Shown: positions 1 to 40,238 of the stretch, in pieces | Position numbering within the stretch: the first letter of the stretch is position 1 | Layout of the letters: each line of letters opens with the position of its first letter | Assembly (NCBI GenBank): GCA_965661755.1 | Contig: CBFIEZ010000001.1 | Span: 1-40,238 of the forward strand | Direction: 5' to 3' | DNA: 40,238 bases | From: Minisyncoccia bacterium | GTDB lineage: Bacteria > Patescibacteriota > Minisyncoccia > Phycocordibacterales > DATDWN01 | Made by a program: the position numbers and the translations under genes | Notes under the pieces: generated by a model | What the model saw: only the letters and a program-made list of their open reading frames with translations | Database searches by the model: none | Told to the model about the DNA's origin: nothing

Positions 1-77
1 TCAACATTCTTAATTTGTGTATTAGTTGCCACTCCAAGCTGTGTAGCTACATCTTGTGCATATGTTGTTGGGTTATT
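1..77. repeat. Terminal direct repeat, left copy, identical to 40162-40238. Most likely the assembly overlap of a circular or terminally redundant 40,161-bp genome.
   Basis: The first 77 nt and last 77 nt of the window are identical. A reading frame continues across the junction without a stop. Confidence 0.95.
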
Positions 78-2051
78 TCCATCTCCCTTCGGAGCATAAA
101 CAGCAAAATACTGTGATAATGTCATATTTGGGTTATAGTTTGTTCCTGCAACTGTCTGATTCCCATATACTTGGTTCACAAGAGCATTCCATCAATCCTG
201 TGGAGTTGCATAGATTGTAAATCCACTCTCTGATATACCATTACCAACATCTCCTGCTCTAAGGTTACCAGGGTTATTGTTGTTTAGACCAGCATCTTTA
301 GTGCTATTAGTTCTAAAGTATGGATTATTGAGATTTGAAAAATCATAGTTCTTTGTAACTCCTGCGTTAAGCACTGGTCCTCATGGGAATGATATAGATG
401 ATGTTGAAGAACCTTTCCATGGGTCAACTGTCTTATTTGCAAGATCAATAAAGCCATAGATATTTGCTCATGTGTCAGGATCTTGTCCGATAACACCCCA
501 AGTAGTCTTGTCATCTACCTTTTTGCTAAGAGCTTGCCACTGTGGCTTCTCTCTTACTCACTTCATAAAGTTTTCCTCAATTGCATCTTGTACACTCATT
601 CCTCATTTTACTGCTGACTGTACTTTTGCTATGATCTGGCTTGATGATTGCTGGAAAGGCACTCACATTGCTGTCAGTGTTTTCATTTGCTCTGTAATAG
701 AGTTGTTTATTGCTCTATTTACTTCTACAGGATCAGTAGAGTTGAGACTTGGATTATTAAAGTCATACTCTAGTTGCATTTTCTGTTTCTGACCTTCTGG
801 AGTCTGATTATAGATATTATAAGCCTGTCAGATTGCTGATAGATACATACTTTTATTCTGCAAAGCATTCTGCTCATCAGTTTTCTGCATCTTGAGAGCA
901 TCAGTATATGCAGTGAAGTTTTCTTTAGCATTTCAAAGCTGTAAACTATAGTCTTCTTGTGCAAAAGTGGCATCTCTATATGCTTTTTGAAGTGCTGGTT
1001 GGAGTTCCTTTTGTCTCTTTGTTGCCTCAGCAATGATGAGACTTTCGGTTGCTCCTGTCCCCTCTTTTTCTTTTCTTACATCAGCCTCTATATTTGAGTA
1101 TGTGTCTTGGATTGTAGTATATGCTTGTTTTGTTGCCAAATAATTGTCCTGAGCTGTTTTAATTTCAGGAGTATTTAGCATTTCATTTCTCTTTGCTAAG
1201 AGATCATCTGCAGATGTGATTGTAGATGTTGGTGCAGTAGTGAATCATGCTGCAGTCAGCATATCTTGGACATCCTTGAGTGGAGAGTTTTTTGGTGTTT
1301 CTCCTGAAACTACATTTACTGTATCAAGTTTGAGCTGATCGTCTTTTGCTTTTATATAATCATTATAGAGGTTTGGATTATACGTCTTTATTGTATTCAT
1401 TTGGTTCTGACTCAGCTGTCCTCATCTTACAGCATCAAGAACCTGGCTACCATTTGTAAACTTATTTACAACGGCGCTCTTACTATTTACACCACTATAG
1501 ATGTCTTGCCACTTTTGTGTTCAAGCAGCTTTCCCATATATATCATTGATAGTGTGTTGCCAATTAGGATCGCTCCAGTTTGGAGTAGCACCAAATTGAG
1601 CCAAAGTCTCTGTAAGAGCTTTATCTCTAATAGTATCATCTACATTTATACCACTATTTGCAATGTTTTGAAGTTGTGCCTTTACACTATCAGCTATCTG
1701 TTTGTTTCTTGTCTCCTGATAGCCAGGATTCTGTATGCTAAGAGCATTTGCATCTTGTCAAAACTTTACATCCACTGGTTTGCTTGGATCTGTAGGAGTA
1801 ACTACCTTATCAGAGGGCTTTGTTGCATCACTTGGTGGTGTAACATTCTGTTGACCTCATGCCATAACCTTATTGGCATCTATCCCAGTGTCTACAGGTG
1901 CTACAGGATCAACAGGAGCAGTCGGAGAACCTCCTGGTGTAGGAGATACTGGTGCTGGAGGTGTTGCTCCGCCTACTGGTGGCGTAACTGTCTGATCGAC
2001 ATTTGTCACAGTACCATTTGCATTTCTCTGTGCTACATTCTTTCTTAACAT
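1..2051 (-). CDS. Large virion protein, N-terminal part. The full protein is 963 aa; the ORF crosses the circular junction and ends at 39321.
   Basis: ATG at 2051. I checked every codon from there down to base 1 and on from 40161 to TAG 39321-39323 and found no in-frame TAA or TAG. There are 16 in-frame TGA. The product is Q/N/T-rich with a P/T/V-rich N-terminus and the motif NNNNPGNLRAGD..GFTIYATPQDG. It sits in the late structural arm. Confidence 0.6.
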
Positions 2052-2076
2052 ATGAGGTTTTTGTTTTAGTTAAATA

Positions 2077-2454
2077 TTATCTTGGGATTAAGTACATGGT
2101 TGGCGCTCCTGAGTGTGTAATATGGATCCAGTCTCCTTGTGATAATCTTAGAGGAGTATTTGGTATTGTGATTTTTGTTATATTGTCTCTACTAAATTGG
2201 ATTGAGACACTTGTTCACCCAGTAAGGATAACATCTACATCTCCCCCCTTATTTTGATAACTAAAGACTGATGCAGCAACTGTTATTTGTCTTAACTTTC
2301 ATCTAGGAGTACGAGTTGCAAGATTCTTGTCTATTGTTGGCTTATCCAAGCCAAGAGAAGCAGTATTATCAGCAATAGGCTCTTTAGGTGGATCAATGTA
2401 CTCTACTGCGTCAAAATCTATCTTCTTCTCTTTCTCGTTTTTAGGTATCTGCAT
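2077..2454 (-). CDS. Hypothetical virion-module protein (125 aa)
   Basis: Table-25 ORF from ATG 2454 to TAA 2077-2079 with 2 in-frame TGA and no in-frame TAA/TAG. It overlaps the upstream gene by 14 nt. Confidence 0.5.
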
Positions 2455-4471
2455 TTCTTCTCTCCTCAGAAACTAAAGCTAGAGACATGAGGGATGGGGT
2501 AGAAGATCCTGGACCAACTAACTCTGTCCTCCAAACTAACTCATAGAAGTCCTCATTTACATTATTAAACTCCATATCCCTTCTTGTTGTATCTGTAACA
2601 TTCCCTAAGTATCTCATGTTATGGTAGTTCTGGAATGAGAGTGTTGTATCTCCTGTTCCAGTAGCTTTTGTTAATGTCGCTGATGTTCCAACTGGGAGAC
2701 TTGGATTTGCTGTCCCAGATGTTCTTTGGGTGTAGACAACAGTAGATCAAGCATATAATGTAGTGGATATAACAGTATATGTAGAGCCATTATGTGTATA
2801 GGTTGCTCATACTGTTGGTGCTATTGTTGGTGGTGTACCAACTATGAATGAGAACTTATCAGTCTCATTATCCAACGCAGCATAGTATCTTAGGTAACAA
2901 TTAGAGTTTGGTAAGTAGTAACCGTATCTATGTCCTATGAATGCTTTGATAATATCAATATCACGACCATAGAAGACATCATCTACATATCCCCACATTG
3001 AGTAAACACTTGTAGATATGTATGGCGTAGAATAGAGGTATGAGTTTGTGCCACTCTTAGTTGCTATATATAATTTATCTCCATAAACACCCATTGCAGT
3101 AGGTGTACCAATTATATTTGTTGTCTTTGTAAGAGAGTCTGGGAAATCAGGATGATGCTTACCATATGTGATAATGCAGTCAGTTGCTAATATCCAAGTC
3201 AACATTCCAAAGTCAGCTGAAAGATTCTGTGTAGTAGCATTTAGATTCCCACTATTTGCTCATAGAAATTGTAATCTTCTATCTCACACAGCAGTGCTAT
3301 CTCTATAGAGGAGCTTCTTTGTATACCCATTAGAAAGCCATAAGTAGTTTTCATTGAGTGCTTTTGTGATAACAAGTTGATTATCTCCTGTATTGATTGA
3401 CTGCATAATTGTCTGATTCGGCCAGTCAGTTCCTCTAAGAGGTGCAAGACTCACACCATCCCATAAATAGGATTTCTTGCTAGTGTACACAATGATCTGG
3501 TCTCCCACCTTATGTAGACCTATGACAATTTCATTTGTATCAAAAGTTAGTGCTACCTCCGCAGAGTCAGCTCCATTTGTTGTGGAGTCAATTCTTAAGA
3601 TTTTATTTCCAAGACCAACAAATGCATCCCCAAAGAAGAAGAGAACTGGTCTTGTTGTGCTAGTGTATGATCCTGTAGTATATGTGATATAGTTCTCTGT
3701 GAACCCAGCAAGCGAGTCAATACGTACATCCAATATCTTTCCATTGTAGTCTGTACTTGGCACAAGTCTTATCTCATTGAGAGCATCAGTTGGACTAGTC
3801 CCAAAGAAGTACACCACTCCATTGTTTGAACTGCTAAGAGATCAAGTCAGAGGAACATTTCCACTTCCTGTACTTAAGAAGTTAGGAACACATGTTCCAA
3901 GTGTACATCCTGTATGCTGAATCCTAATCATATAATATGTGCTCACAGAAACACCACTTGTAAAAGGTCTAAGTGCTGATGTTCCAGATGAGTGTGTAAA
4001 TCATGGATTGTTGAAAGACCATCATCCACCAATAGACCAAGATCCACTAACAGATGCATCAGGATTAGTCACAACCTCTGTATAAGAGAATGTTGATGTA
4101 TCAAGTCTTCCTATATCAGACGTCCCCAGGAAGTAGTAATACTGTCCTATCTTGAAGCTATTATAGAGCTGTATATCATTTGCATCTGTAGATTTATACT
4201 TGTATACAATAAGATTTGTAGAAAGATCAATTATATACCCAAGAAGTGTTGTAGCATATCTATCATTTATATGGACGATTGTGTCTCCTACTACAAGATT
4301 AGAGAACTCTACACTTGCTATACTTGCAAGAGTGGTATACTTACTATTCCTTCTATGGTCTACATTTCTAGCATCATAAAAAGTCTTAGCAGGTCAAACG
4401 TACTTATCGTTTCTCATACCTCCTGTCCTATCAGTTGTTCTAATACCTACTACGGCTGATGGTGCTGTCAT
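2441..4471 (-). CDS. Large virion structural protein (676 aa), probably tail or baseplate associated
   Basis: ATG 4471 to TAA 2441-2443. It fuses ORF-track fragments 3284..3817 and 2807..3205 and their flanks across 8 in-frame TGA, checked codon by codon. Located downstream of the capsid and adaptor genes. Confidence 0.6.
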
Positions 4472-4472
4472 A

Positions 4473-5180
4473 TTAGTATTTGAATCTATCTCCATTTGGT
4501 AAAGTCATTTCTGTAGGTGTTGATTGCCTATCAGTGAGCGCCTTAATCATCTTTGCTACACCTGCTTCATAGTCATTCTGTGCCATTACTTTGTCATCCT
4601 TCATAGACCACTCTTGGAATACATAAGCCAATGCACCAACACCAATAAGATAGTTGAAGTCTCTAAGCTCTGTGTGTCCAGGGAATATAGCTGTTTCAGC
4701 TTCTCCTCATACAAGATCAATGAGATTCACTAATGCTTGCATCTTAAGCCCATTAGAGACTGTATTGTCTGGGGTTGGATATAAGAAAATTGATCCACCT
4801 TTAATATCATAGAATCCTTGATCTTGTGTTAATGCATCTCCAAGTTCATCCAGAGCCATCCCTTGCTCTGTGTTCTTTTTCATAGGTCGAAGACTTCTAT
4901 AGGCATCAGTTGTAGCCCACTTTACTTCAACACTTATAATCTTCTTAGCACCTACAACAGTTGCACTACATGGAGGGAGTGTATACTCTACTTGCCCACT
5001 CACTAATCCAGCAGAGAAATACTCATAGAAGTAGTCCTCTCCAATTGCTTGGATGATTCTATTTTCAAGATCATGGTAGACTATATTCTCATATATCAAA
5101 AGCTGTGCAGCACTAATCTGCGATGTACTTTTTTTATTTGCCTGTTGCCTTATAAATAAGTCTATACCTGCTTGATCCAT
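4473..5180 (-). CDS. Putative head-completion or head-tail adaptor protein (235 aa)
   Basis: ATG 5180 to TAA 4473-4475, with one in-frame TGA at 4707. It lies directly downstream of the capsid gene. The function is assigned from position only. Confidence 0.45.
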
Positions 5181-5264
5181 ATGTCTCTGTATTTATAAAC
5201 CTCTGATTTTCTTAGATAATGTGTTATATCACAGTGTCTAAGAGAAGCAGAAGCCTCTCTATTA

Positions 5265-6104
5265 CTACGCGTATTTAAGAGTAGCAATTCTCTTAGAGTT
5301 TTCACTGAATACTTTACTACCCATAACGAACTCTGACAAGATGTTAGTTCTGAAACCCTTAGGCTCTTTTCTTTCATCATATCCAGTCCACTGAACAGCA
5401 AGGTGTACAGAGTCTTTATCCATAGCAAGCATTTTCTTTGCTACAGCGAGGTTGTTAGTTTCGTAGATCAGGAATCCTGACATTTTCCCTACGTAACCTT
5501 CAATTCTAGCATCAAGACCTTCTCTAAATCCATCAAACAGACTTGACTGTCTAATGAGTGATGCAATAGCAGGCTCAACGAACAATGCAGCCTGTTGGAA
5601 TGCGTTGTTAGAAGCGAGTGCAACTCTCATTTCCTCAATAAGAGCGTGGATAGTTGTTTTATCTGCTGTAGCAGCTGATCCCTCATGCAGTTTGTTTCCT
5701 GTAAGAGCTCCAGTGATGGCAACATAAGAAACATATCCATCAATTACATTTCTCATTGAATACATAATCTGTGATCCGATCTTCTCACGAAGTGCAAGGT
5801 TAGACTGGATTTCCTCAAGATTAGTAACAGTAACGAGAACCTGTTGAAGTGTGTCAATTACAAGAGTTTCCTTTGTAATCGTGAAGGTTGTAGCCGTAAT
5901 ATCCGCTCCGGCAGTTGTACCAGTAGTGAATGAAATACGTGGGAATGTCTGTACTGAAACAGTGTCTCCCTGCTGAGTAATTTCTCCTTCAAACTCTCTA
6001 TTTGCCCATTCGGACATTGTAAATTGCTTATCTAACAGGGCAATAACCTGTTTCACAAGGATGTTCTCCTTGATGATGGTGTTGGTTCCGAGTGTAAAAC
6101 TCAT
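5265..6104 (-). CDS. Major capsid protein (279 aa)
   Basis: Uninterrupted ORF ending in TAG followed by TAA (5262-5267). It follows the portal and scaffold genes in the canonical order. It contains no TGA although it has 18 Gly codons. Confidence 0.65.
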   Translation of the reverse strand: MSFTLGTNTIIKENILVKQVIALLDKQFTMSEWANREFEGEITQQGDTVSVQTFPRISFTTGTTAGADITATTFTITKETLVIDTLQQVLVTVTNLEEIQSNLALREKIGSQIMYSMRNVIDGYVSYVAITGALTGNKLHEGSAATADKTTIHALIEEMRVALASNNAFQQAALFVEPAIASLIRQSSLFDGFREGLDARIEGYVGKMSGFLIYETNNLAVAKKMLAMDKDSVHLAVQWTGYDERKEPKGFRTNILSEFVMGSKVFSENSKRIATLKYA

Positions 6105-6133
6105 GTTTTGTTTTTGTTATAAATGGTTAAATG

Positions 6134-6655
6134 CTATCTAACGATCTGCATCTCCCCAGCCTTCCATTTAGCATGAACTTTCTTGTATTCATCAATAGGT
6201 AGAGCATCAAAGTCCTTCTGAGACATAGTTGTTACCTTTGTGTCTACTTTACCACCCATAGATCTAGCTTGTGGCTGTTTATCCGGGATGACTAGCTTAG
6301 CTGCATCTTCAATGCTGAGGTTATGGTCTTTAGACAGGGTTCTGACCTTTTCTATATCAAGATCAGGATATTGGGATTTCAGTGCTTCCACTGCTTTGTC
6401 CTCTGCCATAACTTTTCTAACAGTTTCCTCAGGGATCTCCTGATTAGCTGGTTTCTTTTGAGCAATTCTTTTGAGAGCGTTGTATTCATTCTTTGGCACT
6501 CTAACAAAATCATCATCTCATTCTTTTGGTTCTTGTTTTTGTTTTTGTTCATCAGTTTTGTTTTTGTCATCTAGATCATCCCCTTGTGGGTTATCTAAAT
6601 CGATGTCTTTGTCGGCTACATCATCGCCCTCATGTGTTTCCTTTATCGGATCCAT
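6134..6655 (-). CDS. Putative scaffolding protein (173 aa)
   Basis: ATG 6655 to TAG 6134-6136, with one in-frame TGA. Strongly acidic, D/E/K-rich N-terminus. Located between the portal and capsid genes. Confidence 0.5.
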
Positions 6656-6730
6656 GGTAAGTTTTTTAGTATTAAAACTCCGACTGGTTACGGGAGCGGC
6701 TTCTGGCAGACAACGCTGTGACCAAGTATG

Positions 6731-7021
6731 TTAGTAGAGATTATTTATTGTGTCTGATATGTTCTTTTGTCCTACTATCTGTGTAAGGTACTCTTGTGGC
6801 TTATCTCTAAACTTCTTGAGTTCTTTACGCACTAGCATAGCTACATCTTTCTTGTTGTATTTGATCTCATTGAGTGCTTCTAGATCTGTGATGCTAACTT
6901 CATCTCCAAGTAGGATCTTTGTATATCTATCAATAGCAGCATCCATAAGCTCCTGCATAGCAGTCCATACTCATGTTCCTATCAATTGTGCTATAGCTAC
7001 CTGTTTTTGTTCTGGAGTCAT
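6731..7021 (-). CDS. Hypothetical protein (96 aa)
   Basis: ATG 7021, one nt after the portal stop, to TAA 6731-6733. One in-frame TGA. Confidence 0.5.
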
Positions 7022-7022
7022 A

Positions 7023-8909
7023 CTATGCTACATTTTGTAAAGATACCGCCTTGTTGGCTGGATTGTCTTGTGCCATCATCTGATTAGTAAGCTGTCATTG
7101 CATTTGTTTGTCTGGAGCTTGAGTTGGTGCTTGAGCAGCTCTTTGTGCTTGCCCACTTTGTTTATAAGCCTCAAGTCTAACACGGATTGCTTTCTCTCTA
7201 GATGGATTGCTTGGTGCTCTTTGGTAGTATACCACATATGTAAAGTGATCTTCTCCATTGAGATCTGTAATCTCTGGTGGCATCTCATCTCTTGTTATGA
7301 GCTCCAACCACATTTGAGCATCTAACTCATCAGCTGTATATGGGCATATCACATCAATCTCTTGTCTTGCTATACCTTGGAGTTTGAGCATTTTTCTTTC
7401 TGCAAACTTCTTTGATACCACTGGCTTAGTAGGATCTGACATGATGCCATTGTACATTGCAAAGTATCATACCTTCTCCTTTTCCATCTTAGCCTCTATT
7501 TCCATGAGACTCTGAATATCTACTGTGATATTCTTGTATGTTATGAGTTGTGCTTTAGTGAACTCACGATACTCACTTGCTCAAAGGTCATTCTTGTATT
7601 GCACCTTCTTCTTGCCATCTAGGAACTCAATGTGTGATCTATACCAGAACTCTCGCCATTTGACCTGACTTCTCATATATCTCTTAATTCCATATATCTG
7701 CTTAAGATTGGCATTTGCTTGTATTGTATCATTCTCTCCCTTTGTGATTGCTTGCTGGCCAGAAGAACCAAGACTTCTCTCATCCATTCCTATATCAAGA
7801 GAGAACTGATTTCTAAGTGACTGCTTTATGTATTGGCTATCTTGTTTAATTCCTTCATTCTGTACTTGGTAGTATGGCTCTCCCTTTGTGAGTGTTGCTG
7901 GTACTAGCTTAGGTCATAGTGACTGTTGAGCTAACATCTTTACATCTTTCACAAGGTCCGGGTCATAGAAGAAGTATTGTCCCCAAGTTGCATATTCTGC
8001 TCTGATCTTCTCTAGATTGTCAAAGAGCTGTAATGCTGTTTGCTTATCCTCTAGAATATCACAGATACTCACTCCTCGCGGATCCCATGGACAATCCATC
8101 CAACGAGATGGGATGACTGGATTAGGGACACACATTGGGTATTTCTTCTCCTCATCAGTTACTGGCTCTATTTCAACTGCACGGATTATCATACTCCTCT
8201 CATTTGCTAGAGTGATGAGCCACAATCTATCTCCAAACCTCTCAATAGCATTATATATGCCAAACTTAGTAATGTTGATTGGCTGTGTTAATTCTCTTGT
8301 GGTGCGACCTACCTCCTTACCACGTTCTACCATTGAATTATAAGTGGCGATCTTGAGTTCAGCAATATCTACATCATATCAGTTGTTTATGCTTAACTCT
8401 CCCTCATCAAGGTTCATTTCAAATCCATGGTATCTATAGCCATCATTAACATCCCATTCAGTATCACAGATCCATTGCATAGGACTTATAACTTTATATG
8501 TTGGTTGCTTCTTTATCGTGTCATATCAGTCAAACACCTCAAGACTAACTCCATAGAAGAACATATCCCAGAGAGCTGCATCTTTCTTTTCAGCAAGATT
8601 CATGCTACTCCAATCTGACTTAGCTGCTGCATCTATATTGTCTTCTAGTTCATCGAACCACATTCCCTCAACTGTGAAACCTACACTAGGCTTGTCCTTC
8701 ATATAGAGAGCCTGGAGGGTTTGCATAACAGAGAATATGAGCCTATTATATATCTTGTCCTTTTGGTCTTGTATATTGAGCCACAATTTCTGTCTTGTTC
8801 TGAATCTTTCTCTTTTGTTGTTAGTAAAACTAATAGATGCCTGGTAATGGTCTTCTATCTGTCTCTTAACTTCTACTTCCGTATATCAGGTTGGTAATTT
8901 AAGAACCAT
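7023..8909 (-). CDS. Portal protein (628 aa)
   Basis: ATG 8909 to TAG 7023-7025. It joins four same-frame ORF-track fragments (8526..8786, 7914..8333, 7581..7787, 7095..7457) across 7 in-frame TGA, checked for TAA/TAG. The call rests on size and on its position directly after terL. Confidence 0.7.
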
Positions 8910-8940
8910 GTATATTTGTATCAAAAAAAGATATACTACC

Positions 8941-8969
8941 ATTATAGATCGTATACCTTTGAGTGACAA
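8941..8969 (-). promoter_or_regulatory. Sigma-70-like promoter upstream of the portal gene
   Basis: On the minus strand: TTGTCA, a 17-nt spacer, then TATAAT. It lies about 30 nt upstream of the portal ATG in the terL-portal intergenic region. Confidence 0.5.
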
Positions 8970-9004
8970 GTGATGAGAGAAAACTTGGAGAAAACATAGA
9001 GAAA

Positions 9005-10549
9005 CTATAAGAGGTGTGAGAAATCCATTTGTGGTGCTTGGGCACTATCACTCTGGTCTCTATCTTTATCCCAGAATGTATAAGCTAATGCGTCTGCTAT
9101 GTCTGGAGATTTTCAAAACATCTTTTTCATATCCTCCTTGCTCATTATTTGTATCTTGCCTGCTAAGGTTCTCTTGTAGCGGATCATAGTAAGATCCTCA
9201 CGCCATAGCTTAGCATCTCCTACTAGTTGCCCACCTTTCCTAAGCCATTCAGCAAGTCTCCAGAAACATTCAGCACGTCTATTAAGGAATCTTTCCTCAT
9301 CCCATGCTTTGTCTCCCCAGTTCACACCATTCACATTTATTCTAGCTTGTGCAAGTTTGACTGCTACATTTGCACCAACTCCAAAGTTATCCACATATAC
9401 ATTATTGTGTGGGATGTTATAATGGACTATTGCTGTTCCTGTCTTCTCTGCTATAGAAAGCTCTGTACTTACTTTCTCACTAAACACTTGCATAGCACAG
9501 AAATTATCTCTTAGCACTCATTTGGTTTCATCAGATCATTCTCCTGCTGGATCAACTCCTAACTTCTTAAATCAAATGAACATCTGTTTAGGATCCGGCT
9601 CCATTGCTCTATAGTGGAGATCCTGTTCTAGTAAGAGTGGCACATATCATTTATCATCAACTCCATCTGATTTAGGAAACTCTCCAAGTACCATATATCT
9701 AAACTCATCACTATCCTCTCCATATTTCTCTTTAGCACGTTCTGCAAGATCCTTCACTACTGGGCTATCCAATCCATTGAACTGTAAGCATAACCAGTTC
9801 TTCCTATCACTATGGTGGCTATCATAGAAATATCCAATTAGTCTTGTGGGATTAGAAATCATAACCATAAGTGTGCTTCCACTAGTCATAGCTCCTTCTG
9901 CCTTTGTATAGATTATATCATCAACTCCAGAGGCTTCATCCACAAGTATACACACATCATCAGCATGTAGACCTGCAAGTGCTTCTGGATTGTCTTTCTT
10001 AGCTGTTTTTGCTCTAGCCCACCAATAATCCGGAGAGTCTTTCATACGTATATAATCGCTACTTCTCTCATACTGATCCTTGATGCTCTCAGGCATCTTA
10101 TCAAGCCATACTGCTATTTCAGTCCATAGGACATCTTCCATCTGTTCCTTGGTTGGTGCAGTACATCCAATTCTACATTTCTTGTGTGTGAACAAAAACC
10201 ACAAGAGAATCCAACTCATACATGTAGACTTTCCAATCCCATGTCAGCTTGCTACTGTGATCCTATTTGCTCACTTCTCTATAGAGATAAGGATAAGCCG
10301 CTGTTGCCATGTGATATGCTTTCCTTTCTCAAACTCTCCAAACATATCAACAGTAATCTCTTTGACTCTTTCTTTATAATCAAAAAGAGAGAGACTTAAG
10401 ATCTCACTAATGAATCATATGTATTCATTTTTGATAGGTTGTGGTCTAAGTCCCCATACTAGCTCTATGAAGTATATGGGAGACTGTTGTAGTCTTAGAT
10501 AGGTGGCTACTTCTTGTTCAAGTCTTTTGTTTTCGTCTTGGTTATCCAT
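9005..10549 (-). CDS. terL: Terminase large subunit (514 aa)
   Basis: ATG 10549 to TAG 9005-9007, with 8 in-frame TGA. Walker A VAS[TGA]HGIGKST, Walker B-like ILVDEASG, and nuclease-domain motif LGVDPAGE[TGA]SDET. Confidence 0.85.
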
Positions 10550-10550
10550 A

Positions 10551-10925
10551 CTATGTCCCTTTGTAAAAGAGTTGTTCCAAAGCCTCTGATCTCTTGATCT
10601 TTCTAAGCTGGAACTTGTTTATATAGTTGGGAGATAAAGATTTGTTTCTATTTCGGACAGTTATGAGCTGATTTTTGTCTCAGAATATCCATACATTCTT
10701 TGTCATATAATGTTGCATGCATCCATGTAATACTTCTAGTGATACCTTGGGATTCCATTGTACACTCTTAGGGACATCCCCATATGCAGTAACCACATAG
10801 AGGTTCTTATCATTCCTAAAGGCAAACTGTATATTTTCTCTGATCCAAGGGGCTACCTCATCATAAGTCTTAATGGGTAGCCTTTCCAATATTCTTTGGA
10901 CCGCATGGTTGCTTATCCTTATCAT
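10551..10925 (-). CDS. Hypothetical protein (124 aa) with an N-terminal ISNHAVQRILER motif resembling DUF4258/RelE-like folds
   Basis: ATG 10925 to TAG 10551-10553, one in-frame TGA. It abuts terL where a small terminase gene usually sits. Confidence 0.4.
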
Positions 10926-11438
10926 TTACCTTTTGATACCATAGAATCTAAAGTCATTTTTATAGTAGCTTATTCCATACTCACTAAACTTTTCCTCCCA
11001 ATCAAACATCTGTACATCTCTAAGTCATACATTGTAGTAGTAGTCTGTTGTGTAAGGGCTATCAGCTGGGCTTGTTCTCTTTGTCCCATGTTCTGCTCTA
11101 CCAGCACCAGCACAAGTAACTAGAAGTAATCCTCCTGGCTTCAATAGCTTTACCATGTTATGAATCGATTGTCTGAAATACTGATCGTGCTCTAACATCT
11201 CTGTAGATACAACCACATCATACCTTCCATAATCTGTCCACTCATGGACTGGAGACACAATATCAACATTAGGTCATTCCCCTATATCCATCCCAGTATA
11301 TTCACTATATGGGAAGTGTTGCTTGTTGTTCCCATTGATGTCCATGCTTCCAACATCCAAGACTCTTAGCCCAGCCAAGAAGAACTCTGGATGCTTCACT
11401 TTCATATCCTCTATGTATTGGATGACATTTTGGTGCAT
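10926..11438 (-). CDS. Class I SAM-dependent methyltransferase (170 aa)
   Basis: ATG 11438 to TAA 10926-10928. Motif I RVLDVGS, post-I GMDIGE[TGA]PNVD, and LKPGGLLLV. Confidence 0.6.
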
Positions 11439-11440
11439 AC

Positions 11441-11656
11441 TTAGGTGGTTGATGGTAAAATATATAAGTCTGGCAAGTTTTCTCTCCTATACTTGCCCAT
11501 AGCCTTTTCAAAGTTATCAATAGCAACATACCACTCATCACTATATTCAGCAAATGAGGAGATCTTATTCTCAAGATCATCCCACTCCTTTATAGCCTCA
11601 TCAGGTACTAGATATTGGTGTGAGCTCTCATCATACTTTATGTGTACCTTTTGCAT
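11441..11656 (-). CDS. Hypothetical protein (71 aa)
   Basis: ATG 11656 to TAA 11441-11443. Tightly packed between the GT2 and methyltransferase genes. Confidence 0.45.
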   Translation of the reverse strand: MQKVHIKYDESSHQYLVPDEAIKEWDDLENKISSFAEYSDEWYVAIDNFEKAMGKYRRENLPDLYILPSTT

Positions 11657-11657
11657 G

Positions 11658-12320
11658 TTATCTCCAGTTGTTCTCATCTAAAATCTTCTCCCAGGTCTTA
11701 GCATCCTGTTCCATCCAGTAGCTTACCTTCTTGTAGTTAGCTTCTTGCTGTTTCTTGTTTATGGTTTTACTATTCACTGTTTGACTCTCATAGTGTCTTA
11801 TACTTCCACCTCGCCCTACATCCTTTTGAGCCTTATGGAAAAGCCAATTATCATTGTAGAAGATCTTGAGTCTATCATCTATTGGGAATAGACTCTTAGA
11901 TCTTCTGAACATGAAGCAAAACCCATCAATCCCCACATCTCCATTGTTCATGTTGAGCTTCTCCTCATGTCTACGGAAGAAGTATGGGCAAGCTATTGTG
12001 TAGATGTCTGCTAGAGCCTTAAGAAAGCTAATTGTCTTAGGGTTCTGGAACTTGATGTCATTGTTGATAACCATGATATACTCTCCATGACTTTCAGCTA
12101 CTCCTCTATTCCAAGAGTAAGTCACACCTCTATTCTTGTCATTCTTAAAGTATCTAAGATTATCTATGTTCTTTTCTGCTATCCATTCCTCTGTCCCATC
12201 AGTGGATCAGTCATCAACAACTACAATCTCATAAGGCTCATCCATAAAGAGCTTAAGATTGTCTATGATTTGTTTAGTTCGGTATAGTTCGTTGTAAACT
12301 GGTATCACTACACTTATCAT
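11658..12320 (-). CDS. Family-2 glycosyltransferase (220 aa)
   Basis: The N-terminus MISVVIPVYNE...EIVVVDD[TGA]STDGT is the classic GT2 signature. The TGA at 12207-12209 sits on the invariant Gly of DDGS. Confidence 0.8.
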
Positions 12321-13084
12321 ACATTGATATTAGGGCTAAAGTGTGTCTTCATCTGCAATACTTCTTGCTTGCCATAATGTGCAACCTCAGCCTTAAGATT
12401 AGCATATACTTTGTATCATAGATCCTTGCATCTCTCAAAGAAACATAGATCTTCTGATATACATCTTTGCACCTTCTTAATGTTCCCATTCTCTACTTGG
12501 TATTGTGTCTCCCATCCTTCATGTTGATCTTGATGGAGATATTGCTCAGGCTTTCATGTGATGAGGTTGTTGACCCAATATTGGATCTGAAACTCAAAGC
12601 ATTGCCCTTGGTGTGTAAGGTACATCCTATCCACAACATCTCTACTTATGAGGACACATCATGTCCCACAGTTCTCTACCTCAATGATAGGCTCTTTATA
12701 GGTGCTTATATCTGTGATATGAGACTTAAGTCACTCATCATTAAAGCTAAAGATATTAGTAAGCTGATCCTTTGCCTCCTGGTGTCTAAGTGGAACTACT
12801 CAAGTCACAATGTCTTTGTCTGATTCTAAGAGGAGCTTTAGAGTATCAAACTGTGCAATCTGGTCATCATCGAAAAACCATATGTAGTCACAATTCTCAA
12901 TCCTAGATCTCTCTAGCAAGAGATTCCTTGCATACTGTACAGGCTGGCGTTCTACTATCGATATATTGTCAAAGACTAGCTCATATCACTCAGGGATCTC
13001 CTGATGCATGATGCTAAAGAGAACCCTTGGCTTTATACTTCCTGAACCAGAAGGAATCGCTACCATTACCTTTTTCTTTCTCAT
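12314..13084 (-). CDS. GT2-like glycosyltransferase (256 aa)
   Basis: VMVAIPSGSG, FFDDD (DxD), NCGT[TGA]CVLISRDV and EDLCFFERCKDL[TGA]YKV. There are 6 in-frame TGA, checked codon by codon. The start is ambiguous: 13084, 13144 or 13201. Confidence 0.65.
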
Positions 13085-13221
13085 TGTGCCATTTGCAATA
13101 AGCTGTAAATCTATCGATCTCATATTGTCTATAGTGGAGATCATTATTGTATAGTGCTTGGTAGAGATCTTGGATCTGCTTAATGAGTCAATCCATATCA
13201 ATCTTCTTAGTTCATAGGATT

Positions 13222-13806
13222 CTATACTCTTTCCACTTCAATCACTTTTCCTCAAAGGTTCTCACTATCTCCAATGATATTAGATGGGGATATTTCTTTA
13301 TCTTCTTCATGTGCTTCCGCATCACTTCCGGGAGTGCCGTGTTCAATCGCTTTTCTTCTTTCTGCTTCATCTGCAATGTGTGATAAACTAAATACTTTTA
13401 CATTGATGTTCTTAGTTTCCTCTGATATATGCTTGAGATTCCAGTCACTAAACTTCCTCTCTATAATCCATGCATATCTTTGCCATCCTTTTTCATCCCA
13501 TTGCATCTTTCTAAAGAGCTTTTTCTTCTGTATGAATATGGCTGTTGCATAAAGAGTGAGAAACTTCTGCAACCTTGGCTCAAGTTCCTCATATTTCTTA
13601 GTATTGACTTCTACCTTATATGCTCTGAATGTGTCATAGCTTACAGTGAGCATTGGATCTATCTTTTTGACTCTTTTATTTACTTCAAAGTAGAGATCCT
13701 CATCAGTCATTATTATGGCGTTTATGTCATCATTAACGACCTTTTCAAACTCCTGTAATCGATACACACTTAGTTTCTTTGGTCTTCCATTCTCTGTAAC
13801 TCACAT
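13222..13806 (-). CDS. terS: Putative terminase small subunit (194 aa)
   Basis: N-terminal M[TGA]VTENGRPKK followed by an HTH-like segment and ..WQRYAWIIERKFSDWN, a pattern typical of small terminases. About 2.7 kb separates it from terL. Confidence 0.45.
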
Positions 13807-13807
13807 A

Positions 13808-14467
13808 TTATCTCTTGCAGTGTAAAAGATGTGTCCTATCTAATGGATCATTGTCTATTAGCTTAACATCGAATCATTGTTTCTCAAAGCCTCACATTAG
13901 ATTGTGCACACTTCATACTCATGTCATAAACTCATGTGTCTCAAACATCATCTCATTTACGGTATCTGGGACTATCATGTCTCTAAACATCTCTATCTCT
14001 CATCCTTCACAATCGCATTTTATCTTAGTAATGCCATATGTCTCAATAAGGTGCTTGATTCATACTGCTGGCACTTCTACCTTCTCATCTCCTTCAAAAG
14101 GCATAGTAGTATTGTGTCATCCATTGATTCATATAGTGAGAATTGTAACCCCATCTTCTTTTGCTCATGCAACTGGTAGTGCCATTACATTCTCAATACC
14201 ATTTACTTTAAGATGCTGGAGTAGAAGATCATAGTTGTGCTTATATGGCTCTAATGTAATAACTTGTTTTACTTTGTCAGCTACATAGATGTCGTAACTT
14301 CCAATATGTCATCATATGTTGAGTACCTTATCCTCTTTGTTGTAATCCATCTCATAGCATCGATCTATGAGGACTTCTTTTAGGACATATTGCTCATCTG
14401 TTCATGGTGTAAAGTAGAATATCTTTCAGTCTACCACTGCTTTTCTTCTTCCTTCTTCTATGCCCAT
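13808..14467 (-). CDS. FkbM-family SAM-dependent methyltransferase (219 aa)
   Basis: VLNI[TGA][TGA]HIGSY, a Gly-rich SAM motif with tandem TGA at 14309-14314, plus ITKIKCDCEG[TGA]E. There are 13 in-frame TGA and no in-frame TAA/TAG. Confidence 0.65.
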
Positions 14468-14475
14468 TGGTACAC

Positions 14476-14658
14476 TTAAGAATAAATATGTTTCTCCACT
14501 ATGTTCCTTTCTTGTTGCTTATGCCTAAAGACCTTCTTCTTGTTGTTGAGAAGGCTTTGAGCTATCTGGCTCTTTATCATTTTGAGCTTGGTTTCTAATT
14601 GGCTACTTGATAAGTGACCTACCTCTCTATCATACTTCTTTTCCTGGTATTGATTCAT
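14476..14658 (-). CDS. Hypothetical protein (60 aa)
   Basis: ORF-track ORF ending in TAA, packed tightly between neighbouring genes. Confidence 0.4.
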   Translation of the reverse strand: MNQYQEKKYDREVGHLSSSQLETKLKMIKSQIAQSLLNNKKKVFRHKQQERNIVEKHIYS

Positions 14659-14677
14659 AGGTACTTGAGATAGTAAA

Positions 14678-14881
14678 TTAGTCTCTTGGTTTCCCCTTAG
14701 TTTTCTTCCATGCTAGTGCCTTTTTCTTCTTTGTCTCAAGATCTAGAATATATGCCTTAGACAATCCTAGTCTAATAGCTCTCTTAATCCTTCTATCTAC
14801 TATGTTTGCCGTTTGGACATAACCACTAGGGTTAAGATTCCTCTTGAACTTAGATCCTCTATTTGCTGTCTTGCTTGCCAT
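14678..14881 (-). CDS. Small basic protein (67 aa, begins MASK)
   Basis: ATG 14881 to TAA 14678-14680. K/R-rich. It overlaps the upstream gene by 23 nt. Confidence 0.4.
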   Translation of the reverse strand: MASKTANRGSKFKRNLNPSGYVQTANIVDRRIKRAIRLGLSKAYILDLETKKKKALAWKKTKGKPRD

Positions 14882-15068
14882 GTTTTTTTTCAATAGCAGC
14901 TAAAATATCTTTTTCTTTTACATTCTTCTTGCCTTTTAGATCATTTGCTATTTCTTTTGCCTTCTCATACTTCCATTGCTCAAATCTCCTCTCCATTTCT
15001 TTCTTCCTGGCTTTTCTTCTTTCTGGTCTACTCATCTTTGATCTTGTTGAGGGCTTCTTACTTGCCAT
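14859..15068 (-). CDS. Small basic protein (69 aa, begins MASK)
   Basis: ORF-track ORF ending in TAG, very K/R/E-rich. Confidence 0.4.
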   Translation of the reverse strand: MASKKPSTRSKMSRPERRKARKKEMERRFEQWKYEKAKEIANDLKGKKNVKEKDILAAIEKKHGKQDSK

Positions 15069-15086
15069 TGTGCAATCTTGTATAAA

Positions 15087-15323
15087 TTAAAAACTTCCCC
15101 ATCTTTTCTTTCCACTTCTTGCTAGTGGTCTTCTTACACCAGGAGTCTCACATCCACATGTTTTTGTTTGTCCTGAGGTAAGGTTACTAAGTCTAATCTT
15201 CTTATCATTGCCACATTTGCATCTACATAGGAAATGTCTTAGTCTAAGTCATTTGATTTCATGGATGATTGTTAGTCCATAGAACTTATCTCATTTTTTT
15301 ATTTCTAGTTTTTTTCATTGCAT
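15087..15323 (-). CDS. Small zinc-ribbon protein (78 aa)
   Basis: The ATG at 15323 is only reachable by reading 3 in-frame TGA. Motif G.KFYGLTII...CRCKCGNDKKIRLSNLTSGQTKTCGC. Confidence 0.5.
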
Positions 15324-15360
15324 TGTGAGTTTGGTATAATGGGAACTAAAAAGATATTCT

Positions 15361-15445
15361 CGGAAGATGTAGGACTCGAACCCACACACCGAATAAACGG
15401 TGTCCCATTAGCAATGGGGTGCAATAACCATTCTGCCAATCTTCC
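15361..15445 (-). tRNA. tRNA-Ser(GCU), type II with a long variable arm
   Basis: Manual cloverleaf: 7-bp acceptor stem GGAAGAT/ATCTTCC; D arm GCAG/TTGC; anticodon loop TTGCTAA; variable arm CACCG-TTTATT-CGGTG; T arm GTGGG-TTCGAGT-CCTAC; discriminator G. Confidence 0.8.
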
Positions 15446-15477
15446 ATGTACACGGAGCAAGATGATCTGTCTTGCTC

Positions 15478-15556
15478 CTTGCCATACAGGACTCGAACCT
15501 GTCCTCCTTCCCAATAACAGGAAGGCATGCTACCTAACACTATCTAGCCATATTAA
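15478..15556 (-). ncRNA. Non-canonical tRNA-like element
   Basis: Perfect T arm ACAGG-TTCGAGT-CCTGT and a D-arm-like hairpin GCTA/TAGC. The anticodon-like stem CCTTCC/GGAAGG closes an 8-nt loop, TGTTATTG. The acceptor pairs at only 5 of 7 positions. Confidence 0.35.
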
Positions 15557-15717
15557 GTGGGAGTTGAGAGTTATAGCATCTCTCAGCCTTCATCATTCTA
15601 CTATACCCTCTGGGCATAGAGTCTCATTGTGCCTTTTTAGGACACAACATTGATGATGTTCTCTCGGCTCTAAACTATCTCCCATATTTCCCCAACCACA
15701 TGATTGGGGATGACAAA
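15557..15717 (-). ncRNA. Candidate structured RNA upstream of the tRNA cluster
   Basis: No ORF is present. Nested helices visible by eye: GGGAG/CTCCC, AGCC/GGCT with CATCAT/ATGATG, TTGTGTCC-TAAAAA-GGCACAA, CTATGCCC-AGA-GGGTATAG, and GAGAG/CTCTC. Confidence 0.25.
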
Positions 15718-15921
15718 CTAGGCTACTGCCTCCTCAGAGTTAGTATGCCCTGCATCAGCAGTAGCATTCTCCTCTTGAGCTGGTGTTCCTTCTGATGCTT
15801 CTTCTGCAGGCGCAGTTGGAGCTACATTAGAATCCATAGCAGTGTCCTGTGGAGTTGTAGTTTCTGGTGCTGGGTTAAGTGCAGCTGACTGATCGTGTGT
15901 TGTTTCATCTGTCATATTCAT
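15718..15921 (-). CDS. Acidic, A/T/P/E-rich protein, probably disordered (67 aa)
   Basis: ORF-track ORF ending in TAG. No TGA. Visibly more GC-rich than its surroundings. Confidence 0.4.
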   Translation of the reverse strand: MNMTDETTHDQSAALNPAPETTTPQDTAMDSNVAPTAPAEEASEGTPAQEENATADAGHTNSEEAVA

Positions 15922-16119
15922 GTGTTATGTATGTGTGAGATTGTAAAACGTATATATCCCCACCCCCAACATACTCCTAGATGTTGATAGTTGGGGGCTT
16001 ACACCTAGCACCGATTTTCACGGCTAATCAATCTGCTCCGATAGGGTGTGGGCACGAGGGTGCAGATTTTTAGGCTCACCATGTCTAACCTCTAGTGGGC
16101 TTAGGCTACCTAGTTTTTA

Positions 16120-16665
16120 CTATTCGTGTGATACTGTGATTGACTCAATTGTATTTCCATCAAAGGTTTCAATGTATGCTCCAACATAGTGGATCTTGTT
16201 TGGCTGTGAGAGATTGTCACTAGCCCAATCATAAGTTGAGACTTTGTTCTGTTTCCATTGTACAAGTGAGATCTCATTGAGGCTGTAGACATACTCATCA
16301 TTTAAGTGTGAGAGTTGTTTGTCTTGAGTGAGTCTTCCACTTACTTCTATGCCTTTGCCGTTATTGCTTCCTTGGAATACAATGTAGATTCCTCTTGTAG
16401 ATGGCTTAGCAAGTTTGATAGTTAAGAACCCTGTAGTGATAGGATCAGAGCTAATAATCTGCATGGTGTTCTTTGTGAGATAGTTATTGAGCACCGCACT
16501 TCTTTCATCAAAGGTCATTGCCATAAACTTTTTCTCTCCCCATGGCTGTTGTGCTGGATGGTATACCTCATCTTGTAACACTTGAGGTGCTCCAATCACT
16601 GCAGTCAATGTTGCAATAGCCCCAGTGTGGGTTGTCTGTGTTGGTGCTTCATCTTTAGAAGACAT
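16120..16665 (-). CDS. Hypothetical protein (181 aa)
   Basis: Uninterrupted ORF ending in TAG with no TGA codons. Confidence 0.55.
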   Translation of the reverse strand: MSSKDEAPTQTTHTGAIATLTAVIGAPQVLQDEVYHPAQQPWGEKKFMAMTFDERSAVLNNYLTKNTMQIISSDPITTGFLTIKLAKPSTRGIYIVFQGSNNGKGIEVSGRLTQDKQLSHLNDEYVYSLNEISLVQWKQNKVSTYDWASDNLSQPNKIHYVGAYIETFDGNTIESITVSHE

Positions 16666-16768
16666 AACACTCTTTCAGATAAAAAATCATGCAATTCATA
16701 CTATCAAAATGGCTAACACAACTAGTAATGTCTTCTTCATACTTTCCGATATATAAGAGGGTAAAATA

Positions 16769-16960
16769 CTATTTAATTCCTTGGGCATGCAGCTTCTTAT
16801 TAACTTTGTCATATTCTTTTTTTGCCTCCATAAGATCCTTCCCTCATCCATATGTGGCTGAAAGTCTCTTGATCTTTTTGGCTAGCCCCTCTCTCTGATT
16901 CTCTAGGAGAGACATTTTGTCCATGTCAGATACTTTTTGATATTTTTTCCAATCGGTCAT
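16769..16960 (-). CDS. Hypothetical protein (63 aa)
   Basis: ATG 16960 to TAG 16769-16771, one in-frame TGA. Its start is 1 nt from the upstream stop. Confidence 0.4.
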
Positions 16961-16961
16961 T

Positions 16962-17183
16962 TTACTTGCTCGGATTAAATGTGTAGACACCTCGCCAGTG
17001 TCCTGTTTTCTTGTTGTACTTTCTTTCCATGGTTATTGCCTTAGATCCATATTTGACTCTAAGTCTTCTAACAATTTCACTATATCTATAGATTCATGCA
17101 TTGATGAAATCTCTAGGTGTAAGTGTTAATTTATCCTGGAACATTTTATCTCATTTAAGTGTTTGGGTTTCATATCCTTGCAT
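16962..17183 (-). CDS. Hypothetical protein (73 aa)
   Basis: ATG 17183 to TAA 16962-16964, 2 in-frame TGA. Confidence 0.4.
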
Positions 17184-17208
17184 TGTGCGTAATGTGAATA
17201 ATAAAAGT

Positions 17209-17904
17209 TTAAGGGTGTTTAGGTTTCTTTGCTTCTAGTTGGGCTATCTTCGCTTCCCAATGTTCGAAGGCATCTTTTGTCATAAATTGTCGCGTATCAA
17301 AATTGATCGTGTACTTATCGATCTCAATTTGCTTTACTGCATCTTCTCCAATTTTTTTCACAAGGTTCTTCCTATAGAGTGCTTTACATTCATTAGCAAC
17401 TTCCATTCATCGCTTACCAGACATCTTTCCATTACAGTCCTTACATTGAAAGTTTATATTATCGAGGTTGAAGGCTACTGATCCTTTCCCTCTTGATTCA
17501 TAATGTCATCCACATCATCCATCCTTTTCCCAGAACATCCTTTTAGCACAACATATGCAATATCCATAGCCATCAGCAAATGTGTCTCTTAGCCTCACAT
17601 ACTTTTGGAGCAAGACTAGCATTTCTTCTTTACCTCTTGGAGCTACTTTTTTCTTATATTGTACTATTTTGTGACCTTTCTCTGCTCTGTGTATATTCTT
17701 TATCTCTTTTTCCATTTTATCATTGAGTTTCTTAGTCCATCTATCTACTTCCTTCTTGCATCTCTCTTTCCAATATTTACCTCTGTTAATACATTCCTTC
17801 TTTTTCTTCAAACAAAAACGCAATGTTATCTCTCTTTTCTTTTGGAGCATCTTACTCTTATATTCACGCTCCACCTGATCTTTAGTTTTAAGTTTTTTCT
17901 TCAT
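17209..17904 (-). CDS. NinG/Rap-like recombination protein (231 aa)
   Basis: It fuses 17515..17919 and 17209..17406 across 3 in-frame TGA. Pattern: LRD..ADGYGYCICC....GGHYESRG..AFNLDNINFQCKDCN. Confidence 0.5.
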
Positions 17905-17916
17905 ACGAAAAATGCC

Positions 17917-17931
17917 CACAATTAAATTGTG
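17917..17931. promoter_or_regulatory. Perfect 15-bp palindrome, operator-like
   Basis: CACAATT-A-AATTGTG, 13 nt upstream of the NinG-like ATG. Confidence 0.35.
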
Positions 17932-17961
17932 AGTGCAGTGTTTCTTTTATGTGACAAAACT

Positions 17962-17989
17962 ATGATATAAAAAACGGCTTATTTTACAA
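17962..17989 (-). promoter_or_regulatory. Candidate sigma-70-like promoter for the minus-strand arm
   Basis: On the minus strand: TTGTAA, a 16-nt spacer, then TATCAT, upstream of the first minus-strand gene. Confidence 0.35.
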
Positions 17990-18076
17990 TACTAAAACAA
18001 AAGGTTATCGTCCAATTTGGAGTTTAGATTGTATTTACCATTTACATTTCTAGAGTTTTGCAGTCACATAAATTAT

Positions 18077-18457
18077 ATGCCGTACTCATTTTTAGCTGGT
18101 AACAAGCCAACTATGATAAATGAGGTACATAATTTATGCTATTATTTAGAAATTGTTAGATATGCCAGTCCAGAGACGATAAGAAAATATAAATTATATC
18201 TTACTATGTTTTTTAGGTATATAAAGAAGCGTGGTATATATGATGTGAGTGATATAAAATTAAGCCTCATAGAAGACTATAAAAAATATCTATATAAGTA
18301 TTATAACGATAGCACCACGGTAAAAGCCATATCCAACCTAAGATGATACTTCAAATATAGAGCAATAATAGATGCACCATTGATCCATTATGAAAGAATT
18401 GAAAACATAAAAAGTCCTTATTGATACTACCATAAAACACCCATATTTTATAGCTAA
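18077..18457 (+). pseudogene. Tyrosine-recombinase (integrase) relic: only the N-terminal SAM-like core-binding domain is present
   Basis: ..YASPETIRKYKLYLTMFFRYIKKRGIYDVSDIKLSLIEDYKKYL......TVKAISNLR[TGA]YFKY matches the XerC/D-type N-terminal domain. The ORF stops at TAA 18455-18457, before any catalytic domain. An alternative start is at 18113. Confidence 0.55.
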
Positions 18458-18578
18458 ATGTCAATTATAGGAGAGATTTTCTTTTATTTGTGACATAATT
18501 TATTCAGTTGTATATCTCTTAGATCGTGCTTAACGACTCATTTTTCATATTCTCAATAAAAAATCATGTAATTTAGAT

Positions 18579-18607
18579 TTGACGTGTGACTATGTTTCGG
18601 TTAAGAT
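18579..18607 (+). promoter_or_regulatory. Sigma-70-like promoter
   Basis: TTGACG, a 17-nt spacer, then TAAGAT. The spacer contains a TGTGAC motif. Confidence 0.45.
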
Positions 18608-18613
18608 AGTATC

Positions 18614-18827
18614 AATATCAAGTCACGAGAAAATATATAGTTTACCGGTAGAATACAAAAACCCTCTAACCGGAGAGGATATAGCTTTGCACCTTAACTC
18701 CCATTAACCATGGGTCTTATATCTTGTGCACACCTGAGCGACGGACTGTCCCAATGTGCACTAGAGGTGCTAATCTAGATCCCATAACTTATATGACATC
18801 GTACTTGGTAGAGTGCGGTGTTTTTTT
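18614..18827 (+). ncRNA. Candidate structured leader or small RNA 1 (about 210 nt)
   Basis: It lies between the promoter at 18579 and an intrinsic terminator. Helices: CCTCT/AGAGG, GCACCT/AGGTGC (long range), CCCAT/ATGGG, GTGCAC/GTGCAC. No ORF. Confidence 0.4.
18797..18827 (+). terminator. Rho-independent terminator
   Basis: CATCGTACT-TGGTAG-AGTGCGGTG forms a 9-bp stem (2 G-U pairs) and is followed by T7. Confidence 0.6.
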
Positions 18828-18834
18828 ATGTGAC

Positions 18835-18959
18835 AATAAACAATGCCAAGCACAAATCTAATCCGTCCCAGTAAGACCGCTCAAAGAAAGGACAAATAAG
18901 AGGATTAGGTCGACGGAAGATAAGCGGTCTTAGGTCTAATACTCTTATTTGTTTTTTTT
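18835..18959 (+). ncRNA. Candidate structured RNA 2 (about 125 nt)
   Basis: Two crossing helix pairs, CCGTC/GACGG and AAGACCGCT/AGCGGTCTT, give a pseudoknot topology. They lie partly inside the loop of a long terminator hairpin. Confidence 0.35.
18892..18959 (+). terminator. Rho-independent terminator with a long hairpin
   Basis: Perfect 11-bp stem ACAAATAAGAG/CTCTTATTTGT, extended by ATTAG/CTAAT, followed by T8. Confidence 0.6.
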
Positions 18960-19031
18960 AAGAGTGTCTAGTCATGTCTAGGAGTTTTCAACACTCCCCA
19001 CTACCCTTTACCTTTATACCCATGTTAATAG

Positions 19032-19181
19032 ATGCAACACGATGAGCAAATGGAATTAGATCCAGAACAAGAGCTAGAGGCTCAACAACAAAGTAACTAT
19101 GAAGATGAGACAGAAGAAGAGTTCAACAGGAACAATGCAAGGTTGGACATCCCTACTCTTAACGAGAGGCTATCATGCTAA
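19032..19181 (+). CDS. Small acidic protein (49 aa), first ORF of the early arm
   Basis: ATG 19032 to TAA 19179-19181. E/Q/D-rich. Confidence 0.35.
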   Translation: MQHDEQMELDPEQELEAQQQSNYEDETEEEFNRNNARLDIPTLNERLSC

Positions 19182-19292
19182 GCAGGACACTCCTCTCCCT
19201 CTATCTAGCTAAGCTATCATATGGTGCTCTCGATCATGGGCACACACTGATACTCTACAGCTACATCCTAATGATGACAATTATGCTTTATT

Positions 19293-19595
19293 ATGCTTAC
19301 AAACACTCCCATGCAAATCAGTGAAAAAGACAAAAAAAGGTACATCACAATTGTAAAGTTATTCTCCAAAGGAGATAAGAAGAACTACATAGGCTATGAT
19401 AAGAAGAACAACGCCTATGACATACAAACATTTTGGTATGTACCAAACTCCCCTCGTTGCAGACATGGTGGAAGATGACCTACAATATGTCATCCATATC
19501 AGATTATCACACAAGGATGATTTGTATACAGCCGAAATGCAAAGAAGGATGTTTACTCTCCTACAACCCAACACTTCATACTCGATATAAAGTAA
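19293..19595 (+). CDS. Hypothetical ORF (100 aa under table 25); only its first half looks protein-like
   Basis: Frame-0 ORF open through 2 TGA to TAA 19593-19595. It overlaps the frame-1 ORF 19396..19590. Confidence 0.25.
19396..19590 (+). CDS. Hypothetical ORF (64 aa), an alternative frame to 19293..19595
   Basis: ORF-track ORF. Its composition is more natural than that of the overlapping frame over this interval. Confidence 0.3.
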   Translation: MIRRTTPMTYKHFGMYQTPLVADMVEDDLQYVIHIRLSHKDDLYTAEMQRRMFTLLQPNTSYSI

Positions 19596-19621
19596 TATTT
19601 ATCTCAATCATCTACCAGGTT

Positions 19622-20410
19622 ATGGCAAAACAAAGAGTAGTTAAAACATCCTTCTGGTCAGATCAATATATTGAGACATTGCCCTCAATGATAAGATACT
19701 TGTTTTTATACCTGCTAACCAATGAGTCAGCAAACCTCATATGAATATATGAGCTAAGTATAAAGAGAATGGTCTTTGAGACATGACTCTCTGAAACTGA
19801 TGTAGATGAAGCACTAAAGAAACTAGAGAAAGATGAAAAGGTGTTCTATTTGGATAACCGAGTGGTGTTCAAGAACTATCTGAGGCATCAATCCATGAAC
19901 CCATCAGTTGTACAAGGAATGTTACGTGAAAGAGAGTTGCTACCTACAAAGTTAATAGAGCGTATAGAGTCTGATGACAGGCTGTCTACAGCACGGTACA
20001 CTTTACTTAACTTAACCTTACCTAACTCTACTCAACCTAAAGGTAGTACAGAGTTGTTTGAAAAGTTTTGGATTGCTTATCCAAGAAAGGAAGCAAAAGG
20101 GAATGCTGAAAAATCATTTATAAAGTCTTTAGAGAAAACAGACATAGAAAAAATCCTTACTTGAGTTGAAAATTACATTGTAAGGATCCGCAAAGAAAAG
20201 ATTGAAAAACAATTTATAAAACTACCAGCCACTTGGCTTAACCAGGAGTGTTGGAATGATGAGAGCAAAGTAAAGATCCCATCAGCTCCTCCACCTAGAG
20301 TGGAAGAAGATCCGCCTCCTCCACTATCAGAACTAACTCCAGAACAAAAGAAAGCAAGGATGGATGCAATAGCGAAAACAAGAGCTAATTTACATGCTAA
20401 AATCACATAA
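19622..20410 (+). CDS. Replication organizer/initiator, DnaD-like (262 aa)
   Basis: It fuses 19433..19744 and 19841..20164 and their flanks across 3 TGA. N-terminal KTSFWSD..I..L and a C-terminal FEKFWIAYPRKEAKGNAEK....LPATWLNQECWNDE motif. Confidence 0.55.
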
Positions 20411-20589
20411 TGAAAAATGCTTTAATGAATTGCTTAGCCTATCCTCTACACATAAGGGCTCTAGAGATAGAATATAGAATAACATGAAATGAGGATCTCA
20501 TTGAGGAGATAAGATATGCTAAGAAGCTCTATAAGGCAAGTGTGATTTATTACCATTACATATCAAACAATGAGCAATTACTGGCTTAA
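20410..20589 (+). CDS. Hypothetical protein (59 aa)
   Basis: The ATG overlaps the upstream TAA (TAATG). One in-frame TGA. Confidence 0.35.
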
Positions 20590-20596
20590 GAAAGCA

Positions 20597-20761
20597 ATGA
20601 TGGATTGAGCTGCTATTAAGAAGAAAAAGAGACAACAAGAATTAGCAAATGATCCTGAATATCAAAAGAAGAAAGCTGAATCACTAGATAGCATGAATGA
20701 AATAAAGAAGTTCCAAAATGATGCTAAAGATATGAGAGATAAGATTTTATGATCTAATTAG
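20597..20761 (+). CDS. Hypothetical protein (54 aa)
   Basis: Table-25 ORF with 2 in-frame TGA, ending in TAG. Confidence 0.3.
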
Positions 20762-20770
20762 TTGTTACTA

Positions 20771-21271
20771 ATGGCTATGTCATCATCACGCGACTGGTGT
20801 GTCAATCTTAGGACTCAAGAGGATTATGACGCCTTCATGTTCTGGTGTGAAAGAAACTGATTGATGTGGTGTGGTAATAGACCAGCACTCTATCAGAACA
20901 ACTGGATAAATTATGGTCCAGATACCTGTGTTTCTTACTCTGATTGAGAACTATGATATTGTAACATTAGTTACTACATGACTAGGTTTATGATAGAGAG
21001 ACCTAGAGATATAATGGAAAGATTTGATTGAGTATATCGTTGATATAATAGAAAACCAACAAGAGATCCACTTATGGAAGAATACACAACATGATTCCAT
21101 AGAGAGCACGAACAATCTATGAAATCAAAACGTTCTGCTAATGATACTATGATGATCGTGGATGAGTTATCAGAAATGCCAAAGGAAAAGAAGAAAGAAG
21201 AAAAGAAAACTGTTATTGATCTCCTTTGAAAGACAAGGAGGAAAAAGATTGTTTTAGATTCTAATTTATAA
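20771..21271 (+). CDS. Hypothetical protein (166 aa), paralog of 22991..23419
   Basis: 8 in-frame TGA, checked codon by codon. Shares the block TQ[ED][DE]YD.[FY]M.W.E..G..W with its paralog. Confidence 0.5.
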
Positions 21272-21278
21272 TAGACAC

Positions 21279-21572
21279 ATGGAAGGAACTAGATTATTTG
21301 ACAAGTTGTATGATGCAGGAACTGAAACTCTCAAGAAGCTCTCTAAGCCACTAAAGGAAAGAAGTCTCAAGAGAAAGTTCCAAAGTTGTTTTGATGATGC
21401 TACTAAGAAAATGGAAGATGCTGAATTGGCAATCAATGATCTCCAGGAGAACCTTGACACCTATGACATCAACAAGATCTTAGAGTACAAGCTAGTCATA
21501 AAAGACTGCAAAGAGCTCAAGAATGAAATTGCTGAGGAGTACAAAACACTCTTTGGAGAAGAAATCAACTAA
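21279..21572 (+). CDS. Hypothetical protein (97 aa)
   Basis: ORF-track ORF ending in TAA followed by TAA. No TGA. Confidence 0.5.
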   Translation: MEGTRLFDKLYDAGTETLKKLSKPLKERSLKRKFQSCFDDATKKMEDAELAINDLQENLDTYDINKILEYKLVIKDCKELKNEIAEEYKTLFGEEIN

Positions 21573-21578
21573 TAAACT

Positions 21579-21719
21579 TCTATCCCTATTTGGGGTAGAT
21601 GACGAGAGAATGCTGAAAGAGCCTTGGGACTAGGGATGCATACCTTATTTCATTAGAGGACTTTGATCCTGGCGAGCCTATTCTCTCATCATCTACCTTC
21701 ATGGTAGTTTTATATTCTA
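21579..21719 (+). ncRNA. Hairpin-flanked structured RNA cassette A, a degenerate tRNA-derived element
   Basis: 5' hairpin TCTATCCC/GGGGTAGA. Then an 18-bp closing stem GGTAGATGACGAGAGAAT/ATTCTCTCATCATCTACC with one mismatch, enclosing about 66 nt. Then a 3' hairpin CTACC-TTCAT-GGTAG followed by a T-rich tail. Confidence 0.35.
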
Positions 21720-21734
21720 TACTCCCTATACGAG

Positions 21735-22331
21735 ATGAGAAAACAACAGAATGATGTAACGTATGTAACTATTAAGAACAACAAAGACGAAAATCCAAAG
21801 CCAAGATTCTACATTGAGGATGTTGACTACAGTAGCATCTCAGGAGAACTTGTGTCTATCTGAACTGAAAGAAAAGAAATCACTCCTACAACTGGAGAAA
21901 ATGCATGAAAGAGAATTACCATCCACAATCTTCTGCTAGGAATAGTAGACCATGATGGAGAGATGCAGGTACAAGTATCACTCTATTCATCACTTGCTAG
22001 AAATGCTATCAATGCACTAGCTGGACCAGATGAACTATGAGAGGTGTTCTTATCTGTTTACAAGAACAAGAACGGATTTAGATGTATGTCTGTTAAAAAG
22101 TCAGAGGGCAAAGAAGACTGGTATACACCATTCTATGACCGAGAGACAGAAGCAGGAATGCTTGAAACTAAAACTGAGAAAGGAGAAGAAAAGAAAGATT
22201 ATGATAAATTGACTGATAAATATGTTAAAGAGCTCATCCCTATCATCATTGAGAAGATAGAGAAAAGAGATGCAACAAAACCATCATCAGAAGTTGCTGA
22301 TGATTTATCTAATGATGACCTACCATTCTAA
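21735..22331 (+). CDS. Putative ssDNA-binding protein (198 aa)
   Basis: 3 in-frame TGA, checked. The acidic C-terminal tail ends in ...SNDDLPF, the SSB-type interaction tail. It lies in the replication module. Confidence 0.5.
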
Positions 22332-22741
22332 TGAGGAAAGTAGAAGAAATCTTGGGTAGCCTTGAGGCTATCCTCTCACAAGGGATAGATACCTATTCCA
22401 GAGCAGATCAACAATCAATCATTCAGCTTAGGGATGAGTTCATCCCATATAAGGCTGCAGCAAGAAGGAATGAAAGACAAGCAAGAAGTAATAGAGATAA
22501 GTATTGGGCAGAAAGGACAATCATCCTCAAAAATGAAAAGAATGAGGCTGGGAAATCTATGTACACACAAGTTGAGTATGAAGGAATGATAACTCTTGAT
22601 CCTAAATATATTGAGCTTATGGAAGCACTTAGCTTGGCTGTCTATGAGAACTCATTGTATGATGACAAACTTAGCACCTTCAATGATGCTATCACTCTCA
22701 TAAGAGATGCCATCAAAGATACAGAGGTTAGATCAGCATAG
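22331..22741 (+). CDS. Hypothetical protein (136 aa)
   Basis: ORF-track ORF. Its ATG overlaps the upstream TAA. Confidence 0.5.
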   Translation: MRKVEEILGSLEAILSQGIDTYSRADQQSIIQLRDEFIPYKAAARRNERQARSNRDKYWAERTIILKNEKNEAGKSMYTQVEYEGMITLDPKYIELMEALSLAVYENSLYDDKLSTFNDAITLIRDAIKDTEVRSA

Positions 22742-22768
22742 TCTTTAATAATTAACCAAATATAGAGA

Positions 22769-22960
22769 ATGAAAGCATTGATAGTCTCTGCTGTTCTAGC
22801 TGTTGTATTCTGACTAATAGCACTCATCTCATGGATCTTAATGTTAGCATGGAATTATGGTGTAGCAAATCTCTTTGAAGTAAAACAGATGACCTTTTGG
22901 GTAGCATTCTGGATCATAGTTCTTCTCTCAATTGTAGGAAGCTATTTCAGAAAGAAGTAA
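22769..22960 (+). CDS. Small membrane protein with two predicted TM segments (63 aa)
   Basis: ATG 22769 to TAA 22958-22960, one TGA. Two hydrophobic stretches are visible. Confidence 0.4.
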
Positions 22961-22990
22961 CACCATTTATTCTTTAATAAAACTTCACGC

Positions 22991-23419
22991 ATGAAGAAAG
23001 AAAAAATTGCTCCAAAGATAGCAGTATTGCTAAAAACTCAAGATGAATATGACCTCTATATGAAATGGGCTGAAAAGAAGTGATATAAATGGGCTACTTG
23101 AGCTGTACCAACAGAAGGAAATGAGTGGACAGAGTTTAAGAATGAGACTGTTGTGGTATGTGGAGACACATTATCATATGGAGGAAGCAGCCAGGCTTGC
23201 TTTGACTGATACACTATTCTCTCTCTCAAGGAAGCTACAGGACTCAAAGCAAAAGTGACTTATGCTGTTGGATATGTGAGAAATGATGGAACAAGATTTA
23301 CTAAAAATACTATTGATAGTGTTGAAGTAAGCATCTTGGAGACATCACTAAAGCATCATTCAAGTGAAGCAAAGAGAATAAATGCATTACTTAGAGCTCA
23401 TAGAAACTTGAAGTTCTAA
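22991..23419 (+). CDS. Hypothetical protein (142 aa), paralog of 20771..21271
   Basis: 3 in-frame TGA, checked. The shared N-terminal block includes a TGA at the same aligned position (EKK[TGA]YKW versus ERN[TGA]LMW). Confidence 0.5.
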
Positions 23420-23445
23420 CTCTATCCCCTACTAGGGGTAGAAAT

Positions 23446-23530
23446 GATTGGTATAGCTTATTGGGGTAGAGCGTGCAGTGCACAATCAAACAGGAAAAGC
23501 AAGAGGTGGGTTCGAGTCCTACTACTAATC
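23446..23530 (+). ncRNA. tRNA-like element B, which lacks an anticodon arm; it sits in a hairpin-flanked cassette spanning 23421-23560
   Basis: Acceptor stem ATTGGTA/TACTAAT (extendable to 8 bp), D arm GCT-TATTGGGGTAG-AGC, and T arm GTGGG-TTCGAGT-CCTAC are all canonical. The 33 nt between the D and T arms form no 5-bp stem with a 7-nt loop at any register. The flanks are homologous to cassette A. Confidence 0.45.
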
Positions 23531-23573
23531 ATCTCTACCTTTATGGTAGCTTTACATTCTAATCTGTATTCAG

Positions 23574-23906
23574 ATGGAAAAAATTAAACAAATTATCAAA
23601 AGACCAGCCTTTATTGGTGTATGTATCTTCCTTGGTATGCTAGGGTGTGGTATGTGGTATGGAATTGCATTGTGAAATGCAAGAGCAAAAGATGACAAGC
23701 CTATTGATCCGGTCACTATCAATAATGCAAGAATCAATGAGATAGACCACTCAATACAAGACAACACTAAGACAATAAGCGATGCCCAAACTATCATTGA
23801 TGCACAAACCAAGATCAAAGACAATGCATCTAGTGGTAGCAAAGCACTTATCATAGAGAAGGAGAAGCTATTAGACGCTAATGCAAAGATTATCTCCTCA
23901 AAATAA
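23574..23906 (+). CDS. Membrane-anchored coiled-coil protein (110 aa), possibly lysis-associated
   Basis: N-terminal TM segment, one TGA. It lies immediately upstream of the lysozyme-like gene. Confidence 0.4.
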
Positions 23907-23908
23907 CA

Positions 23909-24469
23909 ATGCCGTTGTCGACTCCGATACCTCCGGCAGATCCATCGGAAAGTAAAGTTATACAAAAAACTACCAACCAACCCGGGAAGGTTAAGCCAGT
24001 AGCTAAGCAGACTATAAGCAATCCAGATCAAAAGTCTACGTGAGATAAAGTTGATCTAATCCACCTATCAGACTACCAGGATGGACTAGCAACCTACCTC
24101 TATAGAAATTGCCTAAAAGCTATTGGTAATATAACTTGAGAATATAGCTGTGAAAATCAGCTCAAGACATTCACAACAGAGAATGGAGCTTGGAATCTAA
24201 ACACAGTAAGTGGCAAGAATAAGAATGGAACTAGAGACTATGGGCTCTGTCAACTCAATGGATGAAATGCTGTCTATAGAAAGTTCATAAACTCCCCTGA
24301 CTTCAAAGATCCCTACAAGCAATTAGATTATTGTTTGGAAATATGGATTGATGCAAAGAAAAGATGATCGATGCCATGGTTTTGACACCAAATGTATGAC
24401 TATCTCTACTCCTCTAAGCAAATGGCAAACAGACTTAGAGCAAGATGATATGTCAAAATTGTCTCATAG
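23909..24469 (+). CDS. Lysozyme-like muramidase, c-type (GH22-like) signature (186 aa)
   Basis: FTTENGAWNLNTVSGKNKNGTRDYGLCQLNG[TGA]N parallels [27 protein letters not shown] of c-type lysozymes; both the Glu and the Asp are present. 6 in-frame TGA, checked. Confidence 0.55.
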
Positions 24470-24485
24470 TTTTAGCACTCTCATA

Positions 24486-25559
24486 ATGTCTAATTATATG
24501 TTCAAATATATCTGGAATCTAAGAGATTCAGTTTTCACGAAGGATAAAGGGAAGGTATTTAGTTGTTTTGCTTGTGGTGGAGGCTCTACAATGGGCTACA
24601 AACTGGCTTGATTTGATGTCATTTGATGCAATGAGATCGATAAGAAGATGATGGACTGCTATGTGTCCAATCATCATCCGAAATACAACTATTTGGAAGA
24701 TATTAGAGTTTTCAAGGATAGGGATGACCTGCCTGAGGAGCTCTACCATTTAGACATTTTGGATGGCTCTCCTCCATGTAGTAGTTTCTCCATGGCTGGG
24801 AATAGAGAGAAGGACCGATGAAAAGAGAAAAAGTTCAGGGAATGACAAGAACTCCAAACTCTAGACAATCTATTCTTTGACTTCATAGAGCTTGCAAAGA
24901 AGCTCCAACCTAAAGTGGTAATAGCTGAAAATGTGAAATGATTGCTCATCTGAAATGCAGTCGACTATGTGAAAAGGATCTACAAAGACTTCAATGAGGC
25001 ATGATATGAGGTGGAACACTACCTGCTCAACTCCAAAGATATGGGAGTACCACAAGCAAGAGAAAGAGTCTTTTTCATAGCTATTAGAAAGGATCTAATA
25101 GCATGAATGGGCTTGCCATCAATTGATATGTTCAAGAACTACCCTCAACTAGATCTTACCTTCAATGAGAAGGAGATCCCCTATGAGGAGATAGAAAACA
25201 AGGAGAAAGAGTTTGAGGAATGAAAGCATATCCCTGAATGAATACTCCCCTTTTGGGAGCAAATCAAACCAGGGAGGAGTTGTTCAGACGTACACCCTAA
25301 GTGACATTACTTCCAAGAGCTCAAACTTCATCCTAAAAAGCCTCTCCCTACTCTTAGGGCATGAAGCAATAGTTACTACCACTATGAGAAGCCAAGAAGA
25401 CTATTTAATGATGAGATCATCAAAGGACAATCCTTCCCTAGTGATTATGACTTTAGGAAATCACAACCAATCTACATTTGTTGAATGTCAGTTCCTCCTG
25501 TAATGGTGGCACAAATAGCATCTAGAGTCTACAGCCAATGGCTTACCAAGATTGCATAG
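24486..25559 (+). CDS. DNA (cytosine-5) methyltransferase (357 aa)
   Basis: Motif I FACGGG..G..LA[TGA]F; motif IV GSPPCSSFS; motif VI AENVK[TGA]LL; motif VIII QARERVF; motif X C[TGA]MSVPP. 13 in-frame TGA, checked. The start could be up to 36 nt upstream. Confidence 0.85.
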
Positions 25560-25576
25560 CACTTATTTTATTCTTT

Positions 25577-26182
25577 ATGAAACGTGTAATGTTTAACGCA
25601 CATAAACTATTCACAGGTATTGCAAAGCTCTTTGAGCCTAAAAAGAAGAAGTATGTAAAAGGTGGAAAAAAGTATATCCCAAGACCCAAGAGATCAAAGT
25701 ATGAAAAGTATTGGGTAAATCAAAAGATCCCCTTCTCTGAAATCCCAAAAGTAAAGGAATTAAGAAAGACTCATACTCTCCAGGAAATTGCTGACATATA
25801 CCAAGTTAGTAGAGAGAGAATAAGACAAATATGCTGAGGTAGAGTCCTAAATGTTAAGAAAGAAACAAGAGAAAAATTGGAAGAAATAAGGAAGTATGCT
25901 AAAACTCACACACTTAAAGAGATCTATGATAAGTACCATGTAACAGCACAAACCCTCAAGCATCACAATATGGAGTATATTGTTACGAAGAAGATCTATG
26001 AGATATTTGATGGGTATGACCTTATAGGTCTCCTAGAAACATACACATACAAAGAAGTAGCCCAGATGTTCAATGTGTCTATCTGAAATGTCCAATATGC
26101 AAGAGATGTAATACTTGGATTAGGGAAGAGATCAGGCACTTTATCATCTAAAAAGGCTAAATGAAACTCAAACTTATCTTAG
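25577..26182 (+). CDS. DNA-binding protein with three sigma-70 region-4-like HTH repeats (201 aa)
   Basis: HTLQEIADIYQVSRERIRQI, HTLKEIYDKYHVTAQTLKHH and YTYKEVAQMFNVSI[TGA]NVQYAR. 3 in-frame TGA. The 3' end overlaps the next gene by 22 nt. Confidence 0.55.
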
Positions 26183-27447
26183 ACACGCCTAATTACTGTG
26201 CAACAGTAGTAAAGGTCAACAATCTTATTCCACTTGCGTGATGTGATAATGTAGTATGATTCTCTATATTTGGCTTCCAGGCAATTGTAAGTAAAGATAC
26301 TAAGATAGGAGATTATGGGATTATATTTACTGCAGAAACCCAGTTATCTGAGGACTTCTGTAAGAAAAATAATCTCTATAGACATGCCGGATTAAATGAT
26401 GACCCAACCCAAAAAGGTTATGTAGAAGACAATAGGAGGGTGAAAGCTATGAAGTTCAGAGGACACAGATCCTCTGCTCTCTTTATGCCTCTCCAGTCTC
26501 TACTCTATATTCCCTCAACAGAATGAGAGGAGTTTGAGGAGTGAGTGTCTTTCAATCATCTTAATGGTGTAGAGGTTTGCAAAAAATATGTTGTTCATAC
26601 TAGAGAGGGAAGACAAAATCATATAGCTGGGAAGACAAAGAAGTTTGAAAGAATAGACTGCAAAACCTTCCCTGAGCATCTTGATTCTGACAACTACTTT
26701 AGGAATGCCCATATGTACCAACCAGGAGATCAGATCATTGTAACACAAAAACTCCATGGGACATCAGGTAGATTTGGAAACGTGAAAGTAAGGAGAAAGC
26801 TATGACTCTTTGAAAAGATCCTCAAGAAGCTATGAGTGAAAATTAGTGAGATAGAATATGACTACATAGCAGGATCTAGGAGAGTTATTAAGGATGCAAA
26901 ATCAGAAAGAGAGTTCACTCACTACTACTCCTCTGATGTGTGGAATGAGATGCTTGAAAAGATCAAGACCCTCATCCCTAAAGACTACATCATCTATGGA
27001 GAGATTGTAGGTTGGACAGGAGAGAAACCAATCCAGAAGGGGTATACATATAAGATCCCTAAGTGAGAGAATGAGCTCTACATCTATAGGATCTCTATTG
27101 TGAATGATGATGGAGTTGCAACCGATCTTTCATGGAGTGCTATCTTGCATTTCTGTGAGATGACAGGTCTAAAGGCTGTTCCTACCTTTGAGATAATGAC
27201 ACATGAAAAGTTTGAGGCATCACAATTCCTAGATAAGATATTTAGTGAGATGTACCCTCAAGCACTTCCTTTGGATCCAGAGTCTCCATGTGATGAGTGA
27301 GTATGTCTAAGAAGGGAATCTTTATTGCCATATATCACTAAAGCAAAGTCTCCGAACTTCTTTGAGTTTGAGTCTAAGCAACTTGATACATGAGAAGAAG
27401 ATATAGAAAGTTTAGAATCTAATACACCATCACTTGATGATAAATAA
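26161..27447 (+). CDS. RNA ligase, Rnl2/RNA_ligase-family nucleotidyltransferase (428 aa)
   Basis: Motif I TQKLHGTSGRF (K-x-H-G), YGEIVG, motif IV CDE[TGA]VCLRRE, motif V TKAKSPNF. 9 in-frame TGA, checked codon by codon. Confidence 0.7.
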
Positions 27448-28012
27448 TTTTGATTCTTTTGGGTTTGAGTTTGTAGAGTGAGAGTTTTATTTCTTCCAGA
27501 TTCTTGATAGAAGTAAGTCTGGAGGAAATAACAAAACCCGCTGTATCAAGTCATATTATATCGACAACCAGGAGTTCTTTGACAAGAAGAAACCTGAGAT
27601 GATAGAGCTTGCTGATACAACAAAGAGCAGAGTCTATGTCCATCCGGCCAGGAGAAGGAAAGACAAAATAGCTCTTGAACTCCTCTCCTATGTTGCTGAC
27701 TGCATAAATTATGGGGAGCTAGATAGGGTCTGGAGATGATATGAAACTGTTTGTTGAAGAAACCATGGAGTCAAAAAGATGTGGATTGTGGATGTAGATA
27801 GCAATGAAACAGTAGAGGTAAGAAATGCTATTGCTCATATTAAAGACATCCAACCATTCAGAGTGCCTGCAAAGATAGTCAACACAGTCAATTGAGTGCA
27901 TCTCATATATGAGGGATGATTTGATAGGACAAAGTACAAGCTGAAATGGGATATACAGACCAATAATCCAACAGTTATTTATTCCTCAGAAACTCCAAAA
28001 TGAGAGCTATAA
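27437..28012 (+). CDS. Hypothetical protein (191 aa) wedged between the RNA ligase and Pnkp genes
   Basis: It overlaps the ligase gene by 11 nt and the Pnkp gene by 13 nt. 6 in-frame TGA, checked. Motifs WIVDVD and N[TGA]VHLIY. Function unknown. Confidence 0.5.
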
Positions 28013-28872
28013 TACTCAAAGGAATCCCCTCTTGTGGGAAAAGTACAAAGGCTATAGAGCTAGAAAAAGAGTGATATGTCAGAATCAATAGAGACACAAT
28101 TAGAGAAGAAAATCCTGATATGTCTGAGGATGATGTAAGGCACTACAAAAATAGGATGATAACAGATGCTCATGCTGCAGGCTTGAATATTGTAATTGAT
28201 GACACAAACATCAATCCAAATACCCTAGAAAAAACAAAGAAGTTCCTAGAGGCTCTTGCATATGAAACAGAGGTCTTTGATTGCTTTGATGCTGTAATAA
28301 AGGAATGGATAGATGCTCCAGTAGCTCTAGGACAATGTATCACTTGGAACACTAAGAGAGAAAAGTATGTGCCGGAGAGTGTGATATATGACATGTACCT
28401 CCAGGATGATAGGCTCTTAGATAAGAAAGATGTTGTGATTATAGATCTAGATGGGACTCTCTACAATATCGATCATAGATTAGAGTTTGTGACTAATGGA
28501 AAAAGAGATTGGGCACAATTTGAAAGCCAAGAAGAAATAGCAAAGGATCAGGTCTATGATGCTGTAAAGAAAGTAATTACATCACTCTATAACAAATATA
28601 GCATCATCCTTCTTAGTGGTCGTAAAAATAAGAATTGCAAGCAAACTGTAGCCAATCTTGAAAGAGATGGGATCAAATATGATGCCCTCCTAATGAGACA
28701 AACATGGGATAGCAAACCTGACTACCAAGTGAAGCAAGGATTTGTAGATCTCATCAAGAAAAACCACAACATCCTCTTTGCCTTTGATGATAGAAAGCAA
28801 GTGATAGATATGTGGAAGAAAAATGGAGTGTATGTGTTCAACTGTTGTCAAAAAGAAAGTAACGATTTTTAA
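28000..28872 (+). CDS. Polynucleotide 5'-kinase/3'-phosphatase, T4 Pnk-like (290 aa)
   Basis: N-terminal P-loop KGIPSCGKST and C-terminal HAD phosphatase motif IIDLDGTLYN...SGR...FDDR. One in-frame TGA. Confidence 0.8.
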
Positions 28873-28890
28873 TAGTAAACTATGATATAG

Positions 28891-29718
28891 ATGAAACTTA
28901 TAGGATCTACAGAAAAGAAATCAGGTGTGGCTCATCGTGCTATATTGCCAGATGGACATTATGTTGTAAGTGGCGGAAGATACCATGATGCAACTTTCCC
29001 TATGTTCTATGTTGGGAAGTATGATGAACTATGGAATAACAAAAAGAAAATTACTCCAGAAGATCGTGAGTGGTATGGTGCTAAAATCAAGCTAGACTTT
29101 GAAAGCTGTGATGTTTGATTGTATGAAGCAAGACTCAAACCAAGAGAAACTTGGCAATGAGGACAGTGAGTAGACAAGATCCAGTTTGTAGATATTGATA
29201 CATGAGCATACTACACAATGTCTGTTGAGGATCTATTGAACTTAATAAAAGGCTTGTGAGAGTGAATTGTGAAGGTAGACAAAGATGGAATAATTACAGC
29301 AAGAGTTTCTCCATTTACAAGATGAGGGACAACATTTCTTACTGTGTATACCAAGGAATTAAATGACAAAATAGTGAAAGATCGTGAAGCAGCTATAGAA
29401 AAGAAGAATAGCAAACTAAAGCTCTCTGATCTAAAGGTATGATATGTCTATGATAGATATGTTTATCTCTGAAAATGAGAGGTAACATTTAGTTATGGAA
29501 GGTCAAAAACATGACATATATTTGTAAGTTCATGGAAAAGAGAAAATAAGAGCACAGAGTATTCACTATATGAATCTGATATTACAGTTGGCTGTAAATC
29601 TCTTTGGAAGAAATATGGGAAAGCTACTGATCCTATAGAACATATAATAAATGCAGTAAAAAGAGATGCTAGCTATTATAGAGATCATGTAACCAATATC
29701 ACTCTTTTATCTAAATAA
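28891..29718 (+). CDS. Hypothetical protein (275 aa)
   Basis: It extends ORF 28891..29118 through 11 in-frame TGA to TAA 29716-29718. Confidence 0.5.
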
Positions 29719-29731
29719 CTATAGACCTAAA

Positions 29732-30004
29732 ATGGCAAGAAAAAAGAAGCTAGTCCCACTTACAGAGCAACAGAAGTATGATATATTTAAGGAGAAGTTT
29801 GATGAGCTTGTGAAATACTGATTAGAGATCTTCTTCTTTAAGGAGACTAATCTCACTACTGTGGAAAAAAGAACCTATAGCAATGTATCAGTAGGGAATA
29901 TGTCCTTTGATGAGTTCTGGAAACAGTTTCAGGCAAGCCTCACACAAAAAGATAAGCATAGAGCAACACACCATGAAATGTTCTTAAAAACATTTTGTAA
30001 ATAA
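29732..30004 (+). CDS. Hypothetical protein (90 aa)
   Basis: ATG 29732 to TAA 30002-30004, one TGA. Confidence 0.4.
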
Positions 30005-30147
30005 TGGATCAAGCAAAGGTCATGGACCAGTATATAAAAGAGAACCCAGACACTACCATTGCACAGTGGCTAGTGTTCTGGAAAGAGCTCTCTGAGGAGA
30101 TAGCAGCAATTTTACAAGCTAATGAAAATATACCATGAGTGAAGTAG
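30004..30147 (+). CDS. Hypothetical protein (47 aa)
   Basis: TAATG start overlap, ends in TAG. Confidence 0.3.
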
Positions 30148-30689
30148 TATGTACAGCATGCCTTGGGAAAAAGCAACTATCTATTTATTGAGAAGTATTC
30201 GACTGAAACAAAGTCTTACCTATGGGCATACATATGGTAGATTGTGGAAAGTGTAAATGAACTGGTCTTGAGCCCGTCACAGAACAAACTAAAGAAAGCA
30301 TCATACTATTTAGCAAGACACTCAACACCCCAGTAGAAGCCTGGAAGTTTAGGTTAGAAGATATTGTATCTGGGCATCATGTCCAAGATTGTTGTGAGTC
30401 AGTATATATTGACTTTGAGCATGTTGATGCCCAAAGAATGGAAATCAATGAACTATGAACTATCACTAAGGTAGAGATAGCAACAGCACCAGAGGAATGA
30501 ATAATTGTGAATCTCTATAATTGAGAGAGAGATATGTTTGCATATAATAGAGTGTCAGTCTTCCTAGCATGTAGGAATCAACAAAACTGATACTACTCTG
30601 ATGATCTCACGCTAAGGGTAGATGTAGAATGAGAAGTAATAGAGTTTGAGCTCCAGGCATTAGGAGCTGTGAAAAATGAAATAGACTAA
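30135..30689 (+). CDS. Zinc-finger protein with DnaJ-type CxxCxGxG motifs (184 aa)
   Basis: CTACLGKK and CGKCK[TGA]TG near the N-terminus. 8 in-frame TGA. Last gene of the plus-strand arm. Confidence 0.45.
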
Positions 30690-30696
30690 ACTAAAA

Positions 30697-30727
30697 AAGA
30701 CCCCCTTAATGGAGAGTCTTTTTTTAT
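30697..30727. terminator. Bidirectional terminator at the convergence of the two arms
   Basis: An A-run, then the imperfect hairpin AAGACCCCC-TTAAT-GGAGAGTCTT, then a T-run, between the last plus-strand gene and the last minus-strand gene. Confidence 0.45.
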
Positions 30728-31761
30728 TGTTGTAAATCGATTGCTCTAGTCACTAATAATATACCTTCTTCTCTAATTGCTTTCCTTTCTCTATCTTTTG
30801 TAAGAGTCACTCCAGTCTTAATAAGATCAAGATATGTCTGCTCATCATTCCCTAAAGTCCTCTTTCCAAGGAAGGCTGCTACCATTAGCATCATTTCTCC
30901 CCTCAAGACATCATCAAATGGTCTATTTCAGTCCCATATTCATGCCTCTTTGGCTTGTTCTAGTAGGATTTTTTCATCCAGGCTTCATCGCTTGGCTCTA
31001 GCTACCATAAGGACTGCCTCATATCTCTTTAATGTAGCATTTAGCCTCTCTCAATTTGTAATTCATAGAGAAATAGCTTTTTGGATGGTTCTGTTGTCTT
31101 GTGCTATTCTCGCCTGGTCTACACTTGTTCCAGTTGGGCGTGCCATACAAGAATACAAAATATCAAAATCACTATATTTTATATAGAAGTGTCATGTGCC
31201 ATCCCATGCCTTAGGTCACATCGAATCTTTGACTCTAAATAGTTGTGTATCATCATCATACCCATTTATCTCAAAGAAATGTCCTGGGCCAGGAGCTCTA
31301 ACTGCAATGTTGTCTTCATTTGCTCTCATCTTAGCAAAATCTATAGTGCAACTTCCTGTGACTATAGTTTGGTTCTTAAAGATAACTTGCTTGACCTCAT
31401 TTGCATTTGCGCACCTTACCCATCCATTATACCAACTTTTAGCCTGCCCAAAAGATAATAGTAATGACATAGACCAACCAGAGGTAGGAGACAACCCCCA
31501 TCACTTTATAGCTTCCGCATTCCACTGGTAAGGATCTTGGTTATCAATGAGCTGATCGTTAATCCCCTGTCTATTTCCATAGAGACCACATGAACAATAG
31601 CTATCCTCATGGAGGTATTGGCTAAATGCTTCTTGGTCTACAATGTTCCACTTCTTGGGAAGATCCATAGCAGCAGATCCTGTATCAGAATATAGGAAAA
31701 CTGTAGCTAAGTTGGTATCGTCAATAGCAGAATCTAAATGTACTGTTTCTATTTGTGCCAT
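30724..31761 (-). CDS. Papain-like (C1-type) cysteine peptidase, candidate endolysin endopeptidase (345 aa)
   Basis: SYCSCGLYG (Cys region), GHFFEINGYDD (His region), and VKDSM[TGA]PKAWDGT[TGA]HFYI, which matches NSWG..WG..GY. 9 in-frame TGA, checked. Downstream of the holin gene. Confidence 0.5.
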
Positions 31762-31985
31762 AAGAATGCCATGAGTAACACAACTAAAGGAAATATATTA
31801 ACACACTTCTTAAGTATTCGATCTCCTATTCTTACTAGCCTTTTGGAAAGGACTCTACACCAATACACAACACTAGGTCGTATTGCATCAAGTCTCTTTC
31901 CTATAATATCTTGCCACTTACACAACCACCTAAAGAAATTAGGTAGCACTCCATTTCCACCCTTCCGGGAGGGATATGTTTTCAT
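31749..31985 (-). CDS. Small basic protein with a C-terminal TM segment (78 aa), possibly a lysis accessory protein
   Basis: ORF-track ORF ending in TAG, between the holin and peptidase genes. Confidence 0.4.
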   Translation of the reverse strand: MKTYPSRKGGNGVLPNFFRWLCKWQDIIGKRLDAIRPSVVYWCRVLSKRLVRIGDRILKKCVNIFPLVVLLMAFLWHK

Positions 31986-32001
31986 AGTAATAGGTTAAGA
32001 T

Positions 32002-32460
32002 CTAATTTTTTACTTGAGTATCCAGCCAACCAATAAGTTTGTCATATACTTTATTGAGTAGTGCAAGCATGAGGTTGAGGATTCTACTGATAACATCCTG
32101 CTCGGTACTCTCTACTCCTGTGATTATTGCATTGATATTTTGTATTGAGCTTATTAGTTCAGCAACACTCAATAGAGCAAAGACTCCAGTGAGGAAAGCA
32201 TCTCCATATTGAGATAGCTGAGACTGTTGTATGAGTAGATTAAGCAAGAATGGAATACAAAGCATGAACATCTTAGCACCTATTCCAAACCAAATACTCT
32301 TAGATCTTAGCTTTCATAGTCTCAGACCTTTTCAGATCCCAGTGAGAGTATCAAAGACAAAGAATAGAGATAATGTTACAAATGCTAATGCATATGCATG
32401 GTAGAATGTTGCTGTTACGGTACACACGATATATGAGCATAGTGCTATTGCTTTAAGCAT
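32002..32460 (-). CDS. Holin, holin_4_1/toxin-secretion type (152 aa)
   Basis: Multiple TM segments. FDTLTGI[TGA]KG..L[TGA]KLRSKS..FG..AK and ..VAELISSIQN resemble this holin family. Confidence 0.5.
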
Positions 32461-32491
32461 ATTTTTTGTTTTTGTTTATCGATAATAAAGA

Positions 32492-32800
32492 TTATTTTGT
32501 TATAAGCATTTTCCCTTCTCCATAGACTACTCCTAACTCATTCTTGTATTGTCTTATATTTCTCATTGTGCCATTCACAGTATCATAGTCTCTAGTCCAT
32601 CCTGCTATTTGCATATCTCCTGCAAGCTCTATGAGTGTCTTTTTTCTACCATCGATCATATCAGATACATCCATTGCAATTGCATCATCCATTCACTCAA
32701 ATTGCATATATATCTTATCTCAAGCCTCAAAGCCAAATGCTAAAAGATCAGGAGACCTTGAGAATATAACATCTATTATGTTTCCTATTTCTGGTGTCAT
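32492..32800 (-). CDS. Hypothetical protein (102 aa)
   Basis: ATG 32800 to TAA 32492-32494, 2 in-frame TGA, checked. Confidence 0.45.
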
Positions 32801-32804
32801 CTTT

Positions 32805-33512
32805 CTAATTAAAGAATGGTAAAAAGCCTGCTGTATTTGCTGCTGTAAATGGGTAAGTTATACCAGCCCCTCCATTATAATGTTCTAGGACTTCTGCAGC
32901 AGATAACTTTTTATTCCATACTCCCGCCTCATCCATTCTTCCATCCCAGTACCATATGTGATAAAATCATAGGTTAAATAGATTTCATTTATCACTTGAT
33001 CCACCGCTTCCAGAGCTAGAGAAACTAGCTATTTCTGTACCATTAAGGTATCATTTGACAGTAGATCCATCATAAGTCAGTGCAACATGATACCATGTGC
33101 TTAAAGTAAGTGTCTGATTTACTACTTGCTGATCTGTACCTACTGCATCACGATTTCTAGTGAATACAAGACTCTTTGTTCCCCCTCCCCATGTATCTTT
33201 GTCATACCATATAGCAAAAAAGTTGTTTCCTGTTGTGGTAGATAGTGAGATAATATTTTGAGCTGATGTCGGATTACTTGCAGGACGTATCCAGCATGCC
33301 ATAGAAAAAGCACTACCACCATTGATTCCTAGGTTGCTACCTATTCCAATCTTTTGACTACTAGCTGCAACAAAATCATATGCTCCTCAAACTTTACCTG
33401 AGGCATTATATGATGCCCCAGTTGCGGTAAGATTATATGCACTTAGAGCACCATTTGTATTATTCTCTAAAGCCCAGTATTCTACTAGGTTTGTAAGCAA
33501 TGTTGATGACAT
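32805..33512 (-). CDS. LamG/concanavalin-A-like lectin-domain protein (235 aa), probably a tail or receptor-binding accessory protein
   Basis: ..WYHVALTYDGSTVK[TGA]YLNG......GRMDEAGVWNKKLSAAEVLEHYN is the Laminin_G_3 pattern. 4 in-frame TGA, checked. Confidence 0.6.
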
Positions 33513-33513
33513 A

Positions 33514-35214
33514 CTATGCTGTTGCTACACAACGCCACTTACTAGCCGCAGCATTCCAGATAAAGCCAACTACTAGCATAGTGGAAATTACAGTTGTTGA
33601 AGGGAGTGTAACAGTTGATGACTCAAAACTAGATCCCCATGTAATTGCTCTTGCTGTCCCATTGTCTGTAATCCTTACTATCAACATATCTCAATCAGTA
33701 GGAGTTCCAGACAGATTAGTTGTCATTGATGTAATCGCCTGTGCAAGTCCTGTGATTGATGCAACATCCATATTATCTGTATTGATAGTTGGTGTTGCTG
33801 ATTGTGTGACTGTAGAAACTCTTTTTGTCACTCTCTTGTTTGTGAGTGTGTCTGTTGTTGCTTTTCCAACAAGTGTATCTGTAGCATCAGGTAATGTTAT
33901 TGTCCTATCATTAGTATGATTTGATGCAATAGTCATAGTCTTTGCTGTAGTTGCACCAGAAAGAAGAAAGGCAAGTGCCTTTGTTAAGTCTGCTGCAGCC
34001 CCTACCTTTGTTGTAGAATCTGAGAGGGTTTTATTTGTAAGTGTTTGAGCTGTTGTTTTATCAACTGTTGTTGCAGTATCGATAGAGAAGACATTTCCTG
34101 AAAGCCCAATACCTGTTCCAGGTGTGTATGTACCTGCACCAGCAATCTGGGCAAAAACGACACTTGTTGAGCCAAGTGTGATACTATTGTTAGTACAAGT
34201 CCATTGCGTATCTGCATTTGTAGTACCTTCTTTTATGAGTACAGTTGCTGAAACAAGTTCAGCTCCAGTATCAGAATCAGTTGCTCTAGTTGGTGCTCCA
34301 GAAGCAGCTACAACATAGATACCATTTTCAGCACCAGATGACTGGTTTTTGATGAGAATACGATCTCCCGTAACAAGAGACACTCCATCTACTGTCTGTC
34401 CATTTGCAAAAGCCGATGCAAGAGTCCCATTAGCTGTAGTTGCAACTCTTACTGCTGTTTTCCATGTGATACCTGTAATGTAATTATCAACATAATTCTT
34501 TGTCGCAGCATCTTGAGCAGATGTAGGATCTGTAACATTAGTGATCTTATGTGAGTTCATAGAAACATCTGCACTAGGTGCTGCCATTTGATCTAATCTA
34601 GAAGTTCTAACTTGTGTGTCAAAGTCAGATATAGTTGATGCTGTTTGAGTCCCTGTATGATTAGCTCTTGCCTTTAAGTTTGCATCTGTATCATTTGCAG
34701 TTGCTCCAGAAGCTATACCTGCAAGTTTAGTTTTCTCTGTAGCTGTATAGACTTTATTTGTAGTACCATTCACATGATTATCTGTGTTGAATGCATCCGC
34801 AGCCTTATTTGTTGGGTCATAAGTAGAAGCAAGCATATCTCCACTTCCTAGACCATTATCTCCAATATATTTTACCCAAAGACCGGCAAAATCTCCTGAT
34901 GCAGGAGGAGTGTTTGTGTTAGTCACAAGTTGTGCTGTATACTTAAGAGAACCACTTGGTGTATATGAAAATCATGCTCCTCATGTACTAGAGGCATATG
35001 CTATCCAAAGATATTGAGACTGTCCATCATCTCCAGGATCTCCCTGGTCTCCTTGATCTCATTGGTCTCCCTTATCTCCTTTAAGACCTTTTAGATCAGA
35101 CCATAGAGCATAGTAGATCTTATCTCCATCCTCACTATTGGCAATTTGTACCTTATCATTAGCCGCAGGCGTAACCTTCCTGGAAAAGTCATCAGGAAAT
35201 ATCTTAACTGTCAT
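33514..35214 (-). CDS. Tail fibre with an N-terminal collagen-like repeat (566 aa)
   Basis: GLKGDKGDQ[TGA]DQGDQGDPGDDG is eight consecutive Gly-X-Y triplets. The rest is a T/S/A/N/G-rich shaft. ATG 35214 to TAG 33514-33516, checked. Confidence 0.65.
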
Positions 35215-35231
35215 TTTTGTTTTTGTTTGAT

Positions 35232-35411
35232 CTAAATAGCTGGTCTAGCAGTCCATACTGTGTCTTGTGCATAGTCTGGATCTGCATGTACTTGCTCAAC
35301 TAAGCTATCATCACTTGAGATATTCACTAAAGATCCAGAGCCATCACGGACTTGGAAATCATAAATATCAGATGTTACAGCCGGTCTACGAGACCAAGAA
35401 GTCGGAGCCAT
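35232..35411 (-). CDS. Hypothetical protein (59 aa)
   Basis: ATG 35411 to TAG 35232-35234, directly upstream of the tail fibre gene. Confidence 0.35.
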   Translation of the reverse strand: MAPTSWSRRPAVTSDIYDFQVRDGSGSLVNISSDDSLVEQVHADPDYAQDTVWTARPAI

Positions 35412-35548
35412 AGAATTATAGTAGCTTGACTGCTTTGATTGACAACGTATGGGAGAAAAATGGGAGAAAATGGAGAGAAAAAAGATTGACTTGATTTCTA
35501 CGAGAAAACGGCTTTACTATGCGTAGATTTATCCTTTTCTACAAAGCC

Positions 35549-36340
35549 ATGAAAAAGACTATTATTGCTATATTGGCATCCTTCCTTCTAGTGGGATCTA
35601 CCTTTGCATATACCCCAGCCATGGAGGCAAAAATATCTGCAGTTCAACTAAATGATGCAGAGCAAACTATGTATGATAAGCTAGTTGCTATAATTTGACC
35701 TAACATTGATAAGTATGGAGAAACCTATAGAACAAAGGTTCTTAGAATACTTAATAGTGTTGAGAAGAAGTCTAGTGGAGTGAGAATGAAAGCCTTAGTA
35801 AGGCAAATTTCTGACTACACAGAAAATTATGCTAATGATTCAGCATTAGATGATTTATCTGATTTGGCAAATGCCATAAAGGACAATTCACAGTCAAATA
35901 ATGAGACTTGAGGGTCTACACAGCAAGTAACTACTCCACCAGTTGACTATGATAAGATGTCATGGGATGCTATAAATAGTGACCCAATTGTCACAAGCTA
36001 CTTCTTCTCAAAGAGACCATCAAAGCTACTAAAGATAGGTATTGTAGAAGATGATAGAATACTCACAAAGCTAGATAGTACCTACCCAGACTTATGGTCT
36101 TGGACATATAAGATCTCATCATCATGTGACCTTACATCAGTTGTGTGAAAATCAGTATTAGTAGGAACATATGCAGAAAATCAACCTTATTCATACTACC
36201 TATATGCACCAGATGGAAAGGGGGCATTTATAAAATGTGAACTCACTAGTGAAAAGGCTCTCCAAAATATAGATTGGATGAGTAGACCACAAGATGTACA
36301 ATGGCTAAGAGCAAATGGGTATGATAAAAGTATTAGATAA
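35549..36340 (+). CDS. Secreted protein with a signal peptide (263 aa); an opposite-strand moron inside the late arm
   Basis: MKKTIIAILASFLLVGSTFA signal-like N-terminus. 3 in-frame TGA, checked. It has its own upstream region and a terminator. Confidence 0.55.
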
Positions 36341-36344
36341 TAAG

Positions 36345-36373
36345 AAAAAGAGTAGGGATTATCCTACTCTTTT
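36345..36373. terminator. Bidirectional rho-independent terminator
   Basis: AAAAA-AGAGTAGG-GATTAT-CCTACTCT-TTT: a perfect 8-bp stem flanked by an A-run and a T-run. Confidence 0.6.
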
Positions 36374-36376
36374 CTA

Positions 36377-36463
36377 TTAACACATTTTACCTCCTTTCTT
36401 CGCTGGGGCTTTTTTTGGTGCAACCTTTACAGCAACTTTCTTAGTGACTTTTTTAACAGCCAT
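36377..36463 (-). CDS. Very small lysine-rich peptide (28 aa)
   Basis: MAVKKVTKKVAVKVAPKKAPAKKGGKMC. ATG 36463 to TAA 36377-36379. Confidence 0.25.
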   Translation of the reverse strand: MAVKKVTKKVAVKVAPKKAPAKKGGKMC

Positions 36464-36489
36464 TTATGTATGTATTTTAGCTTATAAAA

Positions 36490-39309
36490 CTATTTAGAGA
36501 TTTTAATATCTTTAGGATTGAATACAACAACCTCATCTCATTTGCCACCTGTATTCTTTCGCACACCGATAAATCACTTATCTTCTACATGTGAGGTAAA
36601 CTGTCTTGTTTGACTTAATATCGGTCTTACTAATCCATTACTCTCTTGTTTTAATGCTGATTCTGACATGTCTAGATAATCAGCAAGTGCCCCTACTGAA
36701 TCAAACTTACTTAGATCCAATAGCTTAGATGTATCAATCTTAACTTCTTTAATATACTTAGCATTTCATCAACGTATTACATTCTTAGCAGCCTCTTTAT
36801 CTGGAGTAAAGTAGAATCAATGCCCCCAAAGACCATCATCAGTTTGGCTTCCTATCTTACTAGTATCAAAGCTTTCAAAGTTTTCATTTGTTCCATGATA
36901 GAATGTTTTTACTTCCATAGAATTATCACTATTAGAATGCAAAGTATCAGAAATCCTGTCCACCCTAGACTTAGGAGGAGTATCAATCACAGGACTCACA
37001 GGGCTATCTTTCGCATTTTTCTTGTAAAGACTCTTAGCTAAATTAGCTCTGAATCCTTCATTTTCAAACAATCCTTTCTTAACAAGAAGAGATCAAAGAG
37101 CCGCAGGTCATCCACTCAATATAGCTCCAATAGCAGCTATTTGTGTGTCTCCCAAACCAATAAGATTATGGTTAGCTATTCTACCTTCCGCTTGTAGAGC
37201 AGAGTTTTGAAGGACATGGGCTGCCCTTATATTATCATTCATGGTCTTAATATCAACGCCTCTTTCAGTACCAGATTTTTCAATATAATTCTGCACTACA
37301 TTTCTTTGTGACACACTTGCCTCATTATCAACAGTATTTTCAGGCTTACCATTTATATCCCACTTTATATTATCAGGGTTATAATGGTCGTAAAGCTCCT
37401 TAATAGCTTCCATTTGTGTGAATGATATATGGTCTTGGTTCTGGAGCTTCTCTAATGTATTACGGATCTTAAGTTGTGCAGGATCTACAGTCTTGAGATC
37501 TTCCGGTGTCATTTCTGCAAATGTCTTAACATCAGGATTGAGAGAATACTTAACCATTGCCTCATCAATCTTATCCTTAATAACTCTAGCCATTCTCCTC
37601 ACTTGTGGGATGACTGGAGTAGATCCCCAATCTTTCATAGAAGCCAGCTTATCATCAATGTTCTTCACTTTGAACTCTTGGGCATTATCAGCAGTATCTC
37701 CAAGTGTTTTACCTACTAGATCATTTTCCAATGCAAACTTCTCTGGTGTCATACCATTGATATTTGCCATATCTCTCTTTTGAGCTCTAGTGGTCTTCCA
37801 CTGGCTTCCTATAATCTTTTCAGCAAGAGCACTATTCTTGACTGATTTAAGAGCATTCCATGCTGTAGCTACTGGTTCTGTTGCTATCTTAGCTCCCTTG
37901 ACTGCCATATTTGCTACCTTACTTCCTTCTGTAGCCTTATCTAATGCAGAAAATCCTTTACCTATAGCAGTATCTACTCCTAGGTTTGAGACTCCAAGTG
38001 CTTTAGATCCAAACTCTCCTATCTTAGCTGCTGTTTCAGTTGCTCCAGCTACCTTTGCCACTTTACTAGTAAGACTTGCTCCTCCTCCCACAACTGTGAG
38101 AATATCAGATGCAACACCTACTGGATCCATCTCCATACTATGTTGGAAGGCATTAAGACTTCCATATCTATTCATAATATACTCTTTCCCTGCTGGTGTT
38201 GTCACAAGTTGTGCAAGACCTCTCAATGTATCATATGGATTAGTGATCCCTCTTGCAGTTGCTGTAGCTAACTTAGCTGCAGATCCAGGAGCATTCACTA
38301 ACTCATTTGGAAGACTCTTAAAATCTCCTAGAGCAATATCTCCAAAGTTCTTTTGTTTCTCTCTAATATATGTATTTACATCTCCATAGAGCCATTTATC
38401 AAATGAGCTACCATTGAATTGGTCTGTGAGTTTTTGTTTTTCTTCTGGAGAAAGAGACGCAACCCTTTCATCCACAGCTTTGTCTCTACCTGATGAGACA
38501 TCAAATGTAGGGATAAGTTGTGCAAGACTATCAAGACCTTGTGCTCACTTTCCTACTATATTAGTCCAATCTAATGTTTTCATCAAAGTAGTTTCATCAG
38601 CACCTACTTGTGCAGGAGTTCTTCTAACAGAAGTTCCTACTCCATCTGCTGGAGCTAACTCTTTATTCTGGTCATTTAATCATTCTATGGTATATCCGGC
38701 CTCCATTGCTTTTTGGAGTAGCACCGGAGCAATCTCAGCAGGACTTTTGCCTTGCTGTTTAGCTGCTAACTCCACGCTTTGCTTAAAAAAATCCTTTGAA
38801 ATGTACTTGTCTCCTTGCCCATCTTGTGTAGGAGTCGCGTTGTCTGCTCCAGGTGCACTTGGTACTCATCCTATAGGCATTTGGTCTAATGTCTTGCTAT
38901 CTACACCATATTGTCCTTGGGTAGGTCATCCATTATTAACACCAGGAACTACACCTATCTTTTTATATGCATTTTTGAACTCCTCAAGACCATCTACATG
39001 ATAGTTTTGATCTAAGTGTGATATAAGCTCATCCGGGTGTATGTCCTCAGGCTTGTTTGCTATCATAGATTGGAAATTAGAGAAAGGCACAACAGGTGTC
39101 CCATCAGTTGTGTACTGTTTCACATAATTATCTAACTTTGATACCTTTCCTATGCTATCCACAACAAAATTACCAAATGTTTGGTTCTTTGGGGTGCTTG
39201 CATATTGGTCGCGTGGAGCTGCTCATGCTTGAGGCTGTGGTGCAGGTGTTTGTTGTACCTGCTTCTTCTTATCATTAGAGAACCACGTCCTTGGATCGTA
39301 TCGTGTCAT
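36490..39309 (-). CDS. Large virion/ejection-type protein (939 aa) with a C-terminal PARP-like (H-Y-E) ADP-ribosyltransferase domain
   Basis: ATG 39309 to TAG 36490-36492. It fuses 38926..39162, 37108..38475 and 36817..37071 across 12 in-frame TGA, checked. It has an A/G-rich central region. The C-terminus carries FYHGT...GH[TGA]FYFT...GDEVVVFNP. Confidence 0.6.
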
Positions 39310-39320
39310 ATTTTTTTCTA

Positions 39321-40238
39321 CTAGTTAAAGTTAAATTGTGAAAGCCATTGTGCTGGATCTATATTTCCATTTGGTGCTTGTCCTCATGTTACCTTTGCTC
39401 TAAGTGAAGTAACCTTATCATCAATCAACTTATAATATCCTTGCATTCCTGCTGTATTATATGTTGCAGAGTCTACTCTCACTGCATTTCCAAGTGATGA
39501 CTTAACAGTATCTAGCATAGCAAGCATAATAACATCTCTTACATCAGCTGTCTGTGATATGTTTGGTATTGTTTGGATATAGTTCTTTATGTCTTGATCT
39601 GTGAGCACTCCAACCTCTCCGAATATACCTCTTGCCACCTTTGGAGTGATAGCCTGGAGATCAGCTTTGATTGCTTGAGCTTTTGTGTCCCATGGATTAT
39701 TGTTTCTAATCAATGCATTGAGTGGTGCTAAGTCTCCTCCTCCAGCATTAGTAATATCATCATATAAGTGATCGAGTTTGTCTGTCACAATTCCTATATC
39801 CTTGTATTGCTTGCTTGGGCTTTCAGTAAGGGCTTTCTGACCTCTTGAGAGTCTCATAAGCTCATAGATGTCTGAATTAGGATCAGATTGTATGTCATTT
39901 TTTGATTGCTGGAAAGCATAATACTGTTGTACTCTTGCTTTGTTTTTATCTGTTTGTGGATTATAGTTCGATGAGTTGAACTGTGCAATATATCCATCAG
40001 TGATAGCCTTAGAATCAGCTCCTCATTGATCTGCTGCAGTGATACTTACTATATTTGGTGTGTCTCCTTCCTTCTTGAGGTTAGAGTTTCACGCTCCAAA
40101 TAGAACTGAGTACATACCCTTACTTTCATGTGATGATATTGCTTTAGCAAGTGCCAATGTATCAACATTCTTAATTTGTGTATTAGTTGCCACTCCAAGC
40201 TGTGTAGCTACATCTTGTGCATATGTTGTTGGGTTATT
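39321..40238 (-). CDS. C-terminal part of the 963-aa junction-spanning virion protein (continuation of 1..2051)
   Basis: Same reading frame through 40161 to base 1; the genome length is divisible by 3. Stop at TAG 39321-39323. Confidence 0.6.
40162..40238. repeat. Terminal direct repeat, right copy, identical to 1-77
   Basis: Exact 77-nt identity with the start of the window. Confidence 0.95.

What the first reader, a model, noticed from the sequence alone, without database searches (positions are those of the whole stretch)
1..40238. TGA is read as glycine throughout the genome (translation table 25), pointing to a Gracilibacteria/Absconditabacteria-type host
Under the standard code nearly all genes are shattered. 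Same-frame fragments are separated only by TGA, never by TAA or TAG; I checked this codon by codon for about 30 genes. The in-frame TGAs land on invariant glycines of unrelated, well-known motifs. In the C5-methyltransferase they fall at ENVK[TGA]LL (24939-24941), LA[TGA]FDVI[TGA] (24609, 24624) and [TGA]MSVPP (25482). In the GT2 glycosyltransferase the site is VVDD[TGA]STDGT (12207-12209). In the FkbM methyltransferase it is NI[TGA][TGA]HIGSY (14309-14314). In TerL it is AS[TGA]HGIGKST (10244-10246). In the tail fibre one Gly of an eight-triplet collagen Gly-X-Y run is TGA (35059-35061). In the PARP-like domain it is GH[TGA]FYF (36817-36819). In the papain-like peptidase it is S M[TGA]..W..T[TGA] (31216, 31192). 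In the RNA ligase it is DE[TGA]V. A Trp at these positions (table 4) is implausible. TAA and TAG still terminate; for example the capsid gene ends TAG-TAA at 5262-5267. Table 25 is known only from Gracilibacteria (BD1-5) and Absconditabacteria (SR1), so the code itself predicts the host.
Basis: partly seen in the sequence, partly recalled or inferred. Interest (0 to 1): 0.9.

Follow-up and report, generated by a model that had tools for sequence, protein, structure and literature searches.

The report
Phage using the Absconditabacteria genetic code

Summary
Under the standard code only 50% of the window is coding. With TGA as a sense codon 90-92% is. TAA and TAG are the only stops.

TGA is glycine, not tryptophan. 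In the DNA methylase, 10 of 13 TGA columns are Gly in at least 113 of 120 homologs, and standard-code homologs carry GGN there. Against 17 recoded relatives, TGA pairs with Gly codons 218 times and with TGG 5 times.

CGA (18 codons), and probably CGG (2), is read as Trp. CGA pairs with TGG 41 times and with Arg codons twice. It also sits on invariant Trp columns of standard-code homologs in the methylase and the portal.

The code is therefore not plain table 25. It is the UGA=Gly plus CGA/CGG=Trp code predicted for Absconditabacteria (Shulgina & Eddy 2021).

The phage carries no suppressor tRNA or release factor. TGA is commonest in early genes, so the host must supply the decoding. The host is inferred from the code; no direct link was found.

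Code-25 phages are already described (Liu et al. 2023). I found no report of the Arg-to-Trp change in a phage.

The window is a closed circular genome. It belongs to a previously undescribed clade of recoded phages of about 40 kb.

The parts
1..40238 (.). Complete circular phage genome. The unique length is 40,161 bp. Bases 1-77 repeat exactly at 40162-40238, which looks like an assembler overlap.
   Evidence: There is an exact 77-bp terminal overlap. Once it is removed, a single 963-codon gene runs across the junction. Coding density is 90-92% with TGA as sense.
24450..25559 (+). C5 DNA cytosine methyltransferase. It has 13 in-frame TGA codons (for example 24609-24611, 24624-24626, 24939-24941 and 25482-25484) and one CGA codon.
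   Evidence: Pfam DNA_methylase, E = 7.7e-49. 10 of 13 TGA columns are Gly in 113-118 of 120 homologs. Standard-code homologs L001 and L005 carry GGN at 12 of the 13 sites.
24816..24818 (+). CGA codon read as Trp, followed directly by TGA = Gly. The motif is D-W-G-K.
   Evidence: The column is Trp in 114 of 114 standard-code homologs. Recoded homologs show W or 'R', where 'R' is CGA/CGG translated as Arg by the public pipelines. The relative L004 also has CGA here.
9005..10549 (-). Large terminase subunit with 8 in-frame TGA codons, including the P-loop codon at 10244-10246.
   Evidence: tblastn hits annotated terminases at 30-36% identity. TGA columns aa102, aa301 and aa338 are Gly in 119-120 of 120 homologs, and aa326 in 92 of 120.
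10298..10300 (-). CGG codon in TerL (aa84), probably read as Trp.
   Evidence: The homolog column is W 49, H 38, Y 10 of 120. The relative L007 has TGG at this position.
9518..9520 (-). TGA in TerL (aa344) on a conserved Trp column. This is the one clear exception to 'TGA sits on Gly', and it is unexplained.
   Evidence: The column is Trp in 113 of 120 homologs. The relative L007 also has TGA here.
7023..8909 (-). Portal protein with 7 TGA and 2 CGA codons. The family was found almost only on TGA-recoded contigs.
   Evidence: There are only 21 homologs among 5.8 billion proteins, and their composition indicates recoding. There is no match in GenBank phages.
7653..7655 (-). CGA codon read as Trp, in the portal motif K-W-W-E-F-W-Y.
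   Evidence: Recoded relatives have TGG or CGA here. The standard-code distant homologs L026-L029 all have Trp.
8076..8078 (-). CGA codon read as Trp, in the portal motif D-P-W-G.
   Evidence: Relatives have TGG, CGA or Phe, and never an Arg codon.
12207..12209 (-). TGA = Gly in the GT2 glycosyltransferase motif VVDD-G-STD.
   Evidence: Pfam Glycos_transf_2, E = 3.6e-21. In each of the three PDB alignments printed (one GT2 and two near-identical chondroitin synthase entries) the aligned residue is Gly.
35059..35061 (-). TGA at a Gly position of a collagen-like G-X-Y run in the tail-fibre gene (33514-35214).
   Evidence: The context is GLK GDK GDQ [TGA]DQ GDQ GDP GDD.
36817..36819 (-). TGA in the ADP-ribosyltransferase domain of a 940-aa polyvalent protein (36490-39309).
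   Evidence: Pfam ART-PolyVal, E = 2.8e-9. The context is GH[TGA]FYF.
14309..14314 (-). Two consecutive TGA codons in the SAM-binding motif of an FkbM-like methyltransferase (13808-14467, 13 TGA in all).
   Evidence: The context is NI[TGA][TGA]HIGSY. The Pfam Methyltransf_21 hit is weak, E = 2e-4. This site was not tested against standard-code homologs.
5265..6104 (-). Major capsid protein. It has no TGA among its 18 Gly codons and ends in three tandem stops (5259-5267).
   Evidence: 70% identical to the capsid gene of the syntenic relative L007. P is about 0.006 for 0 of 18 given the genome-wide TGA share of 25%.
15360..15446 (-). tRNA-Ser(GCU), the only canonical tRNA in the genome. It does not decode UGA or CGA.
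   Evidence: ARAGORN and Rfam, 51 bits.
23447..23530 (+). tRNA-like element. The acceptor, D and T arms are good, but the anticodon arm is aberrant and 11-13 nt too long. It is not a credible tRNA-Gly(UCA) or tRNA-Trp(UCG).
   Evidence: Rfam tRNA at 36 bits. ARAGORN calls it only at lowered thresholds, as Cys(GCA) with a 13-nt 'intron'. Its fold is no better than shuffled sequence.

Best explanation
The window is the complete circular genome of a tailed phage of about 40.2 kb. Its genes are written in the genetic code predicted for Absconditabacteria (SR1, order Absconditabacterales): UGA = Gly, CGA (and probably CGG) = Trp, and only UAA/UAG terminate.

The phage encodes none of the machinery needed for this code. 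Translation therefore depends on the host supplying three things: a tRNA-Gly(UCA), a CGA/CGG-reading tRNA charged with Trp, and no release factor 2.

Shown here: the meaning of the codons, the lack of phage-borne decoders, and the presence of the same code across a clade of related phage contigs. Inferred: the identity of the host and the host factors.
For: **TGA is a sense codon.**
- Coding density is 50% under table 11 and 92% with TGA as sense. Recoding TAG or TAA gives only 66% and 64%.
- There are 198 in-frame TGA codons in 43 of 49 genes, and no gene needs TGA as a stop.

**TGA = Gly.**
- In the methylase, 10 of 13 TGA columns are Gly in at least 113 of 120 homologs.
- Standard-code homologs have GGN at these sites.
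- The TerL P-loop and other TerL columns are Gly in 119-120 of 120 homologs.
- The GT2 DDG motif has Gly in PDB relatives.
- Codon pairs against 17 recoded loci: TGA faces Gly codons 218 times and TGG 5 times.
- Gly content is 6.6% with TGA counted and 5.0% without. Trp would be an implausible 3.0% if TGA were Trp.

**CGA = Trp.**
- CGA faces TGG 41 times and Arg codons twice. The other Arg codons face Arg 820 times and TGG 12 times.
- The methylase CGA column is Trp in 114 of 114 standard-code homologs.
- The portal CGA column is Trp in four standard-code distant homologs.
- A two-gene, Codetta-like tally finds every other codon standard.

**The same pattern holds across relatives**.

**No phage-borne decoder.**
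- The only tRNAs are tRNA-Ser(GCU) and a defective tRNA-like element.
- No release-factor or aminoacyl-tRNA-synthetase domains were found.

**TGA is most frequent in the early/replication block.** It makes up 39% of Gly codons there, against 16-22% in the structural blocks. UGA must therefore be readable from the start of infection.

**Literature.** UGA=Gly is known only in Gracilibacteria and Absconditabacteria. CGA+CGG=Trp is predicted for Absconditabacteria (PMC8629427; PMC13092985).
Against: - No direct host link was found. Two scans of 185,579 species genomes gave no prophage in an Absconditabacteria genome. The only recoded hit is a 10-kb phage-like contig binned in a MAG labelled Candidatus Peribacteria.
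- Evidence for CGG in the window itself rests on one informative site.
- One TGA (TerL aa344) sits on a conserved Trp column.
- The codon-pair counts come from related sequences and are not independent events, so the P values overstate significance.
- The CGA/CGG reassignment in the bacteria is itself a computational prediction, not yet shown by proteomics in the papers I read.
Confidence: 0.85

Rival explanations
1. Plain translation table 25. Only TGA is reassigned (to Gly), CGA/CGG remain Arg, and the host could equally be a Gracilibacteria (BD1-5) bacterium.
For: TGA=Gly is fully supported. CGA and CGG are rare (18 and 2 codons), so few sites are informative. Some CGA sites face Leu/Ile/Val rather than Trp in relatives (adaptor aa98).
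Against: CGA faces TGG 41 times and Arg codons twice, whereas other Arg codons face Arg 820 times. CGA sits on Trp columns that are invariant in standard-code homologs of the methylase (114 of 114) and the portal. The Leu/Ile/Val partners are hydrophobic, which fits Trp better than Arg.
Confidence: 0.07
2. Code 4. TGA is read as Trp, as in Mycoplasma/Spiroplasma hosts or in gut phages that recode TGA to Trp.
For: Public pipelines translated several relatives this way: P0004, P0121 and others show W at these sites. One TerL TGA lies on a conserved Trp column.
Against: 13 of 15 conserved TGA columns in the methylase and TerL are Gly and 1 is Trp. TGA interchanges with GGN, not TGG, among relatives (218 vs 5). 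Trp content would be 3.0%.
Confidence: 0.01
3. Phage-autonomous stop-codon recoding in a standard-code host. The phage would suppress TGA itself to time late-gene expression, as proposed for TAG- and TGA-recoded gut phages.
For: Stop-codon recoding of this kind is widespread in phages (bioRxiv 10.1101/2021.08.26.457843; discussion in PMC10746230).
Against: There is no suppressor tRNA, release factor or synthetase in a complete genome. TGA is in 43 of 49 genes and is most frequent in the early block. A sense-codon change, CGA to Trp, cannot be imposed by a phage on a host whose tRNA-Arg reads CGA.
Confidence: 0.02
4. Decayed or misassembled DNA. The TGAs would be real stops in pseudogenes or errors.
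For: None beyond the fragmentation under table 11.
Against: Only TGA interrupts frames, never TAA or TAG. The same sites are TGA or GGN in many independent contigs from different samples. The genome closes into a circle with an intact gene across the junction.
Confidence: 0.005

Closest known systems
Alternatively coded (code 25) phages and prophages of Absconditabacteria and Gracilibacteria (Liu, Jaffe, Chen, Bor & Banfield 2023, mBio, PMC10746230)
   Same: A high density of in-frame TGA and much higher coding density under a TGA=Gly code than under code 11. There is no obvious code-switching machinery, so the host's code is used.
   Different: That paper treats the code as table 25 and does not mention CGA, CGG or arginine. 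I could not test whether this window belongs to any of their phage clusters. I found no GenBank phage with a related portal, and TerL identity to GenBank phages is at most 36%.
Absconditabacteria/Absconditabacterales genetic code: UGA=Gly plus CGA and CGG=Trp (Shulgina & Eddy 2021, eLife, PMC8629427; also PMC13092985)
   Same: The same three codons carry the same new meanings. CGA and CGG are rare here (15 and 1.7 per 10,000), within the ranges given for these bacteria. GC content is low (38%), and AGA is the dominant Arg codon.
   Different: It was described for bacterial genomes, whereas here it is in a virus. CGG in the window rests on a single informative site.
Phages predicted to read AGG as Met like their recoded Bacilli hosts (Shulgina & Eddy 2021)
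   Same: A phage that has followed a host sense-codon reassignment without carrying the tRNA for it.
   Different: A different codon, amino acid and host lineage.
Stop-codon-recoded gut phages (TAG to Gln, TGA to Trp) with suppressor tRNAs and late-gene bias (Borges et al., bioRxiv 10.1101/2021.08.26.457843)
   Same: An in-frame canonical stop codon is used as sense in a phage genome.
   Different: Here the amino acid is Gly and no suppressor tRNA or release factor is encoded. The recoded codon is enriched in early genes rather than late ones, and a sense codon is reassigned as well.

Membership tests
NCBI translation table 25 (SR1/Gracilibacteria code) | UGA encodes Gly | tested here: met
   13 of 15 conserved TGA columns in the methylase and TerL are Gly. 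TGA interchanges with GGN among relatives and with standard-code homologs.
NCBI translation table 25 (SR1/Gracilibacteria code) | UAA and UAG remain the stop codons | tested here: met
   All 49 curated genes end in TAA or TAG, and there is no in-frame TAA or TAG. Recoding TAG or TAA does not restore coding density.
NCBI translation table 25 (SR1/Gracilibacteria code) | All other codons keep their standard meaning (CGA and CGG = Arg) | tested here: not met
   CGA faces TGG 41 times and Arg codons twice. It sits on invariant Trp columns in the methylase and the portal.
Absconditabacterales code (UGA=Gly, CGA=Trp, CGG=Trp; no NCBI table number that I know of) | CGA encodes Trp | tested here: met
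Absconditabacterales code (UGA=Gly, CGA=Trp, CGG=Trp; no NCBI table number that I know of) | CGG encodes Trp | tested here: inconclusive
   The window has only 2 CGG codons in curated genes. One (TerL aa84) faces W/H/Y in homologs and TGG in L007. In the relatives L023 and L025, CGG faces Trp most often, but those counts include noise from antisense ORFs.
Phage of an Absconditabacteria host | A direct host link: a CRISPR spacer match, an integrated copy in a host genome, or a shared tRNA/att site | tested here: inconclusive
   Two scans of species-representative genomes and one metagenome scan found no prophage in such a genome. The only recoded genome hit is binned in a 'Candidatus Peribacteria' MAG. 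Spacer matching is not possible with these tools.
Self-recoding phages (suppressor-tRNA type) | The phage encodes a suppressor tRNA and/or release factor, and the recoded codon is concentrated in late genes | tested here: not met
   There is no tRNA(UCA) and no release-factor or synthetase domains. TGA share is highest in early genes.

The most novel reading that the evidence does not exclude
This window and its relatives would be the first documented viral lineage that has adopted the Arg-to-Trp sense-codon reassignment (CGA/CGG) together with UGA=Gly.

That would be independent, virus-side confirmation of a bacterial code so far only predicted computationally. It would also give a codon marker that separates Absconditabacteria phages from Gracilibacteria phages.

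The conserved TGA on a Trp column of TerL, shared with a relative 55% identical in that protein, could further hint at some ambiguity between Gly and Trp decoding of UGA in this system.
Probability: 0.4. Interest if true: 0.6.

Novelty: new member of a known kind. Interest (0 to 1): 0.5.

Why it matters
**Annotation.** Standard pipelines shatter these genomes under code 11. The window's own contig in a public assembly is called as fragments. Other pipelines translate relatives with code 4, putting Trp where Gly belongs. Even table 25 would put Arg at about 20 Trp positions, some of them in invariant motifs.

**Biology.** The Arg-to-Trp change in a phage is independent support for a predicted bacterial code. 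It shows that viruses track sense-codon reassignments of their hosts. It also offers a way to assign uncultivated phages to Absconditabacteria rather than Gracilibacteria from sequence alone.

**Diversity.** The phage belongs to a clade of genomes of about 40 kb whose portal family was found almost only on recoded contigs and has no relative in GenBank phage records.

Tried and rejected
- **Code 4 (TGA=Trp).** Rejected on column counts and codon pairs.
- **TAG or TAA recoding.** Rejected on coding density.
- **A phage-borne UGA or CGA decoder.** ARAGORN and Rfam find only tRNA-Ser(GCU) and a tRNA-like element. Its anticodon arm cannot be folded into a UCA, UCG or CCG anticodon loop.
- **Host identification through prophages.**
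  - A capsid-based scan of species genomes found nothing.
  - A portal-alignment scan gave one recoded contig in a 'Peribacteria' MAG and four standard-code distant contigs.
  - A metagenome scan gave only phage-sized or short contigs.
- **Names of NCBI-sourced homologs.** None were recorded.
- **Exhaustive representative search with recoded proteins.** The tool refuses sequences with X or internal stops.
- **PDB relatives** for the RNA ligase and the FkbM methyltransferase: none usable.
- **IMG/VR relatives** of TerL, the RNA ligase and FkbM by single-protein scan: none.
- **Further TGA-on-Trp sites in relatives.** These turned out to lie in spurious antisense ORFs.
- **My first greedy gene set** contained five spurious ORFs (6123-6734+, 14501-14716+, 15339-15743+, 15700-15990+, 31738-31998+). 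I removed them before the final counts.
Full report

Yes. The window has 37.9% G+C. With the standard bacterial code, a non-overlapping ORF map covers 50% of it, with a median ORF of 87 aa. Treating TGA as sense raises this to 92% and a median of 192 aa. Treating TAG or TAA as sense gives only 66% and 64%. ORFs of at least 300 aa rise from 2 to 15.

I removed five spurious ORFs and added three real ones. The curated set then has 49 genes and 12,079 sense codons.
- It contains 198 TGA codons in 43 genes.
- It has no in-frame TAA or TAG.
- Only TAA and TAG act as terminators.
- The capsid gene ends in TAG-TAA-TAG.

**2. The window is a whole genome.**

The first 77 bases recur exactly at the end. 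Removing one copy joins two partial ORFs into a single 963-codon gene across the junction. The window is therefore a closed circular assembly of 40,161 bp.

Pfam identifies these genes:
- a C5 DNA methylase;
- GT2 and other glycosyl- and methyltransferases;
- an RNA ligase and a polynucleotide kinase/phosphatase;
- NinG, an SU10-type adaptor, and an ART-PolyVal domain in a 940-aa protein;
- a Laminin_G_3 tail protein and a sigma-70 region-4 protein;
- the N-terminal domain only of an integrase.

TerL matches annotated terminases at no more than 36% identity. The portal has no match at all in 50,697 GenBank phage records.

**3. TGA is glycine.**

*Standard-code homologs.* For the methylase, 120 full-length homologs (56-71% identity) were aligned. 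Ten of the 13 TGA columns are Gly in 113-118 of them. The six homologs that show several Trp at those columns also have abnormally high Trp and low Gly content. One of these, P0004, was looked up: it lies on a contig that does not translate under table 11 and is only 9% coding under table 11. It is a recoded relative that a pipeline translated with code 4.

Two homologs on standard-code phage contigs carry GGN at 12 of the 13 sites. In TerL, the P-loop TGA and two others are Gly in 119-120 of 120 homologs, and a fourth in 92 of 120. The GT2 TGA is the Gly of the DDG motif in PDB relatives.

*A small Codetta-like tally.* Using only standard-code homologs of these two genes, every codon gets its standard meaning except TGA and CGA. 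TGA is Gly at 13 of 15 conserved columns, and the single CGA column is Trp.

*Recoded relatives.* I retrieved 17 loci that are themselves TGA-recoded, with 9-75% coding under table 11 and 82-98% with TGA as sense.
- One is a syntenic contig of 38.9 kb (L007, 50-70% protein identity).
- Five are IMG/VR contigs of 23-41 kb.

Across 16 shared genes, TGA in one genome faces a Gly codon in the other 218 times and TGG 5 times. TGG faces TGG 220 times and Gly codons 3 times.

*Composition.* Gly is 6.6% with TGA counted and 5.0% without. Trp would be 3.0% if TGA were Trp.

**4.

While reading Shulgina & Eddy (2021), I found that Absconditabacteria are predicted to read CGA and CGG as Trp in addition to UGA as Gly. 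Only some Gracilibacteria read CGG as Trp. A 2026 paper restates this for Absconditabacterales. I tested it here.

- In pairwise codon alignments, CGA faces TGG 41 times and standard Arg codons twice. CGT, CGC, AGA and AGG face Arg codons 820 times and TGG 12 times.
- The methylase CGA (24816-24818) lies on a column that is Trp in all 114 standard-code homologs. Recoded homologs show either W or 'R' there and at a second invariant Trp column. All Arg-conserved columns remain R.
- The portal CGA at 7653-7655 faces TGG or CGA in relatives. It faces Trp in four standard-code distant homologs.
- The portal CGA at 8076-8078 faces Trp, Phe or CGA.
- The TerL CGG (10298-10300) faces W/H/Y in homologs and TGG in L007. 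This is the only informative CGG site in the window, so I rate CGG as probable, not shown.
- CGA, and in some contigs CGG, behaves the same way across the relatives. That all-against-all tally includes some antisense-ORF noise.

Usage is 15 (CGA) and 1.7 (CGG) per 10,000 codons. AGA is the main Arg codon, as described for these bacteria.

**5. How it works.**

The complete genome encodes one canonical tRNA, Ser(GCU). It also has a tRNA-like element at 23447-23530 whose anticodon arm is 11-13 nt too long and does not fold into a usable loop. No release factor or aminoacyl-tRNA synthetase domain was found.

TGA supplies 39% of Gly codons in the plus-strand early/replication block. In the two structural blocks it supplies 22% and 16%. 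This is the reverse of the late-gene bias proposed for self-recoding phages.

A phage also cannot by itself change the meaning of a sense codon that a host tRNA-Arg reads. The phage must therefore be translated by a host that natively reads UGA as Gly and CGA as Trp and lacks RF2. That last step is inference.

**6. Host.**

According to a screen of more than 250,000 genomes, UGA=Gly occurs only in Gracilibacteria and Absconditabacteria. CGA=Trp narrows this to Absconditabacteria.

I could not obtain direct evidence.
- A capsid-based scan of 185,579 species genomes found nothing.
- A portal-profile scan found one recoded 10-kb phage-like contig binned in a MAG labelled Candidatus Peribacteria. 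It also found four standard-code contigs of 37-42 kb at 21-23% identity, one of them in a Gracilibacteria MAG.
- A metagenome scan found only phage-sized or short contigs.

I put the Absconditabacteria-type host at about 0.7.

**7. Comparison with what is known.**

Liu et al. (2023) already describe phages and prophages of these two lineages that share code 25. Most of the predicted Absconditabacteria phages do. A code-25 phage is therefore a known kind.

That paper does not mention CGA, CGG or arginine. My full-text searches found no report of CGA/CGG=Trp in a virus. The nearest precedent is two phages predicted to read AGG as Met like their Bacilli hosts.

I therefore file this as a new member of a known kind. 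It carries an expected but apparently unreported extra reassignment, and it belongs to an undescribed clade.

**8. Loose ends.**

- TerL has two columns that are Trp in at least 107 of 119 standard-code homologs but are not Trp codons here. One is TGA at aa344, shared with L007. The other is AGA at aa162, where L007 has TGG. Each is one nucleotide from a Trp codon of this code. They may be tolerated substitutions, since one homolog has Ala at aa344. They could instead hint at decoding ambiguity. I cannot tell which.
- The capsid gene avoids TGA entirely, 0 of 18 Gly codons.

Noticed in passing
window 23447-23530 (+): A tRNA-like element scores 36 bits against Rfam tRNA. Its acceptor, D and T arms are intact, but the anticodon region is 11-13 nt too long. 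ARAGORN calls it only at relaxed thresholds, as Cys(GCA) with a 13-nt intron. It may be a decayed tRNA or an att-site remnant.
   Followed up: partly
window 9518-9520 and 10064-10066 (-), TerL: Two conserved Trp columns of the terminase are occupied by TGA (Gly) and AGA (Arg). Each is one nucleotide from a Trp codon (TGG, CGA). The TGA is shared with relative L007.
   Followed up: partly
window 5265-6104 (-): The major capsid gene has no TGA among 18 Gly codons, although TGA supplies 25% of Gly codons genome-wide. It ends in three consecutive stops (TAG TAA TAG, 5259-5267).
   Followed up: partly
window 18077-19475: A 126-aa ORF matches only the N-terminal SAM-like domain of phage integrases, and no catalytic domain follows. 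About 1 kb of non-coding DNA comes next. It contains two exact copies of TTTTATGTGACAA (17945, 18824) and a 29-nt imperfect inverted repeat (18880-18964). It has no Rfam match.
   Followed up: partly
window 1-77 and 40162-40238: An exact 77-bp terminal repeat, typical of an assembler k-mer overlap. The genome is circular and a 963-codon gene spans the junction.
   Followed up: yes
window 15360-15446 (-): A phage-encoded tRNA-Ser(GCU). It is also present in the near-identical public contig L014. Its role (codon supplementation or attachment site) was not examined.
   Followed up: no
window 24816-24821, 17407-17412, 30985-30990: The dicodon CGA-TGA occurs three times (methylase, NinG, peptidase-like gene). 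Under the inferred code it reads Trp-Gly. In the methylase it matches the conserved D-W-G-K motif of homologs.
   Followed up: partly
L007 1-5300 (Logan SRR24524804_7): The syntenic recoded relative carries four tRNAs: Lys(CUU), Trp(CCA), Ala(UGC) and Met(CAU). It also has cell-like genes (Bax1-I, flavodoxin-like, GNAT acetyltransferase) where the window has its FkbM methyltransferase and tRNA-Ser.
   Followed up: no
L014 (Logan ERR15116721_1470); P0004, P0121, P0242-P0261: Public gene calls for this phage and its relatives are wrong in different ways. The window's own contig is called under code 11 as fragments. Many relatives are translated with code 4, giving Trp for Gly. All of them show Arg at CGA/CGG.
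   Followed up: partly
L028 (JBDHUY010000016.1, Candidatus Gracilibacteria MAG): A 37.9-kb phage-sized contig with the standard code (92% coding under table 11, 48% GC) and a distantly related portal (23% identity). It is binned in a Gracilibacteria MAG. This recalls the 'code-11-compatible' phages of Liu et al. 2023.
   Followed up: no
portal family (window 7023-8909; P0242-P0262): Only 21 homologs of the portal were found among 5.8 billion proteins. By composition most come from TGA-recoded contigs. The family may be largely confined to phages that use this code.
   Followed up: partly

What the first reader, a model, noticed from the sequence alone, without database searches (positions are those of the whole stretch)
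10551..14467. A glycosyltransferase/methyltransferase island splits the packaging module (TerS ... 2.7 kb ... TerL)
The putative small terminase (13222..13806) and TerL (9005..10549) are normally adjacent. Between them sit two GT2 glycosyltransferases, a 71-aa ORF, a class I SAM methyltransferase and a DUF4258/RelE-like 124-aa protein. An FkbM-type methyltransferase lies just upstream of TerS. All are co-oriented and overlap or abut, for example through an ATGATAA overlap and a TAAATG junction. Such a sugar-plus-methyl tailoring set could modify a host surface glycan (receptor masking or seroconversion). It could also glycosylate virion proteins, or hypermodify DNA for anti-restriction. Its position inside the packaging operon is unusual.
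Basis: partly seen in the sequence, partly recalled or inferred. Interest (0 to 1): 0.6.

Follow-up and report, generated by a model that had tools for sequence, protein, structure and literature searches.

The report
Phage sugar-and-methyl cassette between terminase genes
A complete 40-kb phage that reads TGA as glycine has kept a block of soluble sugar-adding and methyl-adding enzymes between its two DNA-packaging genes, most plausibly to coat its own particle proteins with a methylated sugar chain; similar blocks are common in uncultured phages, so the case is useful but not unique.

Summary
Read with TGA=Gly (code 25), the minus-strand order is FkbM methyltransferase, TerS candidate, GT-A glycosyltransferase, GT2, a small acidic ORF, a class I SAM methyltransferase, a 124-aa ORFan, then TerL. 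The genes are tightly packed and no terminator lies between them.

The 194-aa protein matches no curated family. Its relatives lie directly upstream of TerL in other phages, and it is present in all three phages of this clade. The 124-aa ORF is absent from one of them.

The island is not a recent insertion. Two related recoded phages carry it at the same place. Its enzymes are as conserved as capsid and portal, and the accessory genes vary.

All island proteins lack membrane segments. The complete genome has no pathway for hydroxymethylated bases, no flippase and no intact integrase. The GT-A model is closest to STIV A197 and to collagen glycosyltransferases. The SAM methyltransferase family occurs in at least 597 viral loci, often in the order TerL, GT, methyltransferase.

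Best reading (about 0.5): a late-expressed cassette that glycosylates virion proteins. It works like the mycobacteriophage Corndog cassette but is not homologous to it. Host-envelope modification remains a serious rival. The target is unproven.

The parts
13808..14467 (-). FkbM-family methyltransferase (219 aa, 13 TGA=Gly codons). Variable tailoring slot just upstream of TerS.
   Evidence: PF05050 scores 27.3 bits against a cut-off of 22.7; phrog_8156 gives 7e-16. It is absent from relatives L008 and L009. L008 has a GNAT acetyltransferase at the same position. An FkbM gene also lies next to the SAM methyltransferase family in L034. No membrane segment.
13222..13806 (-). Small terminase subunit candidate (194 aa), from a family not yet catalogued.
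   Evidence: No Pfam or PHROG hit. There are 13 homologues with a conserved GRPxK...TDEEL...WQKYAWIIERKF core. Homologues lie directly upstream of TerL in L001/L002, L003 and L091. It is present in L008 and L009. The AF2 model shows three short helices, two long helices and a disordered acidic tail. The top BFVD hits are named 'Terminase small subunit' but are not significant, E 0.27-0.7.
13085..13221 (-). 137-nt spacer between the TerS stop and the GT-A start.
   Evidence: Homologues of the GT-A align from the ATG at 13084. The in-frame upstream extension is not conserved as protein in L008 or L009. No terminator-like site on the minus strand.
12314..13084 (-). GT-A glycosyltransferase (256 aa) of family phrog_1574. 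Likely the initiating, acceptor-specific enzyme.
   Evidence: phrog_1574 gives 7e-16; PF00535 is below threshold. The family has 1126 representative homologues with invariant DxD (D72, D74), E211-D212 and H236. The AF2 model has pLDDT 91. Foldseek top hits are STIV A197 (8e-9), human LH3 and COLGALT1, then mimivirus R699, TarP and pgant9. It is 63-64% identical in L008 and L009.
11658..12320 (-). GT2 glycosyltransferase (220 aa, soluble). Likely elongates the glycan.
   Evidence: PF00535 gives 3.7e-22, 79.5 bits. Best solved relatives are 6p61, chondroitin synthase K4CP and GalT1. No membrane segment. It is 61-69% identical in L008 and L009.
11441..11677 (-). Small acidic ORF (78 aa, or 71 aa from ATG 11656), function unknown.
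   Evidence: phrog_12267 gives 1e-7, aligned from residue 9. A 69-aa ORF occupies the same slot in L008, with only marginal similarity, E 0.044.
10926..11438 (-). Class I SAM methyltransferase (170 aa) of family phrog_32762. Likely methylates the glycan.
   Evidence: PF13489 gives 1.4e-8; phrog_32762 gives 1.7e-35. There are 389 close homologues and at least 597 IMG/VR loci. Neighbours elsewhere are GT2, GT1, DUF5672+GT9, Stealth, FkbM and a second methyltransferase. It is 63-69% identical in L008 and L009.
10551..10925 (-). 124-aa ORFan, accessory.
   Evidence: No Pfam hit at E<=10. One weak PHROG hit, phrog_6182, E 0.0015. No homologue in 5.8 billion proteins other than itself. A 51%-identical copy is in L009 and none in L008, where the methyltransferase overlaps the TerL start.
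9005..10549 (-). Large terminase subunit (514 aa, 8 TGA=Gly codons).
   Evidence: phrog_2 gives 1e-41; phrog_5902 gives 6e-52. The Walker A motif reads GHGIGKST only under TGA=Gly. It is 58-61% identical in L008 and L009.

Best explanation
The region is a conserved, late-expressed cassette of soluble cytoplasmic enzymes, built into the packaging and morphogenesis operon between the true small terminase gene and the large terminase gene.

Proposed mechanism:
1. It is transcribed together with the terminase, portal and capsid genes.
2. The 256-aa GT-A enzyme puts a first sugar on an acceptor.
3. The GT2 enzyme extends the chain.
4. The SAM methyltransferase, and in this phage also the FkbM methyltransferase, methylate the sugars.
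5. The most likely acceptor is one or more virion structural proteins (capsid, tail or fibre) while they assemble in the cytoplasm, so progeny particles carry a lineage-specific methylated glycan.

Shown: gene identities, operon layout, conservation in relatives, lack of membrane segments, and recurrence of glycosyltransferase-plus-methyltransferase cassettes beside TerL.

Inferred: the order of enzyme action, the methyl acceptor being a sugar, and above all the virion protein as target.
For: 1. Enzyme identities rest on significant matches.
2. The GT-A family keeps its DxD, ED and His residues in 33 aligned members.
3. Two related TGA=Gly phages, L008 and L009, have TerS, GT-A, GT2, methyltransferase and TerL in the same order. 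Island enzymes are 61-69% identical. Capsid is 66-70%, portal 63-68%, TerL 58-61% and TerS 37-41%. The enzymes are therefore kept as strictly as core virion genes.
4. Accessory content varies between the three phages. The window has FkbM, L008 has a GNAT acetyltransferase in the same slot, and L009 has an extra 575-aa double GT2. This is the pattern expected of an exposed glycan that diversifies.
5. There is no minus-strand terminator in the island, and the junctions are overlapping or abutting.
6. No island protein has a membrane segment.
7. The high-confidence GT-A model is closest to STIV A197 and then to the collagen hydroxylysine glycosyltransferases LH3 and COLGALT1. A197 is an essential viral glycosyltransferase from a virus whose capsid protein is glycosylated (PMC10551542).
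8. The same methyltransferase family lies inside structural modules elsewhere. In Pontimonas phage phiPsal1 the order is capsid, GT1, methyltransferase, GT2, neck. In cyanophage S-CBS4 it is portal, GT1, methyltransferase. In 38 of 79 IMG/VR loci it is TerL, GT, methyltransferase.
9. There is an experimental precedent. Corndog-type mycobacteriophages carry an O-methyltransferase and three glycosyltransferases between portal and protease (PMC4351075). These are reported to modify capsid and tail-tube proteins (Freeman et al. 2023, as cited in PMC11600133 and PMC12619734).
Against: - No glycan has been observed on any protein of this phage. The target is inferred from position and analogy only.
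- The cassette has no detectable sequence homology to Corndog gp35-38, by single sequence or by profile, at E<=10.
- The capsid protein has no obvious Ser/Thr-rich terminal tail to serve as an acceptor.
- GT-A folds all resemble one another, so the Foldseek ranking is only suggestive. The wall-teichoic-acid enzyme TarP is also among the hits.
- The co-binned host genome shows no recognisable nucleotide-sugar synthesis: no PF00483, PF12804 or PF01370. The sugar donor is therefore unexplained.
Confidence: 0.5

Rival explanations
1. The cassette modifies a host envelope glycopolymer, such as a teichoic-acid-like polymer, an S-layer glycoprotein or a lipoglycan, from the cytoplasmic side late in infection. 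This would mask the receptor, so that progeny are not lost on cell debris, or would block superinfection.
For: Soluble cytoplasmic GT-A enzymes of this kind exist: prophage TarP is among the fold matches. The GT2 N-terminus matches PHROG families labelled for O-antigen conversion. Variable accessory enzymes fit a surface glycan under diversifying selection just as well.
Against: The genes sit in the late packaging operon, and the phage has only an N-terminal integrase remnant, so lysogenic conversion is unlikely. The phage has no flippase, no polyprenol-phosphate transferase and no membrane protein in the island. The co-binned host has only one other GT2, one GT1 and one MraY-type enzyme, and no TagF-type enzyme, so there is little glycan to remodel. 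The repeated placement next to TerL, portal and capsid genes in unrelated phages is not explained by this reading.
Confidence: 0.25
2. The enzymes hypermodify phage DNA by glycosylating and methylating bases, to escape restriction just before packaging.
For: The genes lie right beside the packaging genes. Phage glycosyltransferases that glycosylate DNA are well known and diverse (summarised in PMC12619734).
Against: The genome is a closed circle (77-bp terminal repeat). Its ORFs show no thymidylate-synthase-like hydroxymethylase, no TET/JBP oxygenase, no nucleotide kinase for hydroxymethyl bases and no DNA polymerase. The phage already carries an ordinary DNA methyltransferase, phrog_116. The methyltransferases here are of small-molecule or sugar types (PF13489, FkbM), not DNA methyltransferase families. 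The best fold matches are protein- or glycan-directed GT-A enzymes.
Confidence: 0.07
3. The island is a set of hitch-hiking morons at an insertion hot spot, with no role in the phage's own cycle, or it acts on some other substrate such as RNA or a small molecule.
For: The TerS/TerL junction of this TerS family takes other cargo: six small ORFs in L092, a GIY-YIG endonuclease in L093 and an intein in the TerL of L001. The 124-aa and 78-aa ORFs are variable.
Against: The three core enzymes are kept in three phages at the same identity as capsid and portal, with intact catalytic residues. All but the smallest ORF use TGA=Gly, and GC content matches the rest of the genome, so they are long-term residents.
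Confidence: 0.08

Closest known systems
Mycobacteriophage virion-glycosylation cassette (cluster O Corndog gp35-gp38; Freeman et al. 2023, as cited in PMC11600133; gene layout in PMC4351075)
   Same: Both have one O-methyltransferase plus several GT-A-type glycosyltransferases. In both, the genes are co-oriented and tightly packed inside the virion structure and assembly operon. In Corndog the enzymes are expressed in infected cells but are not found in particles.
   Different: There is no detectable sequence homology. Corndog uses a TylF-type methyltransferase, a GT2-like enzyme and a GT25 enzyme. This phage uses PF13489 and FkbM methyltransferases, a PF00535 GT2 and a phrog_1574 GT-A. Corndog's block lies between portal and protease; this one lies between TerS and TerL. 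The host here is a tiny-genome bacterium that reads TGA as Gly, not an actinobacterium. Glycans on the particle are shown for Corndog and not for this phage.
STIV A197, a minimal viral GT-A glycosyltransferase (PDB 2c0n)
   Same: It is the best structural match to the 256-aa GT-A model (E 8e-9, TM 0.52/0.68). It is a small soluble viral enzyme with a DxD motif, essential to a virus whose major capsid protein is glycosylated (PMC10551542).
   Different: Identity is only 15%. A197 comes from an archaeal virus with a different virion architecture, and its own acceptor is still only presumed.
GT-plus-methyltransferase cassettes of Pontimonas phage phiPsal1 and Synechococcus phage S-CBS4
   Same: They carry homologues of the same SAM methyltransferase (35-39% identity), next to glycosyltransferases inside the head and neck gene block.
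   Different: The partner is a GT1 (GT-B) enzyme rather than the phrog_1574 GT-A. The block lies after the portal or capsid gene, not between the terminase genes. None of them has been studied experimentally (PMC6106888 does not discuss the phage further).
Prophage TarP / Gtr-type serotype conversion
   Same: These are phage-encoded GT-A enzymes that act on host surface polymers. TarP appears among the fold matches.
   Different: Those systems belong to temperate phages and are expressed from the prophage. Gtr systems need a flippase and membrane-bound GtrB and GtrC. Here there is no intact integrase, no flippase and no membrane segment, and the genes are in the late operon.

Membership tests
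Small terminase subunit (TerS), for 13222-13806 | The gene lies immediately upstream of the large terminase gene in related genomes. | tested here: met
   Homologues are 10 bp upstream of an intein-bearing TerL (L001/L002), overlap a 419-aa TerL (L091), and are 360 bp upstream of a phrog_2 TerL (L003).
Small terminase subunit (TerS), for 13222-13806 | Match to a curated TerS family (Pfam or PHROGs) or to a solved TerS structure. | tested here: not met
   No Pfam or PHROG hit. The profile search against PDB sequences found nothing relevant. Foldseek against PDB gave no significant hit. The top BFVD hits are named TerS but have E 0.27-0.7.
Small terminase subunit (TerS), for 13222-13806 | N-terminal DNA-binding helices, a helical oligomerisation core and a flexible C-terminal tail. 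| tested here: inconclusive
   The AF2 model has short helices at 14-49, long helices at 77-100 and 105-121, and a disordered acidic tail from about 130. This is consistent with TerS, but a monomer model cannot show ring assembly.
Glycosyltransferase family 2 (PF00535), for 11658-12320 | Score above the Pfam gathering threshold. | tested here: met
   79.5 bits against a cut-off of 23.3.
Glycosyltransferase family 2 (PF00535), for 12314-13084 | Score above the Pfam gathering threshold. | tested here: not met
   16.8 bits against a cut-off of 23.3. It belongs to phrog_1574 instead.
GT-A fold, metal-dependent glycosyltransferase, for 12314-13084 | Rossmann-like GT-A fold with a conserved DxD motif. 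| tested here: met
   Model pLDDT is 91. 229 PDB chains match at E<=0.001, and those listed are GT-A enzymes or nucleotidyltransferases. D72 and D74 are invariant in 33 sequences.
Class I SAM methyltransferase / phrog_32762, for 10926-11438 | Significant match to the family profiles. | tested here: met
   PF13489 scores 35.1 bits against a cut-off of 27; phrog_32762 gives 1.7e-35 over the whole length.
FkbM methyltransferase (PF05050), for 13808-14467 | Score above the Pfam gathering threshold. | tested here: met
   27.3 bits against a cut-off of 22.7.
DUF4258 / RelE-like, for 10551-10925 | Match to the Pfam family. | tested here: not met
   No Pfam family at E<=10. No homologue other than itself in the large protein search.
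Mycobacteriophage-type virion glycosylation system | Glycosyltransferases plus a methyltransferase encoded inside the virion assembly operon. | tested here: met
   The island lies between TerS and TerL, upstream of portal and capsid, with no terminator.
Mycobacteriophage-type virion glycosylation system | Homology to the validated enzymes (Corndog gp35-38). | tested here: not met
   phmmer and family-profile searches found nothing at E<=10.
Mycobacteriophage-type virion glycosylation system | Glycans found on capsid or tail proteins. | not testable with these tools
   This needs particles or co-expression plus mass spectrometry.
Phage DNA glycosylation (T-even type and relatives) | A pathway that makes a hydroxymethylated or otherwise activated base for the sugar. 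| tested here: not met
   No such gene was found among the ORFs of the closed 40-kb genome.
Gtr-type O-antigen conversion | Membrane-bound GtrB with a GtrA flippase and a GtrC partner. | tested here: not met
   Maximum 19-residue hydropathy of island proteins is <=1.28, so there is no membrane segment. The PHROG 'GtrB-like' match covers only the first 96 residues of the GT2.

The most novel reading that the evidence does not exclude
Phages of tiny-genome bacteria that read TGA as Gly coat their particles with a methylated, lineage-variable glycan. The co-binned host has no recognisable machinery for making nucleotide sugars. The donor would then have to be scavenged, for example from the organism on which the host lives, or be of an unusual kind. 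In addition, the widespread phrog_32762 methyltransferase with its partner glycosyltransferase next to TerL would mark a large, unstudied class of virion-glycosylating phages.
Probability: 0.15. Interest if true: 0.65.

Novelty: new variant of a known kind. Interest (0 to 1): 0.4.

Why it matters
Virion glycosylation has been shown directly only for mycobacteriophages, where it weakens antibody recognition. This case extends the idea in three ways:
- A non-homologous enzyme set occupies the same kind of place in a phage of a very different host that reads TGA as Gly.
- One methyltransferase family (phrog_32762) ties together at least 597 viral loci, often next to TerL.
- Related phages swap tailoring enzymes (methyl, acetyl, extra glycosyltransferases) at fixed slots.

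If the target is the particle, sugar-coated phages would be much more common than is now recorded. That would matter for adsorption, particle stability and immune recognition.

The work also defines a new small-terminase family that current profile libraries miss. It further shows that annotating this genome with the standard code would hide the whole operon.

Tried and rejected
- Table 11 reading. It fragments every gene and was replaced by code 25.
- TerL pattern scan of viral contigs. No relatives found.
- tblastn of the TerS candidate and of a family member against 50,697 phage records. No match.
- TerS profile against PDB sequences, and Foldseek of the TerS model against PDB. Nothing meaningful.
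- The idea that the 124-aa ORF next to TerL is the real TerS. Rejected, because the ORF is missing from L008, where the methyltransferase overlaps the TerL start, and it has no relatives elsewhere.
- Homology to the Corndog cassette. None.
- Search for an acceptor-like Ser/Thr tail on the capsid protein. None found; only a short collagen-like stretch in the tail fibre.
- CRISPR-spacer or other links between the phage contig and the rest of the bin. None.
- Promoter scan. At background level and not informative.
No read-level, expression or sample information could be obtained.
- dN/dS was not attempted, because at about 65% protein identity the synonymous sites are saturated.


Full report
**What the window is**

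Under the standard bacterial code the minus strand between 9000 and 14500 is a string of short fragments. All eight internal stops of the terminase frame are TGA.

The window begins and ends with the same 77 bases. It is therefore a closed circular assembly of about 40.2 kb, that is, a complete phage genome. It encodes:
- a large terminase, capsid, tape-measure-like and fibre proteins;
- a holin, a DnaD-like replication protein and a DNA methyltransferase;
- an RNA ligase/Pnkp pair, a NinG-like nuclease and an HNH endonuclease;
- only the N-terminal domain of an integrase.

It was binned with a 720-kb, 92-contig genome of the same GC content (37.3% against 37.9%).

**The observation**

In the direction of transcription (minus strand) the order is:
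1. HNH endonuclease.
2. Three small basic ORFs.
3. FkbM methyltransferase (14467-13808).
4. A 194-aa protein (13806-13222).
5. A 137-nt gap.
6. A GT-A glycosyltransferase (13084-12314).
7. GT2 (12320-11658).
8. A small acidic ORF (11677 or 11656 to 11441).
9. A SAM methyltransferase (11438-10926).
10. A 124-aa ORF (10925-10551).
11. TerL (10549-9005).
12. A 648-aa ORF (8969-7023) of portal size and position.

The enzyme assignments are significant. The ATGATAA and TAAATG junctions are present. No terminator-like site lies on the coding strand.

Three details need correction:
- The second glycosyltransferase starts at ATG 13084, not further upstream. Homologues align from there, and the upstream extension is not conserved as protein.
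- It is below the PF00535 threshold and belongs to phrog_1574.
- The DUF4258/RelE label of the 124-aa ORF has no support.

**Is the 194-aa protein TerS?**

It matches no Pfam, PHROG or PDB sequence. It does have 13 homologues with a strongly conserved core, and their genomic positions are informative:
- L001/L002: the homologue ends 10 bp before a 799-aa intein-bearing terminase.
- L091: it overlaps a 419-aa Terminase_6N protein that is followed by portal-sized, capsid and adaptor genes.
- L003: it lies 360 bp before a 509-aa protein that matches TerL family phrog_2 at 4.5e-29.
- L092: it is separated by 1.4 kb of six small ORFs from a TerL related to the window's own.
- L093: small ORFs and a GIY-YIG endonuclease follow it.

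The AF2 model is confident over residues 10-130. It shows short N-terminal helices, two long helices and a disordered acidic tail. The best BFVD matches are annotated small terminases but are not significant.

The alternative candidate is the 124-aa ORF next to TerL. It is absent from relative L008 and has no homologues elsewhere. I therefore accept the 194-aa protein as TerS with about 0.8 confidence, on positional rather than structural grounds. I also conclude that the TerS/TerL junction of this family is a general landing place for extra genes.

**The island is conserved, not a one-off**

The closest homologues of the SAM methyltransferase (67% and 63% identity) led to two contigs, L008 and L009. 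L008 needs TGA read as a residue to give the looked-up protein. Read under code 25, both contigs match the window's whole structural module at 55-70% protein identity.

| Protein | Identity to L008/L009 |
|---|---|
| GT-A | 63-64% |
| GT2 | 61-69% |
| SAM methyltransferase | 63-69% |
| Capsid | 66-70% |
| Portal | 63-68% |
| TerL | 58-61% |
| TerS | 37-41% |

Both contigs have TerS, GT-A, GT2, methyltransferase and TerL in the same order. The enzymes are thus under constraint as tight as the core virion genes.

Around this fixed core the content varies:
- FkbM is only in the window.
- L008 has a GNAT acetyltransferase at the same slot before TerS.
- L009 has an extra 575-aa protein with two GT2 domains between the GT-A and the GT2.
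- The 124-aa ORF is in the window and L009 only.

All island genes except the smallest use TGA=Gly. FkbM uses it for 13 of 23 glycines. GC content matches the rest of the genome. The genes are therefore old residents of a code-25 lineage.

**What the enzymes look like**

No island protein has a membrane segment.

The GT-A family has 1126 representative homologues. DxD, Glu-Asp and His residues are invariant in the 33 members aligned. Its model (pLDDT 91) is closest to these structures:
- A197 of the archaeal virus STIV, an essential viral glycosyltransferase of a virus with a glycosylated capsid protein (PMC10551542);
- the glycosyltransferase domain of human LH3 and COLGALT1, which O-glycosylate collagen;
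- mimivirus R699;
- further down the list, TarP, Mnn9, polypeptide GalNAc-transferase and SpsA.

The GT2 resembles sugar-to-sugar transferases such as chondroitin synthase and GalT1.

The SAM methyltransferase family is very common in viral contigs. At least 597 IMG/VR loci carry it. In the 79 best loci examined:
- 45 have a recognisable glycosyltransferase within two genes;
- 38 share the order endonuclease, 118-aa ORF, TerL, GT2-like, methyltransferase.

Other neighbours are a DUF5672/GT9 fusion, a Stealth-type enzyme, an FkbM methyltransferase and a second methyltransferase. In cultured or named phages the family lies between capsid and neck genes with GT1 and GT2 (phiPsal1), and after the portal with GT1 (S-CBS4). 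This company shows that the methyltransferase works on glycans. It also shows that such cassettes are habitually built into packaging and head gene blocks.

**Choosing between targets**

*DNA.* The closed genome has no enzyme for hydroxymethylated bases, no TET/JBP-type oxygenase and no polymerase of its own. It already has a standard DNA methyltransferase. I give this 0.07.

*Host envelope.* This remains possible, because soluble GT-A enzymes such as TarP act on wall polymers from the cytoplasm. Several points count against it:
- The phage has no intact integrase.
- The genes are late genes.
- No flippase or membrane partner exists.
- The co-binned host has only one other GT2, one GT1 and one MraY-type enzyme, and no TagF-type enzyme.

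I give this 0.25.

*Virion proteins.* This fits best the late co-expression, the soluble enzymes, the fold neighbours, the repeated placement among head and packaging genes, and the lineage-specific tailoring. It also has an experimental precedent. Cluster O mycobacteriophages carry an O-methyltransferase and three glycosyltransferases between portal and protease (PMC4351075). These are reported to modify capsid and tail-tube subunits and to weaken neutralising antibody responses (Freeman et al. 2023, as cited in PMC11600133 and PMC12619734; the paper itself was not held). I give this about 0.5.

The two cassettes are analogous, not homologous. No similarity to Corndog gp35-38 was found. Corndog's enzymes belong to the TylF, GT2-like and GT25 families.

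**Open problems**

- No acceptor motif is evident. The capsid has no Ser/Thr-rich tail. The fibre has an eight-repeat collagen-like stretch and is rich in Ser/Thr, which is only a hint.
- The host bin is estimated 94.7% complete. It shows no NTP_transferase, NTP_transf_3 or NAD-epimerase family member. The source of activated sugars is therefore unexplained.

**Verdict**

The TerS call and the enzyme set are right. The 'unusual position' is in fact a conserved and recurrent arrangement.
- The thing itself is a new variant of a known kind: a non-homologous glycosylation-plus-methylation cassette in the late operon of a code-25 phage, with an unproven target.
- Other notes of this scan describe similar cassettes beside terminase genes in other uncultured phages. 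These are unverified leads, but they agree with my own count of viral loci.

Noticed in passing
G000 whole genome (contigs other than C1): The co-binned 720-kb host genome (94.7% complete by estimate) has no match to PF00483, PF12804 or PF01370. It has only one other GT2 (C12:1407-1907), one GT1 (C2:704-1168) and one MraY/WecA-type enzyme (C36:2625-3119). The source of nucleotide-sugar donors for the phage enzymes is unexplained.
   Followed up: partly
L092:207-3571; L093:1542-3104; L001:6111-8952: In other members of this TerS family the TerS/TerL junction carries six small ORFs (L092), a GIY-YIG endonuclease (L093) or an intein with a LAGLIDADG domain inside TerL (L001). The junction is an insertion hot spot.
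   Followed up: partly
L009:7583-9310: Relative L009 has an extra 575-aa protein with two PF00535 domains between the GT-A and the GT2. This resembles the two-domain layout of bifunctional polysaccharide synthases.
   Followed up: partly
L008:4803-5309: Relative L008 has a GNAT acetyltransferase directly upstream of TerS, in the slot where the window has the FkbM methyltransferase.
   Followed up: partly
L011-L081 (38 IMG/VR loci, e.g. L055:5084-7891): A large uncultured phage group shares the order endonuclease, 118-aa ORF, TerL (436 aa), GT2-like (about 202 aa), phrog_32762 methyltransferase, then 119-, 96-, 66-, 196- and about 760-aa ORFs.
   Followed up: partly
L037:2120-3265; L045, L046, L047, L061: In several viral loci the methyltransferase is the N-terminal half of a 381-aa fusion protein. 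The C-terminal half has no Pfam match.
   Followed up: no
window 33514-35214 (-): The tail-fibre-like protein has eight collagen-like G-X-Y repeats at residues 43-66 and is rich in Ser/Thr. The best fold relatives of the island's GT-A include collagen glycosyltransferases.
   Followed up: no
window 15087-15446 (-): The HNH endonuclease ORF, as listed from its GTG start at 15389, overlaps the 3' part of tRNA-Ser(GCU) at 15360-15446. The true start is probably further downstream.
   Followed up: no
window 1-77 and 40162-40238: An exact 77-bp terminal direct repeat shows a circularly closed assembly. The tape-measure-like ORF runs across the junction.
   Followed up: partly
window 5265-6104 against 13808-14467 and 24348-25559: Use of TGA for glycine is very uneven: 0 of 18 in the capsid gene, 13 of 23 in FkbM, 13 of 25 in the DNA methyltransferase, and 1 of 11 in GT2.
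   Followed up: partly
G000:C28:8-1549: A second, distant portal-like gene (25% identity over 547 residues) lies on another contig of the bin. It may belong to another phage or prophage remnant.
   Followed up: no
L090:1167-6615 (Pelagibacter phage HTVC023P): A homologue of the GT-A (gp78) lies beside a GT1 (gp77) and near a 2OG-Fe(II) oxygenase (gp71) in the tail region. This combination recalls hydroxylation-dependent protein glycosylation.
   Followed up: no

Follow-up and report, generated by a model that had tools for sequence, protein, structure and literature searches.

The window, a stretch of 40,238 nucleotides, is a complete circular phage genome in which TGA is read as glycine (code 25); the host of such a phage is presumably a member of the Absconditabacteria or Gracilibacteria. 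A leftward arm made up of NinG, packaging and structural genes and a rightward arm that opens with the early and replication genes diverge from a compact cassette, the main features of which are as follows.

17908..17933, minus strand: T_L, an intrinsic terminator (hairpin and U5) in the late-arm leader
17931..17957, plus strand: module copy 1, GAGTGCAGTGTTTCTTTTATGTGACAA
17962..17989, minus strand: P_L, a sigma-70-like leftward promoter, TTGTAA-16-TATCAT
18062..18087, minus strand: module copy 2, inverted and more diverged, just upstream of the CB-domain gene
18113..18457, plus strand: the CB-domain gene, encoding 114 aa, a tyrosine-recombinase N-terminal (SAM-like, core-binding) domain
18579..18607, plus strand: P_R, a sigma-70-like rightward promoter, TTGACG-17-TAAGAT, 9/12 to consensus
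18614..18827, plus strand: RNA1, a leader of ~214 nt with a multi-helix domain
18795-18827, plus strand: T1, an intrinsic terminator, with a stem at 18795-18822 (12 pairs) followed by T7
18811..18836, plus strand: module copy 3, GAGTGCGGTGTTTTTTTATGTGACAA, spanning the 3ʹ half and U-tract of T1 and 9 nt beyond
18828..18959, plus strand: RNA2, ~130 nt, a four-helix element in which two helices cross the terminator hairpin
18965..18997, plus strand: the block after T2, TGTCTAGTnnTGTCTA..GGAGTTTTCAACA, with a small AGGAG..CUCC hairpin
19032..20410, plus strand: the start of the early arm, with three ORFs
19032-19181, plus strand: a variable 49-aa ORF
19293-19595, plus strand: a 100-aa ORF, conserved in the related contig L072
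19622-20410, plus strand: the replication-initiation or replisome-organizer gene

An earlier note on this DNA used the standard code, which is wrong for a genome in which TGA encodes glycine, and took the region to be purely regulatory. Standard-code reading of such genomes hides real genes inside seeming control regions; here it concealed the gene at 18113-18457, which contains two in-frame TGA (Gly) codons. Elsewhere in the region no conserved ORFs appear under code 25, and to that extent the description stood.

The cassette recurs, whole or in part, in six related contigs, the backbones of which are otherwise divergent phages. All six come from Logan assemblies and, together with the window, provide seven examples, all phages, from one collection. 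The contigs were recovered from samples ERR15116721, SRR25008499, SRR29078112, SRR29078148, SRR29078108, SRR12022142 and SRR12486992. Conservation of the cassette far exceeds that of the backbone: the CB protein retains 57-62% amino acid identity (~70% at the nucleotide level), compared with 25-27% for the portal protein. Searches of other collections returned little. A blastn search of GenBank phages gave no match, and scans of IMG/VR, JGI metagenomes and GTDB genomes with four exact patterns from invariant stretches found no relatives, producing nothing or chance matches within unrelated coding regions (L078-L083). Seventy IMG/VR loci with distant replication-protein homologues showed no DNA similarity and no match to an RNA2 covariance model. 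A profile search with NinG and the CB protein added only two proteins, both at non-syntenic loci (L084, L085), and exact-protein look-ups led in one case only to an identical 2.5-kb fragment (L071) and in another to nothing.

The rightward promoter and RNA1

The sequence of P_R alone is not above chance, with 18 promoter-like sites against 14.5 expected. The position of its -35/-10 pair, 7-8 nt 5ʹ of the RNA1 segment termed Block I, is kept in 7/7 contigs, each with a -35 beginning TTG, a spacer of 16-17 nt and a -10 of the form TA...T or TATACA. This positional conservation confirms the promoter that had been proposed here and supports the view that one promoter feeds two structured, terminator-capped RNA elements. 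Within the first of these, RNA1, three parts are needed for what follows.

18616-18629, plus strand: Block I, at the 5ʹ end of RNA1
18688-18730, plus strand: the conserved core, with helices Py and Px and the near-invariant stretch GGTCTTRTATCTTGTG
18800-18809, plus strand: the 3ʹ strand of helix P1, overlapping the T1 5ʹ half

RNA1 is highly structured, as had been claimed, folding far better than shuffled sequences (z = -4.46 in the window, -4.47 and -3.0 in two relatives), and its core includes a near-invariant segment of ~18 nt. The strong intrinsic terminator thought to close it is T1, with its 12-pair stem and T7. Block I pairs with the 5ʹ half of T1 in 6/6 contigs, with compensatory changes, to give P1. 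In every genome, the T1 5ʹ half is the best partner of Block I inside RNA1 (-11 to -14 kcal/mol), and in the three genomes tested the pairing has a shuffle p of 0.001-0.009, with the next-best site at -5.7 to -8.6. P1 has bulges and G-U pairs and is retained despite changes on both strands (CAAG:CUUG, CGAA:UUCG, UGAA:UCGA). It is kept even in L088, despite a rearranged intervening domain and a distance of just 34 nt from Block I to T1. The detail of this middle domain is poorly conserved, and a second promoter-like site follows it in L088.

T1 has a stability of -13 to -18 kcal/mol. Because 5-9 nt are common to P1 and T1, the two helices are mutually exclusive. An expression platform is recognized by a conserved alternative helix that overlaps a terminator stem, and P1 is such a helix in 6/6 contigs; as predicted structures, P1 and T1 are a classic antiterminator/terminator alternative. 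It is this pairing that fits RNA1 to the riboswitch-like leader raised as an option in the earlier note. Since T1 has the higher equilibrium stability of the two, switching would need kinetics or a stabilising factor. None of the 4227 Rfam families reached its gathering score in the window or E <= 10 in the region, and none matched L072 or L077 at E <= 1; runs at gathering and permissive thresholds on the window, L072 and L077 returned tRNA only. Neither RNA1 nor RNA2 matches a catalogued RNA family, and the Rfam searches of the region, L072 and L077 pointed to no ligand, protein partner or aptamer of a described class. A T-box-like UGGN bulge was considered for the RNAs and rejected, being absent from L077.

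In the proposed mechanism, the host-type promoter P_R would make a leader holding two cis-acting conditional terminators, followed by the early and replication genes. RNA1 would serve as an ON-type riboswitch or attenuator, in which the first ~12 nt (Block I) and the T1 5ʹ half form P1, closing a ~170-nt folded domain with a highly conserved core. While P1 is intact, T1 would be blocked and polymerase would read on; once P1 is lost, T1 would terminate transcription.

RNA2 and access to the early genes

RNA2 is built from four helices and ends in its own terminator, T2.

18863-18867:18912-18916, plus strand: helix A*, crossing the T2 hairpin
18872-18881:18923-18932, plus strand: helix B, crossing the T2 hairpin
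18890-18902:18942-18954, plus strand: T2 helix C, 13 pairs, 11 of them Watson-Crick
18904-18911:18933-18940, plus strand: T2 helix Aʹ, 8 pairs
18952-18959, plus strand: the T2 U-tract, T8

The terminator with T8 that had been assigned to the second element is thus present, with a stem of 13 pairs, 11 of them Watson-Crick. The crossing helices that had been read as a pseudoknot topology are likewise real, A* and B both crossing the T2 hairpin. All four helices are 100% canonically paired in 5/5 contigs, with differing sequences. Compensatory changes, counted over three genomes, occur in 8/10 columns of B, 9/10 of C and 2/5 of A*, and slid-partner controls in the same count are 7-73% paired; these counts are not independent events because the seven contigs are mutually related. 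MAFFT mis-aligned the covarying helices, and pairs were instead counted by a script anchored on the helix ends; T2 itself was missed by the terminator scan, which has a loop limit of 8 nt. G-U pairs occur only when the plus strand is read, which speaks for RNA rather than DNA. The RNA2 covariance model scored 62 bits in L072 and 25 bits in L077. HDV-like and twister topologies were rejected for RNA2, as the helix order does not fit. A hairpin followed by a U-tract, the mark of an intrinsic terminator, is found at T1 (12 pairs, U7), T_L (8 pairs, U5) and T2 (13 + 8 pairs, U8).

RNA2 would act as a second gate, in which the apical loop of T2 pairs with sequence just upstream through two helices and so makes a pseudoknot. 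As drawn from the sequence, this pseudoknot could accompany closure of the T2 hairpin or compete with it.

The plus strand from 18960 to 19621 has no promoter-like site of 9/12 or better, in agreement with the earlier observation that no convincing promoter separates the second terminator from the early genes. In the window, 660 nt with small ORFs lie between T2 and the replication gene, and a weak promoter may be present there. The first early ORF begins 9 nt past the T2 U-tract in L086 and 8 nt past it in L088. This leaves no room for another promoter, so read-through is required in these genomes, and the proposed dependence of the early genes on read-through gains support. The first early ORF of L088 is homologous to the first ORF of L077. 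The block after T2 is found in the window, L072 and L077 and is absent from L086 and L088. An early gene had been placed at 19032, and the position is kept on the map; the 49-aa ORF is not conserved in the relatives checked.

From these promoters, terminators and helices, together with their conservation and covariation, we infer that termination is regulated at T1 and T2. Across the genome, strong coding-strand terminators occur only in the three leaders and at operon ends, which favors the same view. The cassette is probably a bidirectional control region, with a rightward leader that carries two consecutive cis-acting conditional terminators before the early and replication genes.

Alternatively, RNA1 and RNA2 could be stand-alone, trans-acting small RNAs with the terminators as plain ends; one such interaction would be base pairing between the 3ʹ part of RNA1 and the 5ʹ end of the late leader. 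Both RNAs are strongly folded, discrete units, each bounded by a promoter or terminator at its start and by the following terminator at its end. We consider this arrangement unlikely: with an early ORF 8-9 nt after T2 in L086 and L088, T2 is not a pure endpoint, and a plain small-RNA terminator leaves the conserved competition between P1 and T1 unexplained. Small RNAs of this kind are compatible with the cis-acting model.

In processive antitermination of the HK022 put type, a folded part of RNA1 or RNA2 would bind polymerase and, with no regulator involved, enable it to resist T1, T2 and subsequent terminators. Structured RNA just 3ʹ of an early promoter and followed by terminators is the general put layout (PMC9378689), and the near-invariant ~18-nt core of RNA1 would suit such a role. 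The put elements of HK022, however, are a similar pair of ~70 nt, each with two stem-loops and one in each divergent operon (PMC9378689), whereas RNA1 is a ~214-nt multi-helix RNA, RNA2 is single-copy and the leftward leader is 54 nt, essentially terminator. The covariance model found no second copy of RNA2, matching only its own reverse strand. With no similar ~70-nt two-hairpin pair and negative Rfam searches, the put-like element suggested in the earlier note was not borne out. Moreover, the genome has few downstream internal terminators for which processivity would be needed. The P1/T1 overlap indicates a local switch rather than a polymerase modifier, and patescibacterial polymerase may differ from the enterobacterial target. 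Processive antitermination is therefore regarded as very unlikely.

The leftward arm, the repeated module and the core-binding-domain protein

Under the favored model of conditional termination, the leftward arm would follow a similar logic, with P_L, a 54-nt leader, T_L and then the late arm. In all relatives exactly 5 nt separate the -10 of P_L from the module, which places the predicted start near 17956, and the arrangement TTGNNN-16-TANNNT-5 nt-module is kept in 5 genomes (L072 and L089 read by eye). T_L, which the terminator scan places on the minus strand of L072 and L077 as well as of the window, ends a few nt before the NinG ATG at 17904; the rest of the 54-nt leader is short, the terminator being its main part. 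The T_L stems differ yet stay paired (18/18 cells), with compensatory changes in 4/6 columns. A 15-bp palindrome noted earlier at 17917-17931 is present, and its role is that of the covarying T_L stem on the minus strand. An operator function was rejected for it, given this terminator stem directly before the late arm.

The module is ~26 nt long, and the predicted leftward transcript opens with the reverse complement of copy 1, which makes up its initial ~26 nt. Copy 2 is inverted relative to copy 1 at a distance of 107-110 nt (107, 108 and 107 in the window, L072 and L077), and it is present in L088 and L089 as well. Copies 1 and 3 are closely alike within each genome and different between genomes; judged from these copies, the module, with three copies per genome, is evolving in concert. 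Its 3ʹ end is the TGTGACA motif. TGTGACW as such is not enriched in the window (18 observed, 17.7 expected), and of four recurrences of TGTGAC(A/T) reported previously, only those at 17950 and 18829 are conserved, unlike the pair at 18489 and 18585; an inverted copy that is conserved, at 18062-18069, had been overlooked. The motif was rejected as a sigma-70 -35 element, having no -10 at the right spacing, and as a T7/SP6-type phage-polymerase promoter, no phage RNA polymerase being found among the proteins scanned. Xer/dif sites consist of two ~11-bp arms with imperfect inverted symmetry around a 6-8-bp centre. The right arm of the module, TTATGTGACAA, resembles the XerD arm of dif; by inspection, no matching inverted CATAA element occurs in the left arm in any genome, and our own inspection of the copies led us to reject a Xer/dif site for want of dyad symmetry.

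The only protein that travels with the cassette is the recombinase core-binding domain. An HTH protein had been suggested as partner, but no homologue occurs in the fetched parts (~10 kb either side) of L072 and L077. The CB protein matches Pfam PF02899 (E = 2e-8, above the curated cut-off), and its gene has a dN/dS of 0.16-0.23. Modelled with AlphaFold, the L077 homologue forms a helical bundle, and N-terminal domains of recombinases (3nrw, 2a3v, Cre, XerA) are its best PDB matches, with weak E-values. No remnant of a recombinase C-terminal catalytic domain (RHR-Y) was found across all frames between 18440 and 19640. In the window the ORF stops after 114 aa, its counterparts in L072 and L077 stop at the same point, and further close relatives have called lengths of only 101-182 aa. 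Together, the CB-domain protein and the module probably give phage-specific control.

A precedent exists in MrpR/YopR of Bacillus phage SPbeta: this master repressor has a recombinase fold and recognizes a repeated element, SPBRE (PMC10516654; PMC8612738). Like MrpR/YopR, the CB protein is derived from a tyrosine recombinase, lacks recombinase function and is encoded in the control region beside a repeated, phage-specific element (PMC10516654). MrpR, at ~320 aa, retains core-binding and inactive catalytic domains, whereas the CB protein is only a ~100-aa core-binding domain, with no detectable sequence relationship to MrpR beyond the fold family; its binding to the module is putative.

This precedent (PMC10516654; PMC8612738) also favors a reading in which the conserved sequences act mainly as DNA: the module, perhaps with Block I, would comprise CB-protein operators or origin or recombination sites, and the RNA helices would be by-products. 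From genome to genome the three module copies vary jointly, which is how operators follow their repressor; the spacing between the inverted copies 1 and 2 holds at 107-110 nt (~10 helical turns), and copy 1 overlaps the predicted P_L start. Such a reading fails to explain RNA2, with its four helix pairs of unrelated sequence, one-strand G-U pairs and U-tract, or P1, with its bulges and G-U pairs, and the dyad symmetry that marks Xer or dif-type sites is absent from the module. The DNA reading is good for the module only and not for the two RNAs, and as an account of the conserved sequences it is highly improbable.

The module also bears on trans-acting small RNAs. Copy 3 is complementary to the first ~26 nt of the predicted P_L transcript, cognate duplexes reach -37 to -49 kcal/mol compared with -16 to -30 for non-cognate ones, and all 7 transition differences between copies 1 and 3 keep G-U pairing (read by eye). 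However, the same transition bias is needed anyway by the U-tract and the G-rich 3ʹ stem half, and the full complement of the late leader exists only in read-through transcripts. A more elaborate possibility, which we regard as unlikely, is an RNA-centred early/late switch. Here RNA1 would be a new sensor, its ligand- or protein-binding domain deciding read-through at T1, and RNA2 a new class of pseudoknot-gated terminator. Only read-through early transcripts would carry the complete ~26-nt module, which would pair with the leader of the late operon over its initial ~26 nt, reaching the T_L stem or entering it. RNA-RNA pairing rather than an N/Q-type protein would then couple late expression to early transcription, with the stand-alone CB domain setting phage specificity on the same module.

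Comparison with known systems and implications

Read as conditional terminators in cis, the two RNAs most closely invite comparison with ON-type riboswitches and attenuators such as the pbuE adenine riboswitch and T-box leaders. Like these, RNA1 lies directly downstream of its promoter, the 3ʹ strand of P1 overlaps the terminator 5ʹ half so that the folds are exclusive, and a folded domain with a conserved core sits between the P1 strands; a tandem pair of gates is a further likeness. Unlike in these leaders, P1 of RNA1 uses the very 5ʹ end of the transcript, and the domain that it encloses is highly variable and displaced in L088. RNA2, the putative second gate, is a pseudoknotted terminator rather than another aptamer of the same kind. 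In addition, RNA1 and RNA2 match none of the 4227 Rfam families and are represented by seven examples, in phages only.

The cassette shares with lambdoid layouts (HK022 putL/putR, lambda N-nut and pRʹ-tRʹ with Q) divergent operons that each start with a promoter, a short leader and a terminator that has to be overcome, as well as repeated phage-specific elements in the region of control. A short leader closed by a terminator opens the late arm, as with lambda 6S RNA at tRʹ. However, nutL/nutR and putL/putR are identical pairs, whereas the module copies are opposite in sense and complementary in two transcripts, and RNA1 and RNA2 have no leftward counterpart. No N, Q or put homologue was found among 42 proteins scanned.

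P4 CI RNA and P1/P7 C4 RNA confer RNA-based immunity, in which short complementary leader segments and premature termination control downstream genes. RNA2 resembles them in that its complementary segments follow the same 5ʹ to 3ʹ order (A*, B ... A*ʹ, Bʹ) and in that early termination would govern the genes that follow. It differs in that these segments lie in the terminator's own loop, abutting the stem, in that it has no sequence similarity to them and in that it gives no evidence of processing into a separate small RNA.

To our knowledge, almost nothing is known of gene control in phages of candidate-phyla-radiation bacteria, the hosts of which are not growable. Here, a compact cassette on unrelated phage backbones combines two host-type promoters, three leader terminators, two uncatalogued RNAs and a recombinase-fragment protein. 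If the RNAs are conditional terminators, they would represent new regulatory RNA families and possibly a new sensor.

Genetic code, genome layout and relatives

Under the standard code, the window contains hardly any long ORFs, and standard-code gene calls on it are fragments. With TGA counted as a sense codon, stop-free runs of 200 codons or more make up 35.8 kb instead of 6.9 kb. TGA encodes conserved glycines, for example in the cytosine-methyltransferase motif ENVK-G-L and the terminase P-loop, and one codon of the small gene at 18113-18457 is TGA in the window and contig L072 versus GGA in contig L077. The window reads TGA as glycine, that is, it uses code 25, described in Absconditabacteria, Gracilibacteria and many phages of both (PMC10746230). 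Its end repeats its first 77 nt, indicating a complete circular genome of ~40.16 kb with two gene arms:

From 17904, minus strand: leftward genes (NinG, methyl- and glycosyltransferases, terminase, portal and structural genes)
From ~19293, plus strand: rightward genes (replication initiator, methyltransferase, RNA ligase and polynucleotide kinase)

Methyltransferase-domain and family-2 glycosyltransferase genes cluster at 10926-14467 (minus strand), between the NinG end of the arm and terminase; such cargo is unusual on the packaging side of phage genomes. The rightward arm carries RNA ligase (26161-27447) and polynucleotide kinase-phosphatase (28000-28872) genes along with two paralogous cassettes (21570-21740 and 23415-23580) that are flanked by the same hairpins, CCCCTAYTWGGGG on the upstream side and CTACCTTYATGGTAG on the downstream side. 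In the second is a tRNA-like gene (Rfam tRNA, 36 bits; uncalled by ARAGORN) whose anticodon arm carries an insertion of 22 nt; the first is a degenerate tRNA-like sequence.

Nothing similar to the control cassette between the arms was found in GenBank phages, IMG/VR, JGI metagenomes or GTDB genomes. Protein searches followed by contig look-ups yielded six relatives, all in Logan assemblies (L072 and L077, plus L086-L089 from an exhaustive HMMER search using the small protein), for a comparison set of seven related contigs. The backbones diverge: portal proteins are only 25-27% identical, and L088 has a different leftward gene and replication genes of another type. The small protein is 57-62% identical across L072, L077 and L088, and the RNA region is ~70% identical at the DNA level. 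By these comparisons, the cassette is a mosaic regulatory module, far better kept than the backbones. The 214-aa product of 25538-26182, in which three helix-turn-helix units of sigma-70 region 4 type stand in tandem, has no homologue within the fetched parts of L072 or L077, which places it outside the conserved cassette.

Divergent promoters and the first leader RNA

Every element listed for this region in the earlier note is present at the coordinates it gave. The main parts of the region, as now read, are:

18579-18607, plus strand: rightward promoter P_R
18614-18827, plus strand: RNA1, capped by terminator T1
18828-18959, plus strand: RNA2, capped by terminator T2
17962-17989, minus strand: leftward promoter P_L
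17908-17933, minus strand: T_L, terminator of the leftward leader

The sequence match of P_R alone is unremarkable (18 promoter-like sites in the window versus 14.5 expected). The proposal of one promoter ahead of the structured RNAs is borne out by its layout, kept in 7/7 contigs with -35 variants TTGACG, TTGCAT, TTGCAA, TTGTAT and TTGACA, -10 variants TAAGAT, TATACT, TATACA and TATAAT, a spacer of 16-17 and 7-8 nt from the -10 to a common RNA 5ʹ block. On the other strand, P_L reads TTGTAA-16-TATCAT (17989-17962), and every relative has a matching TTGNNN-16-TANNNT (assessed by reading the sequence in L072 and L089). Because its -10 always lies exactly 5 nt from a repeated module, the leftward transcript is predicted to start near 17956. 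It would run for ~24 nt into a hairpin followed by U5, a few nucleotides short of the NinG start codon. This hairpin is the palindrome of the earlier note, whose stem varies in sequence between genomes while its pairing is kept (18/18 cells; 4/6 columns compensatory). On this evidence the hairpin is T_L, the terminator of the late-arm leader, and an operator was rejected. L077 has ~220 extra, strongly structured nucleotides between T_L and the NinG start (9626-9850), including a plus-strand terminator-like hairpin at 9817-9834, which may be another small RNA.

RNA1 is highly structured, as had been claimed, and folds much better than shuffles (z = -4.46). Its first nucleotides, Block I (18616-18629), have their complement at 18800-18809, where the 5ʹ half of T1 and its loop lie, and this pairing gives helix P1. 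In each genome the 5ʹ half of T1 is by far the best Block I partner inside RNA1. Three genomes were tested; their duplexes are worth -11.6 to -12.5 kcal/mol against -5.7 to -8.6 for the runner-up site, with shuffle p of 0.001-0.009. With the extra relatives added, both strands change together:

P1 strands (Block I : T1 side)
Window, AUCAAGUCACG : CGUACUUGGU
L086, UGUUGAAUUGCG : CGCAACUCGACA
L087, UAUCGAAUUGUG : CACGUUCGAUA
L088, AUCAAGUUGUG : CACAUCUUGAU

The pairing is kept in L088 despite a rearrangement that leaves the promoter-plus-Block-I unit only 34 nt before T1, with the conserved RNA1 core upstream of that unit. T1 (-13 to -18 kcal/mol) overlaps P1 (-11 to -14 kcal/mol) by 5-9 nt, so the two are mutually exclusive. 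Between the P1 strands lie a second closing helix that differs per genome, an optional hairpin and the conserved core, with invariant helix Py, helix Px (3/5 columns compensatory) and the near-invariant GGUCUURUAUCUUGUG. Judged from sequence, RNA1 has the predicted architecture of an ON-type transcriptional riboswitch or attenuator.

In the rearranged RNA1 of L088 (2810-3016), Block I, so close to T1, is part of a local hairpin, and the core is followed by a second good promoter-like site, TTGTAT-16-TATAAT, with its -35 inside the core. L077 has TGCACA-18-TATAAT (10/12) directly after its RNA1 core.

The pseudoknotted terminator and read-through

RNA2 folds only modestly better than shuffles (z = -1.98). 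It comprises four helices, all on the plus strand:

18890-18902:18942-18954, helix C, terminator hairpin, followed by U8
18904-18911:18933-18940, helix A', terminator hairpin
18863-18867:18912-18916, helix A*, apical loop to the sequence just 5ʹ
18872-18881:18923-18932, helix B, apical loop to the sequence just 5ʹ

Since the segments run A*, B, C, A', A*', B', A'', C', helices A* and B cross each other and the terminator hairpin. All four are fully paired in 5/5 genomes containing RNA2, although the sequences are largely unrelated. In an anchored alignment of the author's own making, rather than one from an independent structural aligner, compensatory columns number 8/10 in B, 9/10 in C and 2/5 in A* (three-genome count); A' has one-sided changes only, facing an invariant GGAUU(A/G)GG. 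Sliding the partner strand as a control gave 7-73% pairing. A' adjoins A*' at 0-1 nt in 5/5 genomes and B' adjoins A'' at 0 nt in 3/5, and G-U pairs are found only when the plus strand is read. The proposed pseudoknot topology is therefore correct and well supported, by pairing in five genomes, covariation and one-strand G-U pairs. The pseudoknot may either strengthen or prevent closing of the lower stem.

The earlier note had seen no convincing promoter between T2 and the early genes, and none of at least 9/12 lies from T2 to the replication gene in the window. The first early ORF starts 9 nt after the T2 U-tract in L086 and 8 nt after it in L088, where it and the opening ORF of L077 are homologues (38% identity, E = 3e-11). 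A separate promoter does not fit into this spacing, and T2 therefore has to be read through, in agreement with the suggested dependence of early transcription on read-through. A 30-nt block 3ʹ of T2, present in the window, L072 and L077, is missing from L086 and L088 and hence dispensable. In the window (18965-18997) this conserved block has a pair of TGTC repeats spaced by 11 nt, an AGGAG..CUCC hairpin and a GUCUAGU stretch that could also base-pair with the invariant GGAUUAGGU in RNA2. Its distance to the first ATG is a constant 38-39 nt, although the first ORFs differ in length among the three contigs and those of the window and L077 have no match in L072. Another conserved element resembling a hairpin, GGGG..ATTAGGYT..TACGTTAAGCCT..TGGTTTGTA..CCCC, sits downstream of the first early ORF and ahead of the following gene in L072 (8915-8980) and L077 (11305-11365). 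Its outer and inner stems both covary; the window lacks it, and no Rfam family matches it.

Genome-wide, the three leaders and the operon ends are the only places with strong coding-strand terminators, which argues for local gates over a need for processive antitermination. Beyond the leaders, the only strong ones are 30693-30724 and 36345-36374 (12-13 pairs, A-run and T-run flanks), where transcription units meet.

The repeated module, the small protein and known systems

The TGTGAC(A/T) motif recurs at the sites originally listed and is not enriched genome-wide (TGTGACW, 18 versus 17.7 expected). ATGTGACW occurs three times in 40 kb, all within the control region and one on the minus strand. 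The motif ends a ~26-nt unit, GAGTGC(A/G)GTG, a T-run, then ATGTGACAA:

17931-17957, plus strand: module copy 1
18062-18087, minus strand: module copy 2
18811-18836, plus strand: module copy 3

Copies are alike within a genome (copies 1 and 3 of L077 are identical over 29 nt), and the last part varies between genomes (ATGTGAC, ATACGAC, ATAGGAC, TGTTAGAC, ATATAGC or ATGTAGC).

The region is not purely regulatory. It also contains an ORF (18113-18457) whose 114-aa product hits the N-terminal SAM-like domain of phage integrases (E = 2e-8) and evolves under purifying selection (dN/dS 0.16-0.23). The modelled L077 homologue is a helical bundle whose best structural matches, with weak E-values, are recombinase core-binding domains. 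No catalytic domain, the defining feature of a recombinase, follows the ORF in any frame, and that assignment was rejected. By analogy, the module copies would fit operators for this co-travelling core-binding-domain protein; the recombinase-fold repressor MrpR/YopR, with its repeated SPBRE element, is a precedent (PMC10516654, PMC8612738). The module would also fit RNA-RNA coupling of the two leaders. Copy 3 takes in the 3ʹ half of T1, the U-tract behind it and 9 nt beyond, and the leftward leader begins with copy 1 in reverse complement. Hence read-through RNA1 is complementary to the late leader over a stretch of ~26 nt that stops at the T_L stem or within it. Of the transition differences that separate copy 1 from copy 3, 7/7 preserve G-U pairing, but the same bias is expected from the needs of a terminator 3ʹ half.

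The put RNAs are a pair of similar RNAs of ~70 nt with two hairpins each, one in either operon (PMC9378689). Nothing resembling such a pair is present in the two operons here, and the put-like element suggested earlier was rejected. Functionally, the nearest counterparts are leaders of the terminator/antiterminator kind and the lambdoid arrangement, in which each arm has a promoter, a leader and a terminator. An Rfam search of the cassette matched no family. The cassette is best described as putative attenuation-type control with two uncatalogued RNA folds, one a pseudoknotted terminator.

Follow-up and report, generated by a model that had tools for sequence, protein, structure and literature searches.

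Between two same-strand ORFs (22991-23419 and 23574-23906) of the window, by which we mean the whole 40,238-nucleotide stretch analysed (positions 1 to 40,238 of contig CBFIEZ010000001.1 from a Minisyncoccia bacterium, assembly GCA_965661755.1), lies an intergenic element that is shaped like a tRNA and has no anticodon arm. Is this the remnant of a tRNA gene, a signal for RNA processing, or an RNA with a role of its own?

A sequence-only reading of the locus had described intact acceptor, D, and T arms, and the Rfam search which it had proposed confirmed this. The tRNA family RF00005 matches positions 23447-23530 of the + strand over the full model (positions 1-71) with 36.0 bits, above the gathering score of 29. 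All three arms are intact in this alignment, and the elbow nucleotides U8, A14, G18G19, and UUCGA can be read directly from the sequence. ARAGORN, which had been proposed as well, called neither a tRNA at the element nor a tmRNA in the window. At the slot of the anticodon arm, the RF00005 alignment has a local end, with 22 nt in place of 11 central positions. When all registers of the 33-nt segment between the D and T arms were enumerated, the best one reached 2 of 5 stem pairs, and no single deletion of 5-20 nt restored a 5-bp stem with a 7-nt loop. The anticodon arm is thus absent, as had been claimed, which supports a tRNA-shaped gene that does not decode. Thermodynamics alone is unremarkable (fold-energy z = 0.09 for the 84-nt core and -1.85 for 140 nt), so that support for the element comes from the covariance model and from the comparison with its relatives. 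The features are listed in Table 1.

Table 1. Features of the tRNA-like element and RNA repair genes in the window
Feature	Position	Strand	Basis and remarks
Upstream hairpin CCCC-UACUA-GGGG	23426..23438	+	Direct reading; begins just past where ORF 22991-23419 stops; G23435-G23438 also belong to the stalk
Stalk, leader strand	23433..23446	+	Pairs in register with 23530-23543; in the MFE fold
Acceptor stem, 5' strand AUUGGUA	23447..23453	+	RF00005 alignment; 7/7 acceptor pairs covary in the family
D arm GCUU / AUUGGGGUA / GAGC, with A14 and G18G19	23456..23472	+	RF00005 alignment; D stem 100% paired in 7 family members
Closing helix, 5' strand UGC	23474..23476	+	Pairs with 23499-23501 (GCA); 3 pairs kept by Rfam
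Palindrome GUGCAC, perfect, in the large loop; proposed loop-loop dimerisation site	23478..23483	+	Self-duplex -10.9 kcal/mol
UCAAAC motif (family consensus NAAAC)	23486..23491	+	AAAC invariant in family alignment A3; UCAAAC identical in L002 and CherryTomatoes
Purine-rich tract AGGAAAA (relatives: AGGAGA or AGGUGA)	23492..23498	+	Family alignment A3
Closing helix, 3' strand GCA	23499..23501	+	Rfam alignment, family alignment
T arm GUGGG / UUCGAGU / CCUAC	23506..23522	+	RF00005 alignment; 100% pairing in the family, with both bases differing at 2 pairs
Acceptor stem, 3' strand UACUAAU, and discriminator C; CCA not encoded	23523..23530	+	Direct reading, RF00005
Stalk, trailer strand	23530..23543	+	In-register pairing with the leader
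Alternative terminator-like hairpin CUACC-UUUAU-GGUAG, then CUUUACAUUC	23535..23549	+	CUACC can pair either here or in the stalk
ATP-dependent RNA ligase (TGA read as Gly)	26161..27447	+	PF09414, 6.5e-12; 40-44% identity to actinophage RNA ligases
Polynucleotide kinase-phosphatase (PNKP)	28000..28872	+	PF25109 HAD_PNKP, 1e-21, and P-loop kinase domain

The same aberrant central domain was found in an uncultured high-GC phage (L002), in about 20 Gordonia phage records (Smoothie-like phages and BrutonGaster), and in Gordonia phage CherryTomatoes. These homologues are labelled tRNA-OTHER, Ala, Leu, or Val in GenBank. They score 40-51 bits with the Rfam tRNA model, which is above threshold, compared with 60-71 bits for clearly ordinary neighbouring tRNAs. 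The window element aligns with L002, the Gordonia members, and CherryTomatoes column for column, and a model built from the window element and L002 gives 43-61 bits for the other members. In the family alignment, 98.5% of the cells are paired and 10 pairs are changed on both sides; none of 500 shuffles was as good. The covariation of all seven acceptor pairs is also seen in an independent MAFFT alignment. About five independent lineages were collected by exact-pattern scans and BLAST, so that their distribution and consensus may be biased by the patterns used.

Other searches added nothing of use. BLAST of the window element against GenBank phages returned T-arm matches only, and exact D-arm and fixed-spacing patterns gave 0 matches in IMG/VR, where scans anchored on proteins (the 142-aa ORF and the RNA ligase) also returned nothing. 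The flanking 142-aa and 136-aa ORFs matched only themselves among 5.8 billion proteins. The one other contig that carries the locus, Logan ERR15116721, is identical. A candidate from the metagenome scan (L003) and those obtained with a 3'-anchored pattern (L006-L011) proved to be chance matches in coding sequence and were discarded. The literature searches retrieved no described equivalent of a tRNA-like RNA with a palindromic loop. The window element combines the tRNA frame with a GC-closed helix, an even-length palindrome, NAAAC, and a purine tract, which are the features by which the proposed family is defined. On comparative grounds, we consider it well supported that the element belongs to a previously undescribed, conserved family of phage small RNAs that mimic tRNA.

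The sequence-only reading had also allowed for a relic attachment-site tRNA or a decayed pseudogene, the latter in case homologous loci held ordinary tRNAs. The homologues lack an ordinary anticodon arm, they have the same aberrant domain in its place, and their acceptor stems covary throughout. Decay could be suspected because phage genomes do hold tRNA debris, such as the 5' half of a tRNA in Jay2Jay, and an attachment site because the window encodes a fragment resembling an integrase N-terminal domain (18077-18457, the nearest integrase-like ORF, 5 kb away). However, the damage would be confined to a single arm, and what stands in its place is a non-tRNA domain conserved between lineages and in phages of unrelated hosts. 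The whole cloverleaf frame is present, not just its 3' part, and recent horizontal copying of one dead gene is excluded because the acceptor stems differ. A scan of genome_contigs with the central motif gave 15 matches, about the random expectation; none was tRNA-like by the covariance model, and no host copy was thus detected. The shared central domain and the covariation largely refute a decayed pseudogene and speak against an attachment-site relic; we regard this explanation as extremely improbable.

Between the D and T arms, the family members show a fixed order: a closing helix of 2-3 bp, a perfect palindrome of even length, NAAAC, and a purine-rich tract. The loop that replaces the anticodon arm comprises about 20-25 nt across the family. 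The first pair of the closing helix varies (U-A, A-U, or G-C), whereas the second and third do not. At the position of the palindrome, relatives carry CGGUGCACCG, GGUGCGCACC, GUGCGCAC, or GGGAUCCC, so that the sequence has changed while self-complementarity was kept. Three palindrome types (GUGCAC, GUGCGCAC, and GGGAUCCC) occupy one aligned position, and the palindrome has been maintained through compensatory changes and a central GC insertion (shuffle P of 0.005-0.14 per lineage). That of the window is the shortest in the family (6 nt) and is not significant alone (P = 0.14). The mini-hairpin GTGC-AGT-GCAC with an A-rich linker, which had been proposed for this region, did not hold up: it is not conserved, being lost in Smoothie and WilliamBoone, and the conserved feature is the palindrome followed by NAAAC.

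Several other readings of the central domain were examined and rejected. The 3-bp stem proposed by RNAalifold for the palindrome leaves a 2-nt loop in most members, and a variant with a 4-nt loop reaches just 1-3 bp and lacks conservation. Local pairing of the purine tract with the 3' half of the palindrome is limited to individual lineages. A Shine-Dalgarno-like reading of the purine tract fails as this is absent from L002 and BrutonGaster. An intron, of group I or of the bulge-helix-bulge type, was dismissed since deletions of 5-20 nt yield no canonical arm in 6 of 7 members; the only single-deletion solution, in WilliamBoone/Miskis, is not common to the others. A group I intron is in any case implausible because the 11-nt excess is far too short.

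Since its loop would have only 2 nt, a hairpin formed by the palindrome itself is sterically excluded, and a palindrome that cannot fold back on itself suggests loop-loop homodimers. Self-duplex energies range from -11 to -23 kcal/mol in the family, and the predicted dimers gain 10-17 kcal/mol (11.6 kcal/mol for the window element). The homodimer that would form via the palindromic loop is thus a prediction of the modelling.

One may ask whether the palindrome acts in DNA rather than in RNA, being a symmetric target that a dimeric protein binds or cleaves, within a tRNA-like gene whose transcript would be incidental. The tracts are indeed classic DNA palindromes of 6-8 bp (GTGCAC, GGATCC, TGCGCA), and genes for HNH endonucleases are found near the element in L002 and in the Smoothie-like phages. 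However, the palindrome differs in sequence between lineages while the flanking RNA motifs are constant, and a tRNA fold kept by covariation reflects constraint at the RNA level. In PrincePhergus, a 5-bp RNA hairpin presents the palindrome in its loop. The window contains 5 GTGCAC sites versus 5.5 expected, neither a deficit nor an excess, and a signal of restriction-site avoidance was discarded on the same count. We consider a DNA-level role very unlikely.

The NAAAC motif raises the question whether the element decodes after all, with an unorthodox anticodon region. UCAAAC, UAAAAC, and CUGAAAAC resemble U33-NAA-A37 anticodon loops that would read UUN codons, and PrincePhergus has G3-U70, A73, and an encoded CCA. 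Yet no member has a stem that could close such a loop, and the U is missing in BrutonGaster. Identity elements are not conserved either, neither in the acceptor stem nor at the discriminator base, which is C, U, G, or A depending on the member. The isotypes assigned by ARAGORN and GenBank contradict each other (Val, Ala, Leu, or undetermined), having been taken from triplets inside the palindrome. We thus give very little credence to a working decoder.

A stronger competitor is a natural tRNA scaffold, in which the loop with its palindrome and purine tract would bind a protein, of the phage or of the host, or another nucleic acid, and the RNA would be a regulator outside tRNA biology. In engineered tRNA scaffolds, the tRNA body gives stability and processing and the insert is the functional part; the element might operate likewise. 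Most of the sequence conservation lies in the loop, whereas acceptor sequence and discriminator are free to vary. A palindrome beside single-stranded purines also recalls retroviral dimerisation and packaging signals (PMC7674771). However, no protein family is common to the flanks of the element across lineages, so that no partner is pointed to, and the D and T loops are conserved too, though this is expected of any tRNA fold. We rate the scaffold explanation as unlikely.

Beyond the acceptor stem of the window element, leader and trailer form a stalk in which 13 of 14 positions are paired (two of them G-U), with 1 mismatch. For the first 10 leader positions, 9 pairs are observed, a number reached by 0 of 100,000 shuffles. 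An extended acceptor helix had been claimed in the sequence-only reading and does exist, but its length of about 17 bp has to be corrected: stalk and acceptor stem make up a helix of ~21 positions with 1 mismatch. The hairpins said to flank the element were also found (23426-23438 and 23535-23549); as they have bases in common with the stalk strands, they are alternatives to the stalk rather than additions to it. The stalk is specific to some lineages, with partial equivalents in L002 and BrutonGaster; it is absent from CherryTomatoes and the Smoothie-like phages and is thus not a feature of the family.

A helix of ~21 positions with 1 mismatch fits the length requirements of RNase III (a near-perfect duplex of ~20 bp or more); cleavage itself is a prediction. 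This length would suit an element that serves RNA processing and nothing else, with RNase P and RNase III cutting the mRNA between the ORFs 22991-23419 and 23574-23906 and the excised RNA having no further role. Such punctuation would agree with the location between two same-strand ORFs, near which there is no promoter-like site, and with terminator-like hairpins upstream of the element in the window, CherryTomatoes, PrincePhergus, Finny, and L002. In addition, the tRNA shape is preserved in syntenic elements of Elerivirus, whose central arm is tiny and of another kind. However, an acceptor-T minihelix and the elbow suffice for processing, and this explanation does not account for near-identical central motifs (GC, palindrome, NAAAC) in the code-25 phage and in actinophages, nor for the compensatory maintenance of the palindrome. 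The Smoothie-like copies are even part of a tRNA cluster, whose ordinary tRNAs supply processing sites anyway. A pure processing element is therefore, in our view, improbable.

The genomic context bears on what the RNA may do. The sequence-only reading had noted a tRNA-repair cassette, and this is confirmed by the RNA ligase (PF09414) and the PNKP (PF25109) encoded 3' of the element. The ligase also has a weak match for an OB domain (PHA02142, 0.0012, 19.7 bits, below the cut-off of 27). Genes for RNA end healing or sealing are present in all three lineages for which the genome could be inspected: Rnl and PNKP in the window, RtcB in Smoothie and Abscondus (22 records at at least 80% identity), and an annotated polynucleotide kinase and RNA ligase in CherryTomatoes. 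This co-occurrence (3/3) is suggestive only, since it is not unusual for tRNA-bearing phages to encode RNA ligases (691 and 379 of 50,697 records) and most phages with those ligases lack the element. L002, for its part, has an abiF RNA motif and an 80-nt tmRNA-like RNA, reduced to the tRNA-like domain, as neighbours of its element. The repair genes in the three lineages, together with these two neighbours, lend circumstantial support to the decoy or sponge that had been suggested.

As to the function of the family, we infer a tRNA mimic that does not decode, is excised like a tRNA, and serves as decoy or cofactor where tRNAs are damaged and repaired; we give this reading a probability of about 40%. 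The element would be transcribed within a + strand operon, and its ~21-position stalk would be cut by a double-strand-specific RNase of the RNase III type. Without such a cut, or an opening of the stalk, a leader paired over its whole length would be an obstacle to RNase P. Next, RNase P and 3' processing enzymes would trim the tRNA-like core and CCA would be added, which may yield a stable RNA of ~85 nt and separate the flanking cistrons at the same time. The parts of the tRNA that have been retained are those which determine the L-shape and recognition by processing enzymes (7-bp acceptor stem, D arm with G18G19, T arm with UUCGA). Two such molecules may pair through their palindromic loops, as a kissing complex or an extended duplex. 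As a tRNA look-alike, the RNA could be a decoy or competitive inhibitor of a host nuclease or toxin directed against tRNA; alternatively, the RNA repair enzymes that the phage itself encodes could have it as their cofactor or regulator. A bolder version, which we put forward as doubtful, is that two copies, paired through the palindromic loop at the anticodon position, form a double mimic of tRNA with two-fold symmetry, which phages of Actinobacteria and of a bacterium with UGA = Gly would use as an RNA weapon in tRNA-centred immunity. It might trap a host defence enzyme that cleaves or modifies tRNA, or serve RtcB or Rnl with PNKP as cofactor or regulator.

Known RNAs resemble the element in part. 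It shares the 7-bp acceptor stem, the D and T arms, the elbow, and a variable region of 4-5 nt with canonical tRNA (RF00005), from which it differs by a palindromic loop of 22-25 nt instead of the anticodon stem-loop and by unconserved identity elements. YrlA, a bacterial Y RNA tied to RNA repair through rsr-yrlA-rtcBA linkage, likewise mimics tRNA without decoding; its D and T arms are conserved, and it lacks an anticodon loop. YrlA amounts to a tRNA in circular permutation: a loop closes its acceptor stem, and its 5' and 3' ends lie in an anticodon-side stem that binds Ro60 (10.1101/312249). The element, in contrast, ends at the acceptor stem, has a closed loop on the anticodon side, and lacks a Ro-binding stem, while YrlA has no counterpart of the palindrome. 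YrlA adjoins rsr, whereas the ORFs flanking the window element have no Pfam match. The tRNA-like domain of tmRNA is another mimic of the acceptor and T arm without anticodon that can be encoded by phages, as by the 80-nt example located ~300 nt from the L002 member. However, tmRNA has no D stem, has G3-U70 and a tag reading frame, and needs SmpB, whereas in the window element the D arm is complete and pair 3:70 is U-A.

GUGCAC is reportedly the palindrome of some HIV-1 subtypes. The kissing loop of the HIV-1 DIS likewise has a 6-nt palindrome in a purine-flanked loop, in an unrelated context; the window loop is much larger and its dimerisation is predicted. In MPMV, a palindromic loop is combined with single-stranded purines (PMC7674771). 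The mascRNA and menRNA have a tRNA-like fold that is a signal for RNase P/Z, give a stable small RNA, and have an abnormal anticodon arm (PMC11693755). These RNAs and the engineered scaffolds are eukaryotic or synthetic, lack a palindromic loop, and show no homology to the element. Phage anti-defence tRNAs, such as those of the T5 type, which evade cleavage or stand in for host tRNAs that have been cleaved, are also phage-encoded and tRNA-shaped, with RNA repair enzymes alongside and an anticodon region altered from that of host tRNAs (PMC10264068, PMC11555353, and PMC10802454). They do decode, and their anticodon loops differ by point changes, whereas the element has no anticodon arm and thus cannot replenish a depleted tRNA.

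If the proposed reading is correct, the family would represent a different strategy, namely mimicry without decoding, possibly as a dimer. Phage tRNAs have of late come to be seen as counter-measures against tRNA-cutting host nucleases; to our knowledge, the documented cases are all working decoders. The family would also account for puzzling annotations in actinophages, such as tRNA-OTHER and contradictory isotypes. Culturable Gordonia phages with genetic tools are among its members, which makes the question directly testable. A phage of an uncultured, recoded host (UGA = Gly) is also linked to actinophages by a tRNA-mimic RNA and by an RNA ligase.

The element is a gene for a tRNA-shaped RNA that is conserved, cannot decode, and carries a specialised loop. 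Its match to the Rfam tRNA model covers the whole model with 36.0 bits (gathering score 29) but skips the anticodon arm, where 22 nt replace 11 model positions; ARAGORN makes no call. The sequence-only reading had claimed that the anticodon arm is missing, and this is borne out: an exhaustive enumeration of registers in the 33-nt segment that separates the D and T stems gave at best two of five stem pairs, and no single deletion of 5-20 nt in this segment yields a canonical arm. CCA is not encoded in the window copy, and folding energy is uninformative alone (z = 0.09 for the core, -1.85 for 140 nt). The element agrees with a tRNA in all criteria but the anticodon arm and should not be filed as one.

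The proteins of the two nearest upstream ORFs gave only self-matches among 5.8 billion proteins, and the one other contig carrying them is identical. Because of this orphan neighbourhood, the RNA sequence itself was used as search query. A pattern (D-arm end, GTGC...GCAC, T loop) retrieved a homologue from JGI metagenomes on L002, a 59-kb high-GC contig of an uncultured virus (the same as IMG/VR contig L005). Its acceptor stem is wholly different (GGGGCGG/CCGCCCC) and its central region almost identical to that of the window (GCGUGC-G-GUGCAC-CG-UCAAAC-GAUGAAA-GCAAG). A BLAST search of GenBank phages added about 20 Gordonia phage records that share this design: Smoothie-like phages (Smoothie, ClubL, Bachita, Cucurbita, PhinkBoden, WilliamBoone, Miskis, and others; cluster CQ1 in a Gordonia phage survey) and BrutonGaster (genus Oneupvirus). 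The design is also carried by CherryTomatoes, an unrelated 152-kb Gordonia phage. Microbacterium phage PrincePhergus has a related design, in which a 5-bp stem closes an 11-nt loop with (U)CGGCCG(A). As discovered with exact patterns and BLAST, the family comprises about five independent lineages.

All members score above the Rfam tRNA threshold (40-51 bits, vs 60-71 for clearly ordinary tRNAs alongside). GenBank labels the homologues tRNA-OTHER/undetermined, tRNA-Ala(cgc), tRNA-Leu(cag), tRNA-Val(cac), or tRNA-Pro, and ARAGORN calls that of L002 tRNA-Val(cac); the supposed anticodon in the Val and Ala calls is a triplet within the palindrome described below. Full-text literature searches found no description of the family, and the Gordonia phage survey contains no discussion of these tRNA-like genes.

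Central domains of family members, spanning the interval between D stem and T stem
Member	Central domain (5' to 3')
Window	G UGC A GUGCAC AA UCAAAC AGGAAAA GCA AGAG
L002	G UGC G GUGCAC CG UCAAAC GAUGAAA GCA AGUGC
CherryTomatoes	G GGC GUGCGCAC A UCAAAC AGGUGA GCC AAGGU
Smoothie	A GC G GUGCAC CG UAAAAC AGAGA GC AAGGAU
WilliamBoone / Miskis	G AGC G GUGCGCAC CU GAAAAC AGGAGA GCU UGGUU
BrutonGaster	G GGC G GGAUCC C AGAAAC AAGUG GCA GAGAU

In the MAFFT alignment, changes on both sides occur at 7 of 7 acceptor pairs, and none of 500 shuffles matches the observed covariation. The tRNA frame of the family is thus under selection. The model-fitted alignment, which is biased towards structure and for which the MAFFT result is the independent check, has 98.5% of its cells paired and double changes in 10 pairs. 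The discriminator base varies among members (C, U, G, A), and no synthetase identity set is conserved across them. The suspicion that the element might be a decayed pseudogene, for which homologues were the proposed test, is rejected by the comparative data: the aberrant central domain is common to the relatives. The same data make an attachment-site relic unlikely. That this is a maintained family we hold with high confidence (about 0.9 by our own estimate).

Within the central domain, the closing helix is supported by its first pair, which varies as U-A, A-U, or G-C; the second and third pairs are G-C and C-G throughout. The tract that follows is a perfect even-length palindrome in all members (GUGCAC, CGGUGCACCG, GUGCGCAC, GGUGCGCACC, or GGGAUCCC). 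That of BrutonGaster shows two compensatory double changes relative to GGUGCACC, and symmetry is preserved upon a central GC insertion in the WilliamBoone and CherryTomatoes types. Shuffle probabilities are 0.005-0.14 per lineage, with three sequence types at one aligned position. The mini-hairpin GUGC/GCAC of the sequence-only reading did not prove to be conserved (Smoothie has AGC...GCAC). An intramolecular hairpin formed by the palindrome is impossible for most members, as its loop would have 2 nt, and the RNAalifold stem is an artefact; a version with a 4-nt loop reaches 1-3 bp only and is not conserved. The palindrome centres UGCA, GCGC, and GAUC are themselves palindromic, for which a hairpin loop gives no reason. 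With the hairpin excluded, a symmetric duplex is the natural reading, and at the RNA level the palindrome would form a homodimer. Predicted self-duplex energies are -10.9 to -23.3 kcal/mol, and the predicted dimer gains 10-17 kcal/mol. Retroviral dimerisation sites have a similar palindromic loop with flanking purines, which we take as an analogy only.

A palindromic site acting at the DNA level is unlikely, since the palindrome varies in sequence under an RNA fold kept by covariation, and since GTGCAC is as frequent in the genome as expected. Further downstream in the loop lies the motif NAAAC, of which AAAC is invariant, followed by purines. Decoding in an unorthodox manner via U-NAA-A-C is likewise unlikely: such a loop lacks a closing stem, and an identity set is not conserved.

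The leader pairs in register with the trailer (13 pairs including two G-U, one mismatch). Together, this stalk and the acceptor stem have about 21 stacked positions, so that the extended helix proposed earlier exists and its length had been understated. None of 100,000 leader shuffles reaches the nine pairs observed in the first 10 positions. The hairpins proposed on both sides exist as well, but they use stalk bases and are thus alternative folds: CUACC in the trailer pairs with GGUAG either in the stalk or in a weak terminator-like hairpin. With its 21 positions, the stalk resembles those that flank rRNAs and some phage RNAs and serve in their processing. Among the relatives, BrutonGaster has 8 bp after an internal loop and L002 has 4+3 bp; the stalk is absent in CherryTomatoes and PrincePhergus and impossible in Smoothie-like phages, where tRNA-Trp begins 3-4 nt downstream. 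Position and stalk fit a pure processing signal, but such a signal cannot account for a loop conserved in both a code-25 phage and actinophages. A tRNA scaffold carrying an unrelated regulatory loop is a further alternative.

Coordinates of features in the window and in other phage sequences
Sequence	Feature	Position	Remark
Window	element	23447-23530 (+)	intergenic, between ORFs 22991-23419 and 23574-23906 (both +)
Window	stalk, leader / trailer	23433-23446 / 23530-23543
Window	CUACC	23535-23539
Window	GGUAG, stalk / hairpin	23437-23441 / 23545-23549
Window	two nearest upstream ORFs	22331-22741, 22991-23419	the latter 142 aa
Window	ORF 2 kb further upstream	20771-21271
Window	126-aa ORF	18077-18457
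Window	GTGCAC	18726-18731, 18756-18761	2 of 5 genome sites
Window	tRNA-Ser(GCU)	15360-15446 (-)	Rfam 51.4 bits
Window	RNA ligase (Rnl)	26161-27447	PF09414
Window	kinase-phosphatase (PNKP)	28000-28872	PF25109
L002	family member	3441-3523
L002	abiF RNA motif	3654-3690	RF03085, 50.8 bits (cut-off 37)
L002	tmRNA-like RNA	3829-3908	80 nt, 56 bits (cut-off 47)
L027 (Smoothie)	GACG type, gene 20	2646-2733
L027 (Smoothie)	non-coding spacer	2734-2996	263 nt
L028	GACG type	1146-1233
L032 (OneUp)	GACG type, genes 13, 14	1078-1149, 1153-1226
L034 (Miskis)	GACG type	1200-1286
L034 (Miskis)	gene 20, tRNA-OTHER	1540-1628	4-base anticodon 'cgtg'
L040 (PrincePhergus)	element	2501-2586	just upstream of DNA polymerase I gene
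L041 (Finny), L042 (Sansa)	element	112-179 in each	likewise
L033 (Pan3)	tRNA-like	1197-1267	unannotated
L037 (Jay2Jay)	tRNA 5' half	about 1001-1025	unannotated

Reading through TGA more than doubles the total ORF length in the window, a whole phage contig of 40,238 bp, and direct reading of the DNA methyltransferase and terminase motifs finds TGA where a glycine is conserved. TGA is therefore a sense codon and code 25, previously assumed, is in use, which implies a putative host of the Gracilibacteria or Absconditabacteria type. The tRNA-Ser(GCU), the sole canonical tRNA and sole ARAGORN call in the window, lies where the divergently oriented structural and early gene blocks meet. The 142-aa ORF has weak matches to PHROG 9112 and PHROG 4897. 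Its N-terminal domain recurs in the ORF located another 2 kb upstream (33% identity across 49 aa, E = 7e-9), and both ORFs lack a Pfam family. The similarity of the 126-aa ORF to tyrosine integrases (PHROG 1, E = 8e-4) is confined to their N-terminal part, a catalytic domain is absent downstream in every frame, and the ORF may be an integrase remnant. Just 3' of it are two GTGCAC sites 30 nt apart.

Recognition by RNase P, 3' processing enzymes, and the CCA-adding enzyme depends on the acceptor-T minihelix and the elbow, which leads us to expect that the transcript would mature like a tRNA. No promoter-like site was seen near the element, and co-transcription with the operon would thus be likely. 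The stalk, long enough for RNase III, would be cut, freeing the core for RNase P and also separating the two flanking cistrons. The loop would present the palindrome for loop-loop pairing, and the RNA could inhibit a host enzyme that targets tRNA or serve it as a decoy, or it could take part in phage RNA repair as cofactor or regulator. We regard this full mechanism as tentative, at slightly less than even odds.

The RNA-repair cassette reported earlier is indeed present. Despite the code-25 window, the nearest matches of its ligase (40-44% identity) are ligases from phages of Mycobacterium, Gordonia, and Microbacterium, a phage world to which the relatives of the tRNA-like RNA also belong. 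RNA end-healing or sealing enzymes occur in every lineage with an inspectable genome. Smoothie and Abscondus carry RtcB, for which 22 records at at least 80% identity were found, a count that by our inference agrees with that of the Smoothie-like, BrutonGaster, and OneUp records encountered; in CherryTomatoes, a polynucleotide kinase and an RNA ligase are annotated. A role in conflict over tRNA, as suggested earlier, is plausible but unproven, with serious caveats: many phages with tRNAs also have RNA ligases (691 and 379 of 50,697 records), and no partner protein next to the element is conserved among members.

On L002, the family member is part of a small-RNA cluster, in the company of other RNAs resembling mimics. 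The abiF RNA motif, about 130 nt downstream of it, is immediately upstream of a tRNA-Asn. The tmRNA-like RNA matches the Rfam tmRNA model end to end, with 16 nt replacing 310 central model positions; only the tRNA-like domain is left, with G3-U70, and it could be a phage decoy for SmpB or alanyl-tRNA synthetase.

A second non-decoding tRNA-like kind occurs in Smoothie-like phages and OneUp, with an intact anticodon stem capped by a GACG tetraloop. All copies have CUGACGAG in common and are annotated as tRNA-OTHER; OneUp has two such genes and lacks the palindromic-loop type. The Smoothie spacer between two tRNA-OTHER genes has no Rfam match and is conserved in PhinkBoden, with a short spacer instead in Miskis. 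Gene 20 of Miskis, between tRNA-Trp and tRNA-Tyr, matches neither Rfam nor the covariance model R1. The PrincePhergus gene has G3-U70, A73, an encoded CCA, and the palindrome CGGCCG in its loop; the tRNA-like gene of related Elerivirus phages has 68 nt and only a 2-bp/7-nt mini arm, and the isotypes annotated for these elements are contradictory (Pro, Thr, Ser). The sequence from Pseudanabaena phage Pan3 (about 20 nt between D and T arms, no evident anticodon arm, 31.7 bits with R1) is not of the same family. In contrast to the conserved family, the 5' half (acceptor strand and D arm, no T arm) in Streptomyces phage Jay2Jay and relatives is true tRNA debris.

As a tRNA mimic, the element has its nearest natural analogues in YrlA, the tRNA-like domain of tmRNA, and mascRNA. 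In YrlA, a loop closes the acceptor stem and the ends lie on the anticodon side (10.1101/312249); this topology is opposite to that of the element, which is therefore not a YrlA family member. The family is a kind of tRNA-mimic non-coding RNA, as far as we can tell defined here for the first time. On the basis of the repair enzymes, the L002 small-RNA cluster, and the second tRNA-like kind, we propose with modest confidence that its final function would be tRNA mimicry in a conflict over tRNA damage and repair.

What the first reader, a model, noticed from the sequence alone, without database searches (positions are those of the whole stretch)
26161..28872. A three-gene RNA-repair cassette in overlapping frames: RNA ligase, an unknown 191-aa protein, and Pnkp
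An Rnl2-type RNA ligase (KLHGT, DE-G-V, KAKSP motifs) and a T4 Pnk-like kinase/phosphatase (P-loop GIPSCGKST plus DLDGT) bracket an uncharacterised 191-aa ORF. That ORF overlaps the ligase by 11 nt and Pnkp by 13 nt, which suggests translational coupling and a shared function. In T4, Pnk plus Rnl1 heal tRNA cut by the host anticodon nuclease PrrC. Finding such a cassette in a table-25 phage implies that CPR-type hosts use tRNA-cleaving defences. It also makes the middle gene a candidate new component of the healing and sealing pathway.
Basis: partly seen in the sequence, partly recalled or inferred. Interest (0 to 1): 0.7.

Follow-up and report, generated by a model that had tools for sequence, protein, structure and literature searches.

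The report
Phage RNA-repair cassette with new partner
A phage that reads TGA as glycine carries a classic RNA "heal-and-seal" gene pair (a nick-sealing RNA ligase and a kinase/phosphatase) with a third gene between them, and that third gene belongs to a large, unnamed phage family that repeatedly sits inside tRNA-repair gene clusters and is probably a new enzyme of that pathway.

Summary
Read with TGA = Gly, three intact + strand genes lie at 26161-27447, 27437-28012 and 28000-28872, overlapping by 11 and 13 nt. The ligase is real but is Rnl5-type (DraRnl/NgrRnl: N-terminal OB domain plus nucleotidyltransferase domain), not Rnl2. The third gene is a T4-type Pnkp with every catalytic motif intact. 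The 191-aa middle protein matches nothing in Pfam, NCBIfam, PADLOC or PDB, yet it belongs to a large, almost entirely phage-borne family (1,756 representatives at 50% identity). Across 64 family clusters, 24 have Pnkp, Rnl or CCA-adding genes nearby, always on the same strand and often abutting. The healing enzyme is sometimes replaced by a non-orthologous one, and Thg1 or a fused cREC domain also occur. Another 10 clusters sit in tRNA gene arrays. Of 17 window proteins tested, only the ligase and Pnkp travel with it. It has an invariant R, R, DxD, GxH set. Models are very confident (pLDDT 90.6 and 97.6) but have no significant PDB match; the best full-length hit is a minimal prim-pol (AEP) protein, below threshold. 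My best reading is a new accessory enzyme of phage tRNA/RNA repair, possibly a minimal AEP-like nucleotidyltransferase. The claim about CPR-host defences was not tested.

The parts
26161..27447 (+). Rnl5-type (DraRnl/NgrRnl-like) ATP-dependent nick-sealing RNA ligase, 428 aa, 9 TGA=Gly codons. It has an N-terminal OB-like domain (about aa 10-150) and a C-terminal nucleotidyltransferase domain (about aa 185-410).
   Evidence: PF09414 6.5e-12, PHA02142 OB domain 1.2e-3, TIGR02306 (DRB0094) 2.3e-6, phrog_968 1.7e-92. The family profile A4 hits NgrRnl 5cot at 9.3e-26 over both domains and T4 Rnl2 at 3.3e-8 over the NTase domain only.
26749..26763 (+). Ligase motif I, KLHGT (adenylylated lysine K197).
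   Evidence: K197 is invariant in ligase alignments A4 and A6; coordinates.
27292..27354 (+). Ligase motif IV, DE[G]V (E379, G380; the Gly is a TGA codon), and motif V, KAKSP (K394, K396).
   Evidence: E379, G380 and K394 are invariant in A4/A6. G380 is Gly in 16/16 standard-code homologues.
27437..28012 (+). Middle gene, 191 aa, 6 TGA=Gly codons. It belongs to a large, unannotated, phage-borne family linked to tRNA-repair genes, and is a candidate metal-dependent enzyme, possibly a minimal AEP/prim-pol-like nucleotidyltransferase.
   Evidence: No hit in Pfam, NCBIfam, PADLOC or PDB sequences. phrog_14949 1e-13. 1,756 representatives. AF2 models at pLDDT 90.6 and 97.6. Context survey.
27497..27517 (+). 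Middle-gene motif QILDRSK (R25 invariant, K27 98% conserved), at the end of strand beta-1.
   Evidence: Column conservation over 133 diverse members.
27626..27655 (+). Middle-gene motif SRVYVHPARR (R65 invariant; R73 is R/K in 92%).
27782..27799 (+). Middle-gene motif WIVDVD (D119 100%, D121 99%) at the C-terminal end of a beta-strand. Candidate metal-binding site, resembling AEP motif I.
   Evidence: secondary structure.
27884..27901 (+). Middle-gene motif TVN[G]VH (G153 is a TGA codon; H155 invariant), resembling AEP motif II.
   Evidence: G153 is Gly in 74/75 standard-code homologues.
27947..27973 (+). Middle-gene C-terminal motif WDIQTNNPT (position 172 is acidic in 81% of members; T179 94%). 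Possible counterpart of AEP motif III.
28000..28872 (+). T4-type bifunctional polynucleotide 5'-kinase / 3'-phosphatase (Pnkp), 290 aa. P-loop kinase at about aa 1-135, HAD (DxDxT) phosphatase at aa 144-290.
   Evidence: PF25109 HAD_PNKP 1e-21, PF13671 5.7e-9, phrog_505 6.2e-51. PDB Pnkp1 4xrp 8.4e-16 and T4 Pnk 1ltq 3.3e-8, both full length. Motifs GIPSCGKST 28021-28047, INRD 28084-28095, DLDGT 28444-28458, SGR 28615-28623, FDDR 28783-28794.
27437..27447 (+). 11-nt overlap between the ligase stop and the middle-gene start.
28000..28012 (+). 13-nt overlap between the middle-gene stop and the Pnkp start.

Best explanation
This is a phage operon segment for repairing broken RNA, most likely tRNA. 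Shown by homology: Pnkp heals ends, removing a 2',3'-cyclic or 3'-phosphate and phosphorylating the 5'-OH. An Rnl5-type ligase then seals the resulting 3'-OH/5'-PO4 nick in a base-paired context. Shown by comparative genomics: the gene between them is a genuine but optional third component of such systems. Its phage-borne family recurs, on the same strand and often abutting or overlapping, with Rnl5 ligases, with Pnkp or its separately encoded kinase, HAD, metallophosphoesterase or HD equivalents, with CCA-adding enzymes and Thg1, once fused to a cREC domain, and otherwise inside phage tRNA gene arrays. Inferred: it is an enzyme that uses an invariant R25/K27/R65 + D119xD121 + G153xH155 site for metal-dependent phosphoryl or nucleotidyl transfer on RNA ends. 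My most likely specific mechanism is a minimal AEP/prim-pol-like nucleotidyltransferase that adds back or extends ribonucleotides at the healed 3' end. That 'fill' step would sit between 'heal' and 'seal' and would produce the 3'-ribonucleotide nick that Rnl5 ligases require, much as LigD combines POL, PE and LIG activities. Rough confidence by layer: cassette identity about 0.9, middle gene functionally linked about 0.8, enzyme about 0.65, AEP-like nucleotidyltransferase about 0.35.
For: Identity of the flanking genes. Linkage of the middle family: L007 has CCA-79aa-Rnl-Pnkp-MID, L005 has CCA/HD-108aa-MID, and Cellulophaga phage phi17:2 has MID directly followed by a tRNA nucleotidyltransferase. 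L048 has Rnl5-MID-kinase-metallophosphoesterase with 4-nt overlaps, L053 has kinase-MID-HAD_PNKP, and L076 has HD-MID-Rnl5. L060 has CCA..Pnkp..Thg1-85aa-MID. P0157 is a fusion to cREC_REC at 3.7e-18. Survey: 24 of 64 clusters have Pnkp/Rnl/CCA in the flanks; the nearest such gene is within 16 bp in 8 clusters, within 500 bp in 12 and within 2.5 kb in 18; 39/39 are on the same strand. Another 10 clusters lie among tRNA/tmRNA genes (225/225 same strand), giving 34/64 in total. Specificity control: of 17 window proteins, only the ligase (19 loci) and Pnkp (33 loci) recur with the family. Reciprocal test: 9 of 60 phage Rnl5 clusters carry the family at a median of about 0.5 kb. Enzyme-like conservation. 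Fold: two confident models. The only full-length PDB alignment seen in both searches is 2atz/HP0184 (TM 0.34-0.40), a minimal stand-alone AEP solved with a bound nucleotide (PMC3397514, PMC8065100). There are also weak BFVD hits to primase and primase-helicase-type proteins. The motif order DxD ... GxH ... acidic residue, in a beta-alpha-beta-beta...beta unit, fits AEP motifs I-III (my own knowledge of AEPs). Precedents: AEP domains in predicted RNA-repair proteins (PMC5862659, PMC8211822); accessory nucleotidyltransferases that restore bases before ligation (PMC7824862); a proposed ribonucleotide-adding polymerase as the partner of Rnl5 (PMC5397189).
Against: No fold match is significant: the best Foldseek E-values against PDB are 0.2-0.3 and TM-scores are below 0.5. 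No sequence or profile link to any AEP, Pol-beta or Thg1 family was found. The putative third acidic residue is conserved in only 81% of members. The family co-occurs with CCA enzymes, Thg1 and probably a Pol-beta-like nucleotidyltransferase rather than replacing them, so a nucleotide-adding role is not obviously vacant. About half the clusters show no recognised RNA-repair or tRNA neighbour within 10 kb, and only 15% of Rnl5 cassettes have the family. Nothing here is biochemical.
Confidence: 0.5

Rival explanations
1. The middle protein is an enzyme of the repair pathway but not a polymerase. It would be a new-fold phosphoesterase or phosphotransferase that prepares ends, for example a 2',3'-cyclic phosphodiesterase, a 2'-phosphate remover or an end-modifying (protective) enzyme.
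For: No significant match to any solved fold. Invariant Arg/Lys/His plus Asp residues suit phosphate chemistry as well as nucleotidyl transfer. One member is fused to cREC, a predicted cyclic-phosphate-processing domain (PMC7824862). The family co-occurs with known nucleotidyltransferases (CCA enzyme, Thg1) instead of replacing them.
Against: T4-type Pnkp already resolves 2',3'-cyclic and 3'-phosphates (PMC3592404). Many cassettes already carry one or two dedicated phosphoesterases (HAD, metallophosphoesterase, HD) next to the family. There are no 2H (paired HxT/S) or methyltransferase motifs and no Pfam hits. The DxD...GxH arrangement and the recurring HP0184 hit point towards an AEP.
Confidence: 0.2
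2. The cassette, middle gene included, repairs DNA or DNA with ribonucleotide patches rather than tRNA. It would be a phage LigD-like 'polymerase + end-healing + ligase' module acting on nicks or breaks in the phage genome.
For: DraRnl, the founding Rnl5 enzyme, contributes to genome reassembly after irradiation and is proposed to seal ribo-patch nicks left by a repair polymerase (PMC5397189). T4 Pnkp also acts on DNA ends (established knowledge). In the window the cassette follows a replication initiator and a DNA methyltransferase. In phi17:2 a DNA ligase lies 2.4 kb from the homologue.
Against: The family-wide neighbours are specific to tRNA: CCA-adding enzymes, Thg1, tRNA and tmRNA arrays, and a cREC fusion. 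No Ku or other NHEJ partners were seen. The methyltransferase recurs with the family in only 3 loci.
Confidence: 0.12
3. The middle protein is a non-catalytic partner: a tRNA-binding scaffold, or an activator of the ligase or of the short CCA-type enzymes. The roles of the Hen1 N-terminal domain or of Archease would be comparable.
For: In the bacterial Pnkp1-Rnl-Hen1 system a third protein is needed to activate ligation; this window's Pnkp is most similar to that Pnkp1 (4xrp, 8.4e-16; role of Hen1 from my own knowledge). Several neighbouring PolyA_pol enzymes are short (238-245 aa) and might lack tRNA-binding parts.
Against: Residues conserved at 98-100% across members as little as about 25% identical are charged or polar (R25, K27, R65, D119, D121, H155), which is typical of an active site. 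The family occurs with varied partners, or none, rather than tracking one enzyme.
Confidence: 0.1
4. The linkage is incidental. The middle gene would be an unrelated early or accessory phage gene, for instance an anti-defence protein, that merely tends to lie in the same genome region as RNA-repair and tRNA genes.
For: 30 of 64 clusters have no recognised repair or tRNA neighbour. In the window the overlap chain also includes unrelated genes. Phage accessory genes do tend to cluster together.
Against: Gene order around the family is shuffled while adjacency is kept. It is found between the kinase and the phosphatase, between ligase and kinase, and overlapping the ligase, across members only 25-35% identical. 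It is always on the same strand as the repair genes. There is a cREC domain fusion. No other window gene co-travels with it.
Confidence: 0.08

Closest known systems
Phage T4 tRNA repair (Pnkp + Rnl1; also Rnl2)
   Same: A T4-type bifunctional Pnkp (P-loop kinase + DxDxT phosphatase; 1ltq 3.3e-8 over the full length) is encoded with an ATP-dependent RNA ligase, so the heal-then-seal logic is the same.
   Different: The ligase here is Rnl5-type (N-terminal OB domain, seals nicks in duplexes), not Rnl1 or Rnl2. A third conserved gene lies between the two. The genes are contiguous and overlapping, and they are read with TGA = Gly.
Bacterial Pnkp1-Rnl-Hen1 RNA repair complex (Capnocytophaga gingivalis, PDB 4xrp/4xru)
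   Same: It is a three-component system in which a stand-alone T4-like Pnkp, a separate ligase and a third protein act together. Pnkp1 is the closest solved relative of this Pnkp (8.4e-16).
   Different: The third protein there is the Hen1 2'-O-methyltransferase. The middle protein here has no methyltransferase signature and no Pfam hit.
Rnl5 nick-sealing ligases DraRnl and NgrRnl
   Same: The two-domain architecture is the same, and there is significant profile similarity over both domains (5cot, 9.3e-26). All nucleotidyltransferase motifs are present.
   Different: This is a phage-encoded, TGA-recoded version about 90 aa longer than NgrRnl, and it sits in an operon with Pnkp. The physiological partners of cellular Rnl5 enzymes are unknown (PMC5397189).
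Accessory nucleotidyltransferases of phage RNA-repair systems: RlaP (Pol-beta fold), CCA-adding enzyme, Thg1 (PMC7824862)
   Same: The genomic 'syntax' is the same: a small enzyme gene embedded with RNA ligase, kinase and phosphatase genes and near tRNA genes. The proposed role, restoring nucleotides before ligation, is also the same.
   Different: There is no sequence or fold match to any of them. The family co-occurs with CCA enzymes and Thg1 rather than substituting for them.
Minimal stand-alone AEP/prim-pol HP0184 (PDB 2ATZ), and AEP domains of predicted RNA-repair proteins (Burroughs & Aravind 2016, as summarised in PMC5862659)
   Same: Similar size (about 180-190 aa). It is the best full-length structural alignment in both PDB searches. 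The DxD and GxH motifs come in AEP order. There is precedent for AEP domains in RNA repair.
   Different: The similarity is below threshold (TM 0.34-0.40, E 0.3-1). No profile link was found. The published RNA-repair AEPs are domains of multidomain, mainly kinetoplastid proteins, not a stand-alone phage family.
Bacterial NHEJ ligase D (POL-PE-LIG)
   Same: It works the same way if the AEP reading is right: an AEP polymerase adds ribonucleotides, a phosphoesterase heals the 3' end, and an ATP-dependent ligase that prefers a 3'-ribonucleotide nick seals it (refs 30-36 cited in PMC5397189).
   Different: LigD is a single fused protein acting on DNA double-strand breaks together with Ku. Here there are three separate genes, an RNA ligase, a kinase as well, and a tRNA-centred gene context.

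Membership tests
Rnl5 RNA ligase family (DraRnl/NgrRnl) | An N-terminal OB-like domain precedes the nucleotidyltransferase domain, with no appended C-terminal domain. | tested here: met
   The A4 profile aligns to NgrRnl residues 5-159 (N domain) and 217-339 (NTase domain) at E = 9.3e-26. PHA02142 OB domain and TIGR02306 give weak hits. The protein ends about 30 aa after motif V.
Rnl5 RNA ligase family (DraRnl/NgrRnl) | Covalent nucleotidyltransferase motifs I, Ia, III, IV and V, including the catalytic lysine. | tested here: met
   K197 (KLHGT), S239/R240, E281 (YGEIVG), E379/G380 and K394/K396 are invariant in A4/A6.
Rnl5 RNA ligase family (DraRnl/NgrRnl) | Seals 3'-OH/5'-PO4 nicks in duplexes whose 3'-OH strand is RNA. 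| not testable with these tools
   This is a biochemical property (PMC4408790, PMC5397189).
   Only the NTase domain aligns to 2hvq/1s68 (query 273-422, E = 3e-8). The extra domain is N-terminal and OB-like.
T4-type Pnkp | An N-terminal P-loop polynucleotide kinase with the GxxxxGK[ST] motif and a catalytic Asp. | tested here: met
   GIPSCGKST and INRD are present. AAA_33 scores 5.7e-9. The alignment to T4 Pnk and Pnkp1 runs full length.
T4-type Pnkp | A C-terminal HAD/DxDxT 3'-phosphatase. | tested here: met
   PF25109 HAD_PNKP scores 1e-21 over aa 144-290. DLDGT, SGR and FDDR are present.
AEP / prim-pol superfamily (for the middle protein) | Motif I: hhhDxD at the end of a beta-strand. | tested here: met
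   WIVDVD, with D119 100% and D121 99% conserved, lies at the end of strand 115-120.
AEP / prim-pol superfamily (for the middle protein) | Motif II: a small residue or Gly, any residue, then His, in the following beta-hairpin. | tested here: met
   T150-x-N-G153-x-H155. G153 is 100% conserved once TGA is read as Gly, and H155 is 100%.
AEP / prim-pol superfamily (for the middle protein) | Motif III: a third conserved acidic residue on a later strand. | tested here: inconclusive
   Position 172 is D or E in 81% of 133 members (D in the window protein) and is not invariant.
AEP / prim-pol superfamily (for the middle protein) | Fold similarity to solved AEP catalytic domains. | tested here: inconclusive
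   2atz (HP0184, Prim-pol fold) ranks 7 and 3 in the two PDB searches, with E 0.96/0.31 and TM 0.34-0.40. No other AEP structure appears in the top 50. BFVD gives weak primase hits at E = 0.06-0.07.
AEP / prim-pol superfamily (for the middle protein) | Sequence or profile similarity to known AEP families. | tested here: not met
   No Pfam AEP family was hit by any of the 133 members at E <= 1. The PDB profile search gave nothing. hhalign against the phage CMP1 primase gave a probability of 0.3%.
AEP / prim-pol superfamily (for the middle protein) | Template-dependent or terminal nucleotidyl transfer activity. | not testable with these tools
   This needs biochemistry.
RlaP / Pol-beta-fold nucleotidyltransferases | The hG[GS]x9-13Dh[DE]h signature in a Pol-beta fold, with a Pfam match. 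| tested here: not met
   No Pfam hit and no Pol-beta-fold structure among the Foldseek hits. A 'CG...x11...DxD' spacing exists, but the Gly ends a long helix rather than following a strand.
   There is only one invariant His and no HxT/S pair. No Pfam, NCBIfam or fold hits to any of the three. Thg1 occurs as a separate neighbouring gene in L060.

The most novel reading that the evidence does not exclude
The middle gene founds a stand-alone, roughly 190-aa prim-pol-like (AEP-derived) RNA-end polymerase family that phages deploy next to Rnl5 ligases, Pnkp, CCA enzymes and Thg1. It would supply a 'fill' step, adding ribonucleotides back to healed tRNA ends, which creates the 3'-ribonucleotide nick that Rnl5 ligases need. 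That would identify a natural partner and a physiological pathway for the Rnl5 ligase family, whose function is described as 'uncharted', and would add a new enzyme class to RNA repair.
Probability: 0.3. Interest if true: 0.8.

Novelty: new variant of a known kind. Interest (0 to 1): 0.62.

Why it matters
Phage RNA heal-and-seal systems are a known counter-defence, and finding one in a TGA=Gly phage only extends their range. What is new is the third gene. It represents a very large phage family (at least 1,756 clusters at 50% identity) that has no annotation in Pfam, NCBIfam or PHROGs and no solved structure, and I found no description of it in the RNA-repair surveys I could read. Its gene neighbourhood nonetheless ties it firmly to tRNA-repair modules. 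It gives biochemists a small, confidently modelled target with clear point mutants (D119, D121, H155, R25, R65). Homologues exist in culturable Cellulophaga and Tenacibaculum phages, so genetics is possible. It may also be the partner activity that has been missing for Rnl5 nick-sealing ligases. Separately, public databases translate the TGA-recoded members with Trp at positions that are conserved Gly, which hides motifs such as NGxH.

Tried and rejected
1. Pfam, NCBIfam, PADLOC and PDB-sequence searches with the middle protein, with a 133-member profile and with every member individually gave nothing usable.
2. Foldseek against the PDB with two confident models gave no hit at E < 0.2.
3. hhalign of the family against the Clavibacter phage CMP1 primase, which was a weak BFVD hit, was uninformative. 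That primase's N-terminus is not even recognised by Pfam.
4. I tried a transitive bridge from the family to HP0184. Campylobacter phage CP21_052 does belong to the family (hhalign 97.1%). However, it has no PDB sequence hit, and its homologues are all Campylobacter-phage proteins, so no bridge was made.
5. The Burroughs & Aravind 2016 paper could not be read (an earlier DOI guess was wrong). Its content is taken only from citing papers and from my memory.
I used the database version with Trp at TGA, then a standard-code member.
8. Fusion partners of the longer members were mostly unidentifiable, apart from cREC. The cREC-fusion contig was too short to be informative.
9. Tpt1/KptA-like (R-H-R-R), HAD-like (DxDxT) and Pol-beta-like readings of the motifs were considered and dropped. 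The wider family does not conserve the required residues, and no fold hits support them.
10. The promoter/terminator scan found nothing above background inside the cassette.

Full report
**1. The observation**

With table 11 the region is a mosaic of short ORFs. Allowing TGA as a sense codon raises long-ORF coverage of the window from about 24 kb to about 59 kb, far more than reassigning TAG or TAA does. It also yields three intact + strand ORFs at the reported coordinates:
- 26161-27447: 428 aa, 9 in-frame TGA codons.
- 27437-28012: 191 aa, 6 TGA codons.
- 28000-28872: 290 aa, 1 TGA codon.

The overlaps are 11 and 13 nt, as reported. The same overlap chain continues upstream, with -22 nt between the C5 DNA methyltransferase and an HTH gene and -22 nt between the HTH gene and the ligase. 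Overlap alone therefore does not define a three-gene unit.

The reassignment is to glycine. I aligned each protein only with homologues from standard-code contigs. The TGA codons at ligase positions 128, 380 and 411 and at middle-protein positions 107 and 153 fall on columns that are Gly in 16/16, 16/16, 12/12, 74/75 and 74/75 sequences. Trp never occurs at a TGA column. The window's TGG codons align with conserved Trp. The window contains no suppressor tRNA. Code 25 is the code of Absconditabacteria and Gracilibacteria and of most of their predicted phages (PMC10746230). I did not test host assignment directly.

**2. The two flanking genes**

*Pnkp.* It matches PF25109 HAD_PNKP (1e-21, aa 144-290), PF13671 (5.7e-9, aa 4-105) and phrog_505 (6e-51). 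It aligns end to end with Pnkp1 of the bacterial Pnkp1-Rnl-Hen1 complex (4xrp, 8.4e-16) and with T4 Pnk (1ltq, 3.3e-8). The P-loop, INRD, DLDGT, SGR and FDDR motifs are all intact.

*Ligase.* It matches PF09414 (6.5e-12) and the full length of phrog_968 (1.7e-92). It also carries an N-terminal OB-like domain, with a weak PHA02142 hit and a weak hit to the DraRnl model TIGR02306. I built a profile from nine ligases of this type recovered from related contigs.
- It hits *Naegleria gruberi* RNA ligase at E = 9.3e-26 across both domains.
- It hits T4 Rnl2 at only 3.3e-8, and only over the nucleotidyltransferase domain.

The ligase is therefore Rnl5-type, not Rnl2-type. This matters for the mechanism. 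Rnl5 enzymes seal 3'-OH/5'-PO4 nicks in duplexes whose 3'-OH strand ends in ribonucleotides. Their physiological role is described as uncharted, and a ribonucleotide-adding polymerase has been proposed as their upstream partner (PMC4408790, PMC5397189).

**3. The middle gene: family**

The middle protein has no hit in Pfam, NCBIfam, PADLOC or PDB sequences. It matches only phrog_14949, a family of unknown function.

It is not an orphan:
- 22 close homologues were found, all unnamed.
- An exhaustive profile search found 1,756 representatives at 50% identity, 1,222 of them at E <= 1e-10, and nearly all 185-215 aa.
- Among deposited phages it occurs in Cellulophaga phi17:2 (gp033), Tenacibaculum pT24 (gp258), the Lak megaphages, a crAss-like phage and a few uncultured phages.
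- A divergent branch is present in Campylobacter phage CP21 (CP21_052; hhalign 97.1%).
- In one genome per species of 185,579 prokaryotes, only 20 loci were found, mostly MAG contigs that look like phage or prophage.

The family is therefore essentially phage-borne.

**4. The middle gene: context**

This is the strongest evidence. Individual loci:
- L007: CCA-type nucleotidyltransferase, 79-aa gene, RNA ligase, Pnkp, family member.
- L005: CCA/HD enzyme, 108-aa gene, family member.
- phi17:2: the family member is followed after 10 bp by a tRNA nucleotidyltransferase.
- L048 (standard code): Rnl5, family member, P-loop kinase, calcineurin-like phosphoesterase, with 4-nt overlaps.
- L053: kinase, family member, HAD_PNKP phosphatase.
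- L076: HD domain, family member, Rnl5.
- L060 (represents 17 loci): CCA enzyme, Pnkp, then Thg1 (PF04446, 2.3e-32) about 400 bp upstream of the family member.
- One member is fused to cREC_REC (3.7e-18). That domain is predicted to process cyclic phosphates and is itself linked to RNA ligases (PMC7824862).

Survey numbers, from 114 loci grouped into 64 clusters at 80% identity:
- 24 clusters have a Pnkp-type, Rnl or CCA gene in the flanks.
- The nearest such gene is within 16 bp in 8 clusters, within 500 bp in 12 and within 2.5 kb in 18.
- All 39 such genes are on the family member's strand.
- Ten further clusters lie among tRNA or tmRNA genes, up to 22 of them, and all 225 are on the same strand. 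The union is 34 of 64 clusters.

As a specificity control I tested 17 window proteins against all these loci. Only the ligase (19 loci) and Pnkp (33 loci) recur with the family. The others occur in 0-3 loci.

In the reciprocal direction I grouped phage Rnl5 ligase loci into 60 clusters. Of these, 29 have Pnkp nearby and 9 have the family, at a median of about 0.5 kb. The family is thus a specific but optional accessory.

My seed HMMs do not detect RtcB, Rnl1, RlaP and similar genes, so these fractions are lower bounds. I had no random-genome background, so I quote no enrichment factor.

**5. The middle gene: structure and active site**

AlphaFold2 gave two confident models:
- pLDDT 90.6, pTM 0.85, for the window protein's database twin.
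- pLDDT 97.6, pTM 0.91, for a standard-code member with a 133-sequence alignment.

Both have the same alpha/beta topology, ending in a beta-alpha-beta-beta...beta unit.

Across 133 members that share as little as about 25% identity:
- R25, R65, D119 and H155 are invariant.
- K27 (98%), D121 (99%) and G153 (100% once TGA is read as Gly) are nearly so.
- Position 172 is acidic in 81%.

Foldseek found no significant PDB match. The only full-length alignment that recurs in both searches is 2atz (ranks 7 and 3; E 0.96 and 0.31; TM 0.34-0.40). [quoted passage not shown]

In the viral model library the strong hits are all uncharacterised phage proteins. The weak ones include a phage primase and a COG5545-type protein.

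The order and spacing of DxD (at a strand end), GxH (in the next hairpin) and a later acidic residue match AEP motifs I-III as I know them.

Against this, no sequence or profile method connects the family to any AEP. I therefore treat 'minimal AEP-like nucleotidyltransferase' as the leading but unproven mechanism.

**6. Comparison with what is known**

The Aravind-lab survey of jumbo phages lists these RNA-repair parts: RtcB/Rnl1/Rnl2, PNK-HAD, 2H, cREC, KptA, and the nucleotidyltransferases RlaP, CCA enzyme and Thg1, which 'restore missing bases'. It mentions no prim-pol and nothing resembling this family.

AEP domains with predicted RNA-repair roles have been reported, but as parts of multidomain, mainly kinetoplastid proteins (PMC5862659, PMC8211822). 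I could not read the primary paper. I therefore cannot exclude that the phage family is mentioned there.

The three-gene logic resembles LigD (AEP polymerase, phosphoesterase and a ligase that prefers 3'-ribonucleotide nicks). It also fits the scenario proposed for DraRnl.

**7. Verdict**

The cassette and the recoding are real. The Pnkp call is right, and the ligase call is right in kind but wrong in family. Its biochemical role remains inferred. The claim about CPR-host defences remains an untested extrapolation.

Noticed in passing
window 23447-23530 (+): Rfam calls a tRNA here (36 bits against a gathering score of 29). The acceptor, D and T arms look normal, but 22 nt stand where the 11-nt core of the anticodon arm should be. 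ARAGORN rejects it even with introns allowed, the fold is no more stable than shuffled sequence (z = 0.25), and related contigs have no copy. It lies 2.6 kb upstream of the ligase on the same strand. It could be a tRNA-like element, a decayed tRNA or an att-site remnant.
   Followed up: partly
window 15360-15446 (-): A tRNA-Ser(GCT) is the only canonical tRNA in the window. The phage encodes no UGA-reading suppressor tRNA here, so TGA=Gly decoding presumably depends on the host or on a gene outside the window.
   Followed up: no
window 24351-28872 (+): Five consecutive genes overlap: C5 DNA methyltransferase, HTH protein, ligase, middle gene, Pnkp (-22, -22, -11, -13 nt). The methyltransferase and HTH genes do not travel with the cassette elsewhere.
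   Followed up: yes
P0001-P0022 (homologues of window 27437-28012): Public protein databases translate these TGA-recoded phage genes with TGA = Trp, or truncate them at TGA. This puts Trp at positions that are conserved Gly (for example NGxH becomes NWxH) and produces N-terminally truncated entries such as P0008 and P0011.
   Followed up: yes
L060:4951-10624 (IMGVR_UViG_3300045988_056908): A dense tRNA-repair island in a roughly 187-kb phage contig: CCA-type enzyme, Pnkp, Thg1-like 3'-5' polymerase (PF04446, 2.3e-32), then the family member. Sixteen near-identical relatives come from other contigs.
   Followed up: partly
L029:11053-11459, L055:5452-5799, L074:6934-7315: Phage-encoded tmRNA genes lie within a few kb of the family member, among large same-strand tRNA arrays.
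   Followed up: no
L115:30990-31730 (-) and L115:42197-43219 (-), Campylobacter phage CP21: CP21_052 (hypothetical, 246 aa) is a divergent member of the family. A 'putative poly A polymerase' (CCA-type enzyme) lies about 10.5 kb away on the same strand.
   Followed up: partly
L007:8546-10006 and L012:1241-2131: Band_7/SPFH genes lie within a few kb of the family member in two code-25 contigs. From my own recollection, SPFH modules have been proposed as scaffolds in RNA-repair systems.
   Followed up: no
L001:6550-7287, L007:3183-3899, L039:11447-12181: The PolyA_pol/CCA-type enzymes next to the family member are short (238-245 aa), roughly the head and neck of a class II CCA-adding enzyme. They may need a partner to bind tRNA.
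   Followed up: no
L095 (CAYOYW010000005.1, labelled Candidatus Saccharibacteria MAG): This 42-kb contig, which carries the closest genome-collection homologue (44% identity), behaves as TGA-recoded in my ORF test. Saccharibacteria use the standard code, so it is probably a mis-binned phage or Absconditabacteria-associated contig.
   Followed up: no
window 28891-29718 (+): The gene immediately downstream of Pnkp (275 aa, 11 TGA codons) has no PHROG hit and no counterpart in any related locus.
   Followed up: partly
L027:3442-4272: The gene just upstream of the family member combines DUF7666 with a C-terminal 'GGS...DLD' stretch that looks like a Pol-beta-type nucleotidyltransferase signature. 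It sits in a cassette with Rnl, Pnkp and a 5'-3' exonuclease-like gene.
   Followed up: no

Follow-up and report, generated by a model that had tools for sequence, protein, structure and literature searches.

An ART-PolyVal domain at the C-terminus of a candidate ejection protein from a podophage-like genome read with TGA as glycine

The window, by which we mean the whole 40,238-nucleotide stretch of DNA that was analysed, is a complete podophage-like genome, and the contig closes on itself via a 77-nt terminal repeat. On the minus strand, the genes for the terminase, portal, major capsid protein, SU10-type adaptor, and a 684-aa protein of nozzle size are followed by those for proteins of 125, 969, and 939 aa, a tail fibre, a LamG-domain protein, and a holin. 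The 939-aa protein, which ends in an ADP-ribosyltransferase (ART) domain, is the subject of this report, and its features are collected in Table 1. The gene for the 969-aa protein stops 11 nt before the ATG of the 939-aa gene. Two phages were used for comparison, L001 (SRR24524804) and L002 (GCA_964563595.1); the gene order is conserved in both, and the protein encoded ahead of the target has a CHAP or Peptidase_M23 domain there. Over its N-terminal 550 aa, the 969-aa protein shares 51% identity with a 975-aa L001 protein that bears CHAP; Peptidase_M23 is found in the L002 counterpart, and the window's own copy has a weak endolysin-like motif (E 0.83). A terminator-like hairpin beyond the stop codon, faced by a convergent gene, probably ends the transcription unit of the 939-aa gene, and a 28-aa basic mini-ORF that follows this gene is not conserved in L001 or L002. 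The phage also encodes an RNA ligase and a PNKP. For an integrase, only an ORF with an N-terminal SAM-like domain was found (18017-18457), with no catalytic domain downstream.

Table 1. Coordinates of the 939-aa gene, its parts, and adjacent features in the window
Feature	Position	Strand	Remarks
Convergent gene facing the hairpin	35426-36340	+	
Terminator-like hairpin	36345..36374	-	12-bp stem, then T-run; 115 nt 3' of stop codon
CDS of the 939-aa protein, complete	36490..39309	-	ATG 39309-39307, TAG 36492-36490, TGA=Gly
N-terminal region, residues 1-290	38440..39309	-	Pro/Gly/Gln-rich; no family match
Carrier sub-module A, residues about 310-510 (ATATARGITNPYDT...DPVGVASDILTVVGGG)	37780..38382	-	
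Carrier sub-module B, residues about 511-715	37165..37779	-	All-alpha model, pLDDT >90
Hydrophobic Gly/Ala-rich segment, residues 716-744 (IGLGDTQIAAIGAILSGGPAALGSLLV)	37078..37164	-	Kyte-Doolittle maximum 1.73
Linker, residues 745-798	36916..37077	-	Lys/Pro/Asp-rich; no domain match
ART-PolyVal (PF18760) ADP-ribosyltransferase domain, residues 799-936	36502..36915	-	Pfam HMM
His805, YHGT motif, strand 1	36895..36897	-	Near-invariant in family; aligned to tankyrase LFHGS
Gly831, preceding Tyr833	36819-36817	-	TGA codon; glycine set in brackets in the preliminary description
Tyr833, G-H-G-F-Y-F motif, strand 2	36811..36813	-	Near-invariant; aligned to tankyrase GAGIYF
Gly912, same motif as Ile914 (GFIG)	36576-36574	-	TGA codon
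Ile914, in place of near-invariant Asp of GYDG (here GFIG)	36568..36570	-	Family alignment
Glu926, D-E-V-V-V-F strand, after Asp925	36532..36534	-	Family column alignment
Upstream partner gene, 969 aa, spanning the contig junction	3' part 39321..40161; 5' part 1..2069	-	

The locus is a single gene of 939 codons only if its 12 in-frame TGA codons (residues 29, 128, 148, 210, 255, 734, 739, 831, 847, 848, 912, and 924) are sense; with table 11, what remains is a 455-aa and an 84-aa fragment. ORFs of 100 codons or more add up, over the whole window, to 58.7 kb when TGA is sense and 24.4 kb with table 11. Pfam scores obtained with TGA as Gly exceeded those obtained with TGA as Trp for DNA_methylase (179.3 vs 162.2 bits), Methyltransf_21 (27.3 vs 18.0 bits), RNA_ligase (46.4 vs 41.3 bits), Laminin_G_3 (81.9 vs 77.3 bits), and the ART-PolyVal domain taken alone (50 vs 39.5 bits). 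TGA is also found at known glycines, namely those in ENVKxL of the C5 methylases and in the terminase Walker A motif ASxHGIGKS, and it encodes two near-invariant glycines within the ART domain, G831 and G912. Code 4, with TGA as Trp, was therefore rejected, as every one of the five Pfam domains tested scored lower with Trp and TGA falls on invariant glycines. No phage tRNA that would read UGA was found in the window, the only tRNA seen being tRNA-Ser(GCT); a poor tRNA-like element at 23447-23530 is called as Cys(GCA) by ARAGORN only at relaxed thresholds. Because TGA is read as Gly, the host of this 40-kb phage is probably a member of the Gracilibacteria or Absconditabacteria, with which a TGA=Gly code fits (PMC10746230). 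A scan of genome contigs returned no relative.

Most of the 939-aa protein is a carrier that precedes the ART domain. Its first 290 residues are about 53% identical to the orthologue in L001. Within the carrier family, no part is shared more widely than sub-module A, which is Ala/Gly-rich and has a weak hydrophobic peak at residues 397-415. From its hydropathy, the segment at residues 716-744 is a candidate membrane-inserting helix directly before the effector. The linker that follows has a comparable Lys/Pro-rich counterpart ahead of the ART domain of a database protein (P0110). The protein had been called A/G-rich, a description that holds mildly (overall, A makes up 9.1% and G 8.4%; in the core, A reaches 11.4%). 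Comparison of the carrier with PDB sequences using phmmer gave nothing relevant, and comparison of the carrier model with the PDB using Foldseek gave no match at E <=0.001, including for sub-module B. No processing peptidase domain that might free the effector from the carrier was found.

The N-terminal carrier has 192 relatives, mostly from TGA-recoded phages. ART-PolyVal-like domains, some in tandem, are present in 12 of 149 carrier relatives. When Pfam was run on 45 of the relatives, ART-PolyVal was identified in 9, and the other domains recorded were LPD1, LPD23, PBECR3, PBECR5, and SprT-like, all of them, like ART-PolyVal, hallmarks of polyvalent proteins. In L001, the orthologue ends in a C-terminal tail that contains a Walker A motif (GGSGAGKGT) but gave no Pfam match and only an insignificant similarity to adenylate kinase. 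The carrier family is modular: related phages keep the carrier and swap the C-terminal cargo. Polyvalent proteins as defined by Iyer et al. (2017) combine at least two domains that differ in biochemical activity. With one recognisable enzymatic domain and a carrier to which no activity is assigned, the 939-aa protein is, as judged from its sequence, a minimal version of a polyvalent protein.

By its profile match, the region of residues 799-936 is a member of the ART-PolyVal family. With TGA as Gly, PF18760 scored 44.9 bits on the full protein (E 2.6e-11) and 50.0 bits on the domain alone (E 7e-13), and since these E-values are so low and the score lies above the curated gathering score of 31.2 bits, the match is not a chance one. 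DUF3990, an ART-clan family with no assigned activity, gave a weak second match in Pfam. Searches with the domain using tblastn recovered the Tunturi_5 polyvalent protein gp273 (E 5e-8) and NVP1182O_16 (E 4e-5), whose gene belongs to the post-nozzle cluster of the Vibrio podophage 1.182.O. They also recovered proteins of 149 aa from Ackermannviridae that have a structural annotation. The prototype of the family, the vRNAP of Roseovarius Plymouth podovirus 1 (CBX87992.1), matched the window locus by tblastn with an E-value of 2e-9. A profile built on the domain recovered 37 database proteins, 36 of which are annotated with PF18760 and/or DUF3990 (PF13151), and the remaining one (P0003) is the window's own 84-aa fragment. 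The same fragment was all that a word-index search with the domain alone retrieved. The domain is a known kind of phage effector, present here in a little-studied phage group. In the literature searched, no experimentally characterised ART-PolyVal enzyme and no known target of one were found.

The fold was approached through the family profile and a proxy structure. The profile, which included the window sequence, matched tankyrase-1/2 (E 8e-4), PARP4, PARP16, PARP12, and PARP15, and it placed YHGS and GxGxYF opposite the PARP His and Tyr; the match to exotoxin A (E 0.57) was not significant. As a single sequence, the domain had no match to Pfam PARP (PF00644) at E up to 1, and phmmer against PDB sequences gave only noise (angiotensin-converting enzyme, E 0.12). 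The structure model used was that of a proxy, a family member (P0031) 34% identical to the window domain, with a pLDDT of 91.6. Its best PDB matches were PARP2, tankyrase, and PARP4 (E 3.5e-5 to 4e-4; TM about 0.5), and it also matched the anti-CRISPR ART AcrIF11 (6kyf; Foldseek E 1e-4) and a pre-ejectosome chain of cyanopodophage A4, gp28 (9k3a_B). Its matches in BFVD were mostly PolyVal ARTs within phage proteins of 600-1500 aa. Together, the family profile and the 34%-identical proxy model point to a fold of the PARP/diphtheria-toxin class. A Tpt1/KptA or DarT type was unsupported by the Pfam, profile, or fold searches, with no match to PTS_2-RNA. The preliminary description had placed an ART domain at the C-terminus and named PARP, ART-PolyVal, and Tpt1 as families to search; the peptide that it quoted is present on the minus strand, the domain is borne out by the PF18760 score, and of these families ART-PolyVal was matched by the sequence itself and PARP at the level of the family profile and the proxy fold.

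The triad had been described as H-Y-E. His805, Tyr833, and Glu926 do lie in conserved columns, and the Alt/VIP2 pattern of Arg, Ser-Thr-Ser, and Glu-x-Glu is absent. The Glu departs from the account of Iyer et al. (2017), who gave the ART-PolyVal triad as H-Y-D, the strand 5 acid being Asp (PMC5512222). The prototype carries both GYDG and GEIMVV, which leaves two candidates for the acidic residue that those authors meant. Most of the family sequences collected here have Glu in the [ED]xVVF strand, and of 24 sequences, 19 have Glu and one has Asp in the column of Glu926. Glu926 aligns with tankyrase AEYVIY below the significance threshold; from this local alignment and the logic of the fold, it would be the counterpart of the PARP catalytic Glu. 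If the Asp of GYDG were instead the catalytic acid, the window copy could be impaired by Ile914.

That residue is among the points in favour of a different view, in which the domain is a decayed, inactive ART fold that the ejection protein retains for structure or binding. In the L002 orthologue, His is replaced by Arg and Glu by Thr, and the tail is a degenerate ART-like sequence (YFRGQ / GLGTYMT / GTIVVF) that has lost the Pfam match; since this orthologue lacks both His and Glu, ART domains can decay in this lineage. In the Vibrio phage homologue, Gln replaces the Glu, and the fold-matching chain of the A4 pre-ejectosome has been described simply as an alpha+beta domain (PMC12002296). However, the GYDG Asp is missing in other members too (P0033, GFIGV; P0083, GFVGR; P0036), and in the window copy H805, Y833, and E926 are all kept along with their flanking glycines. 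The domain scores well over the family cut-off, and in the profile alignment, which is sub-threshold at this point, the Glu column falls on the catalytic Glu of PARP. An inactive domain is considered unlikely, although it is the likeliest of the alternatives.

With the adaptor and nozzle genes ahead of it and the tail fibre gene behind it, the 939-aa gene has the position that T7 gp14-16 and A4 gp26-29 take up, and a core-protein role is proposed because this is the internal-core slot of T7 and A4 (PMC12002296). Like the podophage ejection proteins of T7, A4, and phi24B (gp47), the product is large and mostly alpha-helical, and orthologues of the adjacent gene carry a peptidoglycan hydrolase (CHAP, M23). 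No sequence or structural similarity was found between the carrier and the solved ejection proteins, so the assignment is positional. The polyvalent proteins of Iyer et al. (2017) are encoded beside packaging and virion late genes in phages with a portal and terminase, and the same setting was found here. The preliminary description had located the gene among tail and ejection genes, likened its product to phage polyvalent proteins, and proposed a CPR host; these points agree with the position of the gene between the adaptor/nozzle and tail fibre genes, with the domains borne by the carrier relatives, and with the genetic code. On balance, and with confidence a little above even, we read the gene as encoding a late-expressed internal-virion (ejection) protein of a code-25 podophage-like phage, which carries an ART-PolyVal effector.

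According to this proposal, an all-alpha, Ala/Gly-rich carrier of about 745 residues would end in the hydrophobic segment, and a flexible linker of about 55 residues would tether the 140-residue ART-PolyVal domain to it. The protein would be made alongside the capsid and tail proteins and packed in the capsid with the other core proteins. At infection, it would be expelled through the portal and tail, with the DNA or just ahead of it, and the carrier would help it to cross the host envelope. In the cytoplasm, the ART domain would use host NAD+ to ADP-ribosylate a host component before the phage genes are transcribed; possible targets are a defence protein and the machinery of transcription or translation. 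NAD+ would be held by His805 and Tyr833, and the catalytic acid would be Glu926, together with Asp925. Virion packaging and ejection are suggested by gene order, by analogy with other podophages, and the enzymatic activity, target, timing, and membrane insertion are likewise putative. Precedents for packaged effectors are T4 Alt and the polyvalent proteins (PMC5512222, PMC9503650), and phi24B gp47 has been detected in the virion proteome (bioRxiv 10.64898/2026.04.10.717836).

An active domain could also belong to a protein that is not packaged and that either acts late in the producing cell or is released at lysis. The phage ARTs ModA and ModB of T4 act without being packaged (PMC5512222), packaging is read here from gene order, and the carrier is unlike the solved ejection proteins. 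Against this, the gene is within the structural operon, 11 nt after that of another large protein and in the core slot of T7 and A4 (PMC12002296), the polyvalent domains of the carrier relatives are predicted to be packaged (PMC5512222), one polyvalent case has been detected in a virion proteome (bioRxiv 10.64898/2026.04.10.717836), and the stand-alone Ackermannviridae homologues are annotated as structural. An unpackaged protein is judged improbable.

Several known systems may be compared with the proposed ejected effector. The window domain has the YHG[ST] and GxGFYF motifs in common with the ART-PolyVal family and its vRNAP prototype, together with an acidic residue of the xVVF strand, after which comes the last strand, and in both cases the domain lies within a large protein encoded among virion genes. 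It differs in its carrier, which is none of the MuF, vRNAP, and metallopeptidase modules, in the Ile that replaces the GYDG Asp, and in being encoded in code 25. With T4 Alt, the protein would share the logic of an ART that is synthesised late, travels in the particle, enters together with the DNA, and acts before phage transcription starts (PMC5512222, PMC9503650). Alt, however, belongs to the R-S-E (Alt/VIP2) clade and is an internal protein of a myovirus head, whereas the window domain is of the H-Y-[E/D] type and its protein is podophage core-type by gene position; no sequence similarity was found between the two. The PARPs (tankyrase-1/2, PARP2, PARP4, and PARP16) have the H-Y-E arrangement in common with the window domain, which, at 140 residues compared with more than 200, lacks their helical and regulatory parts and gives no indication of poly-ADP-ribosylation.

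AcrIF11 (PDB 6KYF), matched by the proxy model, is a small phage ART with a diphtheria-toxin-like fold, and its catalytic loop has an adjacent Asp-Glu pair (D115/E116) that may be compared with D925/E926 (PMC12421852). Its key residues are H-F-H-D, similarity to the window domain at the sequence level was not found, and it is a stand-alone protein for which virion packaging is not indicated in PMC12421852, whereas the window ART is fused to a carrier. That the ART is an AcrIF11-like anti-defence weapon mounted on the ejection machinery, which disables a host immune protein as the DNA enters and ahead of all phage gene expression, is a speculative extension to which we attach little probability. 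If it were true, the candidate victim would be CRISPR-Cas or another surveillance component of the Gracilibacteria or Absconditabacteria, the cargos of sister phages (the P-loop kinase-like domain and the PBECR nucleases) would be alternative pre-loaded counter-defences, and all of them together would amount to a 'polymorphic ejectosome effector' system peculiar to phages with code 25.

Least probable is that the domain acts on something other than protein, either on NAD+ itself, as an NADase that alters the NAD+ pool of the host or forestalls defence signalling that depends on NAD+, or on nucleic acid, as a DNA/RNA ADP-ribosyltransferase working with the RNA ligase and PNKP repair genes of the phage: the ART superfamily includes NADases, DarT (DNA), and KptA/Tpt1 (RNA 2'-phosphate) (PMC9503650), and the weak match is to the ART-clan DUF3990, but the best profile and fold matches are to protein-modifying PARPs and AcrIF11 rather than to DarT, Tpt1, or NADases, Pfam gave no PTS_2-RNA or DarT match, and sequence alone cannot tell the substrate class.

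A prediction made in 2017 was that virion-borne ARTs are more common in phage polyvalent proteins than any other protein-modifying enzyme, and the locus described here extends this theme to the little-explored phages of code-25 CPR lineages. The architecture is compact, consisting of carrier, hydrophobic segment, linker, and effector, and the cargo-swapping carrier family offers a convenient system for studying how podophages deliver enzymes with their DNA. Proteins of code-25 phages are fragmented or mistranslated, with Trp for Gly, in public databases, and domain surveys that use table 11 or table 4 miss or degrade the effectors of such phages. In the public protein sets, the 939-aa gene is seen as fragments only.

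Only fragments (a 455-aa and an 84-aa ORF) were obtained for the region of the 939-aa protein when the standard bacterial code was applied; the database likewise contains the gene solely in this form, and every break between the fragments was a TGA codon in the minus-strand reading. With TGA read as sense, a single open frame extended from 39324 to a TAG stop at 36492-36490 (-), and translation from the ATG at 39309 gave 939 residues, 12 of them encoded by in-frame TGA. The preliminary description had placed a PARP-like ADP-ribosyltransferase (ART) domain with H-Y-E residues at the C-terminus; the peptides quoted there (KTFYHGTNENFESFD, DGLWGH-x-FYFTPDKEAAKNV, and GDEVVVFNPKDIKI) were located in this protein, and its bracketed G corresponds to the TGA codon 36819-36817.

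Across the whole window, ORFs of at least 100 codons totaled 58.7 kb with TGA as sense versus 24.4 kb under the standard bacterial code. A simple gene set with TGA as sense covered 95% of the window, most called genes on both strands contained TGA, and TAA and TAG were the only stop codons. Glycine outscored tryptophan at TGA in five independent Pfam domains: DNA_methylase (179.3 vs 162.2 bits), Methyltransf_21 (27.3 vs 18.0 bits), RNA_ligase (46.4 vs 41.3 bits), Laminin_G_3 (81.9 vs 77.3 bits), and the ART-PolyVal domain of the 939-aa protein (50.0 vs 39.5 bits). Textbook glycines coded by TGA were those in ENVKxL of C5 methylases, the terminase Walker A motif, and NIxxHIG of FkbM methyltransferases, and TGA accounted for 210 of the 845 glycine codons in the window. 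Two near-invariant glycines of the ART domain are TGA codons, which confirms the glycine reading inside the domain itself. Code 25 is used by Gracilibacteria and Absconditabacteria, and phages with the same code have been described (PMC10746230); from the genetic code, we infer a host among these two groups. A scan of species-representative genomes recovered no relative. The tRNA searches found no UGA-reading tRNA encoded in the window, so the host must supply one. A tRNA-like element that is not a UGA reader was matched by Rfam (36 bits) and, only at relaxed thresholds, by ARAGORN as an odd 86-nt tRNA-Cys(GCA).

The window ends were identical over 77 nt (1-77 vs 40162-40238), which indicates a closed (circular or terminally redundant) phage genome of 40,161 bp. 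Only two full-length relatives of the 939-aa protein (P0001 and P0002) were found by word-index search, and the gene order was the same in their contigs. Structural proteins were 48-70% identical between the window and L001, which, like L002, is a contig of a related phage with an orthologue of the protein (L001 10001-13231; L002 10001-12589). In L001, the large protein encoded immediately ahead of the orthologue has a CHAP domain; its counterpart in L002 has Peptidase_M23. The first 550 residues of the 969-aa neighbor were 51% identical to the CHAP-bearing protein of L001, and its C-terminal half differed; this half contains GLNNNNPGNLR, which showed a weak, non-significant likeness to endolysin PDB 7q47 (E 0.83). 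The gene arrangement is that of T7 gp11-gp17 and cyanophage A4, in which ejection proteins, one with cell-wall hydrolases, lie between nozzle and fibre (PMC12002296). The 939-aa protein is thus assigned as a putative ejection protein by gene position only; neither sequence nor fold searches matched its carrier (the N-terminal ~745 residues) to a solved protein. The fibre-like protein begins with a collagen-type repeat (GDKGDQGDQGDQGDPGDDG), and its matches include many PHROG families of fibre, head-decoration, and structural proteins (best E 5e-61). The opposite-strand gene between the ejection-type and fibre genes has a signal-peptide-like start (MKKTIIAILASFLLVGSTFA), and L001 likewise has an opposite-strand gene at this position.

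Features of the window, with the minus-strand late block in gene order
Feature	Coordinates	Strand	Remark
Terminase large subunit	9005-10549	-	late block, 1st
Portal-size protein	7023-8969	-	2nd
Major capsid protein	5265-6104	-	3rd
SU10-type adaptor	4473-5180	-	4th
Nozzle-size protein	2441-4495	-	5th; 684 aa
125-aa protein		-	6th
969-aa protein	1-2069 + 39321-40161	-	7th; spans contig junction
939-aa protein	36490-39309	-	8th; starts 11 nt past 969-aa gene
Collagen-repeat tail fibre	33514-35214	-	9th; one opposite-strand gene intervenes after 939-aa gene
LamG-domain protein		-	10th
Holin		-	11th
C39-like peptidase		-	12th
455-aa ORF	37108-38475	-	standard code
84-aa ORF	36817-37071	-	standard code
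Mini-ORF	36377-36463	-	28 codons
Terminator-like hairpin	36345-36374	-	12-bp stem
Opposite-strand gene	35426-36340	+	304 codons
tRNA-like element	23447-23530	+	
RNA ligase	26161-27447	+	
PNKP (polynucleotide kinase-phosphatase)	28000-28872	+	
Glycosyltransferase/methyltransferase block	10926-14467	-	adjoins terminase gene
SAM-like ORF and stop-rich stretch	18017-19430		

Residues 799-936 scored 44.9 bits against Pfam ART-PolyVal (PF18760, cut-off 31.2 bits) when the whole protein was searched and 50 bits when the domain was searched by itself; DUF3990, another family in this clan, matched more weakly and below threshold. When phage genomes were searched by tblastn, the domain was found in gp273 of the jumbo phage Tunturi_5 (a 1489-aa polyvalent protein, E 5e-8) and in NVP1182O_16 of Vibrio podophage 1.182.O (566 aa, E 4e-5), whose gene belongs to a cluster 3' of adaptor and head-closure genes. 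The third setting was a group of 149-aa Ackermannviridae proteins (E about 0.01), which themselves bear annotations as structural proteins or as ADP-ribose transferase. A profile built from these tblastn homologues recovered 37 database proteins, 36 of them annotated PF18760 and/or DUF3990 (PF13151) and the other being the window's own 84-aa fragment. The vRNAP of Roseovarius Plymouth podovirus 1, named as the ART-PolyVal prototype by Iyer et al. (PMC5512222), aligned directly to the domain (E 2e-9 against that locus) and has the motifs LYHGT / GLFFT / GYDGAIV / GEIMVV.

A profile of the ART family, including the window sequence, was run against all PDB sequences and matched tankyrase-1/2 (E 8e-4), followed by PARP4, PARP16, PARP12, PARP15, PARP3, and PARP2; the weak match to exotoxin A (E 0.57) is by itself not significant. 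YHGS was aligned onto tankyrase LFHGS and GaGfYF onto GAGIYF, and a second local alignment, by itself not significant, placed kEvvVF onto AEYVIY, the tankyrase strand that carries the PARP catalytic Glu. Structure searches used the model of a proxy, P0031 (147 aa, 34% identical across the domain, pLDDT 91.6), in which YHG falls within strand 28-32 and GFYF within strand 50-56, while the last strand but one (126-134) contains EVVVF. Its top PDB matches were the PARP2, tankyrase, and PARP4 catalytic domains (E 3.5e-5 to 4e-4, TM about 0.5), and AcrIF11 (6kyf, E 1e-4) was also matched. These profile matches to PARPs and fold matches of the 34%-identical proxy support the proposed ART fold. Among predicted viral structures, the top matches were PolyVal ARTs inside 600-1500-aa phage proteins, MuF fusions, and N4-like vRNAPs. 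The model further matched 9k3a chain B (1071 aa) of the cyanopodophage A4 pre-ejectosome (Foldseek E 1.8e-4, TM 0.51), which may, judging from this model, contain an unrecognised ART-like domain within a solved ejectosome; the A4 paper leaves an alpha+beta domain in gp28 unnamed and never mentions ADP-ribosylation (PMC12002296).

Near-invariant alignment columns are occupied by H805, G831, Y833, and G912, and the E926 column held Glu in 19 of 24 family sequences. Iyer et al. placed the ART-PolyVal residues in strand 1 (H), strand 2 (Y), and strand 5 (D) (PMC5512222). The gathered sequences have two conserved acidic positions, the near-invariant GYDG Asp and a Glu, rarely Asp, in the next strand. 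At the position of the GYDG Asp, which is also absent in a few other family members, the 939-aa protein carries Ile914; it retains E926 with D925 directly before it. From the PARP alignment and strand order, this Glu is the predicted PARP-equivalent catalytic residue, and the active site of AcrIF11 has an adjacent Asp-Glu pair like D925/E926 (PMC12421852). The predicted active-site residues suggest that the domain is probably active; a pseudo-ART, that is, an inactive, structural C-terminal domain, still stands as a rival reading. The L002 orthologue keeps the carrier and has a degenerate ART-like tail (His->Arg, Glu->Thr).

When the middle stretch of 455 aa, which is free of TGA, was searched against 1.84 billion representative proteins, 192 carrier relatives were found at E <=1e-3 (the 150 listed span 56 to 1980 aa, mostly 400 to 1980 aa). 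Most homologues (P0041-P0187) contain 5-9.6% Trp and 0.5-4% Gly, which marks them as code-25 genes stored under code-4 translation. Sub-modules of the carrier (residues roughly 310-510 and 511-745) occurred jointly or separately, with tails of up to 1450 residues behind them. ART-PolyVal-like domains, some in tandem, were detected by a local HMM in 12 of 149 relatives, including P0002, which was used in building the HMM. A Pfam scan of 45 long relatives found ART-PolyVal in nine and LPD23, PBECR3, PBECR5, SprT-like, and LPD1 in one each, all of them polyvalent-protein signature domains (PMC5512222). P0110 (931 aa) shares the layout of the 939-aa protein, with a Lys/Pro-rich linker and then a C-terminal ART that is 34% identical. 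In the 939-aa protein, the ART domain comes after a hydrophobic segment (residues 716-744) and a Lys/Pro-rich linker of 55 residues. In a comparison of the window with L001, this protein and its upstream neighbor were each 51-53% identical over the first ~500 residues, beyond which all similarity was lost; the L001 orthologue keeps the carrier and ends in a kinase-like Walker-A (GGSGAGKGT) domain, for which no family match was found.

The reading with the best support is that of an internal virion protein, produced late, that would deliver an ART. The carrier would be packed together with the core and expelled at infection, presumably inserting into the membrane, and the tethered ART domain could then modify a host component via host NAD+ ahead of phage transcription. 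The logic is analogous to that of T4 Alt, and the protein's own family is that of the polyvalent-protein ARTs. Published work on T4 Alt and on polyvalent proteins supports packaging of such proteins (PMC5512222, PMC9503650), as do a podophage virion proteome in which the phi24B polyvalent protein gp47 was detected (bioRxiv 10.64898/2026.04.10.717836) and the "structural protein" annotation of the Ackermannviridae homologues; an active ART enzyme in a protein that is not packaged stands as an alternative to virion delivery. An NADase, or an ART directed at nucleic acid, also stands beside delivery of an ART that modifies a host component. The ART-PolyVal family, the idea of a virion-delivered ART, and the existence of code-25 phages are already published. 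New are the combination of all three in one protein, a carrier family, not annotated before, whose cargo is exchanged among code-25 phages, and the observation that public translations fragment or garble the carrier proteins of these phages.

Directly 3' of the stop of the 939-aa gene lies a Lys/Ala-rich mini-ORF (MAVKKVTKKVAVKVAPKKAPAKKGGKMC), not conserved in L001 or L002, followed by the terminator-like hairpin. The RNA ligase gene is close to that of PNKP, a pairing by which phages repair tRNAs cleaved by host anticodon nucleases. The block adjoining the terminase gene contains genes for two methyltransferases, one of them FkbM-type with 13 TGA in 219 codons, and for two glycosyltransferase-2-like proteins. 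Another ORF has only the N-terminal SAM-like domain of phage integrase and is followed by ~0.9 kb in which every forward frame is interrupted by stops, where transcription direction and GC skew switch; what is left of an integrase gene may here adjoin a regulatory or origin region.
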